This document shows, piece by piece, positions 1 to 64,000 of a stretch of 64,000 bases of DNA. The stretch is from NCBI GenBank assembly GCA_001772615.1, contig MEUZ01000003.1, forward strand, positions 182,422-246,421, read 5' to 3'. How positions within the stretch are numbered: the stretch's first letter is position 1; each line of letters starts with the position of its first letter. The position numbers and the translations under genes are program-made. This stretch comes from a candidate division WWE3 bacterium RIFCSPHIGHO2_01_FULL_40_23. GTDB taxonomy: Bacteria; Patescibacteriota; WWE3; UBA101185; 2-01-FULL-41-18. Under the pieces are notes generated by a model. That model saw only the letters and a list, made by a program, of their open reading frames with translations, made no database searches and was not told the origin of the DNA.

Positions 1-44
1 CAAAACTATATCTGAACTTTGAAGCCAAGGAAGTTTATTTAGTA

Positions 45-251
45 ATGAACCCGAAGGAAAAAACTTCCAAAGTCAAGGTATATGTTGATGATAAACTTCA
101 ATACTTCGGCGAGGACAACAAAGAGGGTGTAGTGACCGTTGAAGGCGATAGGTTGTATAAGCTTATCAAACTGCCTGCTCCCGGCAGGCACATCCTAAAG
201 CTTGAATTTGAGGACAACAACACAGAGGTTTACGCCTTCACCTTCGGTTAA
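45..251 (+). CDS. hypothetical small protein (68 aa)
   Basis: Intact ORF upstream of acpS-like gene; no recognisable motif. Confidence 0.3.
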   Translation: MNPKEKTSKVKVYVDDKLQYFGEDNKEGVVTVEGDRLYKLIKLPAPGRHILKLEFEDNNTEVYAFTFG

Positions 252-317
252 CACAAAAATTATTTGCTATTCAGTGCCTTTCGGGTTTAAAAAGAAAATA
301 ACAGGTATAATCGGCGC

Positions 318-650
318 ATGAAGGTTGGGCTGGATATCCAAAACTTAAAAAAATTTAAAAAAAGCGTTGAAAGAAGCGGACAGGCATTTCTCCACAAGAT
401 TTTCACAAAAAAAGAATTATCTACCAACAATACAGATAATCTCAAGCATCTTTGCGGGATTTTCTGCGCCAAGGAAGCTTTAATAAAAACAGGGATTATT
501 GGCATTGGGGACTGGCTGGAAGTTGAAATTTTAAAAGACGCAAAAGGAAAACCGTTAGTTTATAAAAGCGGCCATAAAGAAGAAAAGATAGTTATATCCA
601 TCTCCCACAGTGAAGATATATGTGCTGCAGTTGTTATAATTAATAAATGA
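318..650 (+). CDS. acpS: holo-[acyl-carrier-protein] synthase / 4'-phosphopantetheinyl transferase (AcpS-type)
   Basis: About 110 aa. The N-terminal MKVGLDIQNL resembles the AcpS IGxDIxEI start. Internal FCAKEALIKTG resembles the AcpS FAAKEAxxKAxG motif. The C-terminal ISISHSEDICAAVV resembles the AcpS SxSHxxxxAxAxV motif. Confidence 0.7.
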   Translation: MKVGLDIQNLKKFKKSVERSGQAFLHKIFTKKELSTNNTDNLKHLCGIFCAKEALIKTGIIGIGDWLEVEILKDAKGKPLVYKSGHKEEKIVISISHSEDICAAVVIINK

Positions 651-656
651 AAGATT

Positions 657-3182
657 ATGACGCACTCAAGCTTTATTGATCTACTTAATTATGTAGGTAA
701 TAAATACTCTAACTCTACAACGCTTGAAATCAGAAGAAAAATCATAAAAGAAAGGATTTTTTACAAAGACCTTAAATCCCTTGTGTTTAAAACAATCGCA
801 TTCTTTAAAAAAGAAGAAACCCATGAAAAAGATAAAATTATCTTCTGGGGACTTAACTGCCCTGAATATGCCTTAGCTTTACTTTCATGCTTTACATCAA
901 ATAGAACGGCTATACCAATTGATTATAGAAACACTGAAGAAACAATCAAAAAAATCATAGGCCAGACTAGCCCAAAGGTAGCGTTTGTATCCAGATACAT
1001 TAAACATGACTTTCTCCATCCTCTTGTAGATAAGATATTTATAATTGAGGATCTAACGGAGTGCATACAACCTCTTAGTCAAGCTAAAGAAAAAGCCTCC
1101 TATCGCAACCCTGAAAACATATCTGAAATAGTTTACACCTCGGGGACAACAGGGGAGCCAAAAGGAGTTACCCTTCTCCAAAAAAACCTTCTTTCTAATA
1201 CAGCTGCCTTAACTAAAGCAATACCTAAACTTCCACATTACAAAACCATCTCAATACTGCCTTTAAGTCACATGTATGAGCAGATCGTAGGATTTTTATC
1301 TATGCTAAACGTTGGGAGCCATATTATCTATCTCCCAAGAATCAACAGCTTTAGAATTCTTAAAGAAGCAACTCTTCAGAATCCAACTCACCTTTTATTC
1401 GTGCCTCAACTTTTTTCTATATTTGAAGAAAAGTTAAAACAAAAAGTGACGGAAAGCGGGGAATTAGAAAAGTTTGAACTTACAATCAGAATTGCAAAGT
1501 TTTTGCCGATGGTTCTGAGAAAGTTAATCTTTAGAAGAATACATCAAATTTTTGGAAAGGACTTCAGATTTTTTGGATCGGGAGGTGCCCCACTATCACT
1601 TAAAACAACGCTCTTTTGGAACAGTATAGGATTTACAATTCTTGAAGGCTACGGTGCTACAGAAGTAGGCGCCGTTGCTACAATAAATACCCCCGAACAG
1701 ATAAAGTACGGCTCTGTCGGTAAAGAAATAGAAGGGGTAAAAGTCTTCTTTGACGAGGATTCACAGATAATCATTGACAGTAATTCAACAGCCTTAGGCT
1801 ATTTCAAAAACTTGGAAAAAACCAAAACGGTATTTAACGGGTCCCAATATAAAACAGGGGATATCGGCTTTAAAGATAAAGACGGATTCTTACACATCAA
1901 AGGCAGAGACGATTTTAAAATAGTCCTCCCTAGCGGAGAAAAAGTGTTCAGCGAGGATTTAGAGGAAAAAATTAAAGCCAATAAAAGTATATCTGATGCC
2001 TGTGTTCTGGAATCAGGTGGCAGTATCTTTGCTTATGTTACTCTGACAAACTCAAAAGGGGGTGACAACCTGGAAGATATTTTTAACGAAATAAATAAAA
2101 ATCTAGAATCAAAACAGCAGGTAAGATTTTTTAAGAAATGGCCGCAGGAAGACTTTCCAAGAACCTTCACACTTAAAATAGACAGAAAAAAAGTTATTGA
2201 GTTTCACAAAAACGCTAACGATAAATCTATACTTAAAACAGACAGCAAAACTTTCAAAACTGCTTTAAGTGTAAAAGATATCATCTCAAATATCTCAAAC
2301 AAACCCGTGAGAAGTCTTAAGGGATCTGATGTTCTATCAGGGAACCTAAAACTGGACTCGCTGGAAAGAGTTGAGATTGTTTCCCAACTTGAAGAATATC
2401 TAGGAGTAGCTATAAACGAGGGCGATATTACTGCCGAAACAACGGTTAAAGACCTTGAAGATCTCGTAGAAAAATCCACTGGAGCAAAAAGCGACACTCT
2501 ACTATCTACCTGGCAATTTTCAAGGTTGGGAGAATTTTTACATTTAATTTCAAACAAACTTGTTATCTTTCCACTTCACAAACTAATTATAAAAATCAAA
2601 TATAGCCCTCAAAAAGAAGCTCAAAAAATAAAAACAGGGTCAGTAATTATTACAAACCACCCGGGCACCGCCGATATACTTTGCACACATAGAATCCTTT
2701 CTGACATGGGCATAAACAAAACAGTAACATTAGCAACAGCTTCAGCGTGGGAAAAAAAATCAAAATTTCGTTATTTTTTTGAACTATCTATTGGCGCATT
2801 GCCTACATATGAAACAGGCCAGAAATTTATAGATGTGTTAAAAGTATGCTCCGATCTTTTAGATAGAGGTTATGTTCTGATTATCGCCCCGCAGGGGAGG
2901 GCCCAAAGAAGGGGTATTGAAGATCCTTTTCTCCCAGGTATAGGCTTTATTTTAAAGGAGTTGAAAAAGCCGTTTTATATCGTAAAGATTAAGGGCTACA
3001 GAGAAATATGGCCGGCCCCTAAAAAAAACTTTCTTGAGGCCAAGATCTCGGATTATATTACTCCAAAAAAGGGGGGGACTGTGGAAGTTATTACCTCAAA
3101 AGAGTTTTTTTATGAAACTTTTGAAGGTTTAAACAATGCGGAAACAGTCAAAAACATTGAAAGAACATATAAAGACCTTTAA
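657..3182 (+). CDS. tridomain fusion: fatty acyl-AMP ligase (AMP-binding), acyl-carrier (phosphopantetheine-binding) domain, and PlsC-type lysophospholipid acyltransferase; Aas-like but with reversed domain order and an embedded carrier domain
   Basis: AMP-binding core motifs YTSGTTGEPKGV, GYGATE, YKTGDIG and GRDDFKIVLPSGEKV. A carrier-domain motif LKLDSLERVEIVSQLEEYLG supplies the DSL serine. An acyltransferase HX4D motif lies in ITNHPGTADIL, with an IAPQGRAQRRG motif resembling the PlsC FPEGTRS motif. Confidence 0.75.
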   Translation: MTHSSFIDLLNYVGNKYSNSTTLEIRRKIIKERIFYKDLKSLVFKTIAFFKKEETHEKDKIIFWGLNCPEYALALLSCFTSNRTAIPIDYRNTEETIKKIIGQTSPKVAFVSRYIKHDFLHPLVDKIFIIEDLTECIQPLSQAKEKASYRNPENISEIVYTSGTTGEPKGVTLLQKNLLSNTAALTKAIPKLPHYKTISILPLSHMYEQIVGFLSMLNVGSHIIYLPRINSFRILKEATLQNPTHLLFVPQLFSIFEEKLKQKVTESGELEKFELTIRIAKFLPMVLRKLIFRRIHQIFGKDFRFFGSGGAPLSLKTTLFWNSIGFTILEGYGATEVGAVATINTPEQIKYGSVGKEIEGVKVFFDEDSQIIIDSNSTALGYFKNLEKTKTVFNGSQYKTGDIGFKDKDGFLHIKGRDDFKIVLPSGEKVFSEDLEEKIKANKSISDACVLESGGSIFAYVTLTNSKGGDNLEDIFNEINKNLESKQQVRFFKKWPQEDFPRTFTLKIDRKKVIEFHKNANDKSILKTDSKTFKTALSVKDIISNISNKPVRSLKGSDVLSGNLKLDSLERVEIVSQLEEYLGVAINEGDITAETTVKDLEDLVEKSTGAKSDTLLSTWQFSRLGEFLHLISNKLVIFPLHKLIIKIKYSPQKEAQKIKTGSVIITNHPGTADILCTHRILSDMGINKTVTLATASAWEKKSKFRYFFELSIGALPTYETGQKFIDVLKVCSDLLDRGYVLIIAPQGRAQRRGIEDPFLPGIGFILKELKKPFYIVKIKGYREIWPAPKKNFLEAKISDYITPKKGGTVEVITSKEFFYETFEGLNNAETVKNIERTYKDL

Positions 3183-4168
3183 TCCCTACCCACCTCCAAT
3201 AACTCATTTGACTCTGTCAGCTCAAAAACTTCCGCTATTTTATCTAAAATACCGGGGCACATTCGTGAAATATCCTCTTTAGTCGGTTTCACCATGGGAT
3301 TATGGTCATGACTGTCAAGTGTCACCTTCAATACGCTACCGCTAGGAAAAATCTTTCCGTATGTATCAAGGAGCATATCCGTATTCATAATGTTATCTTC
3401 CACATCATAAGCAAGTATTGATCTTAAATCCAAAACCGGATCGCTTGAGGAGTCAAAAGTAAAAACCGAAAGAAGTGAATAATAATATGTTTCGGGGTCG
3501 CAAAGCCGTGCATTTCCAAGCCTATATTTAACCGCATCCTCTCCTCTTTGATCTTTAGGAAGCCTAAGCTTTAGGAAACTTTTAATTATCATGTCATTAG
3601 CAAGGATGGAACGGATGAATGAACCCCTTAAAACAGGGGTATTTGTAAACTTAAACAATCCCTTGAGCAAACTTTTGCCTTTGATCCTCAAGCACTTCTG
3701 CGATAATAGAGGCTCAAGAAGTACAAGGCCGTTTAATACACCCGGCCGAAGTGCAGATAATCTAAGAAAGTAGGACCCTCCAAGGCTCACACCAAGGGCG
3801 TAAAATCTCTCATGACCAAGCCCATTCATAAAATCAGCAAACACCATCGCTACGTTATCAACACTAAACTTGTCTCCAAGGCTTTGAGACAATCCATATC
3901 CAGGAGCATCCACATTAAACACATGAAATCTATCTGAAAGAAACTCCGCGATACTCTCCACGTATTCATGGTTTCCATGAAGCCCATGAGAAATAAGAAG
4001 AGGCGGGTTTTTAAAAGAGCCTTTCTCCGTAAAGTGTATCTTTAGACCCCCAGAGTCCGAAAATCCATCATGCATAAAAATAAGTATAATAAAACCGTGA
4101 CAAAAAATGAATTTGAAGATTTTATAAAACAAACAAAAGCGAAAAAAGGTGTGGTGTGTTTTGCTCAT
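3179..4168 (-). CDS. alpha/beta-fold hydrolase (esterase/lipase/lysophospholipase-like); real start probably the internal Met near 4075 (MHDGFSD...)
   Basis: LLISHGLHGNHEY oxyanion-region motif and GVSLGGSY nucleophile elbow (GxSxG). The first 31 residues of the ORF are low-complexity and overlap the next gene. Confidence 0.6.
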   Translation of the reverse strand: MSKTHHTFFRFCLFYKIFKFIFCHGFIILIFMHDGFSDSGGLKIHFTEKGSFKNPPLLISHGLHGNHEYVESIAEFLSDRFHVFNVDAPGYGLSQSLGDKFSVDNVAMVFADFMNGLGHERFYALGVSLGGSYFLRLSALRPGVLNGLVLLEPLLSQKCLRIKGKSLLKGLFKFTNTPVLRGSFIRSILANDMIIKSFLKLRLPKDQRGEDAVKYRLGNARLCDPETYYYSLLSVFTFDSSSDPVLDLRSILAYDVEDNIMNTDMLLDTYGKIFPSGSVLKVTLDSHDHNPMVKPTKEDISRMCPGILDKIAEVFELTESNELLEVGRD

Positions 4169-4924
4169 CGCGGTGTTTCAAGCCTGGCGCCTGGATGCAG
4201 TATTAAAGCTATTTCGTTGGGTTTTGAAACGCCCGAAGTTGATGGAATAGAATTTGACGTCCAAAAGACGTCCGATGGAAAACTTGTTGTTCACCATAAC
4301 TTTGCTCTGCGTTTGGGAGAACAAGAGGCATGGTTAAGGGATCTGTCTTTATCTCAAATTAGAAAGCACTTCCCACCTTCACAACTTCCAGAGCTTGAGG
4401 ATGTTTTAATCCTGTTTAAAAACAAAGACAAAATAGCTGATGTTGAAATAAAAGGGTTTGGCATAGCAAAAGAGATAATGGATCTATCCAAAAACTTAGG
4501 AGTTTATAAAAGTTGTGTTTTTACTTCCATCTATGATTCCATCAATGAGGAAATTAAAGAGTATGATCCTAATGCCGCAAGAATTTTCGGCTATCCTCAT
4601 GACAGAGGTAAAAACCTTGCGATGAAAAAATGGGCACAGCCGCTTGTTAAACTAGCCGTTGTATACTTAAGATATAGCCTTCCTCATAAACTTCCACTGA
4701 TCTTAAAGTCTTCCGGCACGCCCTTTATAAGCTTGTATCATAAGCTAATTACTAAAGACGCCGTAAGTTTAATACATAAAGACGGCGGGTACTGCATTGG
4801 AGCCACAATCAACCTGCAAAATGACACTTTAAATAGAGAGTCCCTAAACTCCATGAAACACATGAAAGATTGCGGTGTTGATGTCATCAAAACAGACTAC
4901 CCGCAGTTAATAAGTGGGATCTAA
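4070..4924 (+). CDS. glycerophosphodiester phosphodiesterase family protein (GDPD); start uncertain, a GTG near 4148 is plausible
   Basis: N-terminal CFAHRGVSSLAPG...IEFDVQKTSDGKLVVHHN matches the GDPD HRG/E-D/HHD catalytic signature. Confidence 0.65.
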   Translation: MHKNKYNKTVTKNEFEDFIKQTKAKKGVVCFAHRGVSSLAPGCSIKAISLGFETPEVDGIEFDVQKTSDGKLVVHHNFALRLGEQEAWLRDLSLSQIRKHFPPSQLPELEDVLILFKNKDKIADVEIKGFGIAKEIMDLSKNLGVYKSCVFTSIYDSINEEIKEYDPNAARIFGYPHDRGKNLAMKKWAQPLVKLAVVYLRYSLPHKLPLILKSSGTPFISLYHKLITKDAVSLIHKDGGYCIGATINLQNDTLNRESLNSMKHMKDCGVDVIKTDYPQLISGI

Positions 4925-4948
4925 GTGCAACCATAAACAGCTAAAAAA

Positions 4949-6535
4949 CTACTTTCTCACTAGGTATATTTTGTACCGATCTCTTCGTACAATAGAGTTT
5001 CCAGGCAGATCCACTGCATCATAAACGCTATACGGACTATTAATCTTTATGTATAGATCCGGTTTATGAGTGTTATATGAAATGTCATTACTTCCATACT
5101 TCAAGTAAAAATCAGAGATGCTTGGCTTCTCATTTGTATCATAAGTTTTGATGTCATTTATCAGCTTTAATTTATCAACTTCCGCCCTGATTTCTTTCCA
5201 GCCTCTTTTATACGTAAGCCCAAATACACCTCTTGTCATTTCTTTTCGTGCAACGCCTTCATACATTTTTCCAAAAACGTATGTTTTTTTCTTCCATGGA
5301 TATTCCCGATCTGTATCTATAAACGCAAAATAGTTAAAAGATGCAGATGAGATAATAAGAACACTCAAAACGGATGCAGCAGGAAGCGGAAACTCTCTAA
5401 AAAACTTATAAAACTCGGTTGAAATAATAATAAACAAAGGAATTAAAAAATTATAGATGTGAGTGAGGGGAAATTTAATAAAAACAAAGTAAGTAAAAAA
5501 TGATGTTAAAAGCCATATTTCCATTAAATTCTCCGATTTTAAGCCTTTTAACTTATACAAATCGTATAAGTAAAGAATAATAAATAAGGCCCAGGTAAAA
5601 ACCGAAAGGTTATAAACATAACTTTTATTAACATATGCTCTTGCCACAGTCAGTGCTAAAGCCAACGCAAAAAGTACAGTTCTCTTAACATCCAGTTTTT
5701 TACTAAATGTATTTATCCAAAGTAAAGAACCCATAACCATTATGACCAGAAATTCTTTTGAGTGATACAAAGAAAAGATAGATAAAGAAATAGATAGGGA
5801 ATTTTTGGTGTCACTGAATACTCTTTCAAACAGTAGAAAATTTAAAGTTTTGGAAAAGGCAGGGTGAAGAAAGAAACGAATGTAAAAGAGCATTGAAGTT
5901 ATAAAAACTGTGGAAATGTAAACAAATAAAGATTTTAACTTTCTTGCAATTAAAAGGCTGACAGTAGTTGGGATAATAAACGCAAGAGCATCGTAATGAA
6001 AAAGAAGTGCTGCCCCTGATACAAGACCGTTTAGTATGGGTATCTTTACGCTACTCTTGTTTTCACTTAACTGATTGCAAGTAAGTAGGATAGAAAGGCA
6101 CCCTAAAGCAAGAACAAAAGGCGGAAACTGCAAATACCTTGACATTGCAATAAGAAGTCCTGAAAGAGATATAAAGATCAGGGAAATAAGTGCCGATTTT
6201 TCTCCATAGACTCTTCTTGCCAGTAAGAATGCCACAATAACAAACACAATACCTATTACCGCATATGGAAACCTGTGTATAAGCTCAATATTGTTTAAGT
6301 TATTTACAAAAAAATTTACAAGATAAGTTACAACAAACTGTCCAGGGCCCTTCTTCTGCTCCACTAAAAAGTCAAAAAAGCTTTTTTTAGTAAACAAAAA
6401 CCCGAGGACATCTACTTCATCGCTCACGAATTCAGAATATCCAAGCTTAACAAATCTAAAAAATATGGCCGTCAAGAAGGCTAATCCAAAAAAAAGACCA
6501 TAGAACACTTTGTTCCATTTAATAACAGTTGCCAT
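4949..6535 (-). CDS. polytopic membrane glycosyltransferase of the GT-C fold (ArnT/PMT, GT39/GT83-like)
   Basis: More than 10 predicted TM helices. An acidic DE-containing first loop (FVSDEVDVLGF) follows TM1. A C-terminal soluble domain of about 150 aa is present. Confidence 0.45.
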   Translation of the reverse strand: MATVIKWNKVFYGLFFGLAFLTAIFFRFVKLGYSEFVSDEVDVLGFLFTKKSFFDFLVEQKKGPGQFVVTYLVNFFVNNLNNIELIHRFPYAVIGIVFVIVAFLLARRVYGEKSALISLIFISLSGLLIAMSRYLQFPPFVLALGCLSILLTCNQLSENKSSVKIPILNGLVSGAALLFHYDALAFIIPTTVSLLIARKLKSLFVYISTVFITSMLFYIRFFLHPAFSKTLNFLLFERVFSDTKNSLSISLSIFSLYHSKEFLVIMVMGSLLWINTFSKKLDVKRTVLFALALALTVARAYVNKSYVYNLSVFTWALFIILYLYDLYKLKGLKSENLMEIWLLTSFFTYFVFIKFPLTHIYNFLIPLFIIISTEFYKFFREFPLPAASVLSVLIISSASFNYFAFIDTDREYPWKKKTYVFGKMYEGVARKEMTRGVFGLTYKRGWKEIRAEVDKLKLINDIKTYDTNEKPSISDFYLKYGSNDISYNTHKPDLYIKINSPYSVYDAVDLPGNSIVRRDRYKIYLVRK

Positions 6536-6607
6536 AAAATTATTTATTTCACACTTTCCTCTTCTTATATTACAACAACTAGAACTAAAAATTGCTTAAA
6601 ATATAAC

Positions 6608-7681
6608 ATGCCTTTTAACAGACAACTCCTGCTACTACTGCTAGTCCTTCTAATTGCTATATCAGCCTTAATTTTATATAACAAGAATTCAAATACGGGT
6701 TCGCCCCTCCAAATTTCTAACACCACTCTTAACGGAGGGGTAGATGAAGAGGAGGAACCTCACCCCCTTACAATTGAGTATCTAAGAAACTTGGAAACTC
6801 CTGGAAGCGACATAGTAATAGAGCAAACGCTAAGTCCCGGATCAAATTATGAAAGGTATATAGTTTCATATAAATCCGAGGGACTAAAGATCTATGCCTT
6901 AATGACGGTTCCAAAAACCGAAAAACCTGAAAAAGGCTTCCCTGTTGTCGTGTTTAACCACGGATATATTCAACCGTCTCAATATAGAACAGCCGAAAGA
7001 TATATAGCCTACACCGACACTTTTTCAAGAAACGGTTATATAGTTCTTAAATCTGATTATAGAGGCCACGGAAGCTCGGAAGGAACTCCAAGAGGGGGGT
7101 ATGGCTACCCGGATTACGTAATTGATATTCTTAACGCGGTGGAGTCAATAAGAAAATACCCTTCAGCCGACCCGGACAAAATAGGCATGTGGGGACATTC
7201 TATGGGGGGCTTTATTACCATAAGGTCAATGGTTGCAAGAGACACTATAAAAGCGGGAGTGATATGGGCGGGTGTGAGTGGATCTTATGAAGAGTTACTT
7301 TATAACTGGAGGAGAAGGGCTACTTCCACATCCGGCTCCCCTACTCCGACTCTTTCAACAAGAGGGGGAAGCTGGAGAAATGAACTGGTGCAAAAATACA
7401 AAACTCCAGAGGAAAACCCTGAATTCTGGAATAGTATCTCCGCTAATTTTTATGTTAATGATATATCAGGACCCTTACAGCTCCACCACGGAACTGCTGA
7501 CACATCCGTCCCTTTAAGGTTTTCACAAAAACTTGAAGAGGACTTAAAGAAAGTTAATAAAGAGGTGGAGCTTCACACTTATACCGGTGATGACCATAAC
7601 CTATCCGCTAATCTTTTCACTGCATTAGACAGATCAGTTAAATTCTTTGACAAGTATCTGAAGGAGAATAAAGTGGAATAA
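6608..7681 (+). CDS. secreted or membrane-anchored alpha/beta hydrolase (S9 peptidase / dienelactone hydrolase-like esterase)
   Basis: N-terminal hydrophobic segment; VVVFNHGY and GMWGHSMGG (GxSxG) motifs; LQLHHGTADTSVP and a downstream His consistent with the catalytic triad. Confidence 0.55.
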   Translation: MPFNRQLLLLLLVLLIAISALILYNKNSNTGSPLQISNTTLNGGVDEEEEPHPLTIEYLRNLETPGSDIVIEQTLSPGSNYERYIVSYKSEGLKIYALMTVPKTEKPEKGFPVVVFNHGYIQPSQYRTAERYIAYTDTFSRNGYIVLKSDYRGHGSSEGTPRGGYGYPDYVIDILNAVESIRKYPSADPDKIGMWGHSMGGFITIRSMVARDTIKAGVIWAGVSGSYEELLYNWRRRATSTSGSPTPTLSTRGGSWRNELVQKYKTPEENPEFWNSISANFYVNDISGPLQLHHGTADTSVPLRFSQKLEEDLKKVNKEVELHTYTGDDHNLSANLFTALDRSVKFFDKYLKENKVE

Positions 7682-7701
7682 AACTATGCTATATTCCACA
7701 T

Positions 7702-8685
7702 ATGAAGATAAAATTATCAAAACTTGAATCCCTCACCAAAAAAGCTTTAAAAAAATATGGCTACACTACAAAAGAAGTTAAAATTATAAAAGATGTTTTG
7801 TTATATGCCCAGCTTAGAGGAAACAATCAGGGGGTAGTCAAACTTATTGGTAAAGGCATACCAAAAAGAGAGGCGGCCCAAGCACCTGTCATCGTTAACC
7901 AAACACGTGTTTCCGCTCTTGTTGACGGAAATAAAACACACGCAATGGTTGTTATGAACTTACTAACCGATTTAGCTTTAAAAAAAGCTAAAAGAGCTGG
8001 TGTTGGCGTAACCGGAAGCTTTAATACCGAGGAGTCAACCGGCGCGCTTGGATACTACGTTAATAAGATAGCTAAAGAAGGCTTAATAGGGATTGCGTTT
8101 TCATCTTCTCCTTTTCAAACAACCGCACCTTATGGTTCAAATGAAGCCCGGTTCTGCACAAATCCTATTGCCTATGGGATTCCTACAAAGGCCGATCCAA
8201 TAATTTTTGATATGACCACTTCGGCAATGGCATACTACGGGCTTATTGAAGCTAAAACTGCGGGTAGAAATGTGCCAGAAGGAATAGGTTATGACTCACA
8301 GGGCTACCCTACAACCAACCCTGCAGAAATAATGAACGGTGCATTAAAAACAATCGCAGGACATAAAGGTTCAGGCCTTGCTTTGGTTGTACAAATTCTG
8401 GCAGGCGCGTTTGTGGGTGCAGATTCATTCGACAATAATAGTGATAATTCGGGAAATTTAGTTATGGGTATTGACCCTAATATTTTTGTCTCAACGGAAG
8501 AGTTTAAAGATAGAGTTTCAAGCATTATTTCCAAAGTAAAATCCGCAAGAAAACTAAATACCGTAAATGAAATCCTTGTTCCGGGAGAAAGAGGAAATAG
8601 ATTAACTAAACAGAGGCTTGAATCAAACGAGATAGAAATAGAGGAAAACCTCTTTCGGGAATTGGAAAAGGTAGCAAAGGGGTAA
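7702..8685 (+). CDS. Ldh_2 family (malate / L-lactate / sulfolactate) dehydrogenase
   Basis: Family-typical N-terminus (KLxxLxxKALKKYGYTxKEV...LRGNNQGV) and the GHKGSGLAL motif. Confidence 0.6.
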   Translation: MKIKLSKLESLTKKALKKYGYTTKEVKIIKDVLLYAQLRGNNQGVVKLIGKGIPKREAAQAPVIVNQTRVSALVDGNKTHAMVVMNLLTDLALKKAKRAGVGVTGSFNTEESTGALGYYVNKIAKEGLIGIAFSSSPFQTTAPYGSNEARFCTNPIAYGIPTKADPIIFDMTTSAMAYYGLIEAKTAGRNVPEGIGYDSQGYPTTNPAEIMNGALKTIAGHKGSGLALVVQILAGAFVGADSFDNNSDNSGNLVMGIDPNIFVSTEEFKDRVSSIISKVKSARKLNTVNEILVPGERGNRLTKQRLESNEIEIEENLFRELEKVAKG

Positions 8686-8715
8686 GACAAGGTTTCTATC
8701 CTACCCCTATAGTAG

Positions 8716-9147
8716 CTATAGATCATAGATGATGGGAATTTCCAGTTTTCTTAAGGTCCCTTTAATTCGGTTAACCTCATAGTCAGGGAGATACCCAAGG
8801 CCAATGATAAGAACTATCATATCTGTTCGGCCCAGGGTCCTGTCAGACAGAGCACCAAAAGTAGAACTTTCAGGAAGGCCCATTTGCGCGCACAAAGCTG
8901 AAACAATCTTCTCAAGGCCCTCTGATGAATCTCTAATCCGATAACCGATCAGCTGGGTTTTAGGGTTGGAACCAAAGTAAACTCTCACCTTTCGCATCCA
9001 TTCAGACTGGCCAGGAAGTGGTTCCAACTCAAGCAAGAGAGCAAAAGCTTCCCCCAAGTACGTACTGACCGACAATCTTTGACTGCCTAGGTCAATGTCC
9101 ATCTTTCTCACCTTTCTTGTAGAGATGCCACAGATTCTAGCATACAT
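8716..9147 (-). CDS. hypothetical protein of atypical, Arg/Gly-rich composition in a locally GC-rich segment; possible mobile-element remnant with a weak IS256/Mutator-like N-terminal motif (YARICGISTRKV)
   Basis: GC content is visibly higher than the flanks. Amino-acid composition is unlike neighbouring Lys/Ile/Glu-rich proteins. The motif resembles the YARGMSTRDI motif of IS256 transposases, but the rest does not align by eye. Confidence 0.25.
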   Translation of the reverse strand: MYARICGISTRKVRKMDIDLGSQRLSVSTYLGEAFALLLELEPLPGQSEWMRKVRVYFGSNPKTQLIGYRIRDSSEGLEKIVSALCAQMGLPESSTFGALSDRTLGRTDMIVLIIGLGYLPDYEVNRIKGTLRKLEIPIIYDL

Positions 9148-9207
9148 ACTGAAAGCTATTAAAACATAGACAGATATAAATGTAAGTGTATAAAATGAAC
9201 CCAGCTT

Positions 9208-10221
9208 ATGGAAAATTCTGAAGAAACTCCTGTAAAAGAAGTAAAAGAGGAAAAAAAGAAAAAGGGAAGCTTCCTTAAAAGTGTTTTTTCTTTCTTCTTA
9301 ACAATTGCGGTAATGGCGGGAAGCTATTACCTTTTTACAACGGTTTTTAAAAAAGAAAGAATAATACTGGTAAAAGAGTACGGAGAAGTTTTTTATAAAG
9401 AAGAAGATACATCCTACACACAGACCCTAACTGATGAAACGGAAATAAAAAATAAAACTTTCGTAAAGACTGAAGAGGGAGAGGCCCAGGTAACTCTTCC
9501 CGACAACTCGTTAATTTCACTTGATAAAAACACAGAAATTCAAATAAATTATGACAAAGACTCAACAACAATAAATCAGGTTATCGGAAATACCTGGAAC
9601 AGAATAGGAAAAACTCTTAAAAAAAGGGATTATTCGGTTTCAGCACCTTCAGCCCTCGCTACTGTGAGAGGCACTAAATACTGGGTGCAGGTTATAGACA
9701 TTAGCTACTCAAATGTGTATGTAATTGAAAACAAAGTGGAAACTAGCCAACTCCAAATTACTGATTCCATAAAAAGGGTCCTCTACACAACAACTGTTAA
9801 AAAAGGAGATTATGCAAAAGTCCCCGATCCTCTCACAGGAAAGCTTGAGGTATTTGAAATTCCGGATGAAATAAAAAATTCAGCCTGGTTCAGAAAAAAT
9901 ATAGGGATAGATAAAGAATTTAACAGGAGACAAAACGAAGATCCACTTAACATCCTTAAAAAGGTTTTTGTGATTAAGTTATCTCTTGCGGAAGGGCATA
10001 CAAACGAAGAGGTATGCGAGCAGGTTAAATACCCTGTGCTCATTGATATGTATTTGGACGTGCTTAAAGGAGTCGGCAAGCTTGATAGCGAAAAATATAC
10101 TTTCCTCAAAAGATATATGTCAGAAGTTAGCAGTAGTTGCAAAGATGGAAAATTAACTCAGGAAGAGATTAAAAGAATTGATAACATAACCTCAGGTTAT
10201 GACTTAGAAGACTTTGAATAA
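9208..10221 (+). CDS. membrane-anchored FecR-domain protein (anti-sigma / signal-transducer-like)
   Basis: N-terminal TM segment. The central segment KTFVKTEEGEAQVTLPDNSLISLDKNTEIQINYD...ATVRGTKYWVQV matches the FecR beta-rich pattern (T.eGea.v.LpDgS...GT.f.V). Confidence 0.45.
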   Translation: MENSEETPVKEVKEEKKKKGSFLKSVFSFFLTIAVMAGSYYLFTTVFKKERIILVKEYGEVFYKEEDTSYTQTLTDETEIKNKTFVKTEEGEAQVTLPDNSLISLDKNTEIQINYDKDSTTINQVIGNTWNRIGKTLKKRDYSVSAPSALATVRGTKYWVQVIDISYSNVYVIENKVETSQLQITDSIKRVLYTTTVKKGDYAKVPDPLTGKLEVFEIPDEIKNSAWFRKNIGIDKEFNRRQNEDPLNILKKVFVIKLSLAEGHTNEEVCEQVKYPVLIDMYLDVLKGVGKLDSEKYTFLKRYMSEVSSSCKDGKLTQEEIKRIDNITSGYDLEDFE

Positions 10222-10222
10222 A

Positions 10223-13200
10223 TCAGGAATTTTTCTTGTAGTAAATTACCCCTCCCACACCAAGTAGAAGCATTAACAAAAGAAGAAGCCACCATCTTAG
10301 TGAGAAGAGTAATCCTGGAGGCTCTGCTACAGGCTCCACTGCCGCCTGCACACCAAGGGTTTCTTCTTTCTGCTCTTCCTCTTTAACTTCCTCCTTTGGT
10401 TCTTCTGGTTTTTCCTCCTCGGGTGTCTCTATTACTTCGGGCGGTGTTACTGTAGTTGTTCCGGCAACTTGAGGGGCTTCCTCTTTGGGCGGGTCATGCT
10501 TGTCATTATTATCATCTTTGCTGTCTCTGTCAGGCGGGTTATCAGGTTCTGGAATAGAAATAGTTAAAGTGTCTGATGCAAAACTTGTTTCCACATTCCC
10601 TGCCTGATCGGTAGCCCTGGTTTCAAATGTGTAAGTGCCGGATGAAAGAGTGGGCGTGAAAGTAAAGTCTTCATTTGATTCATCAAAACTTCCGTCAGAT
10701 GCGATAGCTTGCACCCATGAACCTCCGTTTATTCTATATTCAACCTTAACTACATTCATCGCCGAATCGGAAGCTGAACCAGTATAAGTCGGGTTGGCTT
10801 TTGCTTCAGGATCAGGTGAATAAACATTCAGAAGCGAATTAGGTTCAGTTTGATCAACCCTTAAACTTGCAGAGGATTCAGGACTAAGATTTCCATTCGT
10901 AAAGAGAAGTAAACTGTCAAAACTTGTAAATATGGCAGCTATTTTAATCTCCGTAGCTAAGCTAAACGTAGAAAAACTTGGACTAAACCCCGTACTATCC
11001 TCCGCCCAGACAAAAACATTGTATAAACCCTCATTAAAATTGGTCGTAAATGTTGTTGCATTTCCTAAAGGTGTAGGCTCCACAGTCTCTGTCCCTTCAA
11101 CCCTGTACCAGTAATTGGAAATTCCCGAAAAAAGATCTGTTGAAGGGATAAAGGTCCAAAGCTGTGTTGTTAAATTGGTCGGATTTGTTGTGGTCGGTAC
11201 TCCAGGAGCAGATGGAACCTCACTATCTATAAAAAATGGACCCAAGTGAGCGGTAGAAGTCCAATTACCGGCATTATCCATAGTGGCTATATGGAAGTAG
11301 TTACTATTTCCATTTGGAAGAGAGGGGCTAGTCTCCTCATATAGATCGTCGGTTGTGTACTCTACGGATACAGGTCCTGTCATTGTGTCAGGCGAGGTAT
11401 TCCATTCAGTGTAAAAGCCAAAAACTCCCGAGCCTTCCACATCATCTCCCCCTTCCCATCCCACATCAACAGTGTTGTCAGAACTCCACGTTGACAGCGA
11501 GTGGCTTATTTCAAAAGGAAAGGGATCAATCGGAAGAGTTTTATCAAATAAAACAAAAGACTCATCGGTTGTACCTGTAACCTCGGGACCAGAAGTTTCA
11601 GTAAGATCGGAGTAATTGATAGAGAAAAATACAAGACCTTCCTGATCGGTATCTTTAAGGACATAAGTAGCGCTCCAGATATTTTTACCAAGATCTGAAA
11701 CAGTTACATCACTTTGGCCTTGTATGCTTACGGAAGGAGTTGAAAGGAGTGGTTCCGAAGCCATGAAAAGTAACGTGACAGTATCCGAAACCTTGGCAAC
11801 ATCTAAAAAATTAACATTATCAGAGAATATTGAAACATCCGTCAAAAAAGGCGGGCTGTTGATTGTAAAAACAGAGTCCGATATATCTGACACCGTATTG
11901 GTTCCATCGTTGACACTCACAATAACCTGAACCGTATCGGAATTCATAGCCGGGGCACTAAACGAGTAAAGACCGCTGTTGCCAAGACCTGAAATGATGG
12001 ATGTCGTTGTGCTTCCCCCATCGGTAGTGTAAAAAAGATCAACGGTTAAAATCTCCTGCTTAGCAGTAACGTCAGGATCAGAAGCCTCCCAAGATACATC
12101 AATGGTGTCACCTGCCTGATAAAATTCCCCTCCATTAGGCGAAACCACACTCACAGTTGGAGGCGTGCTGCTATAAGCGACTTGTACAGAAATATAGTCT
12201 ACAAATACGGTCTGTGAGTCCTTGGCAGGAGCTTCCCTTTTAACGGAATAAGCTACCCCGAAATCGGAAGAGTTAAGGATAGAAGGCGTTAAGGCCAAAC
12301 CCCAAAGGTCTGTGGATGAACCGTAAGAAGCAGTTGCATCAATGTTATTTGTGTATTCGGATCCGGCTGCCGTAACGGCTTTGTTGTCTCCTGCCTCTGC
12401 ACCCGATACCACAAGGCTTACGAACTCATCCCTCGTAGTATTATCCCTTGCAACACTGACAGTTCTTTCTATATTAACCTTGACACCCTCGATAACTGCG
12501 GTTGAAGGTATGTTTAAATTAAAGCCTGTGGCTACAAGATTTTCTGAAATATCATTGGTTGTAGGAAGTGCAACTGAAGCTTTGACATCATCGGATACAT
12601 AAACACTGACAACATTTGACCACTGAATTCCCGAACCAGAAACTGCTGAAACAGTAGGGCTGACAACAACAAACAAAGTAAAGTGATCAAGTCCGTTAAT
12701 TTCAACAACTTTTTCTTCTTTGACAGCTTCCACCCCTTCATCTACTCCCGTATAAGTTTCCCCGTCTTCCGAATACAAAACCTCAAGATCAGAAACAGGC
12801 ACCTCCTCCACTTTCCCATCTCCATTCTCATCAGGATAAGGAAGGGTCAGATTATACTCAAAACTCCCATTTTCCATATCCGAAGTTATCTCATATGCAG
12901 TATTGGAAACCGCGTTTAGTTCTGAAACCTCTGCATCAGAAAGATTAACTTCTTTTATTGTCAACTTCCCTGGGTTTGAAAGTTTAGTAAATTTAACCGA
13001 AACCTTTGTGTCTTTATATTTGTACTCCACCCCTTCCTTTACATCATCTTTTGTCTTTTCGGTCTTGGCATCAACACTCTCCCATAACTTCTCTTCTGAA
13101 TTGGGTTCTGTACTTTCATCAGTCAGAGCTTCGGGTTGATTCTGCACACTATTCTCTGTTTGTAGTGCACTATCTAAGGTTGTTTGATCTTCTGAAAGGC

Positions 13201-13624
13201 TTCCTTCAGGTACAACTTCTAAGGACCCTTCATTAGCCGCCGGTTCCGAATTAGCATCAGATTCAATTGACCCCACTGCCTGGGGAATTTCTTCAGGTTC
13301 AACTTCTTCACCAGTAACTTCCGTTTCACTCTGTGCATCACTTTCAGTAACCTCTGCATCAGAAGTTTCCTTCACTTGTTCCACACCTTCTTGAATAGAA
13401 GAATTTTCATCCTCTTTGACCTCTTCTTCACTACCGGAAGAAGTTTCACCGGATTCTTCTAAGTTTTCATCTTCAACTTTTGCTAAAGTTTCTTCGGTTT
13501 GAGAAGATTCTGGCACATCATCTGAAGCCAAAACGTAAGAAAGAGGATACAACGACTGAATTACCAGAAGTAACGAAAATAAAAGCGAAGAAGGTTTTAC
13601 CAGCCGCTTGACGAATTTGTTCAT
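10223..13624 (-). CDS. giant acidic cell-surface protein (1133 aa) with signal peptide, Ser/Thr/Glu-rich low-complexity N-terminal region, Ig/fibronectin-like repeats and a C-terminal Pro/Glu-rich linker, TM and basic tail anchor
   Basis: N-terminal signal-like segment MNKFVKRLVKPSSLLFSLLLVIQSLYPLSYVLA. Long uninterrupted ORF. C-terminus ...EPPGLLFSLRWWLLLLLMLLLGVGGVIYYKKNS. Confidence 0.7.
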   Translation of the reverse strand: MNKFVKRLVKPSSLLFSLLLVIQSLYPLSYVLASDDVPESSQTEETLAKVEDENLEESGETSSGSEEEVKEDENSSIQEGVEQVKETSDAEVTESDAQSETEVTGEEVEPEEIPQAVGSIESDANSEPAANEGSLEVVPEGSLSEDQTTLDSALQTENSVQNQPEALTDESTEPNSEEKLWESVDAKTEKTKDDVKEGVEYKYKDTKVSVKFTKLSNPGKLTIKEVNLSDAEVSELNAVSNTAYEITSDMENGSFEYNLTLPYPDENGDGKVEEVPVSDLEVLYSEDGETYTGVDEGVEAVKEEKVVEINGLDHFTLFVVVSPTVSAVSGSGIQWSNVVSVYVSDDVKASVALPTTNDISENLVATGFNLNIPSTAVIEGVKVNIERTVSVARDNTTRDEFVSLVVSGAEAGDNKAVTAAGSEYTNNIDATASYGSSTDLWGLALTPSILNSSDFGVAYSVKREAPAKDSQTVFVDYISVQVAYSSTPPTVSVVSPNGGEFYQAGDTIDVSWEASDPDVTAKQEILTVDLFYTTDGGSTTTSIISGLGNSGLYSFSAPAMNSDTVQVIVSVNDGTNTVSDISDSVFTINSPPFLTDVSIFSDNVNFLDVAKVSDTVTLLFMASEPLLSTPSVSIQGQSDVTVSDLGKNIWSATYVLKDTDQEGLVFFSINYSDLTETSGPEVTGTTDESFVLFDKTLPIDPFPFEISHSLSTWSSDNTVDVGWEGGDDVEGSGVFGFYTEWNTSPDTMTGPVSVEYTTDDLYEETSPSLPNGNSNYFHIATMDNAGNWTSTAHLGPFFIDSEVPSAPGVPTTTNPTNLTTQLWTFIPSTDLFSGISNYWYRVEGTETVEPTPLGNATTFTTNFNEGLYNVFVWAEDSTGFSPSFSTFSLATEIKIAAIFTSFDSLLLFTNGNLSPESSASLRVDQTEPNSLLNVYSPDPEAKANPTYTGSASDSAMNVVKVEYRINGGSWVQAIASDGSFDESNEDFTFTPTLSSGTYTFETRATDQAGNVETSFASDTLTISIPEPDNPPDRDSKDDNNDKHDPPKEEAPQVAGTTTVTPPEVIETPEEEKPEEPKEEVKEEEQKEETLGVQAAVEPVAEPPGLLFSLRWWLLLLLMLLLGVGGVIYYKKNS

Positions 13625-13723
13625 ATTACAAGGTTTTTAGACTATAAAAACCATAATAACCCACCACGCACCTTTGTCAAGCAAGTAAGTTTGACCGAAA
13701 TTAATCAGGAAAGCGGGTATAAA

Positions 13724-14449
13724 TTAGATATATTTTGTAACTTTGGATTTTAATCTTAAATCGTTTATCAAAGTAGAAATAAGCCCCTGCATCTTTTGTT
13801 CTCTCAACGCATTTTCGGCTTCTTTTCTTTTACCCTCATCATCAGCGGATTGAAGAGATCCTTCATACTGCGTTACAAAGGCATCAATTTCCTCTTTTGA
13901 GATTGTAACTTTTTCCAAAAGAAGCTTTTCCAAACCTATTTGAATAGAAACTCTCTCTTTTAAGGCCTCAAGAGTCATTCCTTGCTCAAGAAGAGCTTGA
14001 TCAAGGCTTGTTCCATTTAAAGTCTTTTCTATCTCCGATAGCTTTAAGTTTATTTCACTCTCTGAAGCCTCCAGACCATTTCGGGAAAGCTCTTCCTTTA
14101 TGAGAAGAACGGTAATCAAATCTTCAAGCGTCTGATTGCCGTATCTTTCAGTTAGACTTTTATTAAGATCTCTTGTATAGATGTACTCCCCATTTACTTT
14201 TGCAGCGACAAAGTTGCTCTTATATCTGTTTAAGATAAATCCCAACCCCACAATTAAAATAGATAAAAAGGTAAATCTTAAAATCCAGGATGAAAAAATT
14301 CCCGTACCTCTCTTAGTGCTGTCCGTTGCAGACGCCTTTTCAGGCTTTGCTATATCCATAGAAGCTTTAGAATTAGGCAAAACTTCCGCTATTTTCCTTC
14401 TTGAGGAACTTCCAGTCTGTTTTTTTTCTTCTTTGCTTTGCGTTCTCAT
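13724..14449 (-). CDS. membrane-anchored SurA-N-terminal-domain chaperone-like protein (PrsA/PpiD-like, no evident PPIase domain)
   Basis: TM segment followed by VNGEYIYTRDLNKSLTERYG...LITVLLIKEELSRNGLEASESEI, typical of the SurA_N / PpiC-associated chaperone domain. Confidence 0.45.
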   Translation of the reverse strand: MRTQSKEEKKQTGSSSRRKIAEVLPNSKASMDIAKPEKASATDSTKRGTGIFSSWILRFTFLSILIVGLGFILNRYKSNFVAAKVNGEYIYTRDLNKSLTERYGNQTLEDLITVLLIKEELSRNGLEASESEINLKLSEIEKTLNGTSLDQALLEQGMTLEALKERVSIQIGLEKLLLEKVTISKEEIDAFVTQYEGSLQSADDEGKRKEAENALREQKMQGLISTLINDLRLKSKVTKYI

Positions 14450-14489
14450 AATATTTATTACCAGGCCATATTAAACATAAATTACCTCC

Positions 14490-15740
14490 TTGGCAAATTG
14501 TCCTATATTAAGTATTTATGATAAATTCAAATACATGGTTTACACACCGGAAAAAGAGATTATAGAAAAATACGCAGATGTTTTTGTTAAATGCGCTTTA
14601 AACTCTGGAAAAGGAATTAAAAAAGGTGATGTTGTTTACCTTCAGGTAAGCGAATGCGCAAGACTCCTTTATGTGGCTTTAAGAAATTCAATCCTTAAGG
14701 CCGGCGGAACCACAATCACAAATTACATACCGGATGACACCGCACGGGAATACTACGAACTGGCATCTGAAGAACAACTTCGCTCATTTCCCAAAAAATA
14801 TATGAGAGGCCTTGTTGATGAAATTGATCATTCAATCTTTATTATCAGTGAAACCAATAAGCACGAGCTTGAGGGCTTAGACCCCAAAAAAATCATGACA
14901 AGAAGTAAAGCCTTAAAGCCTTATAAGGAGTGGAGGGATGAAAAAGAAAATAAAGGTAAATTTTCATGGACTCTTGGTCTTTATGCTACCCCCGCAATGG
15001 CAAAGGAAGCAAAGCTCACACTCAAACAGTACTGGAACGAGATCATTAAAGCGTGCTTTCTTGATGAAAAGGACCCCATCTTAAAATGGAAGGAAGTATT
15101 TTCGGAAGTAGAAAGATTAAGAAAAAAACTTAACAGCTTAAAAATTGAAAGACTTCACGTCAAAGGGGAGGGTGTTGATTTAATTATAGGGCTTGGTGAA
15201 GGAAGAAACTGGCTTGGGGGAACGGGAAGAAATATTCCAAGTTTTGAAGTTTTCATCTCGCCAGACTGGAGGCTAACTTCAGGCACCATAGAATTTAACC
15301 AGCCGCTTTATAGATATGGAAGCTTGATAGAAGGAATAAAACTCAAATTTGAAAAAGGCTTAATTACAAAAGCAATAGCCACCAAAAACGAAAAACTTTT
15401 GGCGGAAATGATAGCCACGGATGATGGTTCAAACAAAATCGGGGAGTATTCTTTAACAGACAGCAGACTTTCAAGAATCACTAAATTTATGGCGGAAACT
15501 CTCTTCGATGAAAACATTGGGGGCAAATACGGCAACACCCATATAGCAATAGGAAATGCATACCAGGATTCATATCCGGGGAACCCTTCAAAAGTGTCAA
15601 AGGAGAAGTGGAAAAAACTTGGGTATAACAAGTCTATTGTCCATACGGACATCATTACCACTACAAAAAGAACTGTAACCGCAACCTTAGCTAATGGTGT
15701 GGAGAAGGTTATCTACAAAGACGGTCAGTTTACAATTTAA
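14490..15740 (+). CDS. M29 family aminopeptidase (AmpS/PepS/aminopeptidase T-like)
   Basis: Family-typical N-terminus (EKYADVFVKCALNSGKGIKKGDVVYLQ), about 415 aa, Glu/His-rich C-terminal metal-binding region. Confidence 0.6.
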   Translation: MANCPILSIYDKFKYMVYTPEKEIIEKYADVFVKCALNSGKGIKKGDVVYLQVSECARLLYVALRNSILKAGGTTITNYIPDDTAREYYELASEEQLRSFPKKYMRGLVDEIDHSIFIISETNKHELEGLDPKKIMTRSKALKPYKEWRDEKENKGKFSWTLGLYATPAMAKEAKLTLKQYWNEIIKACFLDEKDPILKWKEVFSEVERLRKKLNSLKIERLHVKGEGVDLIIGLGEGRNWLGGTGRNIPSFEVFISPDWRLTSGTIEFNQPLYRYGSLIEGIKLKFEKGLITKAIATKNEKLLAEMIATDDGSNKIGEYSLTDSRLSRITKFMAETLFDENIGGKYGNTHIAIGNAYQDSYPGNPSKVSKEKWKKLGYNKSIVHTDIITTTKRTVTATLANGVEKVIYKDGQFTI

Positions 15741-15778
15741 AACTTGGGACTTTGAAGTGGATTCTGTAGAATAATCAT

Positions 15779-17071
15779 ATGAGGAAAATTCCTGCCCTAC
15801 TCCTTGTTGCCATTCTCATCTCCCTTTCATTTTTCATAAAATCTGAATCAAGAATTAAACCAGGCGTTAAAATTGGAAGTTTAAATCTCTCATACCTAAA
15901 AAAGGATGAAGCCCTGGAAAAGCTTTCAGTGCTTGAAACAAAACCTTTATATTTCAATCTGGTTAATAGAAGCATATCCCAGAATTACAATGAAATAGGT
16001 GTTTCGTTTGATAAAGAAACCGTTAATCAATTTATAAGGCAGTGTTATCTAAAATATCTTTGTCTTCCAAAACTCTCAAGAACGCCTCCTGTCAGCTCCC
16101 TAATAAAAATTGATAACAGTAAACTTGAGACTTTCTTAAACGAACTTAATAAAGACTTTCAAAAAAATGAGTTAGCCCCCGCCATCTCATTTGATGACGC
16201 AACATTTTATGCGCAGGCTCCTGATTCCAAATTTCAAATTGATAAAGAAAATATTAAAAAAACTCTCACACCAGAAGCCATCCAAAGCAAAGATCCCATC
16301 AGTATAAAAATAACGGAAATAAATCAGGGAAGTCTAAATCTTCAACATGAAGAAACGGATAAACTTATTGAAAAAATTACTTCCACGCCTCTTTTGATAA
16401 AGTACGGAAGAAATCCTGTTTACATTTATAAGAATGATCTCTCAAAATTTGTTGACACAAGGGTTGAGGATGGAAAAAAGATTGGCTTTTTAAACGAGAG
16501 CGCAATAAATGATTACCTTAATCTTTTAATTCAAAAATACAAAACAGACTTAGAATTAAATGACGACCATGCGGCAAAGTCCATAATGTACGCTTTATTG
16601 TACAGAGCAGGGGAGGAAAAACTTAACGAAGCAGTTATCCTTCCGCTTATAGGAAGGCCCAAAACCGACGGGAAAGTTCATGACAAATACCTTGAATTAA
16701 ATAAAAGCCAACAAAGGATTTTCACATTTGAGAACGGCGAGCTGAAAGAAACTTATGTGGTAGGGACCGGTCTCACAGCCGAAACTCCTTCGGGAAACTT
16801 TAGAATCCTGAAAAAACTAAGGATGTCTTTTTCATACTGGGGGAATTGGTATTTACCTTACATGATGCCGGTGGGGCAGTTTCCAAACGGAAACTATTTC
16901 GGAATCCATGAGATACCTTACCACCAGGACGCCTACGGAAACATCTACTCAAGAGACGAAAACACTATGGGAAGCCCAGCAACTGGAGGGTGCATTCAGA
17001 TGTACCGTGAAGATGTGAAAGAGCTATGGGATTGGGTTGACATTGGAACCCCGGTCATAATTACAGATTAA
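15779..17071 (+). CDS. secreted L,D-transpeptidase (YkuD domain) with N-terminal accessory domain
   Basis: Signal/TM N-terminus. The C-terminal motifs GTGLTAETPSGNFRI, GIHEIPY and TGGCIQM match the YkuD catalytic His and Cys motifs. Confidence 0.6.
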   Translation: MRKIPALLLVAILISLSFFIKSESRIKPGVKIGSLNLSYLKKDEALEKLSVLETKPLYFNLVNRSISQNYNEIGVSFDKETVNQFIRQCYLKYLCLPKLSRTPPVSSLIKIDNSKLETFLNELNKDFQKNELAPAISFDDATFYAQAPDSKFQIDKENIKKTLTPEAIQSKDPISIKITEINQGSLNLQHEETDKLIEKITSTPLLIKYGRNPVYIYKNDLSKFVDTRVEDGKKIGFLNESAINDYLNLLIQKYKTDLELNDDHAAKSIMYALLYRAGEEKLNEAVILPLIGRPKTDGKVHDKYLELNKSQQRIFTFENGELKETYVVGTGLTAETPSGNFRILKKLRMSFSYWGNWYLPYMMPVGQFPNGNYFGIHEIPYHQDAYGNIYSRDENTMGSPATGGCIQMYREDVKELWDWVDIGTPVIITD

Positions 17072-17117
17072 CATTTTGATAAAAAGGGTAACCTAGGGTA
17101 TCATTTGCGAGACTTAT

Positions 17118-18215
17118 ATGCATAAAAACTTAGCCTCCTATTTAACTCAAACCAAAAAAGCACTCATGCGTGAACTAGACTCCTATTTTAAGGAAAAGAT
17201 TAAGGAGTTTAGGCGAGAGCTAAAAGAAAGTTCATTTATAGAGCTTGTTGAGGAGCTAAGAAACATGTCGGTCAATGAAGGCAAAATGATAAGACCAACA
17301 CTTGCTTTGTGCACTTACCAGATGATAACTGGTAAAAAACTTACCAAAGATATAATTAGAGCAGCATTGTCACTTGAGCTTAATCATAAATTCCTTCTTA
17401 TCCATGATGACATAGCAGATAACGATAAAATACGATACGGGAAACGAAATATCATAGGCCTATATGAAGAAAGGTTCGCTAAATCCCACCCATCAAGAAT
17501 AGAACTTGCTGAAAGATACGCTCTCTCGGTTTCAATGGTAGCAGGAGATGTAAATCACACTTTTGTCTATGATATTCTTCTTAAATCAAAAATTAACGAA
17601 AAACTTAAAATTAAGCTAGCGAACACCCTTGGAAAAATAATGAGCGCTACTGCCAGGGGGTGGAAGGAAGAGTATGAATTTACGAACAAGGAAATTCAGA
17701 ACGTGTCAGAAGAAGATGTTATTAATAACCTTAAATACATAACCTCAAATTACACAACAGAAGGGCCTATTCTATACGGATATGAAATGTCCGAAAGCAA
17801 AAATTTAAAACTACTTAAACTTATAAATCAATACTCAATCCCCCTTGGGATAGCCTATCAAATAAAAGATGATCTCTTAAGTCTATTTGGAGAACAGGAA
17901 AAGATGGGCCAGGAAATAAAGTCTGACATTAAAGAAGGCAAAAAAACAATTCATTTGTTATACGCATACTCTAAAGCTTCAAAAGAAGAAAAAGAACTAA
18001 TCTCAAAAAATCTAGGAAATAAAAACGTGACTAAAGACGAAATAGATAAGATTAAAAAAATCGTAATTAAAACCGGTGCTAAAGATTATAGTGAAAAGGT
18101 GGCCAAAGATTTTATAACTAATTCCCTCAAAAGCCTTAAAAAAATCTCTCTTGATAATAAATACAAAAAGGTGCTCCTGGAACTTGCTTACTTTTCAATT
18201 GAGAGAGAAAAATAA
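17118..18215 (+). CDS. polyprenyl diphosphate synthase (trans-isoprenyl diphosphate synthase family)
   Basis: First aspartate-rich motif LIHDDIADND and second DD-containing motif IAYQIKDDLLSLFG. Confidence 0.7.
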   Translation: MHKNLASYLTQTKKALMRELDSYFKEKIKEFRRELKESSFIELVEELRNMSVNEGKMIRPTLALCTYQMITGKKLTKDIIRAALSLELNHKFLLIHDDIADNDKIRYGKRNIIGLYEERFAKSHPSRIELAERYALSVSMVAGDVNHTFVYDILLKSKINEKLKIKLANTLGKIMSATARGWKEEYEFTNKEIQNVSEEDVINNLKYITSNYTTEGPILYGYEMSESKNLKLLKLINQYSIPLGIAYQIKDDLLSLFGEQEKMGQEIKSDIKEGKKTIHLLYAYSKASKEEKELISKNLGNKNVTKDEIDKIKKIVIKTGAKDYSEKVAKDFITNSLKSLKKISLDNKYKKVLLELAYFSIEREK

Positions 18216-18216
18216 C

Positions 18217-18603
18217 TTAATGAGTATCTTTTTTAAAGAATGCGTCAACTTCAGTCACAATCTGATTGGGAAGATATTTAGCTTTAAGAAGGTAGCCATC
18301 GGCGCCGATCTTAAATGCTTCTTTGATAATTGATTCCTGGCCAAGATTTGTAAGAAGATAAATCGGAATATTCTTTAATTTCTCATCTTCATCCTTTCTG
18401 ATTTCCTTTAATACATCAATCCCGGTCATCTTGGGAAGCATAATATCAAGAAGAATAAGGTCAAATTTTTGCTTTTTAACTATGTCAAGACCTTCAATAC
18501 CATCTTGCACCCCAACTACCTCATAGCCCGCACCCTCAAGAACCTTCTGGTACAGCTCTCTGATAAAAATCTCGTCCTCAATAATAAGAATCTTCTTTTT
18601 CAT
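18217..18603 (-). CDS. stand-alone response regulator receiver (CheY-like)
   Basis: ILIIEDE...DLILLDIMLPKMTGIDVL...K receiver-domain signature, 128 aa, no output domain. Confidence 0.75.
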   Translation of the reverse strand: MKKKILIIEDEIFIRELYQKVLEGAGYEVVGVQDGIEGLDIVKKQKFDLILLDIMLPKMTGIDVLKEIRKDEDEKLKNIPIYLLTNLGQESIIKEAFKIGADGYLLKAKYLPNQIVTEVDAFFKKDTH

Positions 18604-18617
18604 AAGTTTATTCTACT

Positions 18618-20147
18618 CTATGCCTTTGGCACAGTAAAACTAAAGGTACTTCCCTTATCAAGCTCGCTTGCAACGGAGATCTCGCCTCCATGTAATTTTA
18701 CTATTTCCTTTGAGATATACAATCCCAAACCGGTTCCTTTTGATCCCTGCTCCAAAACTCCCGAAACCCGGTAAAACTTTGTAAACAAATGGGGGAGTGA
18801 CTCTTTAGGAATCCCCTGACCAGTATCTTTTACATGAGTAATAATAAACCTGTCAGATGGTTCAAGGAATACATGGACCGAACCGCCCGAAGGCGTGTAC
18901 CTTATAGCGTTATCAAGAAGATTTGAAAGAACCTCCCCTATCATTATCGGATCAACATTTACTTTTGTTGAAGTGCTTATCGGAGTATATGTAAGCTTAA
19001 CTCTTCTTTCTTTGGCTAAGGACCCGAAACTTTGAATTATTTGCGATACAAGCGGACTCCACTCCACTATCTCCCTATTCAGCTGTACATTTCCTCTTTC
19101 TATTCGGGATACATTAAGAAGGTTTTCAACAAGACTAAAAAGCTGGTTGGAAGAAAGATAGCATCTCTCAAGGTAAACAAGCTCCTCTTCCGAAAGCATC
19201 TTTTTAGCTTCATTTGCTTCAAGTAGCAATGTTAAGTAACCGCGCAATGAGGTAAGGGGAGTCCTTAGCTCATGAGCCGCAATTGAAACAAAATCAAGCT
19301 TCATAACCTCAAGCTCCTTTTGAGTAGTTACATCATGTATGGTAACAATGCACCCGACGTTTGAAGGCCCACCTTCAGCTATTGCACTGCTAACAAGACT
19401 GACATGATATTCCTTGTTATGTTTTCCTTTCAGAGTAAGGTTTTCCGCTTTGTAAACCGTTTTATCTTCTATAACTTTTAATGAGGGGTAATAAATATCG
19501 GAGGTCAAAGCTTCTTTGTCAGCGTTTAAAAATTTCACATAGTCGTCTACATTATTTCCTAACACCTCGGACTCAAGAAAACCAGTCAAATCCTCCATTG
19601 ACTTGTTAAACGCAATAATCTTACTTTGTCGATCCAAAGCAAAAATGCCATCAAAAACATTGTAAAGTACAAGTTTTAGCTTATTTCTCTCTGTTTCTAG
19701 CTCAATTGATCCCTCGCTTATTCTCTTTGAAAGCTCTTCCTTAGCCTCTTCAAGCTCTTTTGTTCTTTCTTTAATCTTTCTCTCAAGCTCCCCCTTTTGT
19801 AAAAGCGTATATTTCTCCTCTTCTAAAACACCCTCCGGAAGAACTGCCAATAGATCAAGGTAACCTTTGGTCACACCAAAACGCGACATCACTCCCTTCA
19901 CGGACTTTTCAAGATCTCTTCCTGCGACCTTTGGACCAAAAACCTCTTTGCTCTTATTAAAAAGAGCAAGAAGATAAGCGTACTTACCTTCATCCGAAAG
20001 GCTTTTAACATCTTCAACCTTCTGGCTGTTAACGGATATGGTCTCTAAAATCTTACTGCCAAGTTTTAAAGAGCATACTTTAACGTAATCATCCAGAACC
20101 AGGTTAACTAGGGTAGGAATTGTATCAACCACAACTGAAGGCTTCAT
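18618..20147 (-). CDS. PAS-domain sensor histidine kinase
   Basis: HisKA H-box AAHELRTPLTSLRGYL, HATPase N/G boxes (LLDNAIRYT, KDTGQGIP, GTGLGLYI), upstream coiled-coil and PAS-like segment. Confidence 0.75.
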   Translation of the reverse strand: MKPSVVVDTIPTLVNLVLDDYVKVCSLKLGSKILETISVNSQKVEDVKSLSDEGKYAYLLALFNKSKEVFGPKVAGRDLEKSVKGVMSRFGVTKGYLDLLAVLPEGVLEEEKYTLLQKGELERKIKERTKELEEAKEELSKRISEGSIELETERNKLKLVLYNVFDGIFALDRQSKIIAFNKSMEDLTGFLESEVLGNNVDDYVKFLNADKEALTSDIYYPSLKVIEDKTVYKAENLTLKGKHNKEYHVSLVSSAIAEGGPSNVGCIVTIHDVTTQKELEVMKLDFVSIAAHELRTPLTSLRGYLTLLLEANEAKKMLSEEELVYLERCYLSSNQLFSLVENLLNVSRIERGNVQLNREIVEWSPLVSQIIQSFGSLAKERRVKLTYTPISTSTKVNVDPIMIGEVLSNLLDNAIRYTPSGGSVHVFLEPSDRFIITHVKDTGQGIPKESLPHLFTKFYRVSGVLEQGSKGTGLGLYISKEIVKLHGGEISVASELDKGSTFSFTVPKA

Positions 20148-20437
20148 TTTGACAACTCCAAAACATTTTTAGCCCCAAAGGCAAACATTACAAATCCAGC
20201 TATCGCAAAAAAATGAAAGATATCAAAAGATAAAGACTCAAAAAGTTTTAGTTTCAGAGTTAAAAGATTGTACAAAAAAGCCAAAACATATAAAAGGAGG
20301 CCAAATGAAATAAACCTGACGCCAAAAGCAATTTTTCCCCCAAGCCTCACAGATGAGAAAGCTAGCATTAAAAACGAGGTGAGGCCTACTGCAACCGCTA
20401 TGAATTCATATGAAAAAAGGGCAGGAATATAATCCAT
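20144..20437 (-). CDS. small hydrophobic membrane protein, co-directional and overlapping the kinase gene
   Basis: Three predicted TM segments; 4-nt overlap with histidine kinase stop. Confidence 0.3.
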   Translation of the reverse strand: MDYIPALFSYEFIAVAVGLTSFLMLAFSSVRLGGKIAFGVRFISFGLLLYVLAFLYNLLTLKLKLFESLSFDIFHFFAIAGFVMFAFGAKNVLELSK

Positions 20438-20438
20438 A

Positions 20439-21896
20439 TCAGATAAAACTCTTTATCCTTTCTAAAACCGTTCTCTTCCCAAGAGTGTGTAGAACATCAA
20501 ATAACGGAGGCGTAGCCTCTTTACCAAGGCATATAATTCTTAAAGTCATAAACGCTTCTTTAGGCTTTAACCCTAAATCTAAGATTAACTCATGAGAAAG
20601 CTTGTCTAGATTATCCTTACCCCATTTCCCACTGTCAATATCTGTATAAAGCTTATAAAATTCTGAAAGAAGCTTATCTCTAACCGAGGGATCTTTTATA
20701 TATCTTTCAGAAAGTTCCCGGTTGACGATTGGGGGAGCAAAGAAATAAGAAGTTAAATCGGTAAAGTCGTTTAACTTTCTCATTCTGTCTTTAACAAGCT
20801 CAAGACATTTTTTTACATACTCCTTGCTATACCCCTCTACGTCAAGATTAACATTAAACTTTTTGGACCAATCCAAAAGAGCATCATATAAAGCTTCCAA
20901 ACTCATACTTCTGATATAGTATCCATTCATCCATAAAAGCTTTTCTCTATCAAAAGCTACAAGATCTGTTTTATGAATTCTCTCCAAAGAAAACTCTTTA
21001 ATAAACTCTTGAAGGGAAAATACCTCCCTTTCATCACCCGGATTCCACCCAAGAAGCATCACAAAGTTTACTAAAGCAGGTACTAGATACCCCTCCTCTA
21101 GGAAGGAGTGAGCAAAAACGGCGCCAAACCTCTTTGAAAGCTTTTGACTACCACCTACTTCCTTTAAATTGGGAAGATGGGCGTATTTTGGAGGCTCCCA
21201 GTTTAAAGCCTCATATATCAGAAGGTGCTTAGGTGTTGAAGGAAGCCAGTCAACACCCCTTAAAACGTGGGTTATACCCATTAAGTAGTCATCAACCACA
21301 ACCGCAAGGTGGTACACGGGGAAACCATCTGATTTAAGTAAGACTCCATCCTCAATATCCTTAGTTTGAAACTTTACCTCCCCTAAAATCTCATCCTTAA
21401 GCTTAATTTCCCTATCCTCCGGCACTTTCTGCCTTATTACATAGGGTAAGTTATTTTTAAGATTTTCGGCTATTTTTTCATCCGTAAGACTTAAACAATG
21501 CTTGTCATATTTTGTTACGGGGTATCCTTTTCGTTCCTGCTCCGCCTTCAGCTCCGAAAGCCTTTCTTTAGTGCAAAAACAGTAGTATGCATGCCCAAGT
21601 TTAACTAACTTTTCCGCGTACTCTTTATAAATTGGGAGCCTTTCGGATTGAAGATACGGCCCAAACTTTCCACCCACTCTTGGACCCTCATCCCAATCAA
21701 AACCAAAGTCAGAAATAACATCAAGTATTCTATCAATCGCTCCATCTATAAACCTTTCCCTATCGGTGTCCTCTATTCTTATAATAAATTCACCTTTATT
21801 TTTTCGGGCAAAGGCGTAGTTATAAAGAAGGGTTCTTATATGGCCTATATGATAATCACCCGTCGGACTTGGGGCCATCCTGGTTCTAACCTTCAT
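20439..21896 (-). CDS. gltX: glutamyl-tRNA synthetase
   Basis: N-terminal RMAPSPTGDYHIGHIRT (HIGH motif) and KLSKR (KMSKS motif). Confidence 0.85.
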   Translation of the reverse strand: MKVRTRMAPSPTGDYHIGHIRTLLYNYAFARKNKGEFIIRIEDTDRERFIDGAIDRILDVISDFGFDWDEGPRVGGKFGPYLQSERLPIYKEYAEKLVKLGHAYYCFCTKERLSELKAEQERKGYPVTKYDKHCLSLTDEKIAENLKNNLPYVIRQKVPEDREIKLKDEILGEVKFQTKDIEDGVLLKSDGFPVYHLAVVVDDYLMGITHVLRGVDWLPSTPKHLLIYEALNWEPPKYAHLPNLKEVGGSQKLSKRFGAVFAHSFLEEGYLVPALVNFVMLLGWNPGDEREVFSLQEFIKEFSLERIHKTDLVAFDREKLLWMNGYYIRSMSLEALYDALLDWSKKFNVNLDVEGYSKEYVKKCLELVKDRMRKLNDFTDLTSYFFAPPIVNRELSERYIKDPSVRDKLLSEFYKLYTDIDSGKWGKDNLDKLSHELILDLGLKPKEAFMTLRIICLGKEATPPLFDVLHTLGKRTVLERIKSFI

Positions 21897-21994
21897 AAAA
21901 AGATTTTAGCATGAAAGGCCTTCGTAGACACAAAAAAAGCGTGATGTTAATATAACTAGAGGCATCAATAAGGTGTTGATACCGTGTAATTTTA

Positions 21995-23128
21995 ATGAAC
22001 TTAACGCAAGTCTCCTCTATAGCAAGAAAAACGATAGCAACAGTTACCATCACTGTAATTTTATATTCTATCGGCTACTTTTCAGCGCCTTACGTAACGG
22101 AATTTTACTACTCAATAAGACCAAGGAAGGAAAAACCGGTAATCATATATGGCAAGCTGCCCCCCATTAAATTCAACTCACTTCCGACAAACTCAAGTGA
22201 GCCTGAATACATACTTAATACAAAGGATCTTAAACTTCCAAGAATTACACCCGAACTTGTTAGCGTGTACAAAGTAAAAAAACCCGTTCCTTCATTTTCT
22301 TCGGGCAAAAACGCTCAAATTAAGGCAACTGCGCTTTCACTTCCCGAGGATCAAAGAGTGAGCGAGCTTAAAGGAAATCTTTACAAATGGTTAGACCCCC
22401 CTTATTCACGTGAATTAAATATAAATATCTCAACTAACACGCTTGATTACCTCTTAAAAGTGGCAAATAACAGAAGCCTATACTTTCCAAGCCCTTCTCT
22501 TAGCACTACGGCTGAAGCCGATGCAAAAGGGATCTTAAGCACTCTTGGGTTTTTAAGAGATCAGCTTTATCAAAATAACCTTAAAAGTAAGATCACATAT
22601 GGAAAGGTGGTTAACGGGAGGATCCTTGAAACTCAAACCCCTATTGACTACATGGCGGCTAAAGTTGATTTCTCAAGAACGATTTACAAAGTCCCCATTT
22701 ATGGTCCAAGTTATGATGATGGTCTCCTTCAAGTAGTTGTCGGAAGCCTGCCCGCAACCGAAGATAAAAATAAAGCCTATCTGAAATACATCAAAATCAA
22801 GGCGCATGAGTGGTCAATAGAAACTGATACCTTCGGGAGATACCCCCCTATTAGTCTAAATGAAGCCTGGAAAAGGGTATCTTCAAACCAAGGTGCCTTT
22901 GCAAAAGTCAAACTGAAAAATTCAAGCTCTTTTGAGACTTACAGAACCGTCACTTTATCTAAAGTTTTTATACAGGACATAACAATCGGGTATTATGACT
23001 CAGAAGAAGTTCAGGATTATATGCAGCCCGTATATATATTTCAAGGAAACTTTTTAACCTCGGGGAATGAGTCAGGAGATGTTGTTATTTATTATCCTGC
23101 TGTAAGCGAGAGCTACATAGCAAGGTAG
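21995..23128 (+). CDS. hypothetical membrane-anchored extracytoplasmic protein
   Basis: N-terminal TM (IATVTITVILYSIGYF); no recognisable catalytic motif. Confidence 0.35.
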   Translation: MNLTQVSSIARKTIATVTITVILYSIGYFSAPYVTEFYYSIRPRKEKPVIIYGKLPPIKFNSLPTNSSEPEYILNTKDLKLPRITPELVSVYKVKKPVPSFSSGKNAQIKATALSLPEDQRVSELKGNLYKWLDPPYSRELNINISTNTLDYLLKVANNRSLYFPSPSLSTTAEADAKGILSTLGFLRDQLYQNNLKSKITYGKVVNGRILETQTPIDYMAAKVDFSRTIYKVPIYGPSYDDGLLQVVVGSLPATEDKNKAYLKYIKIKAHEWSIETDTFGRYPPISLNEAWKRVSSNQGAFAKVKLKNSSSFETYRTVTLSKVFIQDITIGYYDSEEVQDYMQPVYIFQGNFLTSGNESGDVVIYYPAVSESYIAR

Positions 23129-24127
23129 CTAAAAGTTAGCATAGTTGTCAGAAACGTATTTCAGAAGCCTTTTCGTATCCTCAAACCTATCATCACTTCC
23201 CATAACAACTATAATTATCTCGTCATCATGTTTTTGGTAAGCGTAAACCAAAACTTCTTTTGCTCTATCAGTTTTTCCCGTTTTTACACCTAAAGATCCG
23301 GGAATTTCAAAAAGAAGGCTGTTAGTTGATACGACATCATGAGAAATAGCACCATCTGATGACGTTAATGTAATATATTTAGTCCCAACAATTTTTCTAA
23401 ATACCCCGTTTTTAATGGCTTCCTCGGTCATCAGATAAAGGTCTCTTGCAGTTGATACATGGGAACTTTCATCAACGTCTAACCCTATGGGATTTGTAAA
23501 GTTTGTGTTAGTGAGTCCAATCTTTTGAGCCAAAATGTTCATTTTCCCGATAAATCCGCTTGAAGAAAATTTATGGGTTGAAAGTGTGCACGCAGCATCA
23601 CCAGCCGATGCCACAAGCATCCCATAAAGAAGAGATTCCACATTAATTTTTTCATCAGGTATTAGACCCATTTTTGCTCCCACAACTTCAGTACATACCT
23701 TGGGAACCAGAACTTCTTCCGAAAGATCATACTCATTAATAGTAAGAAGAGCGGTTAAAATCTTAGTCGTGGAGGCAGGGGGAAGCTTTAAATCAGGATT
23801 TTTCTCATATAAAAACTTTTTCATTTTTGTACTTGCTACAATTGCGGACTTGGAAGTAATATCCGGTTTGTCCAAGATCGGTTCCTTGACCTCCAATTTA
23901 TATGGATACGTACTTACTGATGCGGCACCAAGCACCGACTTCTTATCTGCATCCGATTTTTCCCTTTGAATCAAAAAGAATAGAAGAAAAATCACAAAAA
24001 CAGAGAAAGCAAATCTTGTGAAGTCAAAAATGGTTTTCCTGCTTATAAGAAATGTCTTAACTTTAAGATATTTCCCTTTTGTCCCTTTTAATTTAGAATC
24101 TTTTCTTTTATTTTTGTTTTTTTTCAT
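23129..24127 (-). CDS. D-alanyl-D-alanine carboxypeptidase (S11 peptidase, PBP5/DacA-like)
   Basis: N-terminal TM, active-site SxxK as ASTTK, conserved LYGMLVASAGDAA region. Confidence 0.65.
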   Translation of the reverse strand: MKKNKNKRKDSKLKGTKGKYLKVKTFLISRKTIFDFTRFAFSVFVIFLLFFLIQREKSDADKKSVLGAASVSTYPYKLEVKEPILDKPDITSKSAIVASTKMKKFLYEKNPDLKLPPASTTKILTALLTINEYDLSEEVLVPKVCTEVVGAKMGLIPDEKINVESLLYGMLVASAGDAACTLSTHKFSSSGFIGKMNILAQKIGLTNTNFTNPIGLDVDESSHVSTARDLYLMTEEAIKNGVFRKIVGTKYITLTSSDGAISHDVVSTNSLLFEIPGSLGVKTGKTDRAKEVLVYAYQKHDDEIIIVVMGSDDRFEDTKRLLKYVSDNYANF

Positions 24128-24130
24128 ATC

Positions 24131-24595
24131 TTATACTGCGTAGTTTCCAAAGACAGGTTTTTCAATATCCAAAAGATCGGCCGCCTTCATCTTTATTGAT
24201 TTAGTATGAGATCCCGCGTTAAAGGCGATCATATCTTTTTCCTTAAAGATTTCGTCAAAATAAGATGCTAAGTTAAGAGCCGACCCCAATGGTGGAATCG
24301 CACCAACTTCAAGAGATGTGATTTCCTTTACCTCTTCCTTTGACGCCATTCTAAAATCCTTTATTCCAAAAGATTTCTTAAATATACTTGTATCAACTTT
24401 TTTATCTCCGGGCAACACCACAAGAATAGGTTTTTTATCGGCCATAAAAACCAAAGCTTTAGCACCCATTGATAAATTAGTGTCCCTTATTGATGATGCA
24501 TCAAGACTTGTGTAAACAGGTTTGTGCTCCAAAAGCTCATAAGAAACTCCCGACGATTTAAGAAGTGAAATTATCTTATCAAAAACCCCCATCAT
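24131..24595 (-). CDS. YbaK/ProX-type aminoacyl-tRNA trans-editing deacylase
   Basis: About 150 aa; KALVFMADKKPILVVLPGDKKVD pattern typical of YbaK/ProX deacylases. Confidence 0.6.
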   Translation of the reverse strand: MMGVFDKIISLLKSSGVSYELLEHKPVYTSLDASSIRDTNLSMGAKALVFMADKKPILVVLPGDKKVDTSIFKKSFGIKDFRMASKEEVKEITSLEVGAIPPLGSALNLASYFDEIFKEKDMIAFNAGSHTKSIKMKAADLLDIEKPVFGNYAV

Positions 24596-24690
24596 TTCCT
24601 GAACGAAACTGTTTCCAGATTGTCATTCCCGCGAAAGCGGGAATCTATTAATAGATCCTGAATTTAATTCAGGATGACTACGAATGGACT

Positions 24691-26088
24691 CTATGAACTA
24701 ATACTAAGCCCAAGCTCCGAAAGAAGCTTTGGATCTACATCAGAAGGCGCATCCATTACAGATGTTTTCCCGTTTCCCGTCATCGGAAAAGCAATTGTCT
24801 CTTTTAAAGATTCCTCATTTGAGGCAAGCATTACAAGCCTGTCAAGACCCAGAGCAATGCCTCCATGAGGTGGGGTACCAAGTTTAAACGCCTCAAACAT
24901 ATGCCCCACACTCCCTAAAATTTCCCCTTCCGAGTAACCCATTATTTTATACGTTGATCTTAAAACATCTTCCGTATAAGCCCTTAAGCTTCCTCCCCCA
25001 ACCTCATAACCGTTGCAAACAAGGTCATATTGCGTGGTAAGAATCTCCTCAATATGCTCACCTTTAAGATGCCATGGCAAATGCTCATCTATGGGTCTAC
25101 TGAAAGGGTTATGAGTAAAGGTATATCCGCTTTTGCTATCCTCCACTTCGGCTGCATCCTTGACATCAACTTTTTTAAAAAACGGGAACCTGTTCACCCA
25201 AACAAACGCAAGCACTCCGTCTTCTTTTTCCTTGTCAGTCCTTAGGTCAAATTTTTCACTTCCATATTTCTCAAGCGCCTCTTTATATGAGAAAACCTGA
25301 AACTTTTTGCTTTTTATTTTAGCTGAAAGAGACTCCACCGCACTTACAACCGCTTCTTCCACTACATGCATAACATCTTCCTCACTTACAAAGCTCATCT
25401 CAAGATCAAGCTGTGTAAATTCATATCCTCTATCGGATCTTGTGTCCTCGTCCCTTACGCATTTTGCTATCTGAAAGTATCTCTCAAAACCGGCTGTCAT
25501 TAACAGTTGTTTATACTGCTGCGGGCTTTGTGGAAGGGCATAAAATTTCCCTGGAAAATGCCTTGAAGGCACTATAAAATCCCTTGCCCCTTCCCTTGTT
25601 GATTTAGTGAGTATTGGAGTCTCCACCTCAACAAAATCCTTTTTAAACAAAGACTTTCGTATCCCTTCAATAAACTTGGACCTTAACCTTATAATTTTTT
25701 GCATTCTTTCTCTTCTTAAATCAAGATATCTGTATTTGAACCTTAACTCTTCTTTAATCTCATAACCTGTACTGTCAACCGGTATTGGAAGTTCCCCACA
25801 TTTATTTAAAAGCTTATAGCTACCAACCTCAACTTCAATCGTTCCAGTATCAATATTTGGATTTATAAGGTTTTGAGGTCTTTTCCTTACAATACCCATG
25901 ACTTCAACAACGGACTCGGTTGTAAGCTCTGACATCTTATCCTGCCCCACACACTGGATCTTGCCCGTAAAATCTCTTAAATCTACAAACGTTATCTTCC
26001 CATGATCTCTTTTCGTATCAACCCATCCATAAAGCTTAACCTCTTCACCAATTTTTAATAAAGTTTCATTTACCAAAGTTCTTTTCAT
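24691..26088 (-). CDS. aspS: aspartyl-tRNA synthetase, short archaeal/eukaryotic-type (likely non-discriminating)
   Basis: Class II motifs. Motif 2 reads FERYFQIAKCVRDEDTRSDRGYEFTQLDLEMSF, matching the AspRS FRDExxRxDRxPEFTQxDxEMSF pattern. N-terminal OB anticodon-binding fold. Only 465 aa, with no bacterial GAD insertion. Confidence 0.8.
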   Translation of the reverse strand: MKRTLVNETLLKIGEEVKLYGWVDTKRDHGKITFVDLRDFTGKIQCVGQDKMSELTTESVVEVMGIVRKRPQNLINPNIDTGTIEVEVGSYKLLNKCGELPIPVDSTGYEIKEELRFKYRYLDLRRERMQKIIRLRSKFIEGIRKSLFKKDFVEVETPILTKSTREGARDFIVPSRHFPGKFYALPQSPQQYKQLLMTAGFERYFQIAKCVRDEDTRSDRGYEFTQLDLEMSFVSEEDVMHVVEEAVVSAVESLSAKIKSKKFQVFSYKEALEKYGSEKFDLRTDKEKEDGVLAFVWVNRFPFFKKVDVKDAAEVEDSKSGYTFTHNPFSRPIDEHLPWHLKGEHIEEILTTQYDLVCNGYEVGGGSLRAYTEDVLRSTYKIMGYSEGEILGSVGHMFEAFKLGTPPHGGIALGLDRLVMLASNEESLKETIAFPMTGNGKTSVMDAPSDVDPKLLSELGLSISS

Positions 26089-26089
26089 A

Positions 26090-26335
26090 TCATTTATAAT
26101 AACCTTTTACCTCATAAAAACAAAAAATCCCGGATTTCTCCGAGAGGTTTTTCCGCGCTTTGGCGGATGAAAGGTGCCAACCAACCTTATACTTAATTTA
26201 CAGCTGTAACGGGCATTCCCGGCCTGTTCTAATTTCCGAATATCGGATTTCTTCAGACAGCTAAGAGGTGTCACATCCTCCTTAACGCTTTTTTAAATTA
26301 ACCAACTTATATACCCTTTTAAAAAATGTGTCAAG
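26090..26335 (-). promoter_or_regulatory. aspS promoter plus roughly 200-nt structured leader ending in an intrinsic terminator (attenuator); candidate T-box-like riboswitch
   Basis: On the minus strand: TTGACA, a 15-17 nt spacer, then TATATA near 26300-26333. Nested palindromes follow. A CCGTTA F-box-like motif is present. A ...AGGUUGGUUGGCACC... element resembles the T-box UGGNACC bulge, with N=C matching a G73 discriminator. The hairpin TCTCGG-AGAAAT-CCGGGA is followed by TTTTTTGTTTTT just upstream of the aspS start. Confidence 0.35.
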
Positions 26336-26388
26336 AACAACAAAATCCTCTAATTGACATTAATACATTCTGGTGCTAAAAATACTTT

Positions 26389-26634
26389 ATGCTTTCTAAA
26401 GAAGACATTAATCAAATAAAACTGATGATTGAAGAAATAGTTCCGCCTATGCTTAGGTTATCAGAGCAACGAACTATAAATCAGCTAAGAGCCGAGATAC
26501 GTTTACTAAACTCCGAGCTTTATAAAAAACTTCACAGCGAGTTTTCCATTGAAATAGGTAGAATCTGGGAAGAATTAAAAGATCTACGGATGCTACTGGA
26601 AACCCACATAGAACTTCACAACGGCACTAGTTGA
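26389..26634 (+). CDS. hypothetical small coiled-coil protein (81 aa)
   Basis: Intact ORF; no motif. Confidence 0.3.
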   Translation: MLSKEDINQIKLMIEEIVPPMLRLSEQRTINQLRAEIRLLNSELYKKLHSEFSIEIGRIWEELKDLRMLLETHIELHNGTS

Positions 26635-26644
26635 ACACGTAGAT

Positions 26645-27964
26645 TTATTTCCCGAAGAAGAACCTGCTGAACTTTAAACCTTTTTGAAGTAAACCTAAAT
26701 CAAAGTTTTCATTTACACCGTGCATATTACAATCATCATTGCCTAGAGAAATAAGTAAAGTGTCAACGCCTAAAACTTCCTTAAAGTCCGAAACTACAGG
26801 AATGGCTCCTCCAACCGGCTTTATCAACACCTCATCATTAAAGGCTTTCTTAAGAAGCTTTCTCGCCTCCGCAAATTTCTTGGAAGAAATATCAATCTTA
26901 ACCGGTTTGTGCATTCCCGCAAAATATAGCTCGTACTTAACAAACTTAGGAGTCTCCTTCTTCACAAACCTTTCAAAAGCTTTATAGATATCTAAGGGTT
27001 TTTGAGATGTAACAACCCTGAAGTTGATTTTTGCTTCGGCGATGGCTGGAACAATATTAGAATACCCATCCCCTATGTATCCGCTTTTTAATCCAGTGAC
27101 CTGAACTGTCGGCCTTAGACCCGTTTGAGTATAAAAATCAATACCCTTTTCGGTAAGAAGAGTTTTAACTCCGGCTAAGCTCTTTATTTCATCATCACCA
27201 TTTAAGAGCTTCTTATTTCCCTTTAACTGTTCCAAAGTCACCTTATCGGCTTTTTTATAAAAGCCAGGTATCATAACCTTATTCTTTCCGTTATAAAGCT
27301 TTGACAAGAATTTAGTTAATTCATATGGGGCACTTGGGACAGCCCCACCAAAGATCCCTGAATGAAGATTATTTTTCGCAGTAGTGTATTTTAATGTCGT
27401 GTTAAAACCCCCTCTTAAAGAGTATTCAATTGAGGGCTTATATGGTATCTCTCCATCTGAAATCAAAACGTAGTCGGCTTTTAACTTGGATTTATTTTTC
27501 TTTATAATATCGGCAAGTTCATCGTTGGACGTTTCCTCATTTCCTTCAATAAGAAATTTAACATCATATTTAATCTCTTGAGTCTTAATCAATTCAAAAA
27601 CCGTAAAAATATGGATTAAAACCTGACCTTTATTATCAACGACACCCCTTGCGTAAAGCTTCCCTTTTTTCTCATTCAGCCAAAAAGGTTCTTTTTCCCA
27701 CCCATCCGATTTATTTGCAGGCTGCACATCGTAGTGGCCATATACAAGGACTGTTTCCTTCGCACTTTCAGTTTCATATGAGGCAAAAACAACAGGATTA
27801 CATCTTGTTCCCTTTATAACCTCAACACTAAAACCTCTTTCCGAAAAAAGTTTTTCCAGCCATTTTACTGTTTTTTGGATCTCGGAAATGTAAGCCTTAT
27901 CTGTGGATACGCTTTTAAAACTTACGAATTCAGATAATAGACTCTTATAACCTTTTATATCCAT
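26645..27964 (-). CDS. M20 family metallopeptidase (dipeptidase / ArgE/DapE/CPG2-like)
   Basis: LVYGHYDVQP...GVVDNKGQV (metal-binding His/Asp and the DNKG motif), about 440 aa. Confidence 0.7.
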   Translation of the reverse strand: MDIKGYKSLLSEFVSFKSVSTDKAYISEIQKTVKWLEKLFSERGFSVEVIKGTRCNPVVFASYETESAKETVLVYGHYDVQPANKSDGWEKEPFWLNEKKGKLYARGVVDNKGQVLIHIFTVFELIKTQEIKYDVKFLIEGNEETSNDELADIIKKNKSKLKADYVLISDGEIPYKPSIEYSLRGGFNTTLKYTTAKNNLHSGIFGGAVPSAPYELTKFLSKLYNGKNKVMIPGFYKKADKVTLEQLKGNKKLLNGDDEIKSLAGVKTLLTEKGIDFYTQTGLRPTVQVTGLKSGYIGDGYSNIVPAIAEAKINFRVVTSQKPLDIYKAFERFVKKETPKFVKYELYFAGMHKPVKIDISSKKFAEARKLLKKAFNDEVLIKPVGGAIPVVSDFKEVLGVDTLLISLGNDDCNMHGVNENFDLGLLQKGLKFSRFFFGK

Positions 27965-28271
27965 ATCATTATTAACTATTTTATATCAACGGGCAGAATA
28001 TTAATTATTCATAATACGAGGCGGAAAGGAACTCTTCCGATTTCATACTTCCTTTCTCTTGTTAGCTATGAACACCTCCCGATTGAGATATCCGGATTGA
28101 AGGGCTACCAATCACCATCAGGCAAATGGATCCCTTCAATCCCCGCTATGTCTATTTCCCCACCTGCAATAAACAGTATGGAGAAATATTAATTTCAGGC
28201 TTCCCGGAATAGCAAAAACTATTTACCTTAAGCCATGGTGCCTCGGCCATTTGGACCGAAAACTTTGCAGC

Positions 28272-28300
28272 CAACAAAAAAACCGCCTTGAAAGCGGTTT
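28272..28300 (-). terminator. rho-independent terminator on minus strand
   Basis: Perfect 7-bp stem AAACCGC/GCGGTTT with a 7-nt loop, followed on the minus strand by a U-run (reverse complement of ccaacaaaaaaa). Confidence 0.5.
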
Positions 28301-28565
28301 GCGTTGGTTGCAAACTAAAAAGCTAAAAACGGGTTTAGCCCTTTAGCCTGCACCCAACGTTAATGATAAAGAGTCTGTAACAAGCGAAAGCTCCAGACAT
28401 TAACGTCCGGCTGGGGACTGTATGTTTTTGATTAGTCCACATTGTTACTAAACTCATTATAGATTTTATACCAAACTCTCTAGCTTTAGTCAACCACTCC
28501 TGCTGTCATTCTGACTTCGTCAGAATCTATAACTAAACCCTGAATCAAGTTTGGGATAACAATAT

Positions 28566-30170
28566 CTAAGTATGCTTTATATCTTTCACGTTTAGTGATA
28601 CCCTTGATATCCCATTAAACACATTTTCCCTTAAAGAAAAAGCTACATCACAAAAAGAATCGGATGAGAAAGAAGAAGCATAATTTCCCCCGCCAAAAAA
28701 TATCGCATCATAAACACCACCCGAATTACCTCCTAACCTAAGCTTAAGATGATCTGAATTTCTCCCAACTACACCCGTATTTAAAATTTTAAGATTGGAA
28801 GACATAAAGAGAGGTTCGTGATTTCCAAAGCCAAAGGGTTCAAGTTGTCTTATTTTCAAGGCCGTTTCAAGACTTAATAAATGGGATGGGATCTCAAGAT
28901 CTATATTTAGCACAGGGCTTAAGTAAACCTCATCTATAAACTCCTCTGCAAGATCTTCAAGGGAAAAAATAAGCTTTTCCAAATCGGCGGTTTTTATACT
29001 AAAACCGGCTGCCTGTGGATGCCCGCCGACACTCTCATAAAAGTCAAGTCTTCTTAAAAGCTCAATTATATTAACTCCCTCAACAGACCTGGCAGATCCC
29101 TTGCTTACCTCATCCCCCACACTTATTAAAACACTCGGCTTATAAAACTCTTGTGAAAGCTTTCCAGCAACAAGTCCAATTACTCCTTCATGGTAATCCC
29201 TGCTGGAGGAGATGATAATTTTTTTATTTTCAAGGTAAGAGCTTTTAGCAAGTTCAAACATTAAAGCCGTTTTTTGCTGTCTTTCATAATTCACTCTTCC
29301 AAGTTTTTCAGAAAGAGCCATTGCGTCAGATTCATTTTTTGTGCATAAAAGTTTAAGAGAATCCATTGCGGACTCAAGCCTTCCAGAAGCATTAAGCCTT
29401 GGTGATAATATCCACCCAAGCTCATATGTTGATAAAACTTTATCTTTAATACCGGAAGCCTCCATCAATACCTTAATACCTAAAGGAGCTCTAGCATTTA
29501 AAATTTCAAGTCCGTATTTAACAACGCTTCTGTTAAATCCGACCAAGGGTTGTATATCGGAAACAGTTGCAAGAGCGGCAAGTGAAAGATATTCATCTTT
29601 AACCTCACCAATCAGAAGAGAGCTTAAAGCTAGTGCTATGGAACTTCCCACAAGCTTATCAGTCCAAACCAGCTTACTGCATTCTAAAACCTCGCCATTT
29701 TTTTGATGATGATCTGTAACAGTCACATCAAAACCTAAAGTTTTTGCATATTTACACTCTTTTTGAGCAGTTACACCGCAGTCAACAGTAACAATTAAAC
29801 CTTTATCCGCCTTGGACTTAATTTTATCTATGCTTTCTTTTGAAAGCCCGTACCCATCCTCAAACCTATCTGGAATAAAAGGAAGGCAGTTTTTATATTG
29901 AAGGTCAAAATAAATAGTTTTCCAAAGTATTGCCGTTGCACAGATCCCATCAACATCATAATCACCATGTACAAAAATAAAGGAACCTTGTGAAATATGC
30001 AGTTTTATCAAAGAAACGGCCTCTAAAAGTTCGGGTTTAATATGTTCAAACGCCAGCGCAGGATTCGGCGGATTTAAAAAATAATCTTTATTTTCCGCAT
30101 CTCTTATTTTAAGCAACGAATCAATAATATCTTTTTCAAATTTTCCTTTAATCTTCCAAACTTTTTGCAC
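28566..30170 (-). CDS. recJ: single-stranded-DNA-specific exonuclease RecJ
   Basis: DHH motif region VHGDYDVDGICATAIL, DHH/DHHA1 architecture, 534 aa. Confidence 0.8.
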   Translation of the reverse strand: MQKVWKIKGKFEKDIIDSLLKIRDAENKDYFLNPPNPALAFEHIKPELLEAVSLIKLHISQGSFIFVHGDYDVDGICATAILWKTIYFDLQYKNCLPFIPDRFEDGYGLSKESIDKIKSKADKGLIVTVDCGVTAQKECKYAKTLGFDVTVTDHHQKNGEVLECSKLVWTDKLVGSSIALALSSLLIGEVKDEYLSLAALATVSDIQPLVGFNRSVVKYGLEILNARAPLGIKVLMEASGIKDKVLSTYELGWILSPRLNASGRLESAMDSLKLLCTKNESDAMALSEKLGRVNYERQQKTALMFELAKSSYLENKKIIISSSRDYHEGVIGLVAGKLSQEFYKPSVLISVGDEVSKGSARSVEGVNIIELLRRLDFYESVGGHPQAAGFSIKTADLEKLIFSLEDLAEEFIDEVYLSPVLNIDLEIPSHLLSLETALKIRQLEPFGFGNHEPLFMSSNLKILNTGVVGRNSDHLKLRLGGNSGGVYDAIFFGGGNYASSFSSDSFCDVAFSLRENVFNGISRVSLNVKDIKHT

Positions 30171-30211
30171 AAGTTACAGTATATTGAAATACTTAAAAAT
30201 GAAAAGGGTGC

Positions 30212-31102
30212 TTATCTTCTTTTAGATGCGTAATTTTCCCACACAACCAGGATGGGGGAGGCATTAAAGATAGATGAGTAAGTTCCTGAAATAATTCCTA
30301 TTAAAAGCGCAAGAACAAAATACCTTATTGTCTCGCCGCCAAGAACAAGAAGGGACATAAGGGTGAATATCACGGTGAGTGATGTCCTTAAGGACCTGTT
30401 AAGGGTTTCAATCAGTGAATAATTAACAACATCATTAAAAGATTGGCCTTTAAGCTTATCCAGATTTTCCCTAATCCTGTCAAAAACAACAATTGTATCA
30501 TGAACTGAAAACCCTATAACGGTAAGAAGAGCTGTAATAAAAAGTGCGTTTATCTCAACCCCTGCAAAATGCCCAAGTATTGAAAAAATCCCGATAACAA
30601 CAAATGCATCATGTAAAAGGGCAGCTATGGCCGATATCCCAAATCTTAAACTTGAGTAAGGCTTTGGTACATGTCTGAACGAATAAGCAATATATAAAAG
30701 AATGCCAACTGATGCCGCAATTACGGAAAAAAATGCATTTTTTGCGGCTTCTTTTCCTATTGAAGGACCAACCGTTTCAAACGAAATTTCAGAGGAACCC
30801 TCAAACTTTTCAGAAATTTTTTTCTTTATCTCATCATTCTTCAAATTATCAACAGGCTTTGTTTTTACAATAAACCTTTTTTCGGAAATCTCCGAAATCC
30901 CCTCAACAAAAAAACCCTCGTTTACAAAAACTTCCTTAACTTCCTCTTTTTTTACTGCGCCTTCAAACGAGAATTCAAAGACTGATCCACCCGTGAAATC
31001 TATTGAGGGCTTAAGCCCAAACATCACAAGAGAAATAACACCGGGTATTAAAACGACGAGGGATATTCCAAAAAACCAGTTTTTATATTTCATCAAATTC
31101 AT
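30212..31102 (-). CDS. secF: protein translocase subunit SecF
   Basis: N-terminal TM followed by IDFTGGSVFEF and six TM helices; co-directional and overlapping with secD. Confidence 0.8.
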   Translation of the reverse strand: MNLMKYKNWFFGISLVVLIPGVISLVMFGLKPSIDFTGGSVFEFSFEGAVKKEEVKEVFVNEGFFVEGISEISEKRFIVKTKPVDNLKNDEIKKKISEKFEGSSEISFETVGPSIGKEAAKNAFFSVIAASVGILLYIAYSFRHVPKPYSSLRFGISAIAALLHDAFVVIGIFSILGHFAGVEINALFITALLTVIGFSVHDTIVVFDRIRENLDKLKGQSFNDVVNYSLIETLNRSLRTSLTVIFTLMSLLVLGGETIRYFVLALLIGIISGTYSSIFNASPILVVWENYASKRR

Positions 31103-32472
31103 ATGTGCCTTGCCTTTTCCTCATAAAACACGTTAATAAGTGTCCTTGTTATAAAAACGGCCGTGAACATTGATACAGCCACACCTATTGCCAAAGTTAA
31201 GGCAAATCCTCTAACCATCCCCGTACCAAAGTGAAATAAAACAGCACTGGTGAGAAAAGAAGCAAAGTTTGAATCTTTGATTGAAGGCCAAGCCCTCTCA
31301 AACCCAAGTTTAAGGGCCAAATTAAAAGGCTTGCCCCATTCAATCTCTTCTCTTATACGCTCAAAAATTAAAATGTTTGCGTCAACAGCCATTCCAATTG
31401 AAAGAATAAAACCTGCAATCCCGGGAAGAGTCATAACAACCGGTACAATCTTAAAAACTGAAATGACAAGTAAGGTATAAATAACAAGTGCAAGATCTGC
31501 AATAAACCCAAGCTTCCCGTAGCTTACGACCATAAACAAGGCAACTATTAAAATACCAACTACTCCCGCAATGATGCTCCTTCTCACGGATTCCTGCCCA
31601 AGTGTCGCACCCACCGTTCTTTGCTCAATCACTTCAACAGGAACCGGAAGAGCTCCAGCCCTTAAAGATATGCTTAATCTATTGGCTTCCTCAACAGTAA
31701 AATTACCAGTTATAACAGGGTCCGAAGTAAGCCCGCCTGCAAGATCGGAATTAACAAGAGGCATTGAAATCGGCGTGCTCCCTTCATCCAAAAATATGGC
31801 AATGGGTTTATTAATGTTTGCCTTGGCTACCTCTGAAAATTTATCCCTTCCTTCATTTGTAAATTTAAGCCTGATTTGAGGCCCCGCACCTGTTCCCGAA
31901 TTCTGATCAAACACCACATCAGCTCCTTTAAGGTCGCCTCCGGTTACCGATGTGTCCTCCCATACATCTTTACTTACAAAATACTCATTAAATTTATTTG
32001 GATCATAACCTACGTCCTCCTTTAATTTCTTAAAAGTTAACTGTGCCGTCTGACCTATCTGGGATAAAGCCTCTGAAACGTCACTGACCCCTGAAAGCTC
32101 AACTATTATTCTATAGTCGGATCCAACCTTTGAGGTTTGAATTACCGGCTCCGAAACACCAAGTAGATCAACTCTTCTTGAAATTACAGCTTTAGCGGAT
32201 TCAAGAGCGGAGTCTCTATCTTTTTCCTCAATCTTTGACATATCGGCTTTTAATACAACCTTAACCCCACCTTTTATATCAAGGCCTTTCTTAATTTCCG
32301 AGAGATCAAGCCTCACTCTTCCGTCAAAAAGGTTAAAAAAATACCCGCCTACTCTTGTGTCCACATTTATAAATTTATTTTTTATAGTAATTGGAACTTT
32401 TGGGAGATCAATAAGAAGCGAAACTATCGCCAAACCAAATATCAAACCTAGGGTAAACTTGGGGTTTCTCAT
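31099..32472 (-). CDS. secD: protein translocase subunit SecD
   Basis: LDIKGGVKVVL and GLDLxGG-type periplasmic-domain motifs; C-terminal 6-TM bundle; precedes secF. Confidence 0.8.
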   Translation of the reverse strand: MRNPKFTLGLIFGLAIVSLLIDLPKVPITIKNKFINVDTRVGGYFFNLFDGRVRLDLSEIKKGLDIKGGVKVVLKADMSKIEEKDRDSALESAKAVISRRVDLLGVSEPVIQTSKVGSDYRIIVELSGVSDVSEALSQIGQTAQLTFKKLKEDVGYDPNKFNEYFVSKDVWEDTSVTGGDLKGADVVFDQNSGTGAGPQIRLKFTNEGRDKFSEVAKANINKPIAIFLDEGSTPISMPLVNSDLAGGLTSDPVITGNFTVEEANRLSISLRAGALPVPVEVIEQRTVGATLGQESVRRSIIAGVVGILIVALFMVVSYGKLGFIADLALVIYTLLVISVFKIVPVVMTLPGIAGFILSIGMAVDANILIFERIREEIEWGKPFNLALKLGFERAWPSIKDSNFASFLTSAVLFHFGTGMVRGFALTLAIGVAVSMFTAVFITRTLINVFYEEKARHI

Positions 32473-32483
32473 AAGAACTCATT

Positions 32484-33071
32484 TTACAACAGTGAGCAAA
32501 ATTCTTCTTCATCTCCAATAAGCATAATCCTGCTCTGGGTCAAAAGTTGAACAATAAATGATTCCCTTCTTCTTTTTCTAAAAAGAAATTCATCATCTCC
32601 CATAACGGTATAGTTAATTTCATGCTTATGTTCCGCTTCGGCTTTTTGAATAATATCTCTTAACTTAATTGCGTCAACTGATCCGACTATAAGGAGATCA
32701 ACATCTAATGTCTGCGCTATTCTTCCTCGGGAAAAAGCTTTGGACATTGAAGCAAAGGTTATTTTCCCAAGTTCTTTGGAGGCCCTAATAATATCGGACC
32801 CAAGACTTGCCTCTTTTGAAATCATTGATAAAAGTTCAGGGTAATGAACAAAGCTGGGATTTACATCATAATAAACCCTATTCCCTTTAGGTCTTCTTTT
32901 TAAAAGTCCAATTTTTGTAAGTCTTTGAAGCTCCCGTCTAACAGCGTTAATCTCGGTACCAACTTTTCTTACAATCTCCCTGACGTGCATGGGTTCATTC
33001 GGGGATTGAAGAAGTAGAGAAAGCATTTTTACCCTGACTTCAGAAATAAAGATATCTTTAAGCATATCCAA
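32484..33071 (-). CDS. winged-helix transcriptional regulator-like protein
   Basis: N-terminal HTH-like segment (VREIVRKVGTEINAVRRELQRLTKIGLLKRR); C-terminal domain unassigned. Confidence 0.4.
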   Translation of the reverse strand: MDMLKDIFISEVRVKMLSLLLQSPNEPMHVREIVRKVGTEINAVRRELQRLTKIGLLKRRPKGNRVYYDVNPSFVHYPELLSMISKEASLGSDIIRASKELGKITFASMSKAFSRGRIAQTLDVDLLIVGSVDAIKLRDIIQKAEAEHKHEINYTVMGDDEFLFRKRRRESFIVQLLTQSRIMLIGDEEEFCSLL

Positions 33072-33092
33072 AGGGCAGTAAAAGCTTTTAAT

Positions 33093-34169
33093 TTACTTGT
33101 ACGTTACCTGATCCTCGTTCCTATCCGGCACAACACTTATCCAAATCACACCCCGATTAAATCTAATTTCATTACCGGAAAGATCATAAAACATCGTTCT
33201 TTCTCTCAAGTCTCTTTTTACCCAAGTGGAATCAACTTTTCTTCCATCAAGAAAGATAATTGATTTACCGCTTCCTACGTTTTGATAAAGTAAATGATGT
33301 TTTTCATCATTAACCGCGGTTTCCTTAGCAAACTGCACTATAACATTCTTTGCTGACAATTGCACATTTCCTTCCGGATCAAAGTGTTCAACCCCACCTG
33401 TTGACTTAAAGTAAAGATTTTTGTCTGCGTTATAAGCCCAAGCGCTATCATAATCACCGTAGGCCCAAAAAACAATGTTTAACTCTGAAGCCAAAGGCTC
33501 CGACTCATACACTTTCTCACTATCCTCTTTAAATCTCCATCTTTCAAACTCTCTTGTTCCATCCCAACCGAGCTTGCTCCCATGCTCACGCGCAACTTTA
33601 GCGGAAATATATTCATTGTCAGGTGCCAGCCTCCCAGGGTCTCTATACCCATAGAGACCTCCTCTAAATAAGCTCCTCACTGAATACTTATCAATAAGAT
33701 CAATGGCGCTTGCTTCAAGTATTACAGAGGAAGACCAGCCGTCATGCATAACCATCGCATCCCCAAGCTCTAGTATCCAGTATAAAAAGTAACTTCTGAT
33801 GCTTCTGACCGGCCCGATTTTTTCAGGCTCATTATATAAAAAGACGGGCATAAATCTTGTAATCCCACCCTCGGCAACAACTTCATAAACCATGTCGGCC
33901 ATAGAAACATTTGACTGTGGCCTTGCATCAGTATTATTTCCCATCATAACAACAAGGGGCCTTCTCTCAAGAACCTTTGGCGCATTTTCTATGGGAACCT
34001 TAACTCCGTTCAAGGGATTTTCGGCAAACTCCTCTTTTTTTACACCTTCGCCTTCATCCAACACGGGCTTAACAAGATCCTTCTTTCTGCCAAACCCGAA
34101 AACAAACGCTGCAATAACTCCCGCGACAAGAAGGATTGTAAAAACAACGATTATGATCCTGCTATTCAT
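33093..34169 (-). CDS. membrane-anchored DUF3048-like protein (YerB-like)
   Basis: N-terminal TM; the GGITRFMPVF and HDGWS segments are reminiscent of the DUF3048 family. Confidence 0.4.
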   Translation of the reverse strand: MNSRIIIVVFTILLVAGVIAAFVFGFGRKKDLVKPVLDEGEGVKKEEFAENPLNGVKVPIENAPKVLERRPLVVMMGNNTDARPQSNVSMADMVYEVVAEGGITRFMPVFLYNEPEKIGPVRSIRSYFLYWILELGDAMVMHDGWSSSVILEASAIDLIDKYSVRSLFRGGLYGYRDPGRLAPDNEYISAKVAREHGSKLGWDGTREFERWRFKEDSEKVYESEPLASELNIVFWAYGDYDSAWAYNADKNLYFKSTGGVEHFDPEGNVQLSAKNVIVQFAKETAVNDEKHHLLYQNVGSGKSIIFLDGRKVDSTWVKRDLRERTMFYDLSGNEIRFNRGVIWISVVPDRNEDQVTYK

Positions 34170-34635
34170 ATATACTTTTCTTCGCTTCTTCTATAGCCTT
34201 CTTTTCCTCCTCTGACAATTCATAATTTCCTTTATCTCCTCTTACAACTGGCTTAGAATAAACCCTGGTACCCGATCTTGCATGGAGGCTTGTTATCACA
34301 ACACCGTTATTTTTCCTGTCAAGAAAAGCTACCGAAAACGACTGGTCCCCGCCCGCATCCGGAAATGGATTAAACCTCACTAAACCTACTCCGCAAACAT
34401 CCTCCATATTGCTAGTCTCAATTTTCCTGACAGCTTCTGTAACTTCCTTAAGTTTTAATTCATTTTTCATAGCCTTTTTCACTAATGAGTCAAGGATTTC
34501 ATGAAGAGAATACCCGGTACCTTGATCTCTTAGCCTTTTATAAAATCTTACGGATGAAAAGTAAAGATAGGAGAGGATTAGGTTCCAGATAAGAAGAAGG
34601 GCAAAACCTATCAGGATCCAAAAAGGCAAACTCAT
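34162..34635 (-). CDS. hypothetical membrane protein (N-terminal TM, soluble C-terminal domain)
   Basis: Overlaps the start of the DUF3048-like gene by 8 nt (operonic). Confidence 0.35.
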   Translation of the reverse strand: MSLPFWILIGFALLLIWNLILSYLYFSSVRFYKRLRDQGTGYSLHEILDSLVKKAMKNELKLKEVTEAVRKIETSNMEDVCGVGLVRFNPFPDAGGDQSFSVAFLDRKNNGVVITSLHARSGTRVYSKPVVRGDKGNYELSEEEKKAIEEAKKSIYE

Positions 34636-34654
34636 TAGAAAAATTATAACATTT

Positions 34655-34945
34655 ATGATAATCTCCCCATATATGCCAAAGAAAAATGAAGCTAAATTAA
34701 GAAGACAAATTGAAATTTTAAAAGCTCAAGTCAAAAGTCCACAACCAACCAAAATTGAGGTAGTTAAACAAGCCGAATTTAAAACTTTAAAGCAAGAAAC
34801 AAAAAAGATAAGCTACGAACTTAACATTCCCAAAATAAAAAACGACTTAAATAAAACTTTAATTTTTTCAATAGGTGCGCTTATTATTCTTCTCGCTTTA
34901 TACTTCACCGAGCCTAAGTGGATTAATCTGATAAAGTTTATATAA
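34655..34945 (+). CDS. hypothetical small protein with C-terminal TM segment
   Basis: Intact ORF; no motif. Confidence 0.3.
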   Translation: MIISPYMPKKNEAKLRRQIEILKAQVKSPQPTKIEVVKQAEFKTLKQETKKISYELNIPKIKNDLNKTLIFSIGALIILLALYFTEPKWINLIKFI

Positions 34946-36209
34946 CAAATTTTTTGCCTTTTTCCTTATTCCCTTGCGTAAGAAGGCTGTGGATAAGCTT
35001 TTTATTTTCTTCAACAGCGGGTTGATCAAAAGGATTAACCTCAAAAAGCATACCTAAATAACTTACCGCAATCTCAAAAAAGTAAAATAATTGACCCACA
35101 AAATACTCGTTTAAACTTGGGATATTAATTGTCATATTCGGTCTGCCCTTTTTGGCAAGCGTAGCGGAAGTAGCCTCATACTCCGCGTTTAAGATAGACC
35201 CGAAAGTAAGGTCTTTAAAACCTTTAAAGTCGGGTATCTTAAAATCTGCCCCCCGATCTTCCACCTTAAAAAAAGTTGTAACCTTATCGGCTGGTCCATC
35301 AAGGATGAGCTGAAGGAAAGAATGCTGATCGGTAGGCCCCATAAGATCCAGGGGGGTAATGCCAAGCCCGCTTTTCCCAAGGCTTTCCGCAAATATCTGC
35401 CTGACCCACCTTCCGAAGGCAGAAAGCCTCTTGGAATAGGGCATAAAGAGACCTATGCATTGCTTATGCTTTGCATAGGCAAGGTACAAGAGGCCTGCAT
35501 AGATAAGCATAGGGTCCTCCCTTACCGACGTCTCATCAATGAGATTAGAAAGGTAAATAGCACCATCAAGAATCTTTTCAATATCTGCACCCGCAAAAAG
35601 CATGGGAAGAAGCCCGACAACACTTAAAACCGAAAAGCGATCGGGCACACCCTTTGGCTCTTCAAATAAAAAATAACCTTCTTTTTGCGCCTCATCCCTT
35701 AAATATCCCGCCTCTCCGGTTGTTACTACTACCTGCTCTTTATTAAGCTTCCCCTTTAGAAAGCCAAAAGGCGCGAGAATCTCAATAGTTTCGCCCGAAC
35801 GGGAAACAAAGTTAAAGCAAGTCTCTTTTATCCTTATTTCTTTCATAAATCTTTCAATATCATAAGGATCGGTAGTGTCACCAAAAAACTTCAACTTAAA
35901 GGAACCGTTCAAATCAAGAAACTCATATAAGGCTCTTGTTCCAAGATCAGATCCCCCTATTCCAAAAACAGCCATTGTTTTATATCTCTCCTTCAAACTT
36001 GAAACCTTATCTTTTATAATTTGTAAATTTTTAAGGGTATAAGGAAGGCAGGAAAACTCAAAAAGACACGACTTCTTATTTAAAGTTAACTCTTTTTTTG
36101 CCCGTTTAAGCTTTTCAAAAACTTCTTCAATCTCAAGATCTTTAATTCCATTTTTTCCTATCCCCTCCTCTCTCATAAAAGTGTAATCAAGGCTTATTCT
36201 TTCTTTCAT
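34938..36209 (-). CDS. pgi: glucose-6-phosphate isomerase (short bifunctional PGI/PMI-type)
   Basis: MAVFGIGGSDLG (SIS/PGI GIGGS motif), about 420 aa. Confidence 0.7.
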   Translation of the reverse strand: MKERISLDYTFMREEGIGKNGIKDLEIEEVFEKLKRAKKELTLNKKSCLFEFSCLPYTLKNLQIIKDKVSSLKERYKTMAVFGIGGSDLGTRALYEFLDLNGSFKLKFFGDTTDPYDIERFMKEIRIKETCFNFVSRSGETIEILAPFGFLKGKLNKEQVVVTTGEAGYLRDEAQKEGYFLFEEPKGVPDRFSVLSVVGLLPMLFAGADIEKILDGAIYLSNLIDETSVREDPMLIYAGLLYLAYAKHKQCIGLFMPYSKRLSAFGRWVRQIFAESLGKSGLGITPLDLMGPTDQHSFLQLILDGPADKVTTFFKVEDRGADFKIPDFKGFKDLTFGSILNAEYEATSATLAKKGRPNMTINIPSLNEYFVGQLFYFFEIAVSYLGMLFEVNPFDQPAVEENKKLIHSLLTQGNKEKGKKFVI

Positions 36210-36211
36210 AT

Positions 36212-37153
36212 TTATCTTTTTAAAACTTTATATCTGTCAATGGCTATAAGCACCGCTCCCATAGCCGGCTCATTTACGGGATATATTATATTTGCCCTTT
36301 TAAGGTTTTCCTTTATTTCCTTTTCAAAAAATTTTCGGATCGGACCGTGTTCTCTTTTAAAGCTCCCCCCGACACAGACAAGATCAAATTCATCTAAAAT
36401 CATATCCAACTTTTTCGCACCCGTTTTAACCATTAAAACAAGCTCTTTTGCAGCACTTTGAAGAATTTCATGGGCTTTCGCGTCTCCTTTCTCATTTGCC
36501 TCTTCACATAATATTGAAAGCCTTGCTATCTCCATCTTTCCAAAACCATCCCTGTAAACTTTTGAAAGAAGGTCTCTCATACTTAATACACCAAACTCCT
36601 CATAAACCATTTCTTCAAGTATCGTTTTTTCTATTCTGCCATCAAAGCTTTTAGACGCAGCGTGGAGCACATTCAAACCAACAAAATACCCCCCGCCTTC
36701 ATCGCTTAAAGTATGTCCTAAGCCGCCGACAAAAGTCTCCGCCCCGAACTTGCTTCGCGCGTAACAATTTGACCCCGTACCGGCAACTATTGAAATCCCA
36801 TACCCTTTATTGGTCCCTCTTCTTAAAGCACACACGGCATCATTTAAAATAAGCGGATGAGGATCAAGCCTTACGGATGTGATTGATTTTACAATCTTAA
36901 GTACCTCGGCAAAATCCGAAGGACTATCAAGACCGGCAATCCCGAAGCAAGATCTTGCAATTTTTACATCTTTTAAGTGTGAATTTTGAATTGCAAAAAA
37001 AATCCCCTCTTCAAGTGTTTTCTTCAGTGTATCTCCAAACACTGACCTTATGTATGTAGGACCAGTAAAGGAAACACCGATGACATTTTCATTTTCATCC
37101 GCCAAAATTATCTGTGTTTTAGTCCCTCCTCCGTCAACACCGAGAAAATACAT
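36212..37153 (-). CDS. BadF/BadG/BcrA/BcrD-type ATPase (N-acetylglucosamine kinase-like sugar kinase)
   Basis: N-terminal LGVDGGGTKT phosphate-1 motif and GTGSNCY phosphate-2/adenosine-type motif. Confidence 0.6.
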   Translation of the reverse strand: MYFLGVDGGGTKTQIILADENENVIGVSFTGPTYIRSVFGDTLKKTLEEGIFFAIQNSHLKDVKIARSCFGIAGLDSPSDFAEVLKIVKSITSVRLDPHPLILNDAVCALRRGTNKGYGISIVAGTGSNCYARSKFGAETFVGGLGHTLSDEGGGYFVGLNVLHAASKSFDGRIEKTILEEMVYEEFGVLSMRDLLSKVYRDGFGKMEIARLSILCEEANEKGDAKAHEILQSAAKELVLMVKTGAKKLDMILDEFDLVCVGGSFKREHGPIRKFFEKEIKENLKRANIIYPVNEPAMGAVLIAIDRYKVLKR

Positions 37154-37243
37154 ACCTCAATTATCAATCCTAAACAAAAGAAACTCAAACTTTTGCAAAA
37201 AGTTTTAATCTATTTTAAAGTCTTGTAAGCAAAGGAGAGGAAA

Positions 37244-37444
37244 ATGGACCTTAAAATCTTTAACGGGTATTACCTTTTTGCGCATTGGGTGCTTTTAGGT
37301 ATTCTCCTTATTGGAGTAATAACCTACATTATTGAAACACGCAAAGCAAAGGTAAGGCTTCAGGTCTGGCCGTTAATTCTGTTCTTGGTTTTGCTTCTGT
37401 CATTTACCGGCCATGCGATAAAAATCTTACTTGGATACCAGTAA
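37244..37444 (+). CDS. small two-TM membrane protein (66 aa)
   Basis: Intact ORF in an otherwise empty interval; hydrophobic. Confidence 0.25.
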   Translation: MDLKIFNGYYLFAHWVLLGILLIGVITYIIETRKAKVRLQVWPLILFLVLLLSFTGHAIKILLGYQ

Positions 37445-37476
37445 GTAAACCCGCGTATAACCATATATGCGGGTTT

Positions 37477-39009
37477 TTATATTTTAATTCTGTATTGTAA
37501 GGCCTCTGCAATATGCTCTGTCTTTATCTTTTCCGAGTCTGACAAATCCGCAATTGTTCTTGATACTTTTATAACTCTGTGAAAAGTTCTAAGCGAAAAC
37601 TTAAATGAATTCATAGCGTTTTTTAAAAAATTCATCTCGGAAGTTTCAAGTGGGCACTGCTTTTTAATTTGGGAGGGGGAAATTTCAGCGTTGCAACTGA
37701 TTTTAAGATTAGATGCCAAGAAACGCCTGCTTTGTGTATCTCTTGCCCTCTGAACTCTCTCCCTTACCTTTTTAGACTTCTCTCCCTTATTTTCACTTGT
37801 TATATCAGAGGCATCAGAGGCCTTGACATCAACAAACATATCAATTCTGTCAAGAATCGGCCCGCTTAACTTTTTTTGATAAGAAAGGATTTCATAAGGC
37901 GTGCATCTGCATTTATTCTTCTCATCCCCCAAATATCCGCACGGGCAGGGATTAAATGACGCAATAAGAACAAATCTTGATGGAAATACAACTCTTCCTA
38001 AAGATCTGCTAATTGAAATATAACCATCTTCAAGAGGTTGTCTTAAAGCCTCTATCAGATACCTTGGCATCTCGGAAAATTCATCAATAAAAAGGACGCC
38101 CCTATGCGCAAGCGTGACCTCACCCGGTGCGGGAGGCGAACCGCCGCCTATAAGGCCTGGCAGGGAAGTTGTATGGTGAGGAGATCTAAAGGGCCTCTTG
38201 GTTAAGATAGGCTTTTCTTTATTAAGAAGGTGTCCGGCTATTGAATAAATCTTTGTAACCTCAAGGCACTCATCAACGGTAAATGCAGGAAGAATAGAGG
38301 GGAGGGATCTTGAGAGCATGGTTTTACCGCTTCCCGGGGGACCAAACATTGAAAGGTTGTGCCCTCCCGCAGCGCAAATCTCCAGAGCTCTTTTGGCCTT
38401 TTCCTGTCCATAAACTTCTGAAATATCTTCCCCGAAGAAAGCCTCTTCTTTAAGCAAATCCTCAAGCTTTTCTCCTGATAATTTAGGAATTGGTTTTATA
38501 TCTAGCAAGTGATCGCACACAGCTTTCAAAGAATCTGAAGCAAAAATGTTGATTTCCGAAATAATAGAAGCTTCTTTAGAACAGGAACCTGGAATAAAAA
38601 TACTTTTAAAACCCTTTGTTTTTGCAAAAATTACTATTGGGAGAACACCAGAAACCGCCTTTATCCTGCCATCAAGTGAGAGCTCTCCTACAAACATGCT
38701 GCCGTCAAGTTCTGCTTTAATTTGACTTGAGCTTAAGAGAACTCCGATAGCTATAGGGAGATCAAAAATTGAGCCCCGTTTATGAAGCTCTGCCGGTGCC
38801 AGATTTACAGTTATGCGTCTGTCTGGAAAATCGTAACCCAGGCATTTAACCGCGGCCCTGACTCTTTCTTTTGATTCATCAACACTCTTATCGGCAAGTC
38901 CCACTATATTAAAGGCCGGAAATCCCTGATTATCTATAATTACTTCAACTTCAACCAAAACCGGATCAATCCCGATAACGGTTGCCGAAAAAACTCTGAC
39001 ATGCACCAT
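37477..39009 (-). CDS. YifB/ComM family Mg-chelatase-like AAA+ ATPase
   Basis: Lon-like N-terminal domain; Walker A GPPGSGKTM; Walker B LFIDEF; C-terminal Mg-chelatase ChlI-like region with Cys cluster. Confidence 0.8.
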   Translation of the reverse strand: MVHVRVFSATVIGIDPVLVEVEVIIDNQGFPAFNIVGLADKSVDESKERVRAAVKCLGYDFPDRRITVNLAPAELHKRGSIFDLPIAIGVLLSSSQIKAELDGSMFVGELSLDGRIKAVSGVLPIVIFAKTKGFKSIFIPGSCSKEASIISEINIFASDSLKAVCDHLLDIKPIPKLSGEKLEDLLKEEAFFGEDISEVYGQEKAKRALEICAAGGHNLSMFGPPGSGKTMLSRSLPSILPAFTVDECLEVTKIYSIAGHLLNKEKPILTKRPFRSPHHTTSLPGLIGGGSPPAPGEVTLAHRGVLFIDEFSEMPRYLIEALRQPLEDGYISISRSLGRVVFPSRFVLIASFNPCPCGYLGDEKNKCRCTPYEILSYQKKLSGPILDRIDMFVDVKASDASDITSENKGEKSKKVRERVQRARDTQSRRFLASNLKISCNAEISPSQIKKQCPLETSEMNFLKNAMNSFKFSLRTFHRVIKVSRTIADLSDSEKIKTEHIAEALQYRIKI

Positions 39010-39104
39010 ATATTACAATCTACATTATAACATCTATTTATTCTTATTAAAAGGTATTAAACGCGGTAGACGCAGAGTATTTTGCCCACAACTGGTAGAA
39101 TAAT

Positions 39105-39432
39105 ACGGCAGGGCACACAAGCGGTTACCCGCCTACCGGCGGGAGGAAAGTCCAGACAGCATAGAGCAAGGGGTTGGAACGTAAGTTCCGACTGGCAACA
39201 GCTGGTACCGAGCTTTTGAAAAGAAGTCCGGACGGAAGGCGAATCGACGTCCTCCGAGATCCACAGAGACGAGCTTCCCCTAAGTCTTCGGATAAGGGGT
39301 AAGAGTGAAACGCGGAAATCCCACCCGCTGCAATCCACGATGTTACCGTTTAAGCCTGCTCGGCAAGGTACAAAGATGGAGCATAGAGAGATGCCGCATA
39401 AACAGAATCTGGCTTATGGATGCCCTGCACTT
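39105..39432 (+). ncRNA. rnpB: RNase P RNA (bacterial type, compact)
   Basis: P1 pairing GCAGGGCA (39108-39115) with TGCCCTGC (39421-39428). P3 hairpin CCCGCC-tacc-GGCGGG. P4 5' strand GGGAGGAAAGTCCAGAC. P4 3' strand ACAGAATCTGGCTTATGG. Confidence 0.8.
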
Positions 39433-40412
39433 TATTCCTCAAGATCAAGATTTATAAGTCTTTTGAAAATAACTACTGAAAGAAGAGAAATAGGGATTGA
39501 TATTAAAGCCCCCGCAACCCCATACAATTTAGCTCCTATTAAAAGAGCGATCATTGTGACAAGAGGATTAAATCCCGCAACTTTTTGCATAACTCTTGGG
39601 ACAAGGATACTGTTCTCAACCTGCTGTATACCTATAAAAAGAGCTACGGAAAGAAGACCCGTTACAGGGCTAACAGCTAAACCTACAATCCCCGCTATTA
39701 TTGTGGAAATAATAGGCCCGATAACTGGAACAACTTCTAAAACTCCCGATACCACACCAAGAGATGCAGCATATGGCACCTGAAGAATTAAAAGACTGAA
39801 ATAGCCCATTAAACCAACAACAAACATTAAAAAAAGCTGCCCTTTTATCCACCTGCTTAAGTTATCCTCAACCTCAACCCAGGTATCATCAACGTAGTCT
39901 TTAACATCATCGGCAAAAAGGGCTAAAAATCTTCTTTTTACGTTAGGCAAATCAAGTGAAAGATACAAAGTAAAAACAAAAACCGTAATAAAGCTGAAGG
40001 TATTTGCAAATACACTTAAGGTAACGGCGAAAACATCATCCAGCGCGACACCAAATTCAGAAACGGATTTTAATAAAGAAGCCCTGATTTGCTCGCTTGC
40101 TACGGCGGCGCTTATGATATTTGGAAGATTAAGCACAAGATTTCTTAACTGTGTCGCAACAAGAGGAAGCGCTAAGGCAAAAAATAAAATAATTACAAAA
40201 AAAGAGATTGTAAAAACGATGCCCACTGCAATACCTCTTGGCATCTTTTTCCTTGCCATATATTTAACAGCGGGTTCAATAGAAAGGGCAAGAATAGAGG
40301 CTATCACAAGCTGCAAAATTACATCCCTAATTTGATAAAGCAGCACAAGCACAATAATAAGAAGGAAAGTTATAAATATAGATCTTGCGGATATGACAAT
40401 GTTTTTTTGCAT
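39432..40412 (-). CDS. AI-2E family transporter (PerM/UPF0118)
   Basis: Eight TM helices with the family-typical N-terminal topology, 326 aa. Confidence 0.65.
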   Translation of the reverse strand: MQKNIVISARSIFITFLLIIVLVLLYQIRDVILQLVIASILALSIEPAVKYMARKKMPRGIAVGIVFTISFFVIILFFALALPLVATQLRNLVLNLPNIISAAVASEQIRASLLKSVSEFGVALDDVFAVTLSVFANTFSFITVFVFTLYLSLDLPNVKRRFLALFADDVKDYVDDTWVEVEDNLSRWIKGQLFLMFVVGLMGYFSLLILQVPYAASLGVVSGVLEVVPVIGPIISTIIAGIVGLAVSPVTGLLSVALFIGIQQVENSILVPRVMQKVAGFNPLVTMIALLIGAKLYGVAGALISIPISLLSVVIFKRLINLDLEE

Positions 40413-41336
40413 CTACCCCGATTCTACAAGGCTTAACATCAGACTGTCAAAGCCCGCTTTTAGAGGGTCAAAAAAGGAAACTTTAGGCATCTTTTTAAAG
40501 TAAGTTTCCTGTCTTCTTATATACTTGTGATTGTCATACTTCATCCTTTCAAGGGCTTCTTGTTTATTTAACTTTTGAGAAAGAAAAAGCACTGCAGTTT
40601 TGTAATTTAAACCCTTCATCGGGGCGGTTTCAGAAAACCCCATCTCAATAAGAGCTTTAGTTTCCTCTATCAAAGCTTCAAATGAGGTTTCCACCCACCT
40701 ATCAACCCTCTTGTAAATTTCTGGCCTTGGGATCTTAAGACCGATAACTACGGAAGGCCTTATAAATGGTAAAGCTTTCTCAACGAAATTCTGGCTTCCT
40801 GTTTCTATCTCAATTGCTCTTATTAACCTTACTTTATTATTTTTGTCTATTAAACCGGCTTTTTCTTTATTTAGTACTGAAAGCTTTAAAAAAAGCTGCT
40901 CCGCTGTAAGCTTGTTTAACTTTTTTCTTAAATTCTCATCTGGAGAAACATTAGCCACTTTTTTATTTCCCAAAATTACATCAAAATAAAAGCCCGTTCC
41001 GCCAGTAAAAAACACATAAGGCTTTTCAAACTTTAATTTTGAAATAAAATTGTAAAAATCAAACGCCGAAAAAGATTTATCCGGTGATATAAGATTATAT
41101 CCAAAGACTTTAACCCCATTTACCACCCAAAGCCCATCATTCTTTTCAACCTCAAAAGGCTCCCCCACCGGAAGTTTACCGGTTCCTATATCCATGTACT
41201 TATAGATTTGCCTTGAATCAACAGAAACTATTTCTCCGCCAAGCTTCTTACAAAGCTTTAAAGCAAGTGAAGTTTTCCCTGATGATGTCGGCCCAAGTAT
41301 TACAACTTGTTTGGGTTTTAAAGCTTTTGGCATCAA
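40413..41336 (-). CDS. miaA: tRNA dimethylallyltransferase
   Basis: P-loop VVILGPTSSGKTSLAL and SVDSRQIYKYMDIGTGK. Confidence 0.8.
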   Translation of the reverse strand: MMPKALKPKQVVILGPTSSGKTSLALKLCKKLGGEIVSVDSRQIYKYMDIGTGKLPVGEPFEVEKNDGLWVVNGVKVFGYNLISPDKSFSAFDFYNFISKLKFEKPYVFFTGGTGFYFDVILGNKKVANVSPDENLRKKLNKLTAEQLFLKLSVLNKEKAGLIDKNNKVRLIRAIEIETGSQNFVEKALPFIRPSVVIGLKIPRPEIYKRVDRWVETSFEALIEETKALIEMGFSETAPMKGLNYKTAVLFLSQKLNKQEALERMKYDNHKYIRRQETYFKKMPKVSFFDPLKAGFDSLMLSLVESG

Positions 41337-41569
41337 GCAAGCTTAAAAAGAAATCCGGAGATAATAACAAGAATAAGGCCTACAACAATTGAAGAAACCG
41401 GATTATTTAAAAAGGGATTAATATCCGAAAAAGTCCAGATACCCCTCCAAACAAGAATTACTCCAACACTTCCTATGAGAGTAAATATTACTTTGTGCTT
41501 TAACTGAAGTTTTTTTAGACCCTTTTGAGGGGAGCTTTTAATAGATTTTATTATTTTCCTTCTTCTCAT
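41333..41569 (-). CDS. small membrane protein (78 aa)
   Basis: Two TM helices; overlaps the miaA start (operonic). Confidence 0.3.
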   Translation of the reverse strand: MRRRKIIKSIKSSPQKGLKKLQLKHKVIFTLIGSVGVILVWRGIWTFSDINPFLNNPVSSIVVGLILVIISGFLFKLA

Positions 41570-41577
41570 TCGTAGTC

Positions 41578-42786
41578 TTAATTATGAATCAGAACTTTGC
41601 TTTCTTCAATAATCTGCGAAAGATACGCATGCCTCCTCTTTTTTTCAGAAAGAAGTATGTCATCTTTATAAAACCTCTCCGCAGGAGTTCCCTTCCTCGG
41701 AGAATAAATTGAAATGTAAGCAACACTAAACCCAATTTTTTTACAAAGCTCAACCGTATCTAAAAATTGCTCCAGAGTCTCACCTGGAAACCCAACAATA
41801 ATATCCGTTCCAATTTCAATATCGGGTACTTTATCCCTTATCTTCTCAACAAGATTAGTAAAATCTTGAGCCGTGTGTCTTCTATTCATTCTTCTTAAAA
41901 CTTCGTCATTGCCTGATTGAAGCGCCATGTGAAGATACTTTGAAACTTTTGGTAGTTTTAACGCATCAATCAAATCAGTTGTGAAATCAAAAGGATTTGA
42001 TGAGATAAAGCTGATTTTATTAATGCCGGGGATTTCATGTATCTCTCTTAAAAGTGACGCAAATGGGAGTTTCTCGTCCGATCCTGATCTGATTTCAAAC
42101 TTTTTTTCGGTAGAAAGTCCCCACGAATTTACGTTTTGTCCGCATAAAGTAACTTCGCTAAAACCAGCTTTAACTAAATAAGCCACTTCTTTTAATATTG
42201 TTTCTTTTGACCGTGAAACTTCTTTTCCCCTTGCGTAGGGAACAACACAGAAAGTGCAAAAGTTATCGCAGCCTACTGAAATGTTCACAAATGCGTGCTT
42301 TGAATTAGGAATTGCATTTTCTCCCGGGGCAAAAGTCTTCATTCTTTTTGCTGGAACACTTTCCATATTCAACGCCTTCATAACCCAATCATCAATAAGA
42401 TTAAGCCTTAAAAGTACTTTAGGAAGCTCCTTTATTTGAGTAGGATTTATATATTCGTTGGCCCATGGAGTTCTCTTTCTTAATTCACTAAATGCAAATC
42501 TCTGGCGCTCTCCGGTAACTGATCCGACCATACATCCAGCCATAATTACCTTCACATCGGGATTATTAACTCTTAACTCGGAAATCTTTTTTCCAAGCCC
42601 GTACACTTTATCCTCTGATTTCTGCCTCACAGAACAAGTATTTATAATTAAAAGATCGGCCTCCCCTGCATCTTTAGTTTCGTAAAAATCCAAACTTTCC
42701 AGGATACCTGCAATAACTTCACTATCGTGAGTGTTTGCCTGGCACCCAAAGGTAATAATGTGATATTTCTTGGATGAAAAACTCAT
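41578..42786 (-). CDS. miaB: radical-SAM methylthiotransferase (MiaB/RimO family; likely MiaB given miaA synteny)
   Basis: N-terminal MTTase Cys motif (TFGCQAN), radical SAM CxxxCxxC (SVGCDNFCTFCVVP), C-terminal TRAM-like region. Confidence 0.7.
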   Translation of the reverse strand: MSFSSKKYHIITFGCQANTHDSEVIAGILESLDFYETKDAGEADLLIINTCSVRQKSEDKVYGLGKKISELRVNNPDVKVIMAGCMVGSVTGERQRFAFSELRKRTPWANEYINPTQIKELPKVLLRLNLIDDWVMKALNMESVPAKRMKTFAPGENAIPNSKHAFVNISVGCDNFCTFCVVPYARGKEVSRSKETILKEVAYLVKAGFSEVTLCGQNVNSWGLSTEKKFEIRSGSDEKLPFASLLREIHEIPGINKISFISSNPFDFTTDLIDALKLPKVSKYLHMALQSGNDEVLRRMNRRHTAQDFTNLVEKIRDKVPDIEIGTDIIVGFPGETLEQFLDTVELCKKIGFSVAYISIYSPRKGTPAERFYKDDILLSEKKRRHAYLSQIIEESKVLIHN

Positions 42787-42794
42787 AGGTTAGC

Positions 42795-43190
42795 TTAATG
42801 ATAGACTACTTCCAGTTTAATTCTATCAGGATCTTCAAAAAAGACGGCGTAATATTTTTTAGTATATTCAGGAAATTTTTTAGGGCTTTGATATAAAGTT
42901 TGAATTTTTTTAACCTTTAAGAACTTATTATAAAAATCATCCACAGCCTTTTTACTGCTTACAAGAAAAGCAATATGGTTAAGACCAACATCCTTTCTGT
43001 GAAAACTCTTTTTCATATATTTTTTGTCTACTAACATAACCCAAAAACTGGATTTCCCGCTATAGTAACCAACACCCCAATCTCCTCCCGCCGCCTTCTT
43101 AAACCCTAAAAATGGGAGAAGATCTTTATAAAATTCAAGAGACTTCTTGGAAGATACGTTTATCTGCAAATGACCTAAAGCTGCCTTCAT
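42795..43190 (-). CDS. VOC/glyoxalase-bleomycin-resistance fold protein
   Basis: LGHLQINVSS...YKDLLPFLGF and a C-terminal VVYH typical of VOC metal ligand positions. Confidence 0.4.
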   Translation of the reverse strand: MKAALGHLQINVSSKKSLEFYKDLLPFLGFKKAAGGDWGVGYYSGKSSFWVMLVDKKYMKKSFHRKDVGLNHIAFLVSSKKAVDDFYNKFLKVKKIQTLYQSPKKFPEYTKKYYAVFFEDPDRIKLEVVYH

Positions 43191-43512
43191 AATTACCCCA
43201 CAAATTTAATAAACTTTACCCATATTAAACCCGAAGAATCAAATTTGCAACATTTAATCTTGATTCAGAAATATCCTGGAGTCGTCTTAAACTCTTCTTG
43301 AAAACTTTCCATAATACGATTACCTAAGGTTACACTCTTCTTTTCCTGAGCGCAAAATGAGTAAAAAGGATAAAATTAGAAATAATGAAAGTAAAGATTG
43401 ATAAAAAGTTGCTTCTTGAAAATTACCAGCATCTGCAGTATTCAATAATATAGACAAACTCATTGATTTAGATTTTGCCTCAATAGCCATATGCTCAAAA
43501 TACAAACCGCCA

Positions 43513-44172
43513 ATGCTTAATCATGCTTTGATACGTAGAAATCTTGAAAACACAGAACTAGATGCAATAGAAAAATTTTTTAAATCCGAAAAAAAGAAAC
43601 CTATACTTTACTTTGAGAACAAACTTGAATTAAAGAAGTTAAAGAAGCTACTAATTGGAAGGGGCTACAAAGAACACTGGGAGGAGTCGTGGATGTTCCA
43701 CACAGGTGAAGGCATGGAAGAGCTTAAAGCTCCCAATATAAGAAAAGTGCGTACAGACAATGAACTCAACACTTTCTTAACTACCTTCAACAATTGTTAC
43801 AGAAAAGGTGACCCCCAAAACCCTTACGGCGAACTCGGGGATCACTTGAACATAGCCCGTGAATCGTGGGAAAGACACCATGAGAATGGGAAAGTGGAAT
43901 ATTTCATAGCCTTTCAGGGAAGTAAACCCGTAGCTGTTACAGCTCTAACCAACTTTTCCGGGATGGGTTACATATCACATGGAGGATCATTACTTGAGGT
44001 AAGGGGAAAAGGGTTTGGAAAGCTGCTCAACTTTTATTGTTTGCACAAATCCCTAAGAAACGGGAATAAATTACATTTTTTGGTAACGTTAAAAGGCCAA
44101 TATGTACAAAAGTTTTGTAATCGCCTCGGTTACACAACAAAACTCACCGCAGTAGGTTTTGTTAAAGAATAG
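43513..44172 (+). CDS. putative GNAT-fold N-acetyltransferase
   Basis: AFQGSKPVAVTAL...RGKGFGKLL resembles GNAT motif A (R/QxxGxG/A). Confidence 0.4.
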   Translation: MLNHALIRRNLENTELDAIEKFFKSEKKKPILYFENKLELKKLKKLLIGRGYKEHWEESWMFHTGEGMEELKAPNIRKVRTDNELNTFLTTFNNCYRKGDPQNPYGELGDHLNIARESWERHHENGKVEYFIAFQGSKPVAVTALTNFSGMGYISHGGSLLEVRGKGFGKLLNFYCLHKSLRNGNKLHFLVTLKGQYVQKFCNRLGYTTKLTAVGFVKE

Positions 44173-44176
44173 CCTA

Positions 44177-44635
44177 TCAAATAATGTTTAGCTTTTCCTT
44201 TATTTTGACGAGGCCCTCGGTTATTAACTTTTCAAGATTATCCATTTTGGCCTCAAGCCTATCCATCCTTTCCTCAAGTCCATCCAGTCTATCCTCAATC
44301 CTACCTACCCTTCCTTCAATCCTGTCAAGCCTCTCTTCAACTTTATCAAATCTCCTATCAATCTCATCAAACTTATCTTCCACATAATCCCTAAACTCAA
44401 TGCTCACATCTATTGAGTCATTTATATTTCTGTTAATCTCAACAACTTCAGCTTCCACTCTTAGAACCCTGTCATTCAGCACGCTAAGTTGATTGTTAAT
44501 TTGTTTAAGTTGTTGAGGGAATAGCTCAACGTTCATTGGTATAATTATATTATTTCGGACTGGGATGTCAATATACTCTAGACGTTTAATTGAAAGCAAA
44601 AATGGCTGTCTAACTGGAATAAGACAGCCATTCAA
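44177..44635 (-). CDS. small coiled-coil protein built from heptad repeats R-[LVM]-[DG]-R-[IL]-E-x
   Basis: Six or more consecutive 7-residue repeats (RLDRIEG RVGRIED RLDGLEE RMDRLEA KMDNLEK ...), matched by a 21-nt DNA periodicity. Confidence 0.45.
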   Translation of the reverse strand: MNGCLIPVRQPFLLSIKRLEYIDIPVRNNIIIPMNVELFPQQLKQINNQLSVLNDRVLRVEAEVVEINRNINDSIDVSIEFRDYVEDKFDEIDRRFDKVEERLDRIEGRVGRIEDRLDGLEERMDRLEAKMDNLEKLITEGLVKIKEKLNII

Positions 44636-44637
44636 AA

Positions 44638-45435
44638 CTACCTTCGCAAAGAAAGAACAACTAACCTCTTACTTTCTATAGCCATCGGTTCTCCGGCAAG
44701 GCTCCCCAGAAAGCTAAGAACTTCAAACCCTGCCTTTTCCAGAAGCTCCTTTAGCTCATGTGGTTGATAAAGTCGAAGTGAGGATGTGACCACCATTTCC
44801 TTCCGGCCTCCCACATACAATGTTTCTGTTGAGATAAGCCTCCCCGTCCAAAAATCGTACACCCTTGGAAACGAAACTTTTCTCACAGATCCATCATTAG
44901 AAACGGTATAACCCGAAGGATTGTAGTTTCTCGCAATGTAATGCGGGCTCATCGTGTCTAAAACGAAGGTCGCTCCCGGCTTAAGAGCTCTTCTTAAACT
45001 TTTTAGAGCAAGGAGGTCATCTCTTTCTGAAAGATAACCAATCCCTGCAGTAAACATGTTTATAGCTCCATCAGCCTTTATTCGAGGCGGAGTCTTTCTA
45101 AAATCCTTGGTAACTATCCGGATTTTGACACCGGCCTCTCTTGCTTCTCTTCCTGCAAGCCGCGTGTGGATAGGGCTAAGATCAAGAAGAGTTACACGGT
45201 AACCCCTCTTTGCTATCGGAATAGCATGGCGACCGTAACCCCCGCACCAATCCAGTATGTGAGAACCTTTAGGAAGTCCCAAAAGTTTCAAGACCCCATC
45301 AACGTCCCTTGCAACACTTAATTCATCATCAACCTTGTCACGATAGGTCTGGACGTAGAAGTCTGTCAGAAACATCTCATTCACCCAGCTTCCACTTCTG
45401 GTCTTCATCTTCATTTCTCCTTCTTCTTGTTTCAT
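44638..45435 (-). CDS. class I SAM-dependent methyltransferase
   Basis: ILDWCGGYGRHAI motif I (xLDxGxGxG) and VTLLDLS motif II. Confidence 0.65.
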   Translation of the reverse strand: MKQEEGEMKMKTRSGSWVNEMFLTDFYVQTYRDKVDDELSVARDVDGVLKLLGLPKGSHILDWCGGYGRHAIPIAKRGYRVTLLDLSPIHTRLAGREAREAGVKIRIVTKDFRKTPPRIKADGAINMFTAGIGYLSERDDLLALKSLRRALKPGATFVLDTMSPHYIARNYNPSGYTVSNDGSVRKVSFPRVYDFWTGRLISTETLYVGGRKEMVVTSSLRLYQPHELKELLEKAGFEVLSFLGSLAGEPMAIESKRLVVLSLRR

Positions 45436-45523
45436 TCCCGGCGCCTAAAAACACATTTGCGTCTTTTGCTCCCGTTTTTGCCGGGTTGGGAAAGCTTCCG
45501 AAAGAAAGCAAATTATTTGGGGG

Positions 45524-45549
45524 AAATAAAAAAGCCTCCCTTCGGAGGC
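45524..45549 (-). terminator. rho-independent terminator on minus strand
   Basis: GCCTCC-gaag-GGAGGC hairpin followed on the minus strand by TTTTTTATTT. Confidence 0.45.
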
Positions 45550-45677
45550 TAATCCAACATTACAAAAATCTTAAGCCTCCGGTAACGCTGATTTCACAGC
45601 GCAATTAACCGCACCCATGTACTTTAGGGTGGGAACCAACTTATTTAACTGAATTAATATACAAGCCCTATCCATAT
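45550..45677 (-). ncRNA. candidate small RNA (or 34-codon micro-ORF) delimited by a consensus-like promoter and a terminator
   Basis: On the minus strand: TTGACT (45709-45714), an 18-nt spacer, then TAATAT (45685-45690). Transcribed region contains hairpins CACCC...GGGTG and CGCTG-tgaaat-CAGCG and ends at the 45524-45549 terminator. Confidence 0.3.
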
Positions 45678-45770
45678 AATTTATATATTAACAAATTCAC
45701 CTTGCTATAGTCAAGAATTGATGTAGACTAAGATTTAGCCTTGGAAGAAAATAAGTTGGAATTGAAGTGC

Positions 45771-45807
45771 AAAAAACCCCGCCTGTTATGCGGGGTCTTT
45801 GCTTGTT
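45771..45807. terminator. bidirectional rho-independent terminator (serves hup on the minus strand)
   Basis: CCCCGC-ctgttat-GCGGGG hairpin flanked by an A-run upstream and a T-rich tract downstream, 45 nt past the hup stop. Confidence 0.55.
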
Positions 45808-45850
45808 CCAACTTTCAAGTTTGTCCCAAAAGAGATTTGCCAGGAGTGAA

Positions 45851-46123
45851 TTACTTAACCGCGTCTTTTAACCCTTTTCCTGCTTTGAAAGCCGGTGTTT
45901 TGCTCGCGGATATTCTTAGAGGAGCTCCGGTTTGAGGATTTCTTCCCATTCTTGCAGCTCTTTGCCTAACCTCAAATGTTCCAAACCCTGTCCATGTAAC
46001 TTTTTCACCCTTTGAAAGGCTCTTTGCAATTCCATCCGAAAGCGAATCCAACGCTCTTTGAGAGTCGGCCTTCGTTAAACCTGCCTTATCGGCTACCATA
46101 TCTATTAAATCAGCTTTTGTCAT
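45851..46123 (-). CDS. hup: DNA-binding protein HU
   Basis: 90 aa. [20 protein letters not shown]...[21 protein letters not shown] matches the HU/IHF arm signature RNPxTG. Confidence 0.85.
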
Positions 46124-46155
46124 TACAATTCACCCCCTTTCAATACCTGGCAGTT

Positions 46156-46929
46156 TTAAAATAAATTTTGATCTACTCTTAAAATCTCTTTTTTATCTGT
46201 ATCTAAAAGAACGCTTCTAAAAGCACATCTGCCTTCCTCTTCCCACTCAAACTTCTGGTTAATGGCTGTTCTCATCTGTTTAATTATTATGTCTTTCTTT
46301 ACACCTAAAACCGAATCAATCACTCCCGTCATTCCTATGTCTGTTACATACATTGTGCCTTTTGGAAGCACAAAGTTATCGCAGGTCGGCACATGCGTGT
46401 GGGTCCCAACAACAGCCGTCACTCTTCCATCAAGATAAAATCCCATTGCCATCTTTTCACTCGTTGCCTCCGCATGAAAATCAACAATAATTATGGAAGG
46501 CTTCTTGTCCTCATGCTCCTTTAGTATCAGATCAACGGCCTCAAACGGATCATCCGCGCTTAAGTTAAAAAAGGCTCTTCCAAGCAAATTTATTAAAAGA
46601 ACACTCCCCTTTCCGGGAAGGTCTATAAGCGCATAGCCTTTGCCGATAGTTTCCTTCGGATAGTTTGCCGGCCTGATTATAGGAAGCTTATCAATAACGT
46701 CCTCCGTCCCTTTTTGCCAGAACAAGTGGTCGCCTCCCGTAAAATAGTCAACACCGACCGATAACATTTCCGAAATGACACTCTCGGTTATTCCGCGTCC
46801 GTGAGCCAAATTCTCGGCATTCGCCAAGACAAGGCCGATATTATCACTACTTTTTAGGGTTGGCAATACCTTCTCAACTGTTTTGCGCCCCGGTTTAGCA
46901 ACAATGTCACCGATAAAAAGTATTTTCAT
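46156..46929 (-). CDS. ymdB: YmdB-like metallophosphoesterase (2',3'-cyclic-nucleotide phosphodiesterase family TIGR00282)
   Basis: MKILFIGDIVAKPGRK...NAENLAHGRGIT metallophosphatase motifs; sits downstream of rny as in Bacillus. Confidence 0.75.
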   Translation of the reverse strand: MKILFIGDIVAKPGRKTVEKVLPTLKSSDNIGLVLANAENLAHGRGITESVISEMLSVGVDYFTGGDHLFWQKGTEDVIDKLPIIRPANYPKETIGKGYALIDLPGKGSVLLINLLGRAFFNLSADDPFEAVDLILKEHEDKKPSIIIVDFHAEATSEKMAMGFYLDGRVTAVVGTHTHVPTCDNFVLPKGTMYVTDIGMTGVIDSVLGVKKDIIIKQMRTAINQKFEWEEEGRCAFRSVLLDTDKKEILRVDQNLF

Positions 46930-47141
46930 ATGCCAAATAATGACCTCGCTGTATTAAGAAAGCTGTCCCCGCCAAGAAACACAACCCAGAGAGTTATAAA
47001 AATAAGAATTGAAGCAAGTATTGTATAAACTACAACTTTAACAATTGAGCTGACAATTGACTTGAGAATATAAAAAATTACAAGAGCCGATAGAATAACA
47101 ACAACCGATATTACGTTAATGCCTTGCGGTAGCTGAATCAT
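46926..47141 (-). CDS. small two-TM membrane protein (71 aa)
   Basis: Lies between rny and ymdB and overlaps the ymdB start. Confidence 0.3.
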   Translation of the reverse strand: MIQLPQGINVISVVVILSALVIFYILKSIVSSIVKVVVYTILASILIFITLWVVFLGGDSFLNTARSLFGI

Positions 47142-47147
47142 AGATTT

Positions 47148-48710
47148 TTATTTTGCCGTATCTGAAACCCTCGTTTCCCTTATCACGGTAACTTTAACGG
47201 TTCCGGGATATGTCTGCTCCAATTCTATCTTTTTGGCTATTTCCCTGGCAAGAAGAGCGCAACTTGCGTCATCCACCCTTTCAGGCTTCACAAAAACTCT
47301 AACCTCCCTCCCCGCAGAAATTGCGTAAACTTTTTCCACCCCGTCAAATGAAGATGATGCCTCTTCAAGATCCTTCATCCTTTTAACATACGCTTCATAA
47401 TCCTCACTCCTTGCACCCGGTCTTGCGCCGCTTATTGAGTCAGCTATATGAACAACTACGGATTCAATGGAAGAAAATGGTTTATCTTCATGATGCTCTG
47501 CAACACAGTTTACAACCGCATCAGGGATCTTATATTTTCTTAAAAGATCAACACCAAGCTGAACATGGGTGCCTTCTTCATCAGTAACAATTTTTCCTAT
47601 GTCATGAAACAAACATCCAAGCTTAACGACATTAACATCAGCCCCCACCTCATGCGCAATCTGGACCCCAAGCTTAGTTTCTTCAAGTGTGTGGGAGATC
47701 ATATTCTGCCCGTAAGAAAACCTATACTTAAACTTCCCAAGCATATAAATTAAATCCCTCGGAAGATTATAAACACCGACCCTGTGGCACAAATCCTCAC
47801 CCTCTTTAAAAATGATATGGTCTATATCTTTCTTAGTTTTCTCTACAATTTCTTCTATCTTAGCGGGCTGTATCCTGCCATCGGCTATTAGCCTTTCCAA
47901 AGACACCCTTGCTATTTCTCTTCTTATCGGATCAAAAGAAGATATCCTTACCTCACTTACTGATTCATCCATATCAAGGTTGACACCTGTAAGCTCTTCA
48001 AAAACTTTAATATTTCTTCCCTCTTTGCCTATGATCCTTCCTTTCATGTCCTCATCGGGAAGCTTCACCTTGGAAACCGTGTATTCAACAACATAATCGG
48101 TTGACGCGTGCCTCATGGAATCAATCAGGATCTCTTTCGCTTTAACATCAGCTTCCTGCTTAATTTTCTCTTCCGCTTCCCTGATCCTCTTCCCTACTTC
48201 CTGCGTAAGTTCCCGCTCAAGCGAGGACAAAAGTTCTTTTTTGGCCTCCTCCCTTGTAAGACCGGCAATTGACTGAAGCTTATTAATCTGATCTTTATAA
48301 ACCTCATCAAGATCTGAAAGTTTTGCGGTTACTTTTGCATCTTTAGTGTTAAGTTCCTGCTCCCTTTTATCCACTTCGGAAATTTTTCTTTCAACTACAT
48401 CCTGCCTCTGGTCAAGCTTTTTCTCAAGTTCAAGAGTTTCTTCCCTAACTTTTCTTACTTCGTCCTCCGCCTGTCTTTTTATTTTTAAAGCTTCATCCCT
48501 AGCCTCAAGCTTAATTTCTTTAGCTGCCGTTTGGGCTTCAAGAACCAACTGGTTATCTGATAAATCTGCCCTTTCCTTAATCTCACCCGCGTCTAAGCCA
48601 GCTTTTCCTTCAGGGCGCTTGTAAGATACCTTCCCCTTTTGGGCCAAATAAAACATACCTCCCACACTGCCAAGAGTTATTAATACCAATACAAATTCTA
48701 TAGGTGTCAT
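47148..48710 (-). CDS. rny: ribonuclease Y
   Basis: N-terminal TM, long coiled-coil, KH domain (GRIIGKEGRNIKVFE), HD domain (HDIGK...H...D). Confidence 0.85.
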   Translation of the reverse strand: MTPIEFVLVLITLGSVGGMFYLAQKGKVSYKRPEGKAGLDAGEIKERADLSDNQLVLEAQTAAKEIKLEARDEALKIKRQAEDEVRKVREETLELEKKLDQRQDVVERKISEVDKREQELNTKDAKVTAKLSDLDEVYKDQINKLQSIAGLTREEAKKELLSSLERELTQEVGKRIREAEEKIKQEADVKAKEILIDSMRHASTDYVVEYTVSKVKLPDEDMKGRIIGKEGRNIKVFEELTGVNLDMDESVSEVRISSFDPIRREIARVSLERLIADGRIQPAKIEEIVEKTKKDIDHIIFKEGEDLCHRVGVYNLPRDLIYMLGKFKYRFSYGQNMISHTLEETKLGVQIAHEVGADVNVVKLGCLFHDIGKIVTDEEGTHVQLGVDLLRKYKIPDAVVNCVAEHHEDKPFSSIESVVVHIADSISGARPGARSEDYEAYVKRMKDLEEASSSFDGVEKVYAISAGREVRVFVKPERVDDASCALLAREIAKKIELEQTYPGTVKVTVIRETRVSDTAK

Positions 48711-48845
48711 AAAAACCTCCTATGTTAATACTTTTTAACTAGACAACAAGAAAACAAACCTTAAAGGATTAAAGGGCTGTGTAATATGTATTATTCTTCG
48801 GTAAAGAGCCTTTTGAGGTCATATTTAAAAATAAAACCCTGTTTT

Positions 48846-49523
48846 CTAATTGTCGTCTAACCGACCCTCATTGTATTGCCTTTTAATTAATGTGTCAACC
48901 ACGCTTAAAACCAAGCTCAAGGGAAAACCCTGCCTTAAAAGATGGGACCCCATCTTGCTTTTAAATTCTCTGGGAGGAAGTTTTGAGTAAATTTTCAGCT
49001 TTTTGGAAGCGGCACTAATCGCCCGCTCCCTTTCATTTGAAGAAGCCCCTTTCAAAAGCTTTTCAATAAGCTCCTTTTTTATCCCTTTTTTATAAAGCTC
49101 TTGCCTAAGGCGAATTATTCCAAAGGGTTTTCTTCCTCTTATCCTTTGATCCAAAAGCCAGGATGCGAAACTATTATCATCTAAAAGTTTAAGATTTTTT
49201 AACTTGAAAATAATATCTTCAGATAGCTTTTCTTTTGTATCCGCGTCGGTCTCCTTATCTTTATACAAAACCTCCTTAAGTTTATCCCTCACTTCCTTTT
49301 CACTTCTTGGCCTAAAAGAAAGAAAGTTAAGCATTCTGTTAAGAAGATAAGTAAACTTTCCCGCGCGTTTAAGAGTTAGAAATTTCTCCTCTGAAATAAT
49401 AAGCGCGATCTTAAGCTTTTCCTTAACAAAGTCATCCTCCGAGAGCCTAAAGGAAAATTTGTTATCAATAAAAATATCAACGGCTTTATCTTTCTCTCTT
49501 GGGATAATTTTGGTAATGAGCAT
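48846..49523 (-). CDS. recX: RecX family regulatory protein
   Basis: Immediately downstream of recA. Tandem helical RecX-like repeats (LNFLSFRPRSEKEVRDKL...). 225 aa. Confidence 0.65.
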   Translation of the reverse strand: MLITKIIPREKDKAVDIFIDNKFSFRLSEDDFVKEKLKIALIISEEKFLTLKRAGKFTYLLNRMLNFLSFRPRSEKEVRDKLKEVLYKDKETDADTKEKLSEDIIFKLKNLKLLDDNSFASWLLDQRIRGRKPFGIIRLRQELYKKGIKKELIEKLLKGASSNERERAISAASKKLKIYSKLPPREFKSKMGSHLLRQGFPLSLVLSVVDTLIKRQYNEGRLDDN

Positions 49524-49532
49524 TATGTGAAA

Positions 49533-50576
49533 CTATTCACTTTCCTCTTCCCCTTCATTTCCAACTTCCAAAGGGGCTCCGCCTTTTTTAACAATATCCC
49601 TGATTTTTTTCTCCACTTCCGAAGAAAGTTTATGATTTGCCTTTAAGGCCTCTTTTGCGGCTTCCCTCCCCTGCGCAAGTTTCTGGCCGTCATATTCATA
49701 CCATGCCCCACTCTTTTTTATAACCCCCATCTCAACCCCTACATCTACAAGATTTCCGGCTTTACTTATCCCTTCGGAAAACATGATGTCAAACTCCGCA
49801 ACCCTAAAGGGAGGGGCTACTTTATTTTTAACTACCTTCACCTTCACTCTGTTTCCAAGCACTTTGTCCCCGTCTTTAATACTCTCTATCCTTCTAATCT
49901 CAAGCCTTAATGAAGCGTAAAATTTCAAGGCTCTTCCGCCGGGAGTAGTTTCAGGATTTCCAAACATTACTCCAATTTTTTCCCTGATCTGATTTGTAAA
50001 TATAACAGTGCAGTTTGATTTGCTTGTAGCGCCTGTAATTTTTCTTAAAGCCTGGCTCATAAGCCTTGCCTGAAGACCTATAAACTGATCCCCCATTTCC
50101 CCCTCAATTTCAGATCTTGGGACAAGCGCAGCAACCGAATCAATAGCAACAACGTCAACGGCATTTGACCTTATTAAAGTCTCGGCTATCTCAAGCGCCT
50201 GTTCGCCAGTGTCAGGCTGTGAAATCAACAAATCCTCAACATTTACTCCTGTTTTATGCGCGTACACCGGGTCAAAAGCGTGCTCCGCATCAATTAAGGC
50301 GGCAGTTCCACCCGTCTTTTGCGCTTCAGCTATGATGTGCTGGACAAGCGTGGTTTTACCCCCTGATTCGGGACCGAAGATTTCAATTATCCTTCCTCTT
50401 GGAACGCCTCCGACACCCAAAGCAAGATCCAACGCAATCGATCCCGTAGGTATAACCTGTATATCTTTAGTAGCGGCTCCTTCTCCAAGCTTCATGATTG
50501 CACCTTTCCCAAAATTTTTTTCTATCTGGGACATTGCCGACTGAAGAGCTATAAGCTTGTCTTTATCAACGGGCAT
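49533..50576 (-). CDS. recA: recombinase RecA
   Basis: [30 protein letters not shown] Walker A; L1/L2 loop region and C-terminal acidic tail. Confidence 0.9.
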
Positions 50577-50722
50577 AAAAACTTTCCGGGCAGAATTAAA
50601 TATTAATACGGATTATAATATTTTAGGAAGGCGGTGTCTATACTTTTATCCAAATATTATACAAACAAGGCTAGATAAGCAACTTTTAATCCCCCCACCA
50701 TTTTTCTACCACGGCACAAACA

Positions 50723-51115
50723 CTATATCTTTACCGAATTGATCTTCAGCCAATTTGACGTCTCCTTAATCGCACTTCTCTTCTTTATAATATCCGTTAC
50801 CAGGTCATAGAATTTATTATCCCTTGCCCTAATCTCCCATCCATTAAGGTGGAGGAAAATAAAAACGGAGTAAACTGCCGTTCTTTTATTACCATCTACG
50901 AATGGGTGGTTTAATATTAGTGAGTGGATTAATGATGAAGCTTTATCAAAAATTGATTGATAAAGAAATTTACCTCCAAAAGAAGATTTAGGCCTCTGAA
51001 CCGAAGATTCCAGCAACGCAAGGGCCCTTATACCATCTGCTCCTCCATACAGTTCCAAAGATAACTCGTGCAAAAACAGAATTTCTTCCAAAGTAAGAAA
51101 CCTTATTCTAGACAT
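50723..51115 (-). CDS. doc: Doc (death-on-curing) Fic-family toxin
   Basis: Degenerate Fic motif HPFVDGNKR characteristic of Doc; 130 aa. Confidence 0.8.
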   Translation of the reverse strand: MSRIRFLTLEEILFLHELSLELYGGADGIRALALLESSVQRPKSSFGGKFLYQSIFDKASSLIHSLILNHPFVDGNKRTAVYSVFIFLHLNGWEIRARDNKFYDLVTDIIKKRSAIKETSNWLKINSVKI

Positions 51116-51370
51116 TTACTCCTCCGCGAGTCTTTTTAACAAGCTATCGTATTTTTTTGTGAATTCCTGGGCTATCTTAATGAATTTGGGGTTAATGGCC
51201 GTGTCACCTTTTTTAGACAATTTAACAGGAGCAATTGTCAGGACGTCGGATTCTAAGTCCTTCTCAAGCATAACTTCTGAACCCGCACTTAAGTTCATTT
51301 CTCTAAGAATTTCCTTAGGAATTGTTACAGCAACCGAGTTTCCGTTTTTGTACAATTTTTGTGTTATCAT
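51116..51370 (-). CDS. AbrB/MazE (SpoVT-AbrB swapped-hairpin) antitoxin partner of Doc
   Basis: LYKNGNSVAVTIPKEILREMNLSAGSEV matches the SpoVT/AbrB domain; its stop abuts the doc start. Confidence 0.7.
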   Translation of the reverse strand: MITQKLYKNGNSVAVTIPKEILREMNLSAGSEVMLEKDLESDVLTIAPVKLSKKGDTAINPKFIKIAQEFTKKYDSLLKRLAEE

Positions 51371-51373
51371 AAT

Positions 51374-51391
51374 TACATTGTACTGACAATG
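51374..51391. promoter_or_regulatory. inverted-repeat operator candidate upstream of the antitoxin gene
   Basis: ACATTGT-actg-ACAATGT perfect 7-bp palindrome 4 nt upstream of the antitoxin start, with TGTACTGA direct repeats. Confidence 0.4.
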
Positions 51392-51500
51392 TACTGATCG
51401 GTCAAGGTTCTGTTTTAATACCAGCTTCGGTATAATAGGAACATTAAATAATGGCGGGGACTGGGTTTGGAAGAGGGTACTTAAAAAATAGAATTTAATT

Positions 51501-51578
51501 TCGGGGTGTGGCGCAGTTGGCTAGCGCACCAGTATGGGGTACTGGGGGTCGCAGGTTCGAGTCCTGTCACCCCGACCA
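51501..51578 (+). tRNA. tRNA-Pro (anticodon GGG)
   Basis: Cloverleaf: acceptor CGGGGTG/CACCCCG with the C1:G72 pair typical of bacterial tRNA-Pro. D stem GCGC/GCGC. Anticodon stem CCAGT/ACTGG with loop AUGGGGU. T arm GCAGG-TTCGAGT-CCTGT. Discriminator A. Encoded CCA. Length is off by one nt in my hand parse. Confidence 0.8.
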
Positions 51579-51628
51579 TTGAGAAAAACAAGTATGGAAC
51601 TTACTGATCTAGTAAAGAAAAATAGAAT

Positions 51629-51958
51629 ATGGAAACTGCCTTAAAAAGAATAAAGCAGTACTATAATCCGGGTTCATGCTGGATTGCAGAAGTAAACTCA
51701 AAACTAGTTGGCATCCTTACCAGTAAACCGGATAACGTTTATGATAATCAAGAGTTATGCATAGATGTAATTTCGGTTGATCCTGAACATCATAAATCCG
51801 GAATAGGAAGTAAGCTCTTACAAACCGCAGAAAATTATGCAAAAACGCAAGGCTATGAGGCCACGTGGCTATCAGCCAGTGTAGACTTACCTTCCTTCAA
51901 CTGGTACATGAAAACCGGATTTAAAGAAACCAGCTGGAAAATTCTTGTAAAACCGTAA
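51629..51958 (+). CDS. short GNAT-fold acetyltransferase (109 aa, possibly N-terminally truncated)
   Basis: Motif A HHKSGIGSKLL with downstream WYMKTGF; starts only 50 nt after the tRNA. Confidence 0.5.
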   Translation: METALKRIKQYYNPGSCWIAEVNSKLVGILTSKPDNVYDNQELCIDVISVDPEHHKSGIGSKLLQTAENYAKTQGYEATWLSASVDLPSFNWYMKTGFKETSWKILVKP

Positions 51959-52080
51959 GATAATAAACCGTTGCCGACAATAAACCATGTTAAAATCAAC
52001 TTATGATTCTAATACTTGATCGAAATGGAAGATAGCATTCGTAAAAAACTAAAAGAATTAACCGAAAAATTTCTAACAAT

Positions 52081-52356
52081 ATGAGAGGTAAAAAATTTAT
52101 AATTAACTCAACAAAGATGGACTTACATAGGGTAGTAACCGCAACTGGAAATATAAATAAAGAGCTGCCCCAACAATCAGTGATAGAGTTTATGGAACAT
52201 GCTGATAAAGATTTCGGAAAAATAGAATTGACGAAATGGGAACAGACGCTTAGGCAACATCTGCAAAATTTACAAAAGCAATTACCTTATATAAAGGATC
52301 CACATTCCAGGTTAAGATGGGCAGAAGATGTAATGACCATAAGATGTAGGCTTTAA
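52081..52356 (+). CDS. hypothetical small protein (91 aa)
   Basis: Intact ORF; no motif. Confidence 0.3.
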   Translation: MRGKKFIINSTKMDLHRVVTATGNINKELPQQSVIEFMEHADKDFGKIELTKWEQTLRQHLQNLQKQLPYIKDPHSRLRWAEDVMTIRCRL

Positions 52357-52420
52357 AATAGCTCAAAACAACCTGCCCTCTTCTAATCGATGGCTAGCGA
52401 TAGCCGACCAAAGAATTAAA

Positions 52421-53038
52421 ATGAAGCTAACTGAACAAGAAAAAATAACAATCAAAACGTACGATAAAATCGCAGCTGAATGGAGCAAAAAACATCATAT
52501 ACATGATTACTGGAAAGAGGAATTAAAGCTATTTAAGAAATTTCTACCTATAGGAAAAATAATTGATATTGGTTGCGGAGGTGGCAGAGATGCAAAACCT
52601 TTGTCAAATCTAGGCTATAAGTACCTAGGAACAGATATATCAACAGGTTTACTAAAAGAGGCTAAGAAAAATAATCCAGGTATTAAGTTCATATATAAGA
52701 ATTTATATAAACCGAGCTTTAAAAGTAATACATTTGATGGTTTTTGGGCATCTGCAATATTTTTACATATCCCAAAAGACAGAATTAACCTGATATTACA
52801 AAATATAAGAAATTGGATTAAACAAGGTGGGGTAGGTTTTATATCCGTTAAGGAAGGCGGTGGGGAGGTATTAGATAATAGTGACATAGAAGGACCAGTA
52901 AGATTTTGGTCGTACTATAAACTAAGTGAATTCCGAAAATTACTTATGAGTAATAAATTTAAGATTTTAAAAAATTACCGTAAAAAAGTCATTGAGAGTA
53001 CTATTTGGTTAATTTATTTCGTTGAAGTTACAAAATAG
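52421..53038 (+). CDS. class I SAM-dependent methyltransferase
   Basis: IIDIGCGGGRDAKPL motif I; LGTDIS motif II. Confidence 0.6.
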   Translation: MKLTEQEKITIKTYDKIAAEWSKKHHIHDYWKEELKLFKKFLPIGKIIDIGCGGGRDAKPLSNLGYKYLGTDISTGLLKEAKKNNPGIKFIYKNLYKPSFKSNTFDGFWASAIFLHIPKDRINLILQNIRNWIKQGGVGFISVKEGGGEVLDNSDIEGPVRFWSYYKLSEFRKLLMSNKFKILKNYRKKVIESTIWLIYFVEVTK

Positions 53039-54674
53039 CTCAAAACAACCTGTCCCCCGCCGGATGACGATCAAGCAGTTACTACATCAAACTTTTTTTA
53101 TCTTATGCTTACTTACAGCCCTAGCCGGCTTTTTAAGGCTTCGCAACATTTCGGCTTTCAAACTTTATCCTGACTCTTATCAAAGCCTCATTGTTGCAAG
53201 AAACATCAGAGACTTTGGAAACGTTTCAGCAACTTTGGGAGAAGGCGGGATAGTTGAACCGCAGTTCATCGCATGGAGCAGGCCCGGTTACCCTCTTCTA
53301 ATCAATCTTCTAATGCCCCTGGTTCACAACGATGCTTTGTCCGCACAGATAGTCACATTTTTAGCAGGGCTCCTGATGATTCCAGCCGCATATCTTTTTA
53401 TATCAACCCTATACAATTCAAAAAAATCAGGCCTCACTGCCGCACTCCTAACCGCCCTTTTGTTTAACCTAACGGTCTGGGGCGGCTTTATACTTACAGA
53501 AACTACAGGAATCCTTTTTTTAATCCTCTTTTTGTACAGCCTTTTTAAATCCTTTAAATCCGAAACATCACTCGCTAACCCGAAAGATTATTTGACAGGA
53601 TTCCTTTTTGCCGCCGCAGTGATGACACGTTACGAATACATAATTCTTATTATCCCAATCATTTTTATTACCTTTAGCAAAAGCCAAAAGCCCGTTACCA
53701 GGCTCTTCAATATTCTCGTCTTTTCCTTTTTCACAGTATCGGTTGTTGCCGGCCTTCTTTTCCCGCTAGATAACATCTTACCCCCAATCAAAGAACAGAT
53801 GTCATACCCCTTGTACATAGCTTTAGGCATTCTTGGGTTTACATTAATCATTGGTATTCTAAATAAATCAATTCCACAGGAAATAAAGCAAAAAGTTTTT
53901 AGAGTACTTCGAGAATCCGCACAAAAAGCACCGATCCTTATAGCAATAACTCTGGCAATCCTTTACCTAGCAAATAGATCGGGGCTCCTGGTACTTTCAG
54001 GAATTTGGGAATTTGCCAAAACCGACTTGCTTTTAACGCTTGCATTCCTTATAGGTTCACGCCAAATGACAAAAGAGAAAAATCCGGATATTCCACTGAT
54101 AATCTTTACACTAGCCTCAATAACTTTTCTTGGGTTTATTTACTACAATGTTAACCCCTTGGCCCAAAGATATTTCACCCACCTTTTGCCATTTCTATTA
54201 ATACCTGCCTCCAAAGCTACGGAAAACTTAAAAAGCAAGGCTCTACTTACAATCCTAATCCTGGCCGCAATCCTTCAAACAGGCATCACATTTAACGGGG
54301 CGAAAAACTGGCAAAATGGAGATTGGCTTATGGAAAGTTACGAAGAAAAATCGGCCAAAATACTTAGCCAGAAAGTTAAAGACAAAAACACAATAATCGT
54401 AACCTCTTTTCCAGCCGCTTATTTTTACTTTACCAACCTAACTACCCAGGGCGTCACCGATTCTCCTCCCTACATTTACTTTCAAACAAACAACAGACCG
54501 ATTTTGATAGTAGAAGACATGGCGATGCGAGACGTTTATCCAAACTTCACAAATTTTTTACACAAGGACCTGAAAGACAAAAAAGTGGCTGAATACTTAG
54601 TTGGTAAAACCTACCATTACAGATTCAACGACCTAAATGAAGATAGACCTGTAGTTCTATACAAATATAACTAA
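53022..54674 (+). CDS. polytopic membrane protein, probable GT-C fold glycosyltransferase (ArnT/PMT-like)
   Basis: About 13 TM helices with a periplasmic first loop (PDSYQSLIVARNIRDFG) and a C-terminal soluble domain; overlaps the upstream MTase by 17 nt. Confidence 0.4.
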   Translation: MKLQNSSKQPVPRRMTIKQLLHQTFFILCLLTALAGFLRLRNISAFKLYPDSYQSLIVARNIRDFGNVSATLGEGGIVEPQFIAWSRPGYPLLINLLMPLVHNDALSAQIVTFLAGLLMIPAAYLFISTLYNSKKSGLTAALLTALLFNLTVWGGFILTETTGILFLILFLYSLFKSFKSETSLANPKDYLTGFLFAAAVMTRYEYIILIIPIIFITFSKSQKPVTRLFNILVFSFFTVSVVAGLLFPLDNILPPIKEQMSYPLYIALGILGFTLIIGILNKSIPQEIKQKVFRVLRESAQKAPILIAITLAILYLANRSGLLVLSGIWEFAKTDLLLTLAFLIGSRQMTKEKNPDIPLIIFTLASITFLGFIYYNVNPLAQRYFTHLLPFLLIPASKATENLKSKALLTILILAAILQTGITFNGAKNWQNGDWLMESYEEKSAKILSQKVKDKNTIIVTSFPAAYFYFTNLTTQGVTDSPPYIYFQTNNRPILIVEDMAMRDVYPNFTNFLHKDLKDKKVAEYLVGKTYHYRFNDLNEDRPVVLYKYN

Positions 54675-54747
54675 CAAAAAGTTGTTTTTGCCAACTTGAC
54701 AGTGTTAGAATATAGGCTTATCTGGGTATTTTAAACGGACAGGCACA

Positions 54748-55692
54748 ATGAAATTAATAGTACAAATACCCTGCTACAACGAGGAAAAAACACTCCCTCT
54801 TGTTCTTTCCACGATCCCTAAAAGCATACAGGGTATATCTGAAATTGAAACTTTAGTAATAGATGACGGATCTTCAGACAAAACATCAGAAATCGCAAGA
54901 AATCTGGGAGTAAATCATATCGTAAGACACAAACAAAATAAAGGCTTGGCGGCAGCCTTCGCGGCCGGCATCAACACCGCTTTAAAACTTGGCGCGGATA
55001 TCATAGTAAATACAGACGGAGACAACCAATACCCCCAACAAGAGATTCCAAGACTAATAAAACCAATTTTGGACGGCACTCACGATATGGTAATAGCGGA
55101 TAGACAAGTCACAAAGGTAAAGGAATTTAGCCCGATTAAAAAACTTTTGCAGATATGGGGAAGCAGCCTGGTTAGAGCCCTTTCGGGAACCAAAGTACCC
55201 GATGCCCCGAGCGGCTTTCGGGCTTTCTCAAAAGAAGCGGCGATGCAGTTAAACATAGTTACCGATTTTAGTTATGTAATTGAAACTGTGGTTCAGGCAG
55301 GCAGGAAAAGGATTGCAACAACACATGTACAAGTTGTAACAAATCCAAAAACCCGTGAATCAAGATTATTTAAAAGTATTTTTGAGCACATTAAAAGATC
55401 GGCTGCCGCTGTCCTAAGAAGTTACGCGATGTATACACCGTTTAGAATCTTTCTTGTGATGGGAGTTGTTGTACTTGCAATCGGTGCAATCCCTTATTTA
55501 TGGTTTGGAGTTCAATCAGCTCTTATGGGAGAGCCGCTTGGCGGGCATGTCCAATCACTTATCTTCGGAGCCGTATTTATAATAATGGGTTTTATGTTCA
55601 TTGTGATTGGAATCATCGCAGACCTTCTGGCTATTAATAGAAGGTTGCTGGAAGACGCTCTCTACCGCCTTAAGCAGATGGAGTTGAAATGA
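54748..55692 (+). CDS. GT2 polyprenyl-phosphate sugar synthase (Dpm1/ArnC/GtrB-like) with C-terminal TM anchor
   Basis: IPCYNEE, DDGSSDKT and DGDNQ (DXD) motifs; two C-terminal TM helices as in GtrB/ArnC. Confidence 0.7.
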   Translation: MKLIVQIPCYNEEKTLPLVLSTIPKSIQGISEIETLVIDDGSSDKTSEIARNLGVNHIVRHKQNKGLAAAFAAGINTALKLGADIIVNTDGDNQYPQQEIPRLIKPILDGTHDMVIADRQVTKVKEFSPIKKLLQIWGSSLVRALSGTKVPDAPSGFRAFSKEAAMQLNIVTDFSYVIETVVQAGRKRIATTHVQVVTNPKTRESRLFKSIFEHIKRSAAAVLRSYAMYTPFRIFLVMGVVVLAIGAIPYLWFGVQSALMGEPLGGHVQSLIFGAVFIIMGFMFIVIGIIADLLAINRRLLEDALYRLKQMELK

Positions 55693-56759
55693 GTGAGAAA
55701 TCAAAAATAAAGCTGTTATTCATTACCAGAAAATATCCCCCTTCAGTTGGAGGGATGGAAAAAGTAAGCTATTGCCTTGGCGAAGAGTTAAAAAAGAAGG
55801 TTGATACAAAGATAATAGCGTGGGGGAAGTCTCAAAAATGGCTACCTTACTTTCTGCCGAAAGCCTTCTTTGAGGCATTGATAATAATTTATAGAGATGG
55901 GATCACAAACATTCACTTGGGTGATGGTTTATTAGCACCACTTGGGCTCCTTCTTAAAGCGATTACTGGAAAGAAAGTTACAGTAACCATCCACGGTTTA
56001 GACATTACTTATAAAAACTCTCTTTACCAGCTTGTAGTTCCCTGGTGTGTAAGTAAGCTGGATAAAGTAATTTGTGTCAGTGAAGCGACTTTAAAAGAAT
56101 GTGTTAAGCGTGGAATTCCAAAAGAAATGAGCACAGTTATCCACTGGGGAATTTATCCCGAAGAATACAAAATCAGTGCAACCCGAGCGGATCTGGAAAA
56201 TATTGCAGGCAGGGATTTAGATGGCAAGAAAGTAATAATAACGGTAGGAAGACTAGTCAAAAGAAAGGGGGTCTATTGGTTCATTGATAATGTATTACCA
56301 AAACTGGATCATAATTTTGTGTACCTGATCATAGGAGATGGACCTGAAAGAGCGAGGATAGAAGATTTGATAAAAACCTTAAACCTTAAAGATAGGGCGT
56401 TACTCCTGGGCAGAGTTTCCGACCATGATTTGAAAATAATTTACAACACCGCTGACATCTTCGTCATGCCAAATATTGAAGTAGAAGGAGATATTGAGGG
56501 GTTTGGGATAGTGGCAATGGAAGCAGCATCTACCGGTATGTTGATTGTGGCCTCTTATGTAGATGGTATGAAAGATTTACTGAACGAAAAAGTGGGTATA
56601 CCAGTTAAGGAAAGGGTAGATTTCGCTCCAAGAATAAAAAAAGCTCTCAAGGACAGAGAGCAAAATTCTAACATAAGCAAAAACGTAGCTAGTTACATAC
56701 AAGACAACTTTAGTTGGACAAGTATTAGAGAAGAATACATCAAAGCGGCAGTTCGATAG
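55689..56759 (+). CDS. GT4 family glycosyltransferase (Glycos_transf_1)
   Basis: EGFGIVAMEAASTGMLIV (E-X7-E region) and GT-B architecture. Confidence 0.7.
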   Translation: MSEKSKIKLLFITRKYPPSVGGMEKVSYCLGEELKKKVDTKIIAWGKSQKWLPYFLPKAFFEALIIIYRDGITNIHLGDGLLAPLGLLLKAITGKKVTVTIHGLDITYKNSLYQLVVPWCVSKLDKVICVSEATLKECVKRGIPKEMSTVIHWGIYPEEYKISATRADLENIAGRDLDGKKVIITVGRLVKRKGVYWFIDNVLPKLDHNFVYLIIGDGPERARIEDLIKTLNLKDRALLLGRVSDHDLKIIYNTADIFVMPNIEVEGDIEGFGIVAMEAASTGMLIVASYVDGMKDLLNEKVGIPVKERVDFAPRIKKALKDREQNSNISKNVASYIQDNFSWTSIREEYIKAAVR

Positions 56760-56761
56760 AT

Positions 56762-57610
56762 ATGGAAGAGAAAACAAAAACTACAATAGAACAAGTAGAG
56801 CGCTACTGGTCAAAACAAAGCGAAATGTATCTTAATACAGACGAGAGGGGGTTTGGAGCAGTTATATATTCTGGGATGCCTATTTGGTTCAACAGCTTCT
56901 TTAACCATTACCAGCAAAAAGCTTTTATGACTCTAACTGAAGGAATTAACTTCAGCGGTCTTTCAGCATTAGACGTTGGGTCAGGCGTTGGAAGGTGGTC
57001 CCACATTCTGTATAAAAAGGGTTGCAAGGTTATTGGTATTGATTTCGAGAAAAGTAGGTTACAAAAAGCCAAAAAGAACCCCAATTTGAAGAACATCACC
57101 TTTAAAAACATGTCAGTGGTTAATTTAGAATTCGAAGATAATATTTTTGATTTTACTAATTCAATCACCGTACTACAACACATACCACATGAGAACAAGA
57201 GCACAGCTATAAAAGAAGTATGTAGAGCTACTAAAAAAGGTGGTTATATATTAATAATTGAGTTAATTGATCTTTTCGACGATGCGCCACATGTTTTTCC
57301 CCTATCAGACAAAGGATGGATAGACATATTCGCAAACAACGGCTGTGAACTAATAAAAAAAGTTGGGTGTGAATTTTCTCCACTTTTGAGGATACTAAGA
57401 TACATTAGATACGTTCTAACAAAGAAAAAGAATATAGATAAGAGTACAGGAAGAATAACTTTGAGCAAATTTGAGTTACTTATTATGAGAGTAGTTATCC
57501 TGTTATCTTATCCCATAGAAGAAGTTTGCGTCAGTATTACACCGGCTAAGTACGCCAGACATGGAGGCTATCTTTTTAAAAAGTTGAGCAAACGGAAGAA
57601 GGAATTCTAA
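56762..57610 (+). CDS. class I SAM-dependent methyltransferase
   Basis: ALDVGSGVGRWS motif I; VIGIDFE motif II. Confidence 0.65.
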   Translation: MEEKTKTTIEQVERYWSKQSEMYLNTDERGFGAVIYSGMPIWFNSFFNHYQQKAFMTLTEGINFSGLSALDVGSGVGRWSHILYKKGCKVIGIDFEKSRLQKAKKNPNLKNITFKNMSVVNLEFEDNIFDFTNSITVLQHIPHENKSTAIKEVCRATKKGGYILIIELIDLFDDAPHVFPLSDKGWIDIFANNGCELIKKVGCEFSPLLRILRYIRYVLTKKKNIDKSTGRITLSKFELLIMRVVILLSYPIEEVCVSITPAKYARHGGYLFKKLSKRKKEF

Positions 57611-57663
57611 CAAAAGGTAGATGAAGCGAGATTAGATTTTACAGATAGATACTTGCAAATATT

Positions 57664-58503
57664 ATGTCCAAGGTCCAAATCACAACAGTTATTACAAGGT
57701 ACTCCGAGCCCGATCATATAGTGAGAGACTGTCTAAACTCATTAAAATTGCAGCGTAATGTCAAAGGAGACGTACTCTTCTTAGACCAAAAGGAATCCAG
57801 AGAAATTAAGGATTGGCTAAAAACACAAAATACAGAAAATGTAAGGTTTCAGTATATAAGTATTGAACCGAGGTCACTGTCGTACGCAAGAAATCAGGGC
57901 ACCAAACTAGCAAGTGGTAACTTAGTCGCATTCAGTGATCCAGATTGTGTCCTTAAGCCTAACTGGATGGAAGAACTCATAACAACTTTTAGAAAATTTA
58001 ATGCTTCAATAGTAGGAACGAAAATCACTCCTGTTTGGGGTGCGGAAACTAGCTGGTATCACAAATCAAAAGTGATCCAGGAATTCTACGCTTTGCTCGA
58101 TTTATCCCAGAATTACAAATTGGTAAGTAAGGTTATAGGAGCAAGTTTCGCCCTGGATAAGAATAAAATTAAATCCTCTCCATATTTTGATGAAGGGCTT
58201 GGAAGGAAAGAGGGGATGTTTCTAGGTGGTGAAGAAACAGACTTATGTAAAAGGGTTGTGACTAGTGGGGGGATCGTAGCTTATACTGCAAATACCCAAG
58301 CTCTACATAAAATTCCCAAAGAAAGAATGAACCTCAAGTGGTTGTTTAAGATGGCTTATTTTGGCGGTATAACTAGGGCGATGAGGGGTGGTAAAGTCGA
58401 AACCTTTACCACAAGTTATAACCTTAGAGATAAGGCTGCCATAAGCCTCGTATTACCCTTCTTTGCTTATGGTTATTTTAAAACTAAAATCAAAATCAGC
58501 TGA
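57664..58503 (+). CDS. GT2 family glycosyltransferase
   Basis: VITRYSEP, LVAFSDPDCV (DXD) and rhamnosyl/galactosyl-transferase-like layout. Confidence 0.6.
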   Translation: MSKVQITTVITRYSEPDHIVRDCLNSLKLQRNVKGDVLFLDQKESREIKDWLKTQNTENVRFQYISIEPRSLSYARNQGTKLASGNLVAFSDPDCVLKPNWMEELITTFRKFNASIVGTKITPVWGAETSWYHKSKVIQEFYALLDLSQNYKLVSKVIGASFALDKNKIKSSPYFDEGLGRKEGMFLGGEETDLCKRVVTSGGIVAYTANTQALHKIPKERMNLKWLFKMAYFGGITRAMRGGKVETFTTSYNLRDKAAISLVLPFFAYGYFKTKIKIS

Positions 58504-58545
58504 TTTTTAGAAATCAATTTGATGACCAAACCATAGTATAAGCAA

Positions 58546-60186
58546 GTGCAACTTAGTAATATGAGTTCTCTAGTAAGCCTGATGTCAAAAAGAATTTTCA
58601 TTTTGTTACCATTCTTTGTATTCGGAGGATTTTTGATAGCTTATACCACCATTTCAGCCCAAATCCCTGTTGATGGAGACGGTGGATTTCATGCGGGTGT
58701 TGTTGAATATATAGCCAAAAACGGAACACTAACCGACGTACATCCATATGTTCTGGTAGACCGATACGAACACCTCCCACTCTTTTACCCAAAACTTTTT
58801 TACGTAGAAATGGCTTCTCTATTCACGTTGTTAGGAGATACAACTTTAAAAGCTGTTGTTCCAACAATCGGTATATTTATTGCTATCTTCATCTTTCTTG
58901 TGTCCAGAAGAATTTCAACTAGCAAAGCCGTGCCAATAATTACCAGCTTGGTTGCTCTATCAAGCTTTGGTCTAATAACAAACTCGGTTGATATGTTCCG
59001 TATGGAAACAATGGTCATACTGTTGGGCTTAGCTTCCATCTATTGTTTTTACATGTTTACTCAAGTAAGATCACTCAATTGGTTTGTATGTTCAGTTATT
59101 TTTTTGGCAGCTTGTATTTCTACAAAACAACAAGCGTACATTATTCTCCCGATTTTTCCAATAATAGCAATTAATAAATTACATACTGCTTTTAAAACTA
59201 AGTTGTTTTACACCATAATATTATTTTTCTTTAGCTTTCTTTTAGCTGCACCAATCCTGACTAATCAGTTCCTAGGCACTGGTACACTTTTTTATCCAGG
59301 CGTTCCGTTTATTAACTCCATTGAGCGTCTCACCACTAGTGCTTTAGATATTATAGGACATGAGACGGGTGAAGGTTGGAAAAGGTATGCATTTGAATCG
59401 GACAGAGGTCAGAATTTAAAAATAAAATTTAGTAACCCCGCAAATCACCTCTCATTTCTAAATCCCTTTAGTACTCTCACTACAAAACCATTCTCGGCGG
59501 GTATAAACATACTTCTCATACTTGGATGCTTTATTCTAATTATGAAAGGAAATTTATTTATAGTTATATTTCTCGTTATACAACAACTTCTACTCCACAA
59601 ATTCCCTATTGAGAGATATTACATCCTCAGTCAGATTCTAGCGTCAATGATAATAGGCGTCAGCTTTGAATTCTTTTTTCGATTTCAAAAATTAAAATTC
59701 ATTAATGCTCTTATACTAAGCTTTATTCTAATTGGGGTCATCTCATCAACAGTGTACACACTCTCATCATCTTCTTCCATTCCAGATTATTCGTACGGAA
59801 GGCATTACCCGAACAGGCTAAAAGCAACAATTGAATCCGGTAGGTGGTTGGAGAAAAACTCACCTAAAAACGCAACAGTTATTACACCTCGTGCTTACTT
59901 AGACTCCTATTATGCAAAGCGAGATAGCCTTTGGTTAAACCAGTTGGGGGGTGAAGAAATTTATGAAGCCTTCTTAAACAACGATGTCAACAAAATCTAC
60001 ACAATTTCCAAGAGCTATCCAAGTAGTTACATTCTATTGCCTGAGTTCTGGATTGTTAACGGTTCTGCTGACGGTATGTGGATTCCTTTTATCGAAAGGG
60101 AAACAGTCAACAAGATTAAGGAAAGAAATGATTACTTTGAGCCAGTTTACGATGATGGCCTAGTAAGCATTTTCAAAGTTAAATGA
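58546..60186 (+). CDS. polytopic membrane protein with C-terminal extracytoplasmic domain, probable GT-C fold glycosyltransferase or oligosaccharyl-transferase/polymerase-like
   Basis: At least 11 TM helices, an acidic first loop (PVDGDGGFHAG), and a soluble C-terminal domain of about 170 aa. Confidence 0.4.
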   Translation: MQLSNMSSLVSLMSKRIFILLPFFVFGGFLIAYTTISAQIPVDGDGGFHAGVVEYIAKNGTLTDVHPYVLVDRYEHLPLFYPKLFYVEMASLFTLLGDTTLKAVVPTIGIFIAIFIFLVSRRISTSKAVPIITSLVALSSFGLITNSVDMFRMETMVILLGLASIYCFYMFTQVRSLNWFVCSVIFLAACISTKQQAYIILPIFPIIAINKLHTAFKTKLFYTIILFFFSFLLAAPILTNQFLGTGTLFYPGVPFINSIERLTTSALDIIGHETGEGWKRYAFESDRGQNLKIKFSNPANHLSFLNPFSTLTTKPFSAGINILLILGCFILIMKGNLFIVIFLVIQQLLLHKFPIERYYILSQILASMIIGVSFEFFFRFQKLKFINALILSFILIGVISSTVYTLSSSSSIPDYSYGRHYPNRLKATIESGRWLEKNSPKNATVITPRAYLDSYYAKRDSLWLNQLGGEEIYEAFLNNDVNKIYTISKSYPSSYILLPEFWIVNGSADGMWIPFIERETVNKIKERNDYFEPVYDDGLVSIFKVK

Positions 60187-60237
60187 TAAAAATTTAACAG
60201 TATAACCGACAGGGAATTTTAGATATATAAATTTGTT

Positions 60238-61665
60238 ATGATAACAGAAACATATAAAGGTACATCTTACTTATTACTCTCTTCTTTATTTTTTATTGCT
60301 TCTGGTTACTTGATAAACATATTTCTTGGAAGAAGGCTAGGACCAGAGTTGTACGGTGTCTATGGTGTTGTAATCGCCTTTTGGAGCGGGGTGAACCTTA
60401 TTCTTACAGCAGGGCTTCCGCAAGCTGTTTCCAAATTCGTCTCGGAAGATGAAAAAAACGCAGAAAGCATCCTTAAAAGCGCCATTAATCTTCAGGCTAT
60501 CGGAGTTCTTATAATCGGAGTGATTTATTATCTACTTGCAGAAACCGTCGCATCGGCCTTCAAAGACCCGACGCTAATACCTTATTTAAAACTCTCATCA
60601 TTTATCTTTCCTTTTTACAGCTTCTATTCCATTTACACCAGCTATTACAACGGCCTTCACGCATTTAAAAAGCAATCTTTCATGACCATCATTTATTCAC
60701 TAGCTAAACTGGTTTCAATAATCGGCCTGTCAATTAACTTTAAACTTTATGGAGCAATCTTTGGCTTTATCATTGCTCCGACTGTCGCATTACTCACCGG
60801 CTTTCACTTCCCAAAAACCGTAACACACCAAATCTTTCCATATAAAAAGTTACTTCTTTTTTCTCTACCTCTTATCGGCTTCACTGTTTTTGCAACACTT
60901 CAGCAATCTATTGATCTCTTTTTAGTTAAAGCTCTAATCCATTCAGGTGAATCGGCCGGTTTCTACACAGCAGTTCAAAATATCTCTAAAATCCCCTTAT
61001 TTGCCTTAAGCGCTTTCTCGCTTGTGTTATTTCCAACCATTTCAAGAAGCGTTGCCCAAAATCAGCATGAGAAAGCCACAGCTTTAATTCAACACTCCCT
61101 AAGGCTCGTTTTGCTGGTGCTCACCCCTGGCATACTTTTAATATCGGCAACAAGCAAAGAACTTGTAACCTTACTTTTTTCCAAAACTTATCTTCCCGCC
61201 GCCTATCCTCTCTCAATCTTAATAATCGGTTTTGGCTTCTTAACCCTTTCACACATCCTCTCAAATATCTTAAGCGGCAGCGGCTCTCCTAAAACTCCCC
61301 TTTATATTTCACTCATTGGAGCCTTTCTTAGCGGGTTTTTTTGCTATCTACTCATTCCAGAATTCGGTTTGGTAGGGGCTGCTCTTGCAAGCACCCTGGC
61401 AAGCGGTATCGGATTCCTCCTCTTAGCGCTACTCGTTTACAAAAAATTTAAAGTCTTCACTTCTTTTACAAGCTTTGGAAAAGTGCTTCTTGCTTCATCT
61501 ATAGTCTTTTTCATCACCAAGGCTATAAACCCCTCGCCGCTAAAACTTATTCTTCTTTATCCGCTTATGTTTACAATTTATACAATAATACTTATCCTGG
61601 TGAAGGAAATCTCAAGACAAGACCTAAACTATTTAAAAGACGCGGTGTTTAAAAGAAAGCTATGA
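60238..61665 (+). CDS. Wzx-like polysaccharide/oligosaccharide flippase (MOP superfamily, polysaccharide biosynthesis protein)
   Basis: About 14 TM helices and the Polysacc_synt-like N-terminal pattern (LLSSLFFIASGYLINIFLGRRLGPELYGVYG). Confidence 0.6.
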   Translation: MITETYKGTSYLLLSSLFFIASGYLINIFLGRRLGPELYGVYGVVIAFWSGVNLILTAGLPQAVSKFVSEDEKNAESILKSAINLQAIGVLIIGVIYYLLAETVASAFKDPTLIPYLKLSSFIFPFYSFYSIYTSYYNGLHAFKKQSFMTIIYSLAKLVSIIGLSINFKLYGAIFGFIIAPTVALLTGFHFPKTVTHQIFPYKKLLLFSLPLIGFTVFATLQQSIDLFLVKALIHSGESAGFYTAVQNISKIPLFALSAFSLVLFPTISRSVAQNQHEKATALIQHSLRLVLLVLTPGILLISATSKELVTLLFSKTYLPAAYPLSILIIGFGFLTLSHILSNILSGSGSPKTPLYISLIGAFLSGFFCYLLIPEFGLVGAALASTLASGIGFLLLALLVYKKFKVFTSFTSFGKVLLASSIVFFITKAINPSPLKLILLYPLMFTIYTIILILVKEISRQDLNYLKDAVFKRKL

Positions 61666-63095
61666 CTGTCCATAAAAAGGCCATAAAACTTGCTGTCTTT
61701 GTGCTAACCGGGCTGTTGGGGCTTTATGTTGTAATTCAAAACATAAACCCATTCGGTAAGGTGGCCGCATACAGCCTCGCTACCAAGGGTTTGTCCCAGC
61801 TTTCCCCTAAAGATAGAGTTACACAACAAGACGGGGTCCAAAAGCAAACCGGAGATTTAATATACTTCACTACCGATTTTCCTACCGAGTTTGATGAAGC
61901 TAAAGTCACAATCACCTTTAAAAATTCAACCCCTAACCAGCAGATTCATTTAGGTTTTAAGGATGAAGAAAAATACCACTACCAGACAAAGCCCATTGAT
62001 AATTCAAGTATTTCGGTTTTGGGGTGGAGCACAATCGGCGCAAACCCTGTGCTTTATCAAAAAAACAAAGTTTATGCAGATACTAACGAATTTCTTACTA
62101 CTCCCCCAACAGACGCCATAATCGGACTTCTTAATTTTGACAGGAACAACTTCACAACTGAAAGCATTAGACTGAACGACTACAAACCAAGTGATACTTT
62201 AACCGTCATTTCTTCACCCTTAAGAGGAAATACCACAATGTATGTTTACCTAAAAGATGAACCCTTTAGAATGTGGATCAAAAAGCAGGATTTGAATTGG
62301 TACAAAGGGCCTGATCCCTTGACAATCAAAGTTTATGATTCAGCCGGAGATCTTGTTTACACCCAAACACAAGATGATGATGGCATTGCCGACGCTTCAA
62401 AAGAAGTATTGCCTGAAAAAGAGATCTACGTGGAAAACCCCGGCCCGGGCCAGCCCGAAGAGGGCGTCTATAAAATAATATTTGAAAGCCAGGACTTATT
62501 AATAAAAGAGATAAAAACAAATCTTCATAAAATAGTATTTGAAGGCCCGCTGTTTGCCGCCGGAAACAGCAAGGTTTACAAAGGGGCAGTAGAAAATATG
62601 GAGCCTCTAACTTTGTTTTCCAATGCTTTGCTTCTTAAGGCTCTTACTCTGCATAATGAGACCACCCAAAGTATTCGGCTCAATGACAGGGACTTCCCTC
62701 TTGTCAAAGCGCATACAACCGAGGTTATAACTCCAAAAATAGGTGAATTTACTTTGACAGCGCCAAAAAGTGACGTGATACTAAAGGGGATTGGGTATTT
62801 TGCCTTTACTAAAGAGCAATTTTTCCTCCCAACCTCATACCATTTTTTAAACATAGAGGAACCGTCGGATGTACAGTGGGCTGATTACATAATCTCAAAT
62901 TACAAAGCTCCAAGAATAGAGGGAGACTGGAAAGTAGCTGAACAGACATTTGATCTTGCAAAAGCCGTGCCGGATAAGAATAAGCTTAGCTGGCTGATCA
63001 AATCCCCCAATCTAAAAGAGTCTTCAGGAAGCGTAGAAATCAAGGACATTGAAGTGACCTATACCAAAAAGCCGATGATTAAAAAGCTGTTCTAA
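61662..63095 (+). CDS. hypothetical membrane-anchored extracytoplasmic protein
   Basis: N-terminal TM, beta-rich body, no motif; translationally coupled to the flippase. Confidence 0.35.
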   Translation: MTVHKKAIKLAVFVLTGLLGLYVVIQNINPFGKVAAYSLATKGLSQLSPKDRVTQQDGVQKQTGDLIYFTTDFPTEFDEAKVTITFKNSTPNQQIHLGFKDEEKYHYQTKPIDNSSISVLGWSTIGANPVLYQKNKVYADTNEFLTTPPTDAIIGLLNFDRNNFTTESIRLNDYKPSDTLTVISSPLRGNTTMYVYLKDEPFRMWIKKQDLNWYKGPDPLTIKVYDSAGDLVYTQTQDDDGIADASKEVLPEKEIYVENPGPGQPEEGVYKIIFESQDLLIKEIKTNLHKIVFEGPLFAAGNSKVYKGAVENMEPLTLFSNALLLKALTLHNETTQSIRLNDRDFPLVKAHTTEVITPKIGEFTLTAPKSDVILKGIGYFAFTKEQFFLPTSYHFLNIEEPSDVQWADYIISNYKAPRIEGDWKVAEQTFDLAKAVPDKNKLSWLIKSPNLKESSGSVEIKDIEVTYTKKPMIKKLF

Positions 63096-63121
63096 GCGGC
63101 GCCGTCATTGACAGGAATGAC

Positions 63122-63415
63122 ATGGAAATAATTAATTTCTTGTATATCTTAACATCTTCAGTTTATATCCTATATCTTCCGGGATTAATGGTATCTTATG
63201 TGTTTTTTGAAAAAGGAAAAATAGATTTGATAGAAAGGATAGCTCTTTCATTTGCCCTTTCAATCTCCACTGTACCGCTTTTGGTCTTTTACTTAAACCT
63301 CCTCGGGGTTAAAATCACACGGGTTTCCGTTATACTGGATGTTCTTTTTATTATATTGGTTTCGGCAGTAGTCAGGTTTATAAAAAATGGGAAAAACACT
63401 AAAACTAATCTTTAA
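63122..63415 (+). CDS. small membrane protein (97 aa)
   Basis: Three TM helices; last genes of the co-directional cluster; GtrA-like flippase is one possibility. Confidence 0.3.
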   Translation: MEIINFLYILTSSVYILYLPGLMVSYVFFEKGKIDLIERIALSFALSISTVPLLVFYLNLLGVKITRVSVILDVLFIILVSAVVRFIKNGKNTKTNL

Positions 63416-63761
63416 AGAATTATTTAACGCTTCTTTGTGCATCTATTTACTGGCGCTTTTGGCAGAGGTAGTGCGGGAAGGCATTATTACAAATGTTTTT
63501 AACCTCAATATTCTTTTGATGGTGGTGGTTGTGTTTGGAATTCTGACTACGCTATTTAAAGTTGAGGATGAAGACTTGGAGCAAATGGACAAGAAGTTTA
63601 CCGAAAAAGATTTATACCTAACAATAATCCTAAGCCTGGGAGCAGGATTTTTAATTTACTATAAAACGGCATCGCTTGGCGTGATTTCGTACTTTATCTC
63701 TGCAGGTACAGCCGTTTTAATAATCCTCTTAACTACACTTATCTTCACCTCGGAAAATTAA
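63387..63761 (+). CDS. small membrane protein (124 aa)
   Basis: Four TM helices; overlaps the previous ORF. Confidence 0.3.
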   Translation: MGKTLKLIFKELFNASLCIYLLALLAEVVREGIITNVFNLNILLMVVVVFGILTTLFKVEDEDLEQMDKKFTEKDLYLTIILSLGAGFLIYYKTASLGVISYFISAGTAVLIILLTTLIFTSEN

Positions 63762-64000
63762 CCACTAAAATAACGCAAAAGTAAGTGGAAGATATACCCG
63801 AAGTAAAAGAGCCTGTCCTTAAGAGTTTATATTATGGGTGGGGTTGCACTGACCCTGGAGGCCCAGAGTGACAGTGGTTTTTGTCGCCGAAGCCCCAGCC
63901 GGGTTTACAGCCGTTGGCATCGACCTTCCCACCTCTCGCAGCGAAGACTCCCTGGGTCAGGAGCAGGAACGCTGCTGAAATTAGTACTATGACAGATACT

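What the first reader, a model, noticed from the sequence alone, without database searches (positions are those of the whole stretch)
50723..51391. Doc toxin with AbrB/MazE-fold antitoxin and a palindromic operator, abutting tRNA-Pro
A complete type II TA module is present: an antitoxin of the SpoVT/AbrB fold followed by Doc with the HPFVDGNKR motif. A perfect ACATTGT-actg-ACAATGT palindrome plus TGTACTGA direct repeats lies 4 nt upstream of the antitoxin start, consistent with autorepression. The module sits 110 bp from a tRNA gene, a classic hotspot for acquired DNA. Doc phosphorylates EF-Tu. In a reduced genome a retained TA pair is notable and may stabilise the adjacent island.
Basis: partly seen in the sequence, partly recalled or inferred. 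Interest (0 to 1): 0.5.

Follow-up and report, generated by a model that had tools for sequence, protein, structure and literature searches.

The report
Ordinary Doc toxin–antitoxin cassette insertion
This is an intact but ordinary two-gene "addiction" module (a Doc toxin and its AbrB/MazE-type antidote with its own promoter and repressor-binding repeats) that one groundwater WWE3 bacterium acquired between its tRNA-Pro and recA genes; its closest relatives lack it.

Summary
On the minus strand, an 84-aa AbrB/MazE-type antitoxin (51116-51370) abuts a 130-aa Doc toxin (50723-51115) with an intact HPFVDGNKR motif. The repeats lie just upstream of the antitoxin start. tRNA-Pro(GGG) is 131 nt away.

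This is a known kind of module: the composite MazE-Doc type (TasAB 2006, TIGR02609 "doc_partner", E. faecalis Phd-Doc structure 9VZC).

Three points need correcting:
- **Operator.** Four independent homologous loci, with proteins about 45-53% identical, conserve the tandem 11-bp direct repeat TCAGTACAnnGTCAGTA(C/T)A. They do not conserve the palindrome.
- **Promoter.** The repeats fill the spacer and -10 of a TTGACC-17-TACAAT promoter that ends 6 nt before the ATG. There is no Shine-Dalgarno sequence, so a leaderless mRNA is predicted. That style appears common in this genome.
- **Not "retained".** Five relatives (RecA 89-92% identical) keep tRNA-Pro beside recA and lack the module. The slot is empty or holds other cargo.

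I found no integrase, no att repeat and no evidence of an island.

Verdict: a new member of a known kind, of low interest.

The parts
50723..51115 (-). Doc toxin gene (130 aa), catalytic motif H70-P-F-V-D74-G-N76-K77-R78
   Evidence: Pfam Fic scores 52.4 bits against a cut-off of 24. TIGR01550 DOC_P1 scores 57.1 against 38.65. The best solved-structure matches are Doc of 9vzc_A and P1 Doc 3k33/3dd7. The motif residues are invariant across a 29-sequence family alignment. The AF2 model has pLDDT 95.8 and TM 0.85-0.89 to P1 Doc.
51116..51370 (-). AbrB/MazE-type antitoxin gene (84 aa): N-terminal DNA-binding half-barrel (residues about 1-50), a flexible linker (52-56), and a C-terminal helical tail (about 58-84) that is predicted to bind Doc
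   Evidence: Pfam MazE_antitoxin scores 39.2 bits against a cut-off of 24.7. The best NCBIfam model is TIGR02609 doc_partner, at 42.3 bits, which is below its cut-off of 55.9. The family profile matches full-length 9vzc_B at E 5.5e-7. The AF2 model has pLDDT 82 and beta-beta-alpha-beta-beta plus two helices. Top Foldseek hits are MazE, VapB, SpoVT and AbrB.
51119..51125 (-). Shine-Dalgarno sequence GGAGGAG for Doc, lying inside the last codons of the antitoxin gene; the antitoxin TAA stop abuts the Doc ATG
   Evidence: Read directly from the sequence. Strong Shine-Dalgarno sequences are rare in this window: 4 of 47 long ORFs.
51379..51397 (-). Predicted operator: two direct TCAGTACA units 11 bp apart (minus strand TCAGTACAttgTCAGTACA)
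   Evidence: The block is invariant in L256, L257 and L258, and 15 of its 16 specified bases match in L271, within upstream DNA that otherwise does not align. It occurs only once in the window. The N-terminal 20 residues of the antitoxin subfamily are invariant.
51374..51393 (.). It overlaps the operator repeats and is specific to this locus.
   Evidence: It is not conserved in L256, L257 or L258, where only 4 of 8 arm positions stay complementary.
51377..51405 (-). Sigma-70-like promoter: TTGACC (51405-51400), 17-nt spacer, TACAAT (51382-51377). The -10 hexamer ends 6 nt before the ATG, so a leaderless mRNA starting at about 51370 is predicted.
   Evidence: The promoter scan scores 10 of 12. 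L257 (TTGACA-17-TACAAT, then 6 nt to ATG) and L271 (TTGACG-17-TATAAT, then 8 nt to ATG) have the same layout. L256 and L258 have TGgTATAAT followed by 6 nt to ATG. No Shine-Dalgarno sequence precedes the antitoxin gene.
51502..51578 (+). tRNA-Pro(GGG), divergent neighbour. This conserved gene marks one edge of the variable slot.
   Evidence: ARAGORN and Rfam tRNA at 60 bits. The same tRNA lies beside recA in the relatives L247, L249, L251, L252 and L254.
50577..50722 (-). Spacer between the Doc stop and recA. It contains recA's own conserved promoter, TAGACA-17-TATAAT (50640-50612), and marks the other edge of the insertion. No terminator was detected.
   Evidence: One search found the promoter. 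About 105 nt upstream of recA aligns in six relatives. The RNA fold z-score is 0.45 and no terminator-like site lies on the minus strand.

Best explanation
This is a functional, self-contained type II toxin-antitoxin cassette of the composite MazE(AbrB)-Doc type. It was inserted in one WWE3 (Patescibacteria) lineage into the short divergent spacer between tRNA-Pro(GGG) and recA.

**Proposed mechanism**
- A sigma-70-like promoter (TTGACC-17-TACAAT) drives a bicistronic mRNA that is predicted to be leaderless.
- The antitoxin is translated from the 5'-terminal AUG. Doc is translated from a strong Shine-Dalgarno sequence embedded in the antitoxin's last codons.
- The antitoxin dimerises through its AbrB-like N-terminal domain. 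It binds two TCAGTACA sites one helical turn apart, which occupy the promoter spacer and the -10 hexamer. Binding there represses the operon.
- The antitoxin's C-terminal helical tail wraps Doc and neutralises it.
- If the antitoxin is depleted, free Doc (a Fic-fold kinase with the K-containing HxFxDGNKR motif) phosphorylates EF-Tu and stalls translation.

**Shown here:** gene identities, folds, intact motifs, promoter and operator conservation, and absence of the module from relatives.

**Inferred:** DNA binding, leaderless initiation, neutralisation, the EF-Tu target and any toxicity.
For: - **Family and fold assignments:**
- **Catalytic motif:** invariant across 29 homologues.
- **Pairing is the norm:** 118 of 135 Doc-relative loci have an AbrB-type gene immediately upstream.
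- **DNA-binding end and operator conserved together:** the N-terminal 20 residues of the antitoxin are invariant in 49 homologues about 50% identical overall. The TCAGTACAnnGTCAGTA(C/T)A block is conserved in four independent loci whose flanking DNA does not align.
- **The repeats are a separate module from the -10:** in L256 and L258 they sit 11 bp further from the -10 and ATG.
- **Family-wide trend:** perfect inverted repeats of 8 nt or more occur upstream of 18 of 65 family antitoxins, against about 1.35 expected.
- **Promoter:**
- **Leaderless style fits the genome:** 11 of 51 genes have a -10-like hexamer 4-9 nt before the start, against 0-4 at control offsets. Only 4 of 47 long ORFs have a strong Shine-Dalgarno sequence.
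- **Absence from relatives:**
- **Homologous experimental system:** the E. faecalis AbrB-like Phd has been shown to bind a promoter palindrome and to insert its C-terminal helix into Doc, and EFDoc kinase activity was assayed with EF-Tu as substrate (PMC13034048).
- **Toxicity precedent:** TasB of the MazE-Doc type is toxic in E. coli (PMC1626090).
Against: - There is no experimental or transcript evidence for this locus.
- All 15 contigs carrying the module are at least 99.9% identical, so selection on it cannot be measured.
- The antitoxin falls below the TIGR02609 trusted cut-off.
- Of the three DNA-contact residues of EFPhd (K8, R10, N14), the Arg aligns with Tyr7 here. Its recognition details therefore cannot simply be transferred.
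- In E. faecalis the toxin-antitoxin complex did not bind DNA and the operator is a single palindrome. The two-site model used here is an extrapolation.
- One homologous cassette (L257) has Arg in place of the catalytic His, so members of this subfamily can carry inactivated toxins.
Confidence: 0.78

Rival explanations
1. One reading: the perfect palindrome TACATTGT-cagt-ACAATGTA is the operator, bound symmetrically by one antitoxin dimer. The direct repeats are incidental.
For: AbrB/MazE dimers are two-fold symmetric. The homologous E. faecalis antitoxin binds a single 10-bp palindrome. The window has a perfect 8-nt inverted repeat, 11 of 13 when extended. Palindromes are enriched upstream of family members in general.
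Against: In L256, L257 and L258 only 4 of 8 arm positions remain complementary, while both TCAGTACA units are invariant. Those antitoxins have an identical N-terminal 20 residues, so they should read the same DNA.
Confidence: 0.12
2. The module is a retained, ancestral component that stabilises an adjacent tRNA-linked genomic island.
For: It lies next to a tRNA gene. The DNA on the tRNA's 3' side (a glycan-synthesis cluster, 51.6-63 kb) differs in every relative examined, so the neighbourhood is flexible.
Against: Five relatives with RecA 89-92% identical lack the module. The nearest Doc homologue anywhere is only 54% identical. No integrase was found, and the tRNA 3' end is not repeated in the window. 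No direct repeats flank the module. It sits on the 5' side of the tRNA, separated from the variable cluster by the tRNA itself.
Confidence: 0.05
3. The cassette acts mainly as an anti-phage abortive-infection or defence module rather than as a selfish addiction element.
For: The Doc core hits the PADLOC candidate defence family PDC-S23 at E 5e-13. Relatives are common on phage and plasmid records. Homologous loci often sit beside other toxin-antitoxin genes such as PIN and ParE, as in defence islands.
Against: The PADLOC hit covers only the Fic core of proteins of 312-331 aa, which have a different architecture. No other defence genes neighbour the module in this window. No phage data exist for WWE3.
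Confidence: 0.1
4. The pair is an inactive remnant: the toxin is disabled or the operon is silent.
For: Chromosomal toxin-antitoxin modules often decay. One homologous cassette, L257, has lost the catalytic His.
Against: Both ORFs are full length. The catalytic motif, the promoter hexamers, the operator and the Shine-Dalgarno sequence are all intact. The Doc model has pLDDT 95.8. The one apparent truncated allele (L012) is a scaffold gap of Ns.
Confidence: 0.08

Closest known systems
E. faecalis chromosomal 'Phd'-Doc (PDB 9VZC, 9VX7, 9VYB; PMC13034048, NAR 2026)
   Same: It is the best solved-structure match for both proteins: Doc at E 1.9e-9 and the antitoxin family profile at E 5.5e-7 over the full length. 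It has the same architecture: an AbrB/MazE-like beta-sheet DNA-binding N-domain and a C-terminal helix that inserts into Doc. Its operator also lies beside the -10 box. Two of its three DNA-contact residues (Lys and Asn of the K-x-x-x-x-G-N-S hairpin) are conserved here.
   Different: Sequence identity is low. The E. faecalis operator is a single 10-bp perfect palindrome, and the toxin-antitoxin complex did not bind DNA. Here there are two direct 8-nt units 11 bp apart. The contact Arg aligns with Tyr here. The host is a Patescibacterium and the mRNA is predicted to be leaderless.
TasA-TasB of Bacillus thuringiensis pGI1, the 'composite mazE-doc' toxin-antitoxin family (PMC1626090, 2006); NCBIfam TIGR02609 doc_partner with TIGR01550 DOC_P1
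   Same: The gene order and domain pairing are the same: a MazE/AbrB-type antitoxin upstream of Doc. The distribution is wide and patchy across plasmids and chromosomes.
   Different: TasAB is plasmid-borne in a Firmicute. The window antitoxin scores 42.3 bits against TIGR02609, below the trusted cut-off of 55.9, so it belongs to a divergent subfamily centred on Patescibacteria.
Phage P1 Phd-Doc (PDB 3K33, 3DD7, 3KH2)
   Same: The Doc fold matches (TM 0.85-0.89, rmsd 2.0 A) and the catalytic HxFxD(A/G)NKR motif aligns residue for residue. From my own knowledge: the P1 operator has two adjacent antitoxin sites, and Doc bridges the Phd dimers bound there (conditional cooperativity). The two-site layout here resembles that arrangement.
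   Different: The P1 antitoxin has the unrelated Phd/YefM fold, and its operator sites are palindromes. Doc is only 22-23% identical. P1 is a plasmid prophage, whereas this module is a chromosomal insertion.

Membership tests
Doc toxins (Fic/Doc superfamily; TIGR01550 DOC_P1) | Sequence-model match above the curated cut-offs | tested here: met
   PF02661 scores 52.4 bits against 24. TIGR01550 scores 57.1 against 38.65 and covers 9-123 of 130 residues.
Doc toxins (Fic/Doc superfamily; TIGR01550 DOC_P1) | Doc-type active-site motif HxFx(D/N)(A/G)NKR, with Lys where AMPylating Fic proteins have Gly | tested here: met
   H70-P-F-V-D-G-N-K77-R78 aligns to P1 Doc HIFNDANKR. F72, D74, N76, K77 and R78 are invariant and H70 nearly invariant among 29 homologues.
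Doc toxins (Fic/Doc superfamily; TIGR01550 DOC_P1) | Small single-domain all-alpha Fic fold like P1 Doc | tested here: met
   The AF2 model has pLDDT 95.8. Foldseek top hits are 3dd7_A and 3k33_A, with TM 0.84-0.89 and rmsd 2.0 A over about 124 columns.
Doc toxins (Fic/Doc superfamily; TIGR01550 DOC_P1) | Kinase activity on EF-Tu and growth arrest on expression | not testable with these tools
   No tuf gene lies in the window. This needs an in vitro phosphorylation assay and a toxicity assay.
AbrB/MazE/SpoVT-type antitoxins (PF04014) | Sequence-model match above the curated cut-off | tested here: met
   PF04014 scores 39.2 bits against 24.7, covering residues 8-52.
AbrB/MazE/SpoVT-type antitoxins (PF04014) | Swapped-hairpin half-barrel topology (beta-beta-alpha-beta-beta) in the N-terminal domain | tested here: met
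   The AF2 model has strands at 6-9, 12-15, 33-38 and 43-48 and a helix at 19-24. The top eleven Foldseek hits include MazE, VapB1, SpoVT and Sso7c4, at probability 0.94-1.0 but E only 0.01-0.25 because the domain is small. A monomer model cannot show the dimeric barrel.
TIGR02609 doc_partner (putative addiction module antidote) | Score above the NCBIfam trusted cut-off | tested here: not met
   It scores 42.3 bits against a cut-off of 55.9, although this is the best-scoring NCBIfam model and covers 5-82 of 84 residues. I treat the protein as a divergent relative, not an equivalog member.
Type II toxin-antitoxin operon | Two small co-directional genes, antitoxin first, closely coupled | tested here: met
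   The antitoxin TAA stop abuts the Doc ATG, and a Shine-Dalgarno sequence for Doc lies inside the antitoxin's 3' end. The same arrangement, with gaps from -4 to +6 nt, is seen in most homologous loci.
Type II toxin-antitoxin operon | Autoregulation through an operator in its own promoter | tested here: inconclusive
   Comparative evidence is strong: the repeats are conserved inside the promoter in five loci. Binding and repression were not tested and cannot be tested with these tools.
Type II toxin-antitoxin operon | Patchy, mobile distribution | tested here: met
   The module is absent from five close relatives at the same site. Relatives of Doc occur on 669 plasmid and 59 phage records.
tRNA-integrated genomic island | Integrase gene and a direct repeat of the tRNA 3' end bounding the element, which lies on the tRNA's 3' side | tested here: not met
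   No integrase domain was found in the ORFs from 51.6 to 63 kb. The tRNA 3' 23-mer occurs only once in the window, even with up to 3 mismatches allowed. The module lies on the 5' side of the tRNA. No direct repeats flank it.

The most novel reading that the evidence does not exclude
A Patescibacteria-centred MazE-Doc subfamily may travel as a fully portable unit: a -10 hexamer placed to give a leaderless transcript, a fixed 19-bp tandem operator, and an antitoxin whose N-terminal 20 residues never change. That design would need neither a host Shine-Dalgarno interaction nor host regulators, so it could establish itself in ultra-small genomes that make little use of Shine-Dalgarno sequences.

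In this genome the cassette is co-directional with recA, about 80 nt upstream of the recA promoter, and no terminator lies between them. De-repression of the cassette could therefore also raise recA transcription.
Probability: 0.3. Interest if true: 0.35.

Novelty: new member of a known kind. Interest (0 to 1): 0.15.

Why it matters
The practical value is small.

- **A ready operator candidate.** It pairs a conserved 19-bp DNA site with an invariant 20-residue AbrB-type reading head. That could be tested directly and compared with the single-palindrome mode just described for E. faecalis Phd-Doc.
- **Gene flux in a reduced genome.** The tRNA-Pro/recA junction is a small variable slot in this WWE3 clade: empty, holding a toxin-antitoxin module, holding trx-dsbD, or holding an unknown ORF.
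- **No change to current understanding.** Nothing here alters how Doc systems are understood.

Tried and rejected
- **Genome-contig scan with RecA.** It returned only distant phyla, because the peptide patterns saturated at 600 rows. It was useless for synteny. I replaced it with a RecA protein search plus exact-protein contig look-ups.
- **Apparent truncated Doc allele in L012** (a 96-aa gene call). This is a scaffold gap of Ns, not a mutation.
- **Population variation.** All 15 contigs carrying the exact proteins are at least 99.9% identical, so no selection test is possible.
- **Insertion scars.** I looked for flanking direct repeats or an att site around the cassette and found only 10-13-nt AT-rich chance matches. 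The tRNA 3' end is not repeated.
- **Base composition.** GC is 35-38% against about 40% for the surroundings, too small a difference to call.
- **Terminator between Doc and recA.** None was found, and the fold z-score is 0.45.
- **Rfam scan of 50400-51800.** Only the tRNA matched.
- **Operator pattern in viral contigs.** The 12 hits have no AbrB-type gene downstream and are about what chance would give.
- **Third half-site ATTGTAC inside the antitoxin coding region (51350-51356).** It reflects codon choice for Leu-Tyr and is not conserved in homologues.
- **Other toxin-antitoxin pairs in the window.** None was recognised among ten small ORFs.
- **EF-Tu target residue.** It could not be checked because tuf is not in the window.

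Full report
**1. What is there**

All genes below are on the minus strand unless stated.
- An 84-aa ORF at 51116-51370. Its TAA stop directly abuts the ATG of the next ORF.
- A 130-aa ORF at 50723-51115.
- recA at 49533-50576, followed by recX at 48846-49523.
- tRNA-Pro(GGG) at 51502-51578 on the plus strand, divergent from the pair.

The exact proteins carry NCBI names from candidate division WWE3 bacterium RIFCSPHIGHO2_01_FULL_40_23. They occur on many groundwater contigs that are at least 99.9% identical over this region. One contig, L012, seemed to encode a truncated 96-aa toxin. That is a scaffold gap of Ns.

**2. Identity of the two proteins**

*The 130-aa protein is a Doc.*
- Pfam Fic scores 52.4 bits against a cut-off of 24.
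- TIGR01550 DOC_P1 scores 57.1 against 38.65.
- The best solved relatives are the Doc of 9VZC and P1 Doc.
- The motif H70-P-F-V-D-G-N-K-R78 aligns residue for residue with P1 Doc HIFNDANKR. F72, D74, N76, K77 and R78 are invariant and H70 nearly invariant in a 29-member alignment.
- An AlphaFold model (pLDDT 95.8) superposes on P1 Doc at TM 0.85-0.89 and rmsd 2.0 A.
- The Lys in place of the second Gly of the canonical Fic motif is the signature of the kinase-type Doc enzymes. This point rests on established knowledge, not on a test here.

*The 84-aa protein is an AbrB/MazE/SpoVT-type antitoxin.*
- PF04014 scores 39.2 bits against a cut-off of 24.7.
- Its best NCBIfam model is TIGR02609 "doc_partner", but at 42.3 bits it is below the 55.9 cut-off.
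- A profile of 49 homologues matches the full length of 9vzc_B, the antidote of the E. faecalis Doc complex, at E 5.5e-7.
- The AlphaFold model (pLDDT 82) shows beta-beta-alpha-beta-beta, a disordered linker at 52-56 and two C-terminal helices.
- Its best structural neighbours are MazE, VapB, SpoVT and AbrB.

**3. The pairing is the norm, not a novelty**

I examined 135 metagenomic and viral loci that encode Doc relatives and have an ORF immediately upstream. In 118 of them that ORF is an AbrB-type antitoxin homologous to this one. A few have ribbon-helix-helix antitoxins instead, yet keep the same C-terminal "..LY+ELAK" tail.

The architecture was described in 2006 as the composite mazE-doc system TasAB (PMC1626090). 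A member was solved in 2026 (PMC13034048). Doc relatives annotated with AbrB-type, CopG-type or Phd partners occur on 669 plasmid and 59 phage records.

**4. Promoter and operator**

The minus strand reads TTGACC-GA-TCAGTACA-TTG-TCAGTACA-ATGTAATT-ATG.
- The scan finds TTGACC-17-TACAAT, a 10 of 12 match.
- The -10 hexamer ends 6 nt before the ATG, and no Shine-Dalgarno sequence is present. I therefore predict a leaderless mRNA.
- This is not special to the antitoxin. Only 4 of 47 long ORFs in the window have a strong Shine-Dalgarno sequence.
- In addition, 11 of 51 genes have a -10-like hexamer ending 4-9 nt before the start codon, against 0-4 at control offsets.
- Doc, by contrast, has GGAGGAG inside the last codons of the antitoxin gene.

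It has 8-nt perfect arms, or 11 of 13 when extended. The comparative data, however, point to the direct repeats.
- The antitoxin subfamily is about 50% identical overall, yet its first 20 residues, M[LI]TQKLYKNGNSVAVTIPKE, are invariant.
- Four independent loci from other Patescibacteria (L256, L257, L258, L271) carry TCAGTACAnnGTCAGTA(C/T)A just upstream of the gene. The surrounding DNA does not otherwise align.
- In those loci the palindrome arms are only 4 of 8 complementary.
- In L256 and L258 the repeat block sits 11 bp further from the -10 and ATG. It is therefore a module distinct from the promoter hexamers.
- All five loci place a -10 hexamer 6-8 nt before the ATG.
- The motif is unique in the window.
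- Hits in viral contigs are unrelated.

**5. Genomic context**

- *Relatives lack the module.* Five relatives (RecA 89-92% identical) keep the block recA-recX-rny-hyp-ymdB-HU, or as much of it as their contigs reach. They also keep tRNA-Pro(GGG) upstream of recA. None has the module.
- *The tRNA-to-recA interval varies.*

| Relative | tRNA-to-recA interval |
|---|---|
| L247 | 151 nt |
| L252 | 217 nt |
| L249 | 335 nt, including an N gap |
| L251 | a 2.3-kb trx-dsbD pair |
| L254 and L255 | a 126-aa hypothetical ORF |

- *Insertion boundary.* The roughly 105 nt upstream of recA, including its TAGACA-17-TATAAT promoter, is conserved in all of them. That puts the recA-side insertion boundary just past the Doc stop. 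The tRNA-side spacer does not align.
- *No mobility signatures.* I found no flanking repeats, no second copy of the tRNA 3' end and no integrase among the neighbouring genes. Those neighbours form a glycan-synthesis cluster that itself differs in every relative.
- *Other checks.* GC is only slightly low. No terminator separates Doc from recA.
- *Nearest homologue.* The closest Doc homologue anywhere is 54% identical.
- *Conclusion.* The module is a lineage-specific acquisition in a small variable slot. It is not a retained ancestral gene pair, and nothing ties it to stabilising an island.

**6. Mechanism proposed**

The antitoxin and Doc are transcribed from the promoter at 51377-51405. Antitoxin dimers occupy the two TCAGTACA sites, which lie one helical turn apart and cover the spacer and the -10 hexamer. 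That would block RNA polymerase. The C-terminal helices of the antitoxin hold Doc inactive. Loss of the antitoxin frees Doc to phosphorylate EF-Tu.

Gene identity, folds, motifs, conservation of the promoter and operator, and absence from relatives are shown by the analyses above. DNA binding, the leaderless start, neutralisation, the target and toxicity are inferred from homology to the P1 and E. faecalis systems.

**7. Verdict**

This is a new member of a known kind, and its interest is low.

Noticed in passing
L257:2756-3151 (Doc) with L257:2475-2492 (operator): A homologous Patescibacteria cassette has Arg in place of the catalytic His (NRPFLDGNKR). Its antitoxin, promoter and operator repeats are intact. 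The toxin may be naturally inactivated.
   Followed up: partly
L112, L128, L150, L153, L170, L208 (ORFs immediately upstream of Doc relatives): These loci have ribbon-helix-helix-like antitoxins instead of AbrB-like ones, yet end in the same '..LY+ELAK' C-terminal tail. Different DNA-binding domains seem to have been swapped onto a constant Doc-neutralising tail.
   Followed up: no
L247:4850-5000, L252:172-388, L249:4666-5000, L251:2577-5000, L254:4438-5000; window 50577-51501: The spacer between tRNA-Pro(GGG) and recA is a small variable slot in this WWE3 clade. It is empty, or holds the Doc module, a trx-dsbD pair, or a 126-aa unknown ORF. The genes on the tRNA's 3' side differ in every relative.
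   Followed up: yes
window-wide; e.g. starts at 6608, 15779, 21896(-), 34635(-), 40412(-): Strong Shine-Dalgarno sequences precede only 4 of 47 long ORFs. In 11 of 51 genes a -10-like hexamer ends 4-9 nt before the start codon, against 0-4 at control offsets. Leaderless mRNAs therefore appear common in this genome.
   Followed up: partly
window 50577-50660 (minus strand, upstream of recA): Besides the recA promoter TAGACA-17-TATAAT, a block ATTAGTATT...TGCCC between the -10 hexamer and the recA ATG is conserved in all six relatives aligned. Its function is unknown.
   Followed up: no
window 51629-63095 (+): The tRNA's 3' side carries GNAT, three methyltransferases, PMT_2, two GT2, GT4 and a Polysacc_synt/MurJ-type flippase. 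This is a surface-glycan cluster with no mobility genes, and it is not syntenic with any relative examined.
   Followed up: partly
window 45-251 (+): This ORF matches the C-terminal Thioredoxin_10 domain. That domain is also found in the DsbD-like gene that sits between tRNA-Pro and recA in the relative L251. Here it lies 50 kb from recA, which suggests rearrangement between the genomes.
   Followed up: no
L012:4400-4460: A public scaffold of the same population has a run of Ns inside Doc. This produces a spurious 96-aa gene call with no Pfam hit.
   Followed up: yes
window 50723-51115 (-): The Doc core (residues 35-100) matches the PADLOC candidate defence family PDC-S23 (312-331 aa proteins) at E 5e-13. 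The similarity is at the domain level only.
   Followed up: no

What the first reader, a model, noticed from the sequence alone, without database searches (positions are those of the whole stretch)
51501..63761. tRNA-Pro-linked gene cluster encoding a lipid-linked, extracytoplasmic glycosylation system (candidate surface protein or envelope glycosylation island)
Downstream of tRNA-Pro, about 12 kb of co-directional, overlapping ORFs on the plus strand begin with a truncated-looking GNAT (109 aa), a small ORF and a SAM methyltransferase. The glycosylation genes proper follow (53022-63761). They encode a Dpm1/GtrB-like polyprenyl-phosphate sugar synthase with TM anchor, two large GT-C-fold polytopic membrane proteins (the class that transfers sugars from lipid carriers on the outer face, e.g. 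PMT, ArnT, AglB/PglB), GT4 and GT2 cytoplasmic transferases, and a second SAM methyltransferase. Next come a Wzx-like flippase, an exported hypothetical protein and two tiny membrane proteins. This is the full logic of a lipid-linked glycan pathway: assemble on polyprenyl-P (a polyprenyl synthase is also in the window at 17118), flip, transfer outside, with methylated sugars. The likely acceptor is the Ser/Thr-rich giant surface protein at 10223-13624. Location next to a tRNA and a TA module suggests it may be horizontally mobile and strain-variable.
Basis: partly seen in the sequence, partly recalled or inferred. Interest (0 to 1): 0.75.

Follow-up and report, generated by a model that had tools for sequence, protein, structure and literature searches.

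The report
Conserved CPR surface-glycosylation gene cassette
A ten-gene operon in an ultra-small groundwater bacterium (candidate division WWE3) encodes machinery that builds sugars on a membrane lipid, flips them outwards and attaches them to the cell surface; it is not a strain-specific island but a cassette conserved across this bacterial radiation, and its uncharacterised core is shared with archaea.

Summary

The "mobile, strain-variable island" reading is not supported. There is no integrase, no tRNA-fragment repeat and only weak compositional deviation. The same gene order recurs in distant CPR lineages (about 40% protein identity) with different flanks.

New findings:
- P477 is a family without a Pfam model (1,791 clusters). 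It is translationally coupled to Wzx and naturally fused to it in three lineages. Its jelly-roll ectodomain is CBM-like and carries an invariant polar site.
- P477 plus the DUF1616-like protein, with GT2, GT4 and Wzx nearby, also occur in Chloroflexi, DPANN and Methanosarcinales, where P477 is fused to an S-layer domain.
- A small secreted PGWG…HxH…GPPG protein is encoded next to the cassette throughout CPR.
- No priming phosphoglycosyltransferase, Wzy or STT3 accompanies the cassette.

The acceptor is unresolved, and I lean towards a surface protein. The link to the Ser/Thr-rich giant protein 40 kb away is unsupported.

The parts
51502..51578 (+). tRNA-Pro(GGG), 1.44 kb upstream of the cassette
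   Evidence: ARAGORN. It is the only tRNA in the window. No repeat of its 3' end was found anywhere.
51629..53038 (+). Three co-directional genes that are not part of the conserved cassette: N-terminally short GNAT (51629-51958), 91-aa ORF (52081-52356) and SAM methyltransferase MT1 (52421-53038)
   Evidence: Pfam. These genes are absent upstream of GT-C1 in the relatives.
53022..54674 (+). GT-C1: polytopic GT-C glycosyltransferase of the PMT_2 clan. The public call starts at the ATG at 53064 (536 aa).
54748..55692 (+). GT2tm: polyprenyl-phosphate sugar synthase type GT2 (GtrB/DPMS/ArnC-like) with two C-terminal TM helices
   Evidence: PF00535. TM helices at 234-252 and 272-290. PDB matches: DPMS 5mlz E 1e-17 and ArnC E 1e-13. 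The best NCBIfam hits (AglJ, PpgS, ArnC, PgfS) are all below their cutoffs.
55689..56759 (+). GT4 cytoplasmic glycosyltransferase; start overlaps the GT2tm stop by 4 nt
   Evidence: Glycos_transf_1 E 5e-31. One to three copies occur in relatives.
56762..57610 (+). MT2: SAM-dependent methyltransferase with one hydrophobic C-terminal segment
   Evidence: Methyltransf_11/25/31 E about 1e-18. Hydrophobic segment at 239-257. A methyltransferase lies in or beside the cassette in some relatives, including Methanoperedens.
57664..58503 (+). GT2s: soluble GT2 glycosyltransferase
   Evidence: PF00535 E 2e-14. The weak best NCBIfam hit is AglG at 87.7 bits against a cutoff of 440.
58546..60186 (+). GT-C2: second polytopic PMT_2-clan protein, only distantly related to GT-C1. 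Public calls start at or near 58582 (534-541 aa).
   Evidence: PMT_2 scores 22.1 bits, below the cutoff, but 7 of 7 family members hit PMT_2. hhalign against the GT-C1 family gives probability 47%. An Asp (PVD33GDG) after TM1 is invariant. The slot is conserved but divergent in CPR loci.
60238..61665 (+). Wzx-type MOP-family flippase
   Evidence: Polysacc_synt_3 E 2e-25, Polysacc_synt E 4e-22, MurJ E 2e-17. About 12-14 TM segments.
61662..63095 (+). P477: membrane-anchored all-beta ectoprotein, founding a family with no Pfam model; its start overlaps the Wzx stop (ATGA)
   Evidence: - No Pfam, NCBIfam or PDB sequence hit.
- AF2 model has pLDDT 91.3.
- 1,791 clusters in the 1.84-billion representative library.
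- Wzx-P477 fusions and P477-LytR_C fusions exist.
- A polar site is invariant across domains: R188, K208, D210, N212, D218, D239, D240, D278.
63122..63415 (+). sm97: 3-TM protein matching the N-terminal part of DUF1616
   Evidence: PF07760 E 7e-10, profile positions 25-114 of 307. Identity across CPR, Chloroflexi and archaea is 35-55%, with PG..F..ER..S invariant. No PDB relative.
63387..63761 (+). sm124: about 4-TM small membrane protein; overlaps sm97 by 29 nt
   Evidence: Topology. Conserved next to P477 and sm97 in CPR, DPANN and Dehalococcoidales. No family and no PDB relative.
63832..64000 (-). Small secreted protein (60 aa; its N-terminus runs past the window end to 64014) with the motif PGWGFGDKNHCHSGPPG; convergent with the cassette
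   Evidence: The GC-rich stretch has no Rfam hit. The minus-strand ORF has a signal peptide and a conserved motif. It is present beside the cassette in all CPR loci with downstream sequence and in one Dehalococcoidales locus.

Best explanation
The genes at 53022-63761, plus the convergent small gene at 63832 onwards, form a conserved chromosomal operon of a CPR bacterium (candidate division WWE3). The operon glycosylates a cell-surface acceptor through lipid-linked intermediates.

Proposed mechanism:
1. The TM-anchored GT2 loads a sugar from a nucleotide sugar onto polyprenyl phosphate at the inner face. Family assignment is shown; the substrate is inferred.
2. GT4, the soluble GT2 and the methyltransferase extend and methylate a membrane-bound glycan. 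This is inferred. No priming phosphoglycosyltransferase accompanies the cassette in any lineage, so the glycan may be built directly on the polyprenyl-monophosphate sugar, as in the Haloferax Agl pathway.
3. The Wzx/MOP protein flips the lipid-linked glycan. This is inferred from its family.
4. The two distantly related GT-C enzymes, each with an invariant Asp after TM1, transfer sugar(s) from the flipped lipid donor(s) to the acceptor outside. The fold is shown; the donor and acceptor are unknown.
5. P477 works as a physical partner of the flippase. Translational coupling and natural Wzx-P477 fusions are shown. Its CBM-like jelly-roll ectodomain and invariant acidic/basic site bind or process the emerging glycan, together with the two small membrane proteins. 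This step is inferred.

The final acceptor is not established. I lean towards a surface protein, either S-layer-type or the co-encoded secreted PGWG...GPPG protein. The reason is that the core cassette is shared by lineages with and without peptidoglycan, including Dehalococcoidales, DPANN and Methanosarcinales.

The cassette is a lineage-wide module and not a strain-variable island.
For: - Domain and topology assignments.
- GT2tm is related by sequence to solved DPMS and ArnC.
- The order GT-C1, GT2tm, GT4(s), GT2, GT-C2-slot, Wzx, P477, sm97, sm124 is conserved in distant CPR loci with unrelated flanks.
- The Wzx stop and P477 start overlap in the window and in L007, L016-L019 and a 270-kb contig.
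- Three Wzx-P477 fusion proteins, 35-38% identical to each other, keep the P477 TM helix at the junction.
- The P477 model has pLDDT 91 with CBM-like domains. Fifteen residues beyond the start Met are invariant from CPR to Methanosarcinales.
- Archaeal and Chloroflexi loci keep P477 and DUF1616 (sm124 in some), with GT2tm, GT4, a methyltransferase and Wzx nearby. A Methanoperedens paralogue fuses the P477 core (hhalign 99.8%) to an S-layer domain, PF07752.
- No PF00953/PF02397 priming transferase and no STT3 occurs in the window, in four CPR loci with precomputed Pfam, or in the Methanoperedens cassette.
- The PGWG protein gene lies beside the cassette in every CPR locus with downstream sequence. 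Elsewhere it lies beside Wzy_C (WaaL/PglL-family) genes in 6 loci.
- Published precedent: three-component systems comprising a polyprenyl-P-sugar synthase, a flippase and a GT-C with an acceptor-binding CBM (PMC11127046). The Haloferax Agl pathway builds its glycan on dolichol monophosphate (PMC3871713).
Against: - No biochemical data exist for any component.
- All NCBIfam hits are far below equivalog cutoffs, so sugar identity, linkage and acceptor are unknown.
- Profiles of both GT-C families have no sequence-level hit to any solved GT-C, so the catalytic assignment rests on Pfam PMT_2 and on fold.
- P477-LytR_C fusions and the CBM-like fold point as much to a polymer acceptor as to a protein.
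- The PGWG motif family is wider than the cassette: many high-GC contigs carry it with no glycosylation gene within 8 kb.
- A priming transferase could be encoded elsewhere in the genome, which I could not search.
- GT-C1 was not detected outside CPR, and the GT-C2 slot is weakly supported in archaea (hhalign 33%).
Confidence: 0.65

Rival explanations
1. The machinery is the same, but the acceptor is a non-protein envelope glycan or glycolipid. One version is a lipoglycan built like actinobacterial LM/LAM: cytoplasmic GT4s make a glycolipid primer, it is flipped, and GT-Cs extend it outside from polyprenyl-P-sugar. The other version is side-chain decoration of a wall or secreted polysaccharide, as in GacI-L, CsbB/YfhO or Gtr systems. 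In either case P477 acts as the polymer-binding subunit.
For: - P477's ectodomain resembles CBMs and, weakly, BcsB.
- Some family members carry a LytR_C domain, typical of LCP wall-polymer ligases.
- CBMs in GT-C enzymes bind acceptor polysaccharides (PMC11127046).
- In Gram-positive bacteria, GtrB-like plus GT-C pairs mostly decorate teichoic acids or rhamnopolysaccharides (titles and abstracts listed).
- GT4s and a MOP flippase are typical of polysaccharide loci.
Against: - The core cassette is shared with archaea, which lack peptidoglycan and teichoic acids (established knowledge), and with Dehalococcoidales, whose cultured members such as Dehalococcoides are reported to lack a peptidoglycan wall (my background knowledge). 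A peptidoglycan-linked polymer therefore cannot be the common acceptor.
- No Wzy, Wzz, LCP, ABC exporter or priming enzyme lies in or next to the cassette.
- The archaeal P477 paralogue is fused to an S-layer protein domain.
Confidence: 0.35
2. This is the first reader's reading: a tRNA-integrated, horizontally mobile, strain-variable glycosylation island whose target is the Ser/Thr-rich giant surface protein at 10223-13624.
For: - tRNA-Pro and a MazE/Doc toxin-antitoxin pair lie immediately upstream, next to an N-terminally short GNAT.
- In relatives, tRNA genes of different identity (Tyr, Glu x2, Leu x2, Trp, Asn, Arg) lie within 1.5 kb of a cassette boundary. By my hand count that is 9 of the 11 tRNAs seen, in roughly a quarter of the flanking DNA.
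- The 50-64 kb region is the most compositionally deviant part of the window.
- The core genes occur in CPR, Chloroflexi, DPANN and Methanosarcinales.
- The giant protein is Ser/Thr-rich and has a signal peptide.
Against: - No integrase or recombinase is present.
- No tRNA-fragment direct repeat was found in the window, the parent contig or eight related loci.
- GC is flat, and the tetranucleotide distance is only about 1.7 SD above the mean.
- Every contig read that carries this P477 protein shows the same neighbours.
- The cassette is syntenic in 9 of 9 distant CPR loci.
- The flanks are housekeeping genes such as RecA, RecX and RNase Y.
- The giant protein lies 40 kb away, and no comparable neighbour appears in any relative.
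Confidence: 0.1
3. This is a conventional Wzx-dependent pathway on undecaprenyl diphosphate. A WecA/WbaP-type enzyme encoded elsewhere primes the pathway, GT4 and GT2 build the repeat unit, Wzx flips it, and an unrecognised polymerase or ligase (GT-C2 or P477) finishes it. The GT2tm/GT-C1 pair only adds a side-branch sugar.
For: - A Wzx-type flippase sits with two or three Leloir glycosyltransferases.
- The GT2tm/GT-C1 pair is adjacent everywhere in CPR, and GT-C1 is absent from the non-CPR versions. That fits an add-on decoration module.
- Priming enzymes are sometimes encoded apart from their loci (established knowledge of O-antigen loci that use WecA).
Against: - No priming enzyme, Wzy_C or Wzz family protein occurs in any of the cassettes examined or in the 64-kb window.
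- The only membrane-anchored initiating-type enzyme conserved across all lineages is GT2tm, whose relatives use polyprenyl monophosphate.
- PMT_2-clan GT-Cs characteristically use monophosphate-linked donors (established knowledge of PMT, ArnT and AglS).
Confidence: 0.15

Closest known systems
Three-component extracytoplasmic glycosylation systems: GtrA/B/C of Shigella and Salmonella, ArnC/E/F/T, CsbB-GtcA-YfhO, GacI-J-K-L, and the GT136 systems of Kelly et al. 2024 (PMC11127046)
   Same: - A TM-anchored GT2 related to DPMS and ArnC.
- A flippase candidate.
- GT-C-fold transferase(s) acting outside.
- A CBM-like extracytoplasmic module, which in GT136, EmbC and AftD binds the acceptor.
   Different: - Two unrelated GT-Cs accompany one synthase.
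- There are additional cytoplasmic GT4 and GT2 enzymes and a methyltransferase.
- The flippase is a 475-aa Wzx/MOP protein coupled to a separate 477-aa ectoprotein. It is not a GtrA or SMR-type small flippase.
- The CBM-like module is a separate, flippase-linked polypeptide, not a GT-C domain.
- There is no adjacent pathway for a pre-made acceptor glycan.
- Both GT-C families lack any sequence-level match to characterised GT-Cs.
Haloferax volcanii Agl N-glycosylation pathway (AglJ/G/I/E, AglP, AglB; AglD/R/S) (PMC3871713)
   Same: - The gene repertoire is comparable: a GT2 that loads polyprenyl or dolichyl monophosphate, further soluble GTs, a SAM methyltransferase, a Wzx-like flippase and a PMT_2-type GT-C. 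The mapping of AglP, AglR and AglS to the last three classes is from my background knowledge, not from the text read.
- The weak best NCBIfam hits are AglJ, AglG and Agl23.
- No diphosphate-forming priming enzyme is present.
- Relatives of the cassette core occur in archaea, and one is fused to an S-layer domain.
   Different: - No AglB/STT3 oligosaccharyltransferase is present.
- All hits are far below equivalog thresholds, for example 102 vs 325 bits for AglJ.
- P477, sm97 and sm124 have no described Agl counterpart.
- The host is a bacterium with peptidoglycan genes in the same window (L,D-transpeptidase and D-Ala-D-Ala carboxypeptidase).
Bacterial protein O-mannosylation and GT39-dependent protein glycosylation: actinobacterial Ppm1/Pmt, Caldicellulosiruptor GT39 (PMC6151902), and Streptococcus mutans PgfS/PgfM1/PgfM2
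   Same: - A polyprenyl-P-sugar synthase accompanies PMT_2/GT39-annotated GT-C(s). Homologues are named 'glycosyltransferase family 39' by NCBI.
- PgfS is among the NCBIfam hits of GT2tm.
   Different: - The PMT Pfam model proper (PF02366) is below threshold (20.6 vs 22.7 bits).
- Loop 1 carries Asp-Ser, not the Asp-Glu motif.
- Extra GT4, GT2, methyltransferase, Wzx and P477 components are not part of those systems.
- No acceptor has been demonstrated.
Mycobacterial and corynebacterial LM/LAM and arabinogalactan assembly (PimA/B GT4s, Ppm1, and GT-C enzymes PimE, MptA/B, Emb and Aft)
   Same: - Cytoplasmic GT4 steps are followed by extracytoplasmic GT-C steps fed by a polyprenyl-P-sugar.
- Several distinct GT-Cs take part in one pathway.
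- CBM-like ectodomains bind the growing glycan.
   Different: - The genes here are compactly clustered.
- There is no phosphatidylinositol or arabinose-donor biosynthesis.
- There is no sequence-level relation to these enzymes.
- The distribution includes archaea.

Membership tests
Three-component (Gtr/Arn-type) extracytoplasmic glycosylation system | Polyprenyl-phosphate sugar synthase: a GT2 catalytic domain with C-terminal TM helices (GtrB/DPMS/ArnC type) | tested here: met
   PF00535 E 8e-25. Two C-terminal TM helices. Matches DPMS 5mlz at E 1e-17 and ArnC at E 1e-13 over residues 1-294.
Three-component (Gtr/Arn-type) extracytoplasmic glycosylation system | GT-C-fold integral-membrane transferase with a catalytic acidic residue in the first outer loop | tested here: met
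Three-component (Gtr/Arn-type) extracytoplasmic glycosylation system | Dedicated flippase for the polyprenyl-P-monosaccharide (GtrA, ArnE/F SMR-type, or Wzx-like as in GacK/AglR) | tested here: inconclusive
   A Wzx/MOP protein is present. The two small membrane proteins show no similarity to GtrA, SMR proteins or any solved structure. Which protein flips which lipid cannot be decided.
Three-component (Gtr/Arn-type) extracytoplasmic glycosylation system | Acts on a pre-formed acceptor glycoconjugate made by a separate pathway | not testable with these tools
   No acceptor pathway is identifiable in the window. Testing this needs chemistry or genetics.
Wzx/Wzy-dependent polysaccharide pathway | Priming phosphoglycosyltransferase (WecA/MraY-type PF00953 or WbaP-type PF02397) that forms polyprenyl-PP-sugar | tested here: not met
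   None was found in the cassette, among the scanned major ORFs of the 64-kb window, in 10 kb downstream, in three other CPR loci, or in the Methanoperedens cassette. The rest of the genome was not searchable.
Wzx/Wzy-dependent polysaccharide pathway | Wzy polymerase and Wzz/PCP chain-length regulator | tested here: not met
   No Wzy_C, Wzz or PCP family hit on any cassette protein.
Wzx/Wzy-dependent polysaccharide pathway | Wzx (MOP superfamily) flippase | tested here: met
   Polysacc_synt_3 at 90 bits and Polysacc_synt at 79.5 bits, both above their cutoffs.
Oligosaccharyltransferase STT3/AglB/PglB (GT66) | STT3 family sequence signature, including the C-terminal WWDYG motif | tested here: not met
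Protein O-mannosyltransferase (GT39, PMT/Pmt) | Match to the PMT family model PF02366, and the Asp-Glu motif in loop 1 | tested here: not met
   PF02366 scores 20.6 bits against a cutoff of 22.7 for GT-C1 and gives no hit for GT-C2. Loop 1 has the invariant pair Asp37-Ser in GT-C1 and Asp33-Gly in GT-C2. Only the broader PMT_2 model is matched.
Haloferax-type Agl pathway | Equivalog-level matches to AglJ, AglG, AglP, AglR and AglS, and presence of AglB | tested here: not met
   AglJ scores 102 bits against a cutoff of 325, AglG 87.7 against 440, and Agl23 22 against 126. No AglB is present. The resemblance lies in pathway logic only.
tRNA-integrated genomic island | Integrase or recombinase gene and a direct repeat of the tRNA 3' end at the distal boundary | tested here: not met
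   No integrase domain occurs in 51-64 kb or in 10 kb downstream. No repeat with up to 3 mismatches was found, and no tRNA fragment longer than 14 nt was found in eight other loci.
tRNA-integrated genomic island | Atypical composition and variable presence among close relatives | tested here: inconclusive
   GC is flat. The tetranucleotide distance is 0.0121 against 0.0097 +/- 0.0014, and GC3 is 0.379 against 0.348; a bias from membrane-protein composition could explain this. The neighbourhood is identical in every contig read that carries this P477 protein. No closely related genome lacking the cassette was available.
DUF1616 (PF07760) | Match above the gathering threshold across the roughly 307-position model | tested here: inconclusive
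   sm97 scores 39 bits (cutoff 31.6) but covers only profile positions 25-114, the N-terminal TM part. DPANN homologues are 260-275 aa.

The most novel reading that the evidence does not exclude
The cassette may be a previously unrecognised, cross-domain type of surface-glycosylation system. A glycan would be assembled directly on polyprenyl MONOphosphate, primed by the DPMS/AglJ-like GT2 with no phosphoglycosyltransferase. It would be flipped by a Wzx that works as a complex with P477. P477 would be a new class of flippase-coupled extracytoplasmic glycan-handling protein, possibly itself the missing ligase or transferase, since it has an invariant Arg/Lys/Asp site. The glycan would then be delivered by PMT_2-type GT-Cs to surface proteins such as the co-encoded PGWG...GPPG protein or S-layer-type proteins. 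Because CPR and DPANN share the core, it could underlie the surface chemistry of episymbiotic ultra-small cells.
Probability: 0.2. Interest if true: 0.8.

Novelty: new variant of a known kind. Interest (0 to 1): 0.6.

Why it matters
CPR/Patescibacteria and DPANN archaea are ultra-small, mostly episymbiotic organisms whose surfaces mediate attachment to hosts. Their surface glycobiology is essentially unstudied. A recent Saccharibacteria preprint explicitly calls glycosylation there 'unexplored' (10.1101/2024.11.25.624915).

This analysis gives four things:
- It defines a conserved, compact cassette that can be tested in cultivable Saccharibacteria.
- It identifies three uncharacterised conserved components: the P477 family of about 1,800 clusters, a DUF1616-type small membrane protein and a second small membrane protein. 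All three are linked to a Wzx flippase, in part by gene fusion.
- It nominates a small secreted protein as a candidate acceptor.
- It shows that the core is shared between bacteria and archaea.

If the monophosphate-carrier and flippase-partner ideas hold, the result would extend the known repertoire of lipid-linked glycosylation mechanisms in bacteria.

Tried and rejected
1. Structured ncRNA at 63834-64000. Rfam found nothing at gathering thresholds or at E <= 1. Alignment across loci and translation showed it is a Gly/Pro-rich coding sequence on the minus strand. The RNA idea was dropped.
2. att-type repeats of the tRNA. None were found in the window, the parent contig or eight other loci.
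3. Promoter and terminator scans. Counts equal the shuffled expectation, so they are uninformative.
4. GT-C1 and GT-C2 as recent paralogues. hhalign gives only 47% probability over 158 columns, so they are distinct families.
5. Sequence-level placement of the GT-Cs among solved GT-Cs. Neither single sequences nor profiles gave a hit.
6. Small membrane proteins as GtrA, SMR or ArnE/F-type flippases. No Pfam or PDB support was found. The idea stays open as an analogy only.
8. The PGWG peptide as universally linked to glycosylation genes. The reciprocal metagenome search showed linkage in CPR-like contigs and to Wzy_C in 6 loci. Neighbours elsewhere are heterogeneous.
9. Literature. I found no paper in the held library that describes this cassette, P477, or DUF1616 function beyond one Haloferax glycoproteomics table.
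10. The downstream 272-aa and 161-aa genes as cassette members. One is cytoplasmic and NTase-like, the other is a small charged secreted protein, and neither is conserved in relatives.

Full report
**Source and observation**

The window comes from a Candidate Phyla Radiation bacterium. The ORF at 53064-54674 is 100% identical to [quoted passage not shown]. The rest of the window encodes bacterial housekeeping genes, including RecA, RecX, RNase Y, MiaA/B, aminoacyl-tRNA synthetases, SecDF and RecJ.

tRNA-Pro(GGG) lies at 51502-51578 and is the only tRNA in the 64 kb. It is followed by thirteen co-directional plus-strand ORFs that overlap or lie at most a few tens of bases apart. Pfam, NCBIfam and a hydropathy scan give the following:

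| Gene | Coordinates | Assignment |
|---|---|---|
| GNAT | 51629-51958 | 109 aa, N-terminally short |
| ORF91 | 52081-52356 | 91 aa, no family |
| MT1 | 52421-53038 | SAM methyltransferase |
| GT-C1 | 53022/53064-54674 | PMT_2 polytopic protein |
| GT2tm | 54748-55692 | 314-aa GT2 with two C-terminal TM helices |
| GT4 | 55689-56759 | cytoplasmic glycosyltransferase |
| MT2 | 56762-57610 | second SAM methyltransferase |
| GT2s | 57664-58503 | soluble GT2 |
| GT-C2 | 58546/58582-60186 | second polytopic protein |
| Wzx | 60238-61665 | Wzx/MOP flippase |
| P477 | 61662-63095 | 477 aa, one N-terminal TM helix, no family |
| sm97 | 63122-63415 | small membrane protein, N-terminal part of DUF1616 |
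| sm124 | 63387-63761 | small membrane protein |

**Are the key enzymes what they seem?**

- GT2tm's nearest solved relatives by sequence are Pyrococcus furiosus dolichyl-phosphate mannose synthase (E 1e-17) and three ArnC structures (E about 1e-13, aligned over residues 2-294). Together with its two C-terminal TM helices, this places it among the polyprenyl-monophosphate sugar synthases.
- GT-C2 falls just below the PMT_2 threshold, but all seven family members match that model (best E 1.8e-8).
- The two GT-Cs are only remotely related to each other (hhalign probability 47%).
- Each has an invariant Asp immediately after TM1: YPD37SYQ in GT-C1 and PVD33GDG in GT-C2. That is where GT-C enzymes carry their catalytic acidic residue (established knowledge of ArnT, PMT and PglB).

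**What is missing**

- Among the roughly 60 major ORFs of the window that I scanned and in the 10 kb downstream, I found no priming phosphoglycosyltransferase, Wzy/Wzz, STT3, LCP ligase, UppS or sugar-nucleotide enzyme.
- The "polyprenyl synthase" at 17118 is PF00348. That family makes trans-prenyl diphosphates, not the cis-polyprenyl carrier.
- "The full logic of a lipid-linked pathway" therefore overstates what is encoded. The priming step and the final transfer step are not assigned.

**Island or conserved cassette?**

Tests for a classical island were negative:
- There is no integrase.
- There is no repeat of the tRNA 3' end in the window or the parent contig.
- GC is flat at 0.36-0.41.
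- The tetranucleotide distance is 0.0121 against 0.0097 +/- 0.0014 for equal-sized windows, and GC3 is 0.379 against 0.348. This deviation is small, and membrane-protein composition could account for it.
- Every contig read that carries the identical P477 protein shows the same neighbours.

In contrast, the gene order is conserved in distant CPR lineages whose proteins are only about 40% identical. These lineages include Saccharimonadia, Roizmanbacteria, Parcubacteria and "Patescibacteria group". The order is GT-C1, GT2tm, GT4 (one to three copies), optional methyltransferase, GT2, GT-C2 slot, Wzx, P477, sm97, sm124. The flanks are entirely different in each. Profile HMMs find GT-C1 in 9 of 9 CPR loci with enough upstream sequence (477-666 bits). 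The GT-C2 slot is more divergent. The GNAT, ORF91 and MT1 genes between the tRNA and GT-C1 are not part of this conserved unit.

One observation keeps lateral transfer on the table. In relatives, tRNA genes of varied identity lie at the cassette boundary. Examples are Tyr 24 nt from GT-C1 in L012, Glu 52 nt away in L015, two Leu in L018, Glu in L011, Trp in L014, and Asn and Arg in the two Chloroflexi loci. By my hand count that is 9 of the 11 tRNAs seen, in roughly a quarter of the flanking DNA. None of these loci has a tRNA-fragment repeat, so this remains unexplained.

**The uncharacterised core**

P477 has no Pfam, NCBIfam or PDB sequence match.

- *Family size.* The family has 1,791 50%-identity clusters at E <= 1e-3 and 850 at E <= 1e-30.

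Three lines of evidence tie P477 to the flippase:
1. The Wzx stop and the P477 start overlap (ATGA) in the window and in many relatives.
2. Three family members, only 35-38% identical to each other, are in-frame Wzx-P477 fusions that keep the P477 TM helix at the junction.
3. The two genes are adjacent in nearly all the CPR loci and in both Chloroflexi loci; L022 has GT-C2 immediately upstream of P477 instead.

Two other family members end in a LytR_C domain.

An alignment spanning CPR, Chloroflexi, DPANN and Methanosarcinales keeps 16 invariant positions. Eight are charged or polar and cluster in residues 188-278: R188, K208, D210, N212, D218, D239, D240 and D278. That pattern fits a ligand, metal or active site better than a passive structural protein.

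**Cross-domain distribution**

A scan of GTDB species representatives with the P477 profile returned 43 loci. They include Chloroflexi/Dehalococcoidales, DPANN archaea (Woese-, Nano-, Pace- and Aenigmarchaeota) and Methanosarcinales, Methanoperedens and Methanofastidiosum. These loci keep P477 and the DUF1616-type protein (sm124 in some), usually with a GT2tm homologue, GT4s, a methyltransferase and a Wzx nearby.

- In Methanoperedens nitroreducens the order is GT2, GT4, 493-aa unknown, GT4, methyltransferase, Wzx, 567-aa polytopic unknown, P477, a 1,181-aa protein, DUF1616.
- The 567-aa protein is a weak GT-C2-like match (hhalign 33%).
- The 1,181-aa protein contains the P477 core (hhalign 99.8%) fused to an archaeal S-layer domain, PF07752.
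- That locus again has no priming transferase and no AglB.
- sm97 is 43-47% identical between this bacterium and the archaeal versions.
- GT-C1 was found only in CPR.

**A candidate partner or acceptor**

I first suspected that the GC-rich stretch at the window's end was an ncRNA. It is a convergent gene for a 60-aa secreted protein: a signal peptide followed by PGWGFGDKNHCHSGPPG.

- A gene with the motif P-G-[WF]-G-x-G-[DN]-x-x-[HR]-x-H-x-G-P-P-G lies within about 1 kb of the cassette in every CPR locus with downstream sequence. It is sometimes duplicated. It also lies beside the cassette in one Dehalococcoidales locus.
- It has no Pfam family.
- A reciprocal search from the peptide found 399 metagenomic loci. 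CPR-like low-GC contigs again show the cassette next door.
- Six other loci place it within about 100 nt of a Wzy_C/O-antigen-ligase-family protein, the WaaL/PglL family. Pfam confirmed this for two of them.
- Many high-GC contigs show no such neighbour.
- The peptide is thus a reasonable acceptor candidate but not a proven one.

**Mechanism**

The best-supported reading is a lipid-carrier-dependent pathway that glycosylates a surface acceptor:
1. GT2tm charges polyprenyl phosphate.
2. GT4, GT2s and MT2 elaborate a membrane-bound glycan.
3. Wzx flips it.
4. The two GT-Cs transfer sugar(s) outside.
5. P477, coupled to Wzx, binds or processes the glycan, with sm97 and sm124 as accessory membrane subunits.

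GT2tm is the only initiating-type membrane enzyme conserved in all lineages, and no diphosphate-forming primer accompanies any cassette. The glycan may therefore be built on the monophosphate lipid, as dolichol-phosphate-linked glycans are in Haloferax (PMC3871713). That sub-claim is inference.

For the acceptor I lean towards protein. The core is shared by organisms with and without peptidoglycan, an archaeal paralogue is fused to an S-layer domain, and a secreted protein gene is co-conserved. The CBM-like fold, the LytR_C fusions and precedents such as GT136, Emb and AftD (PMC11127046) keep a lipoglycan or polymer acceptor as a serious rival.

The proposed link to the Ser/Thr-rich giant protein at 10223-13624 rests only on its composition (22% Ser+Thr, with a signal peptide). 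It lies 40 kb away and has no counterpart near the cassette in relatives.

**Comparison with known systems and novelty**

- The cassette works like a three-component Gtr/Arn/Gac-type system extended with cytoplasmic glycan-building enzymes and a Wzx.
- In logic it resembles the Haloferax Agl pathway without AglB.
- It fails membership tests for STT3 oligosaccharyltransferases, for PMT proper, for Wzx/Wzy pathways (no primer, Wzy or Wzz) and for Agl equivalogs. It also fails the test for a tRNA-integrated island.
- I found no paper in the held library that describes the cassette, P477, or a function for DUF1616. A 2024 preprint calls glycosylation in Saccharibacteria unexplored.
- I rate it a new variant of a known kind. 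The enzymology is familiar in outline, but the cassette has three conserved uncharacterised components, a flippase-fused ectoprotein family and an unexpected bacterial-archaeal distribution.
- Interest is 0.6.

Noticed in passing
window 63832-64000 (-), continuing to 64014 in the parent contig (L001 12171-12353): This is a small secreted protein gene: a signal peptide followed by the near-invariant motif PGWGxGDxNHxHxGPPG. It is GC-rich because of Gly/Pro codons and convergent with the cassette. It is conserved beside the cassette in all CPR loci with downstream sequence and has no Pfam family. Elsewhere the motif occurs in 399 metagenomic loci, six of them directly beside Wzy_C (WaaL/PglL-family) genes. 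The HxH and Trp/Thr residues suggest metal binding or a modification site.
   Followed up: partly
window 51502-51578; L011 1465-1539; L012 1770-1843; L014 13352-13427; L015 742-816; L018 1-346; L027 13975-14049; L042 3022-3098: tRNA genes of different identities (Pro, Glu, Tyr, Trp, Glu, Leu x2, Asn, Arg) lie within about 1.5 kb of a cassette boundary in most CPR and Chloroflexi loci. That is far more than tRNA density predicts. No integrase or tRNA-fragment repeat accompanies them. The pattern is unexplained.
   Followed up: partly
window 4949-6535 (-): A third PMT_2-type GT-C (528 aa, E 1.7e-9) lies outside the cluster, next to a glycerophosphodiester phosphodiesterase (4070-4924). This small genome therefore carries several GT-C paralogues, so the cluster is not the only extracytoplasmic glycosylation capacity.
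   Followed up: no
window 657-3182 (+): An 841-aa fusion combines an AMP-binding (acyl-activating) domain, a phosphopantetheine carrier and a glycerolipid acyltransferase domain. This is an Aas-like architecture that could re-acylate scavenged lysolipids, which is relevant to CPR dependence on host lipids. An alpha/beta hydrolase and a GDPD lie adjacent.
   Followed up: no
L029 11217-14762 (Methanoperedens nitroreducens); similar roughly 1,100-1,200-aa paralogues in L028, L030, L032, L034-L036 and L038: In Methanosarcinales-type archaea, P477 is followed by a much larger paralogue. In the one examined (L029), the P477 core domain (hhalign 99.8%) is fused to an archaeal S-layer domain (PF07752). 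Methanococcoides and Methanomethylovorans carry two such gene pairs in tandem.
   Followed up: partly
P0165, P0195: These P477-family members carry a C-terminal LytR_C domain (PF13399), the domain found on LCP-type cell-wall polymer ligases.
   Followed up: no
window 50723-51370 (-): A MazE/AbrB-type antitoxin (84 aa) and a Fic/Doc-family toxin (130 aa) sit between recA and tRNA-Pro. A sigma-70-like promoter match lies at 51405-51377 on the minus strand, although promoter-like counts in this region do not exceed shuffled expectation.
   Followed up: no
window 51629-51958 (+): This GNAT acetyltransferase has only 109 aa and lacks about the first 25 positions of the Pfam model. It starts 50 nt after the tRNA. 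The same short form is called in several independent metagenomes. It may be a rearrangement scar at the tRNA or a minimal GNAT.
   Followed up: no
window 17118-18215 (+): The gene called a 'polyprenyl synthase' belongs to PF00348, the trans-isoprenyl diphosphate synthases. It is not the cis-prenyltransferase UppS, so it supplies at most a primer for the carrier lipid.
   Followed up: yes
L003 9079-9905 versus L001 12457-13275: In one metagenome the 272-aa NTase-like gene downstream of the cassette is split into 93-aa and 155-aa ORFs. This was the only difference seen among the contigs that carry the identical P477 protein.
   Followed up: no
L010 and L012 record titles: Two GTDB representatives that carry a typical CPR-type cassette (GC 0.33-0.40, 40-44% identity) are labelled 'uncultured Gammaproteobacteria', and one (L018) 'Candidatus Eisenbacteria'. 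Mis-binning or mislabelling is likely.
   Followed up: no
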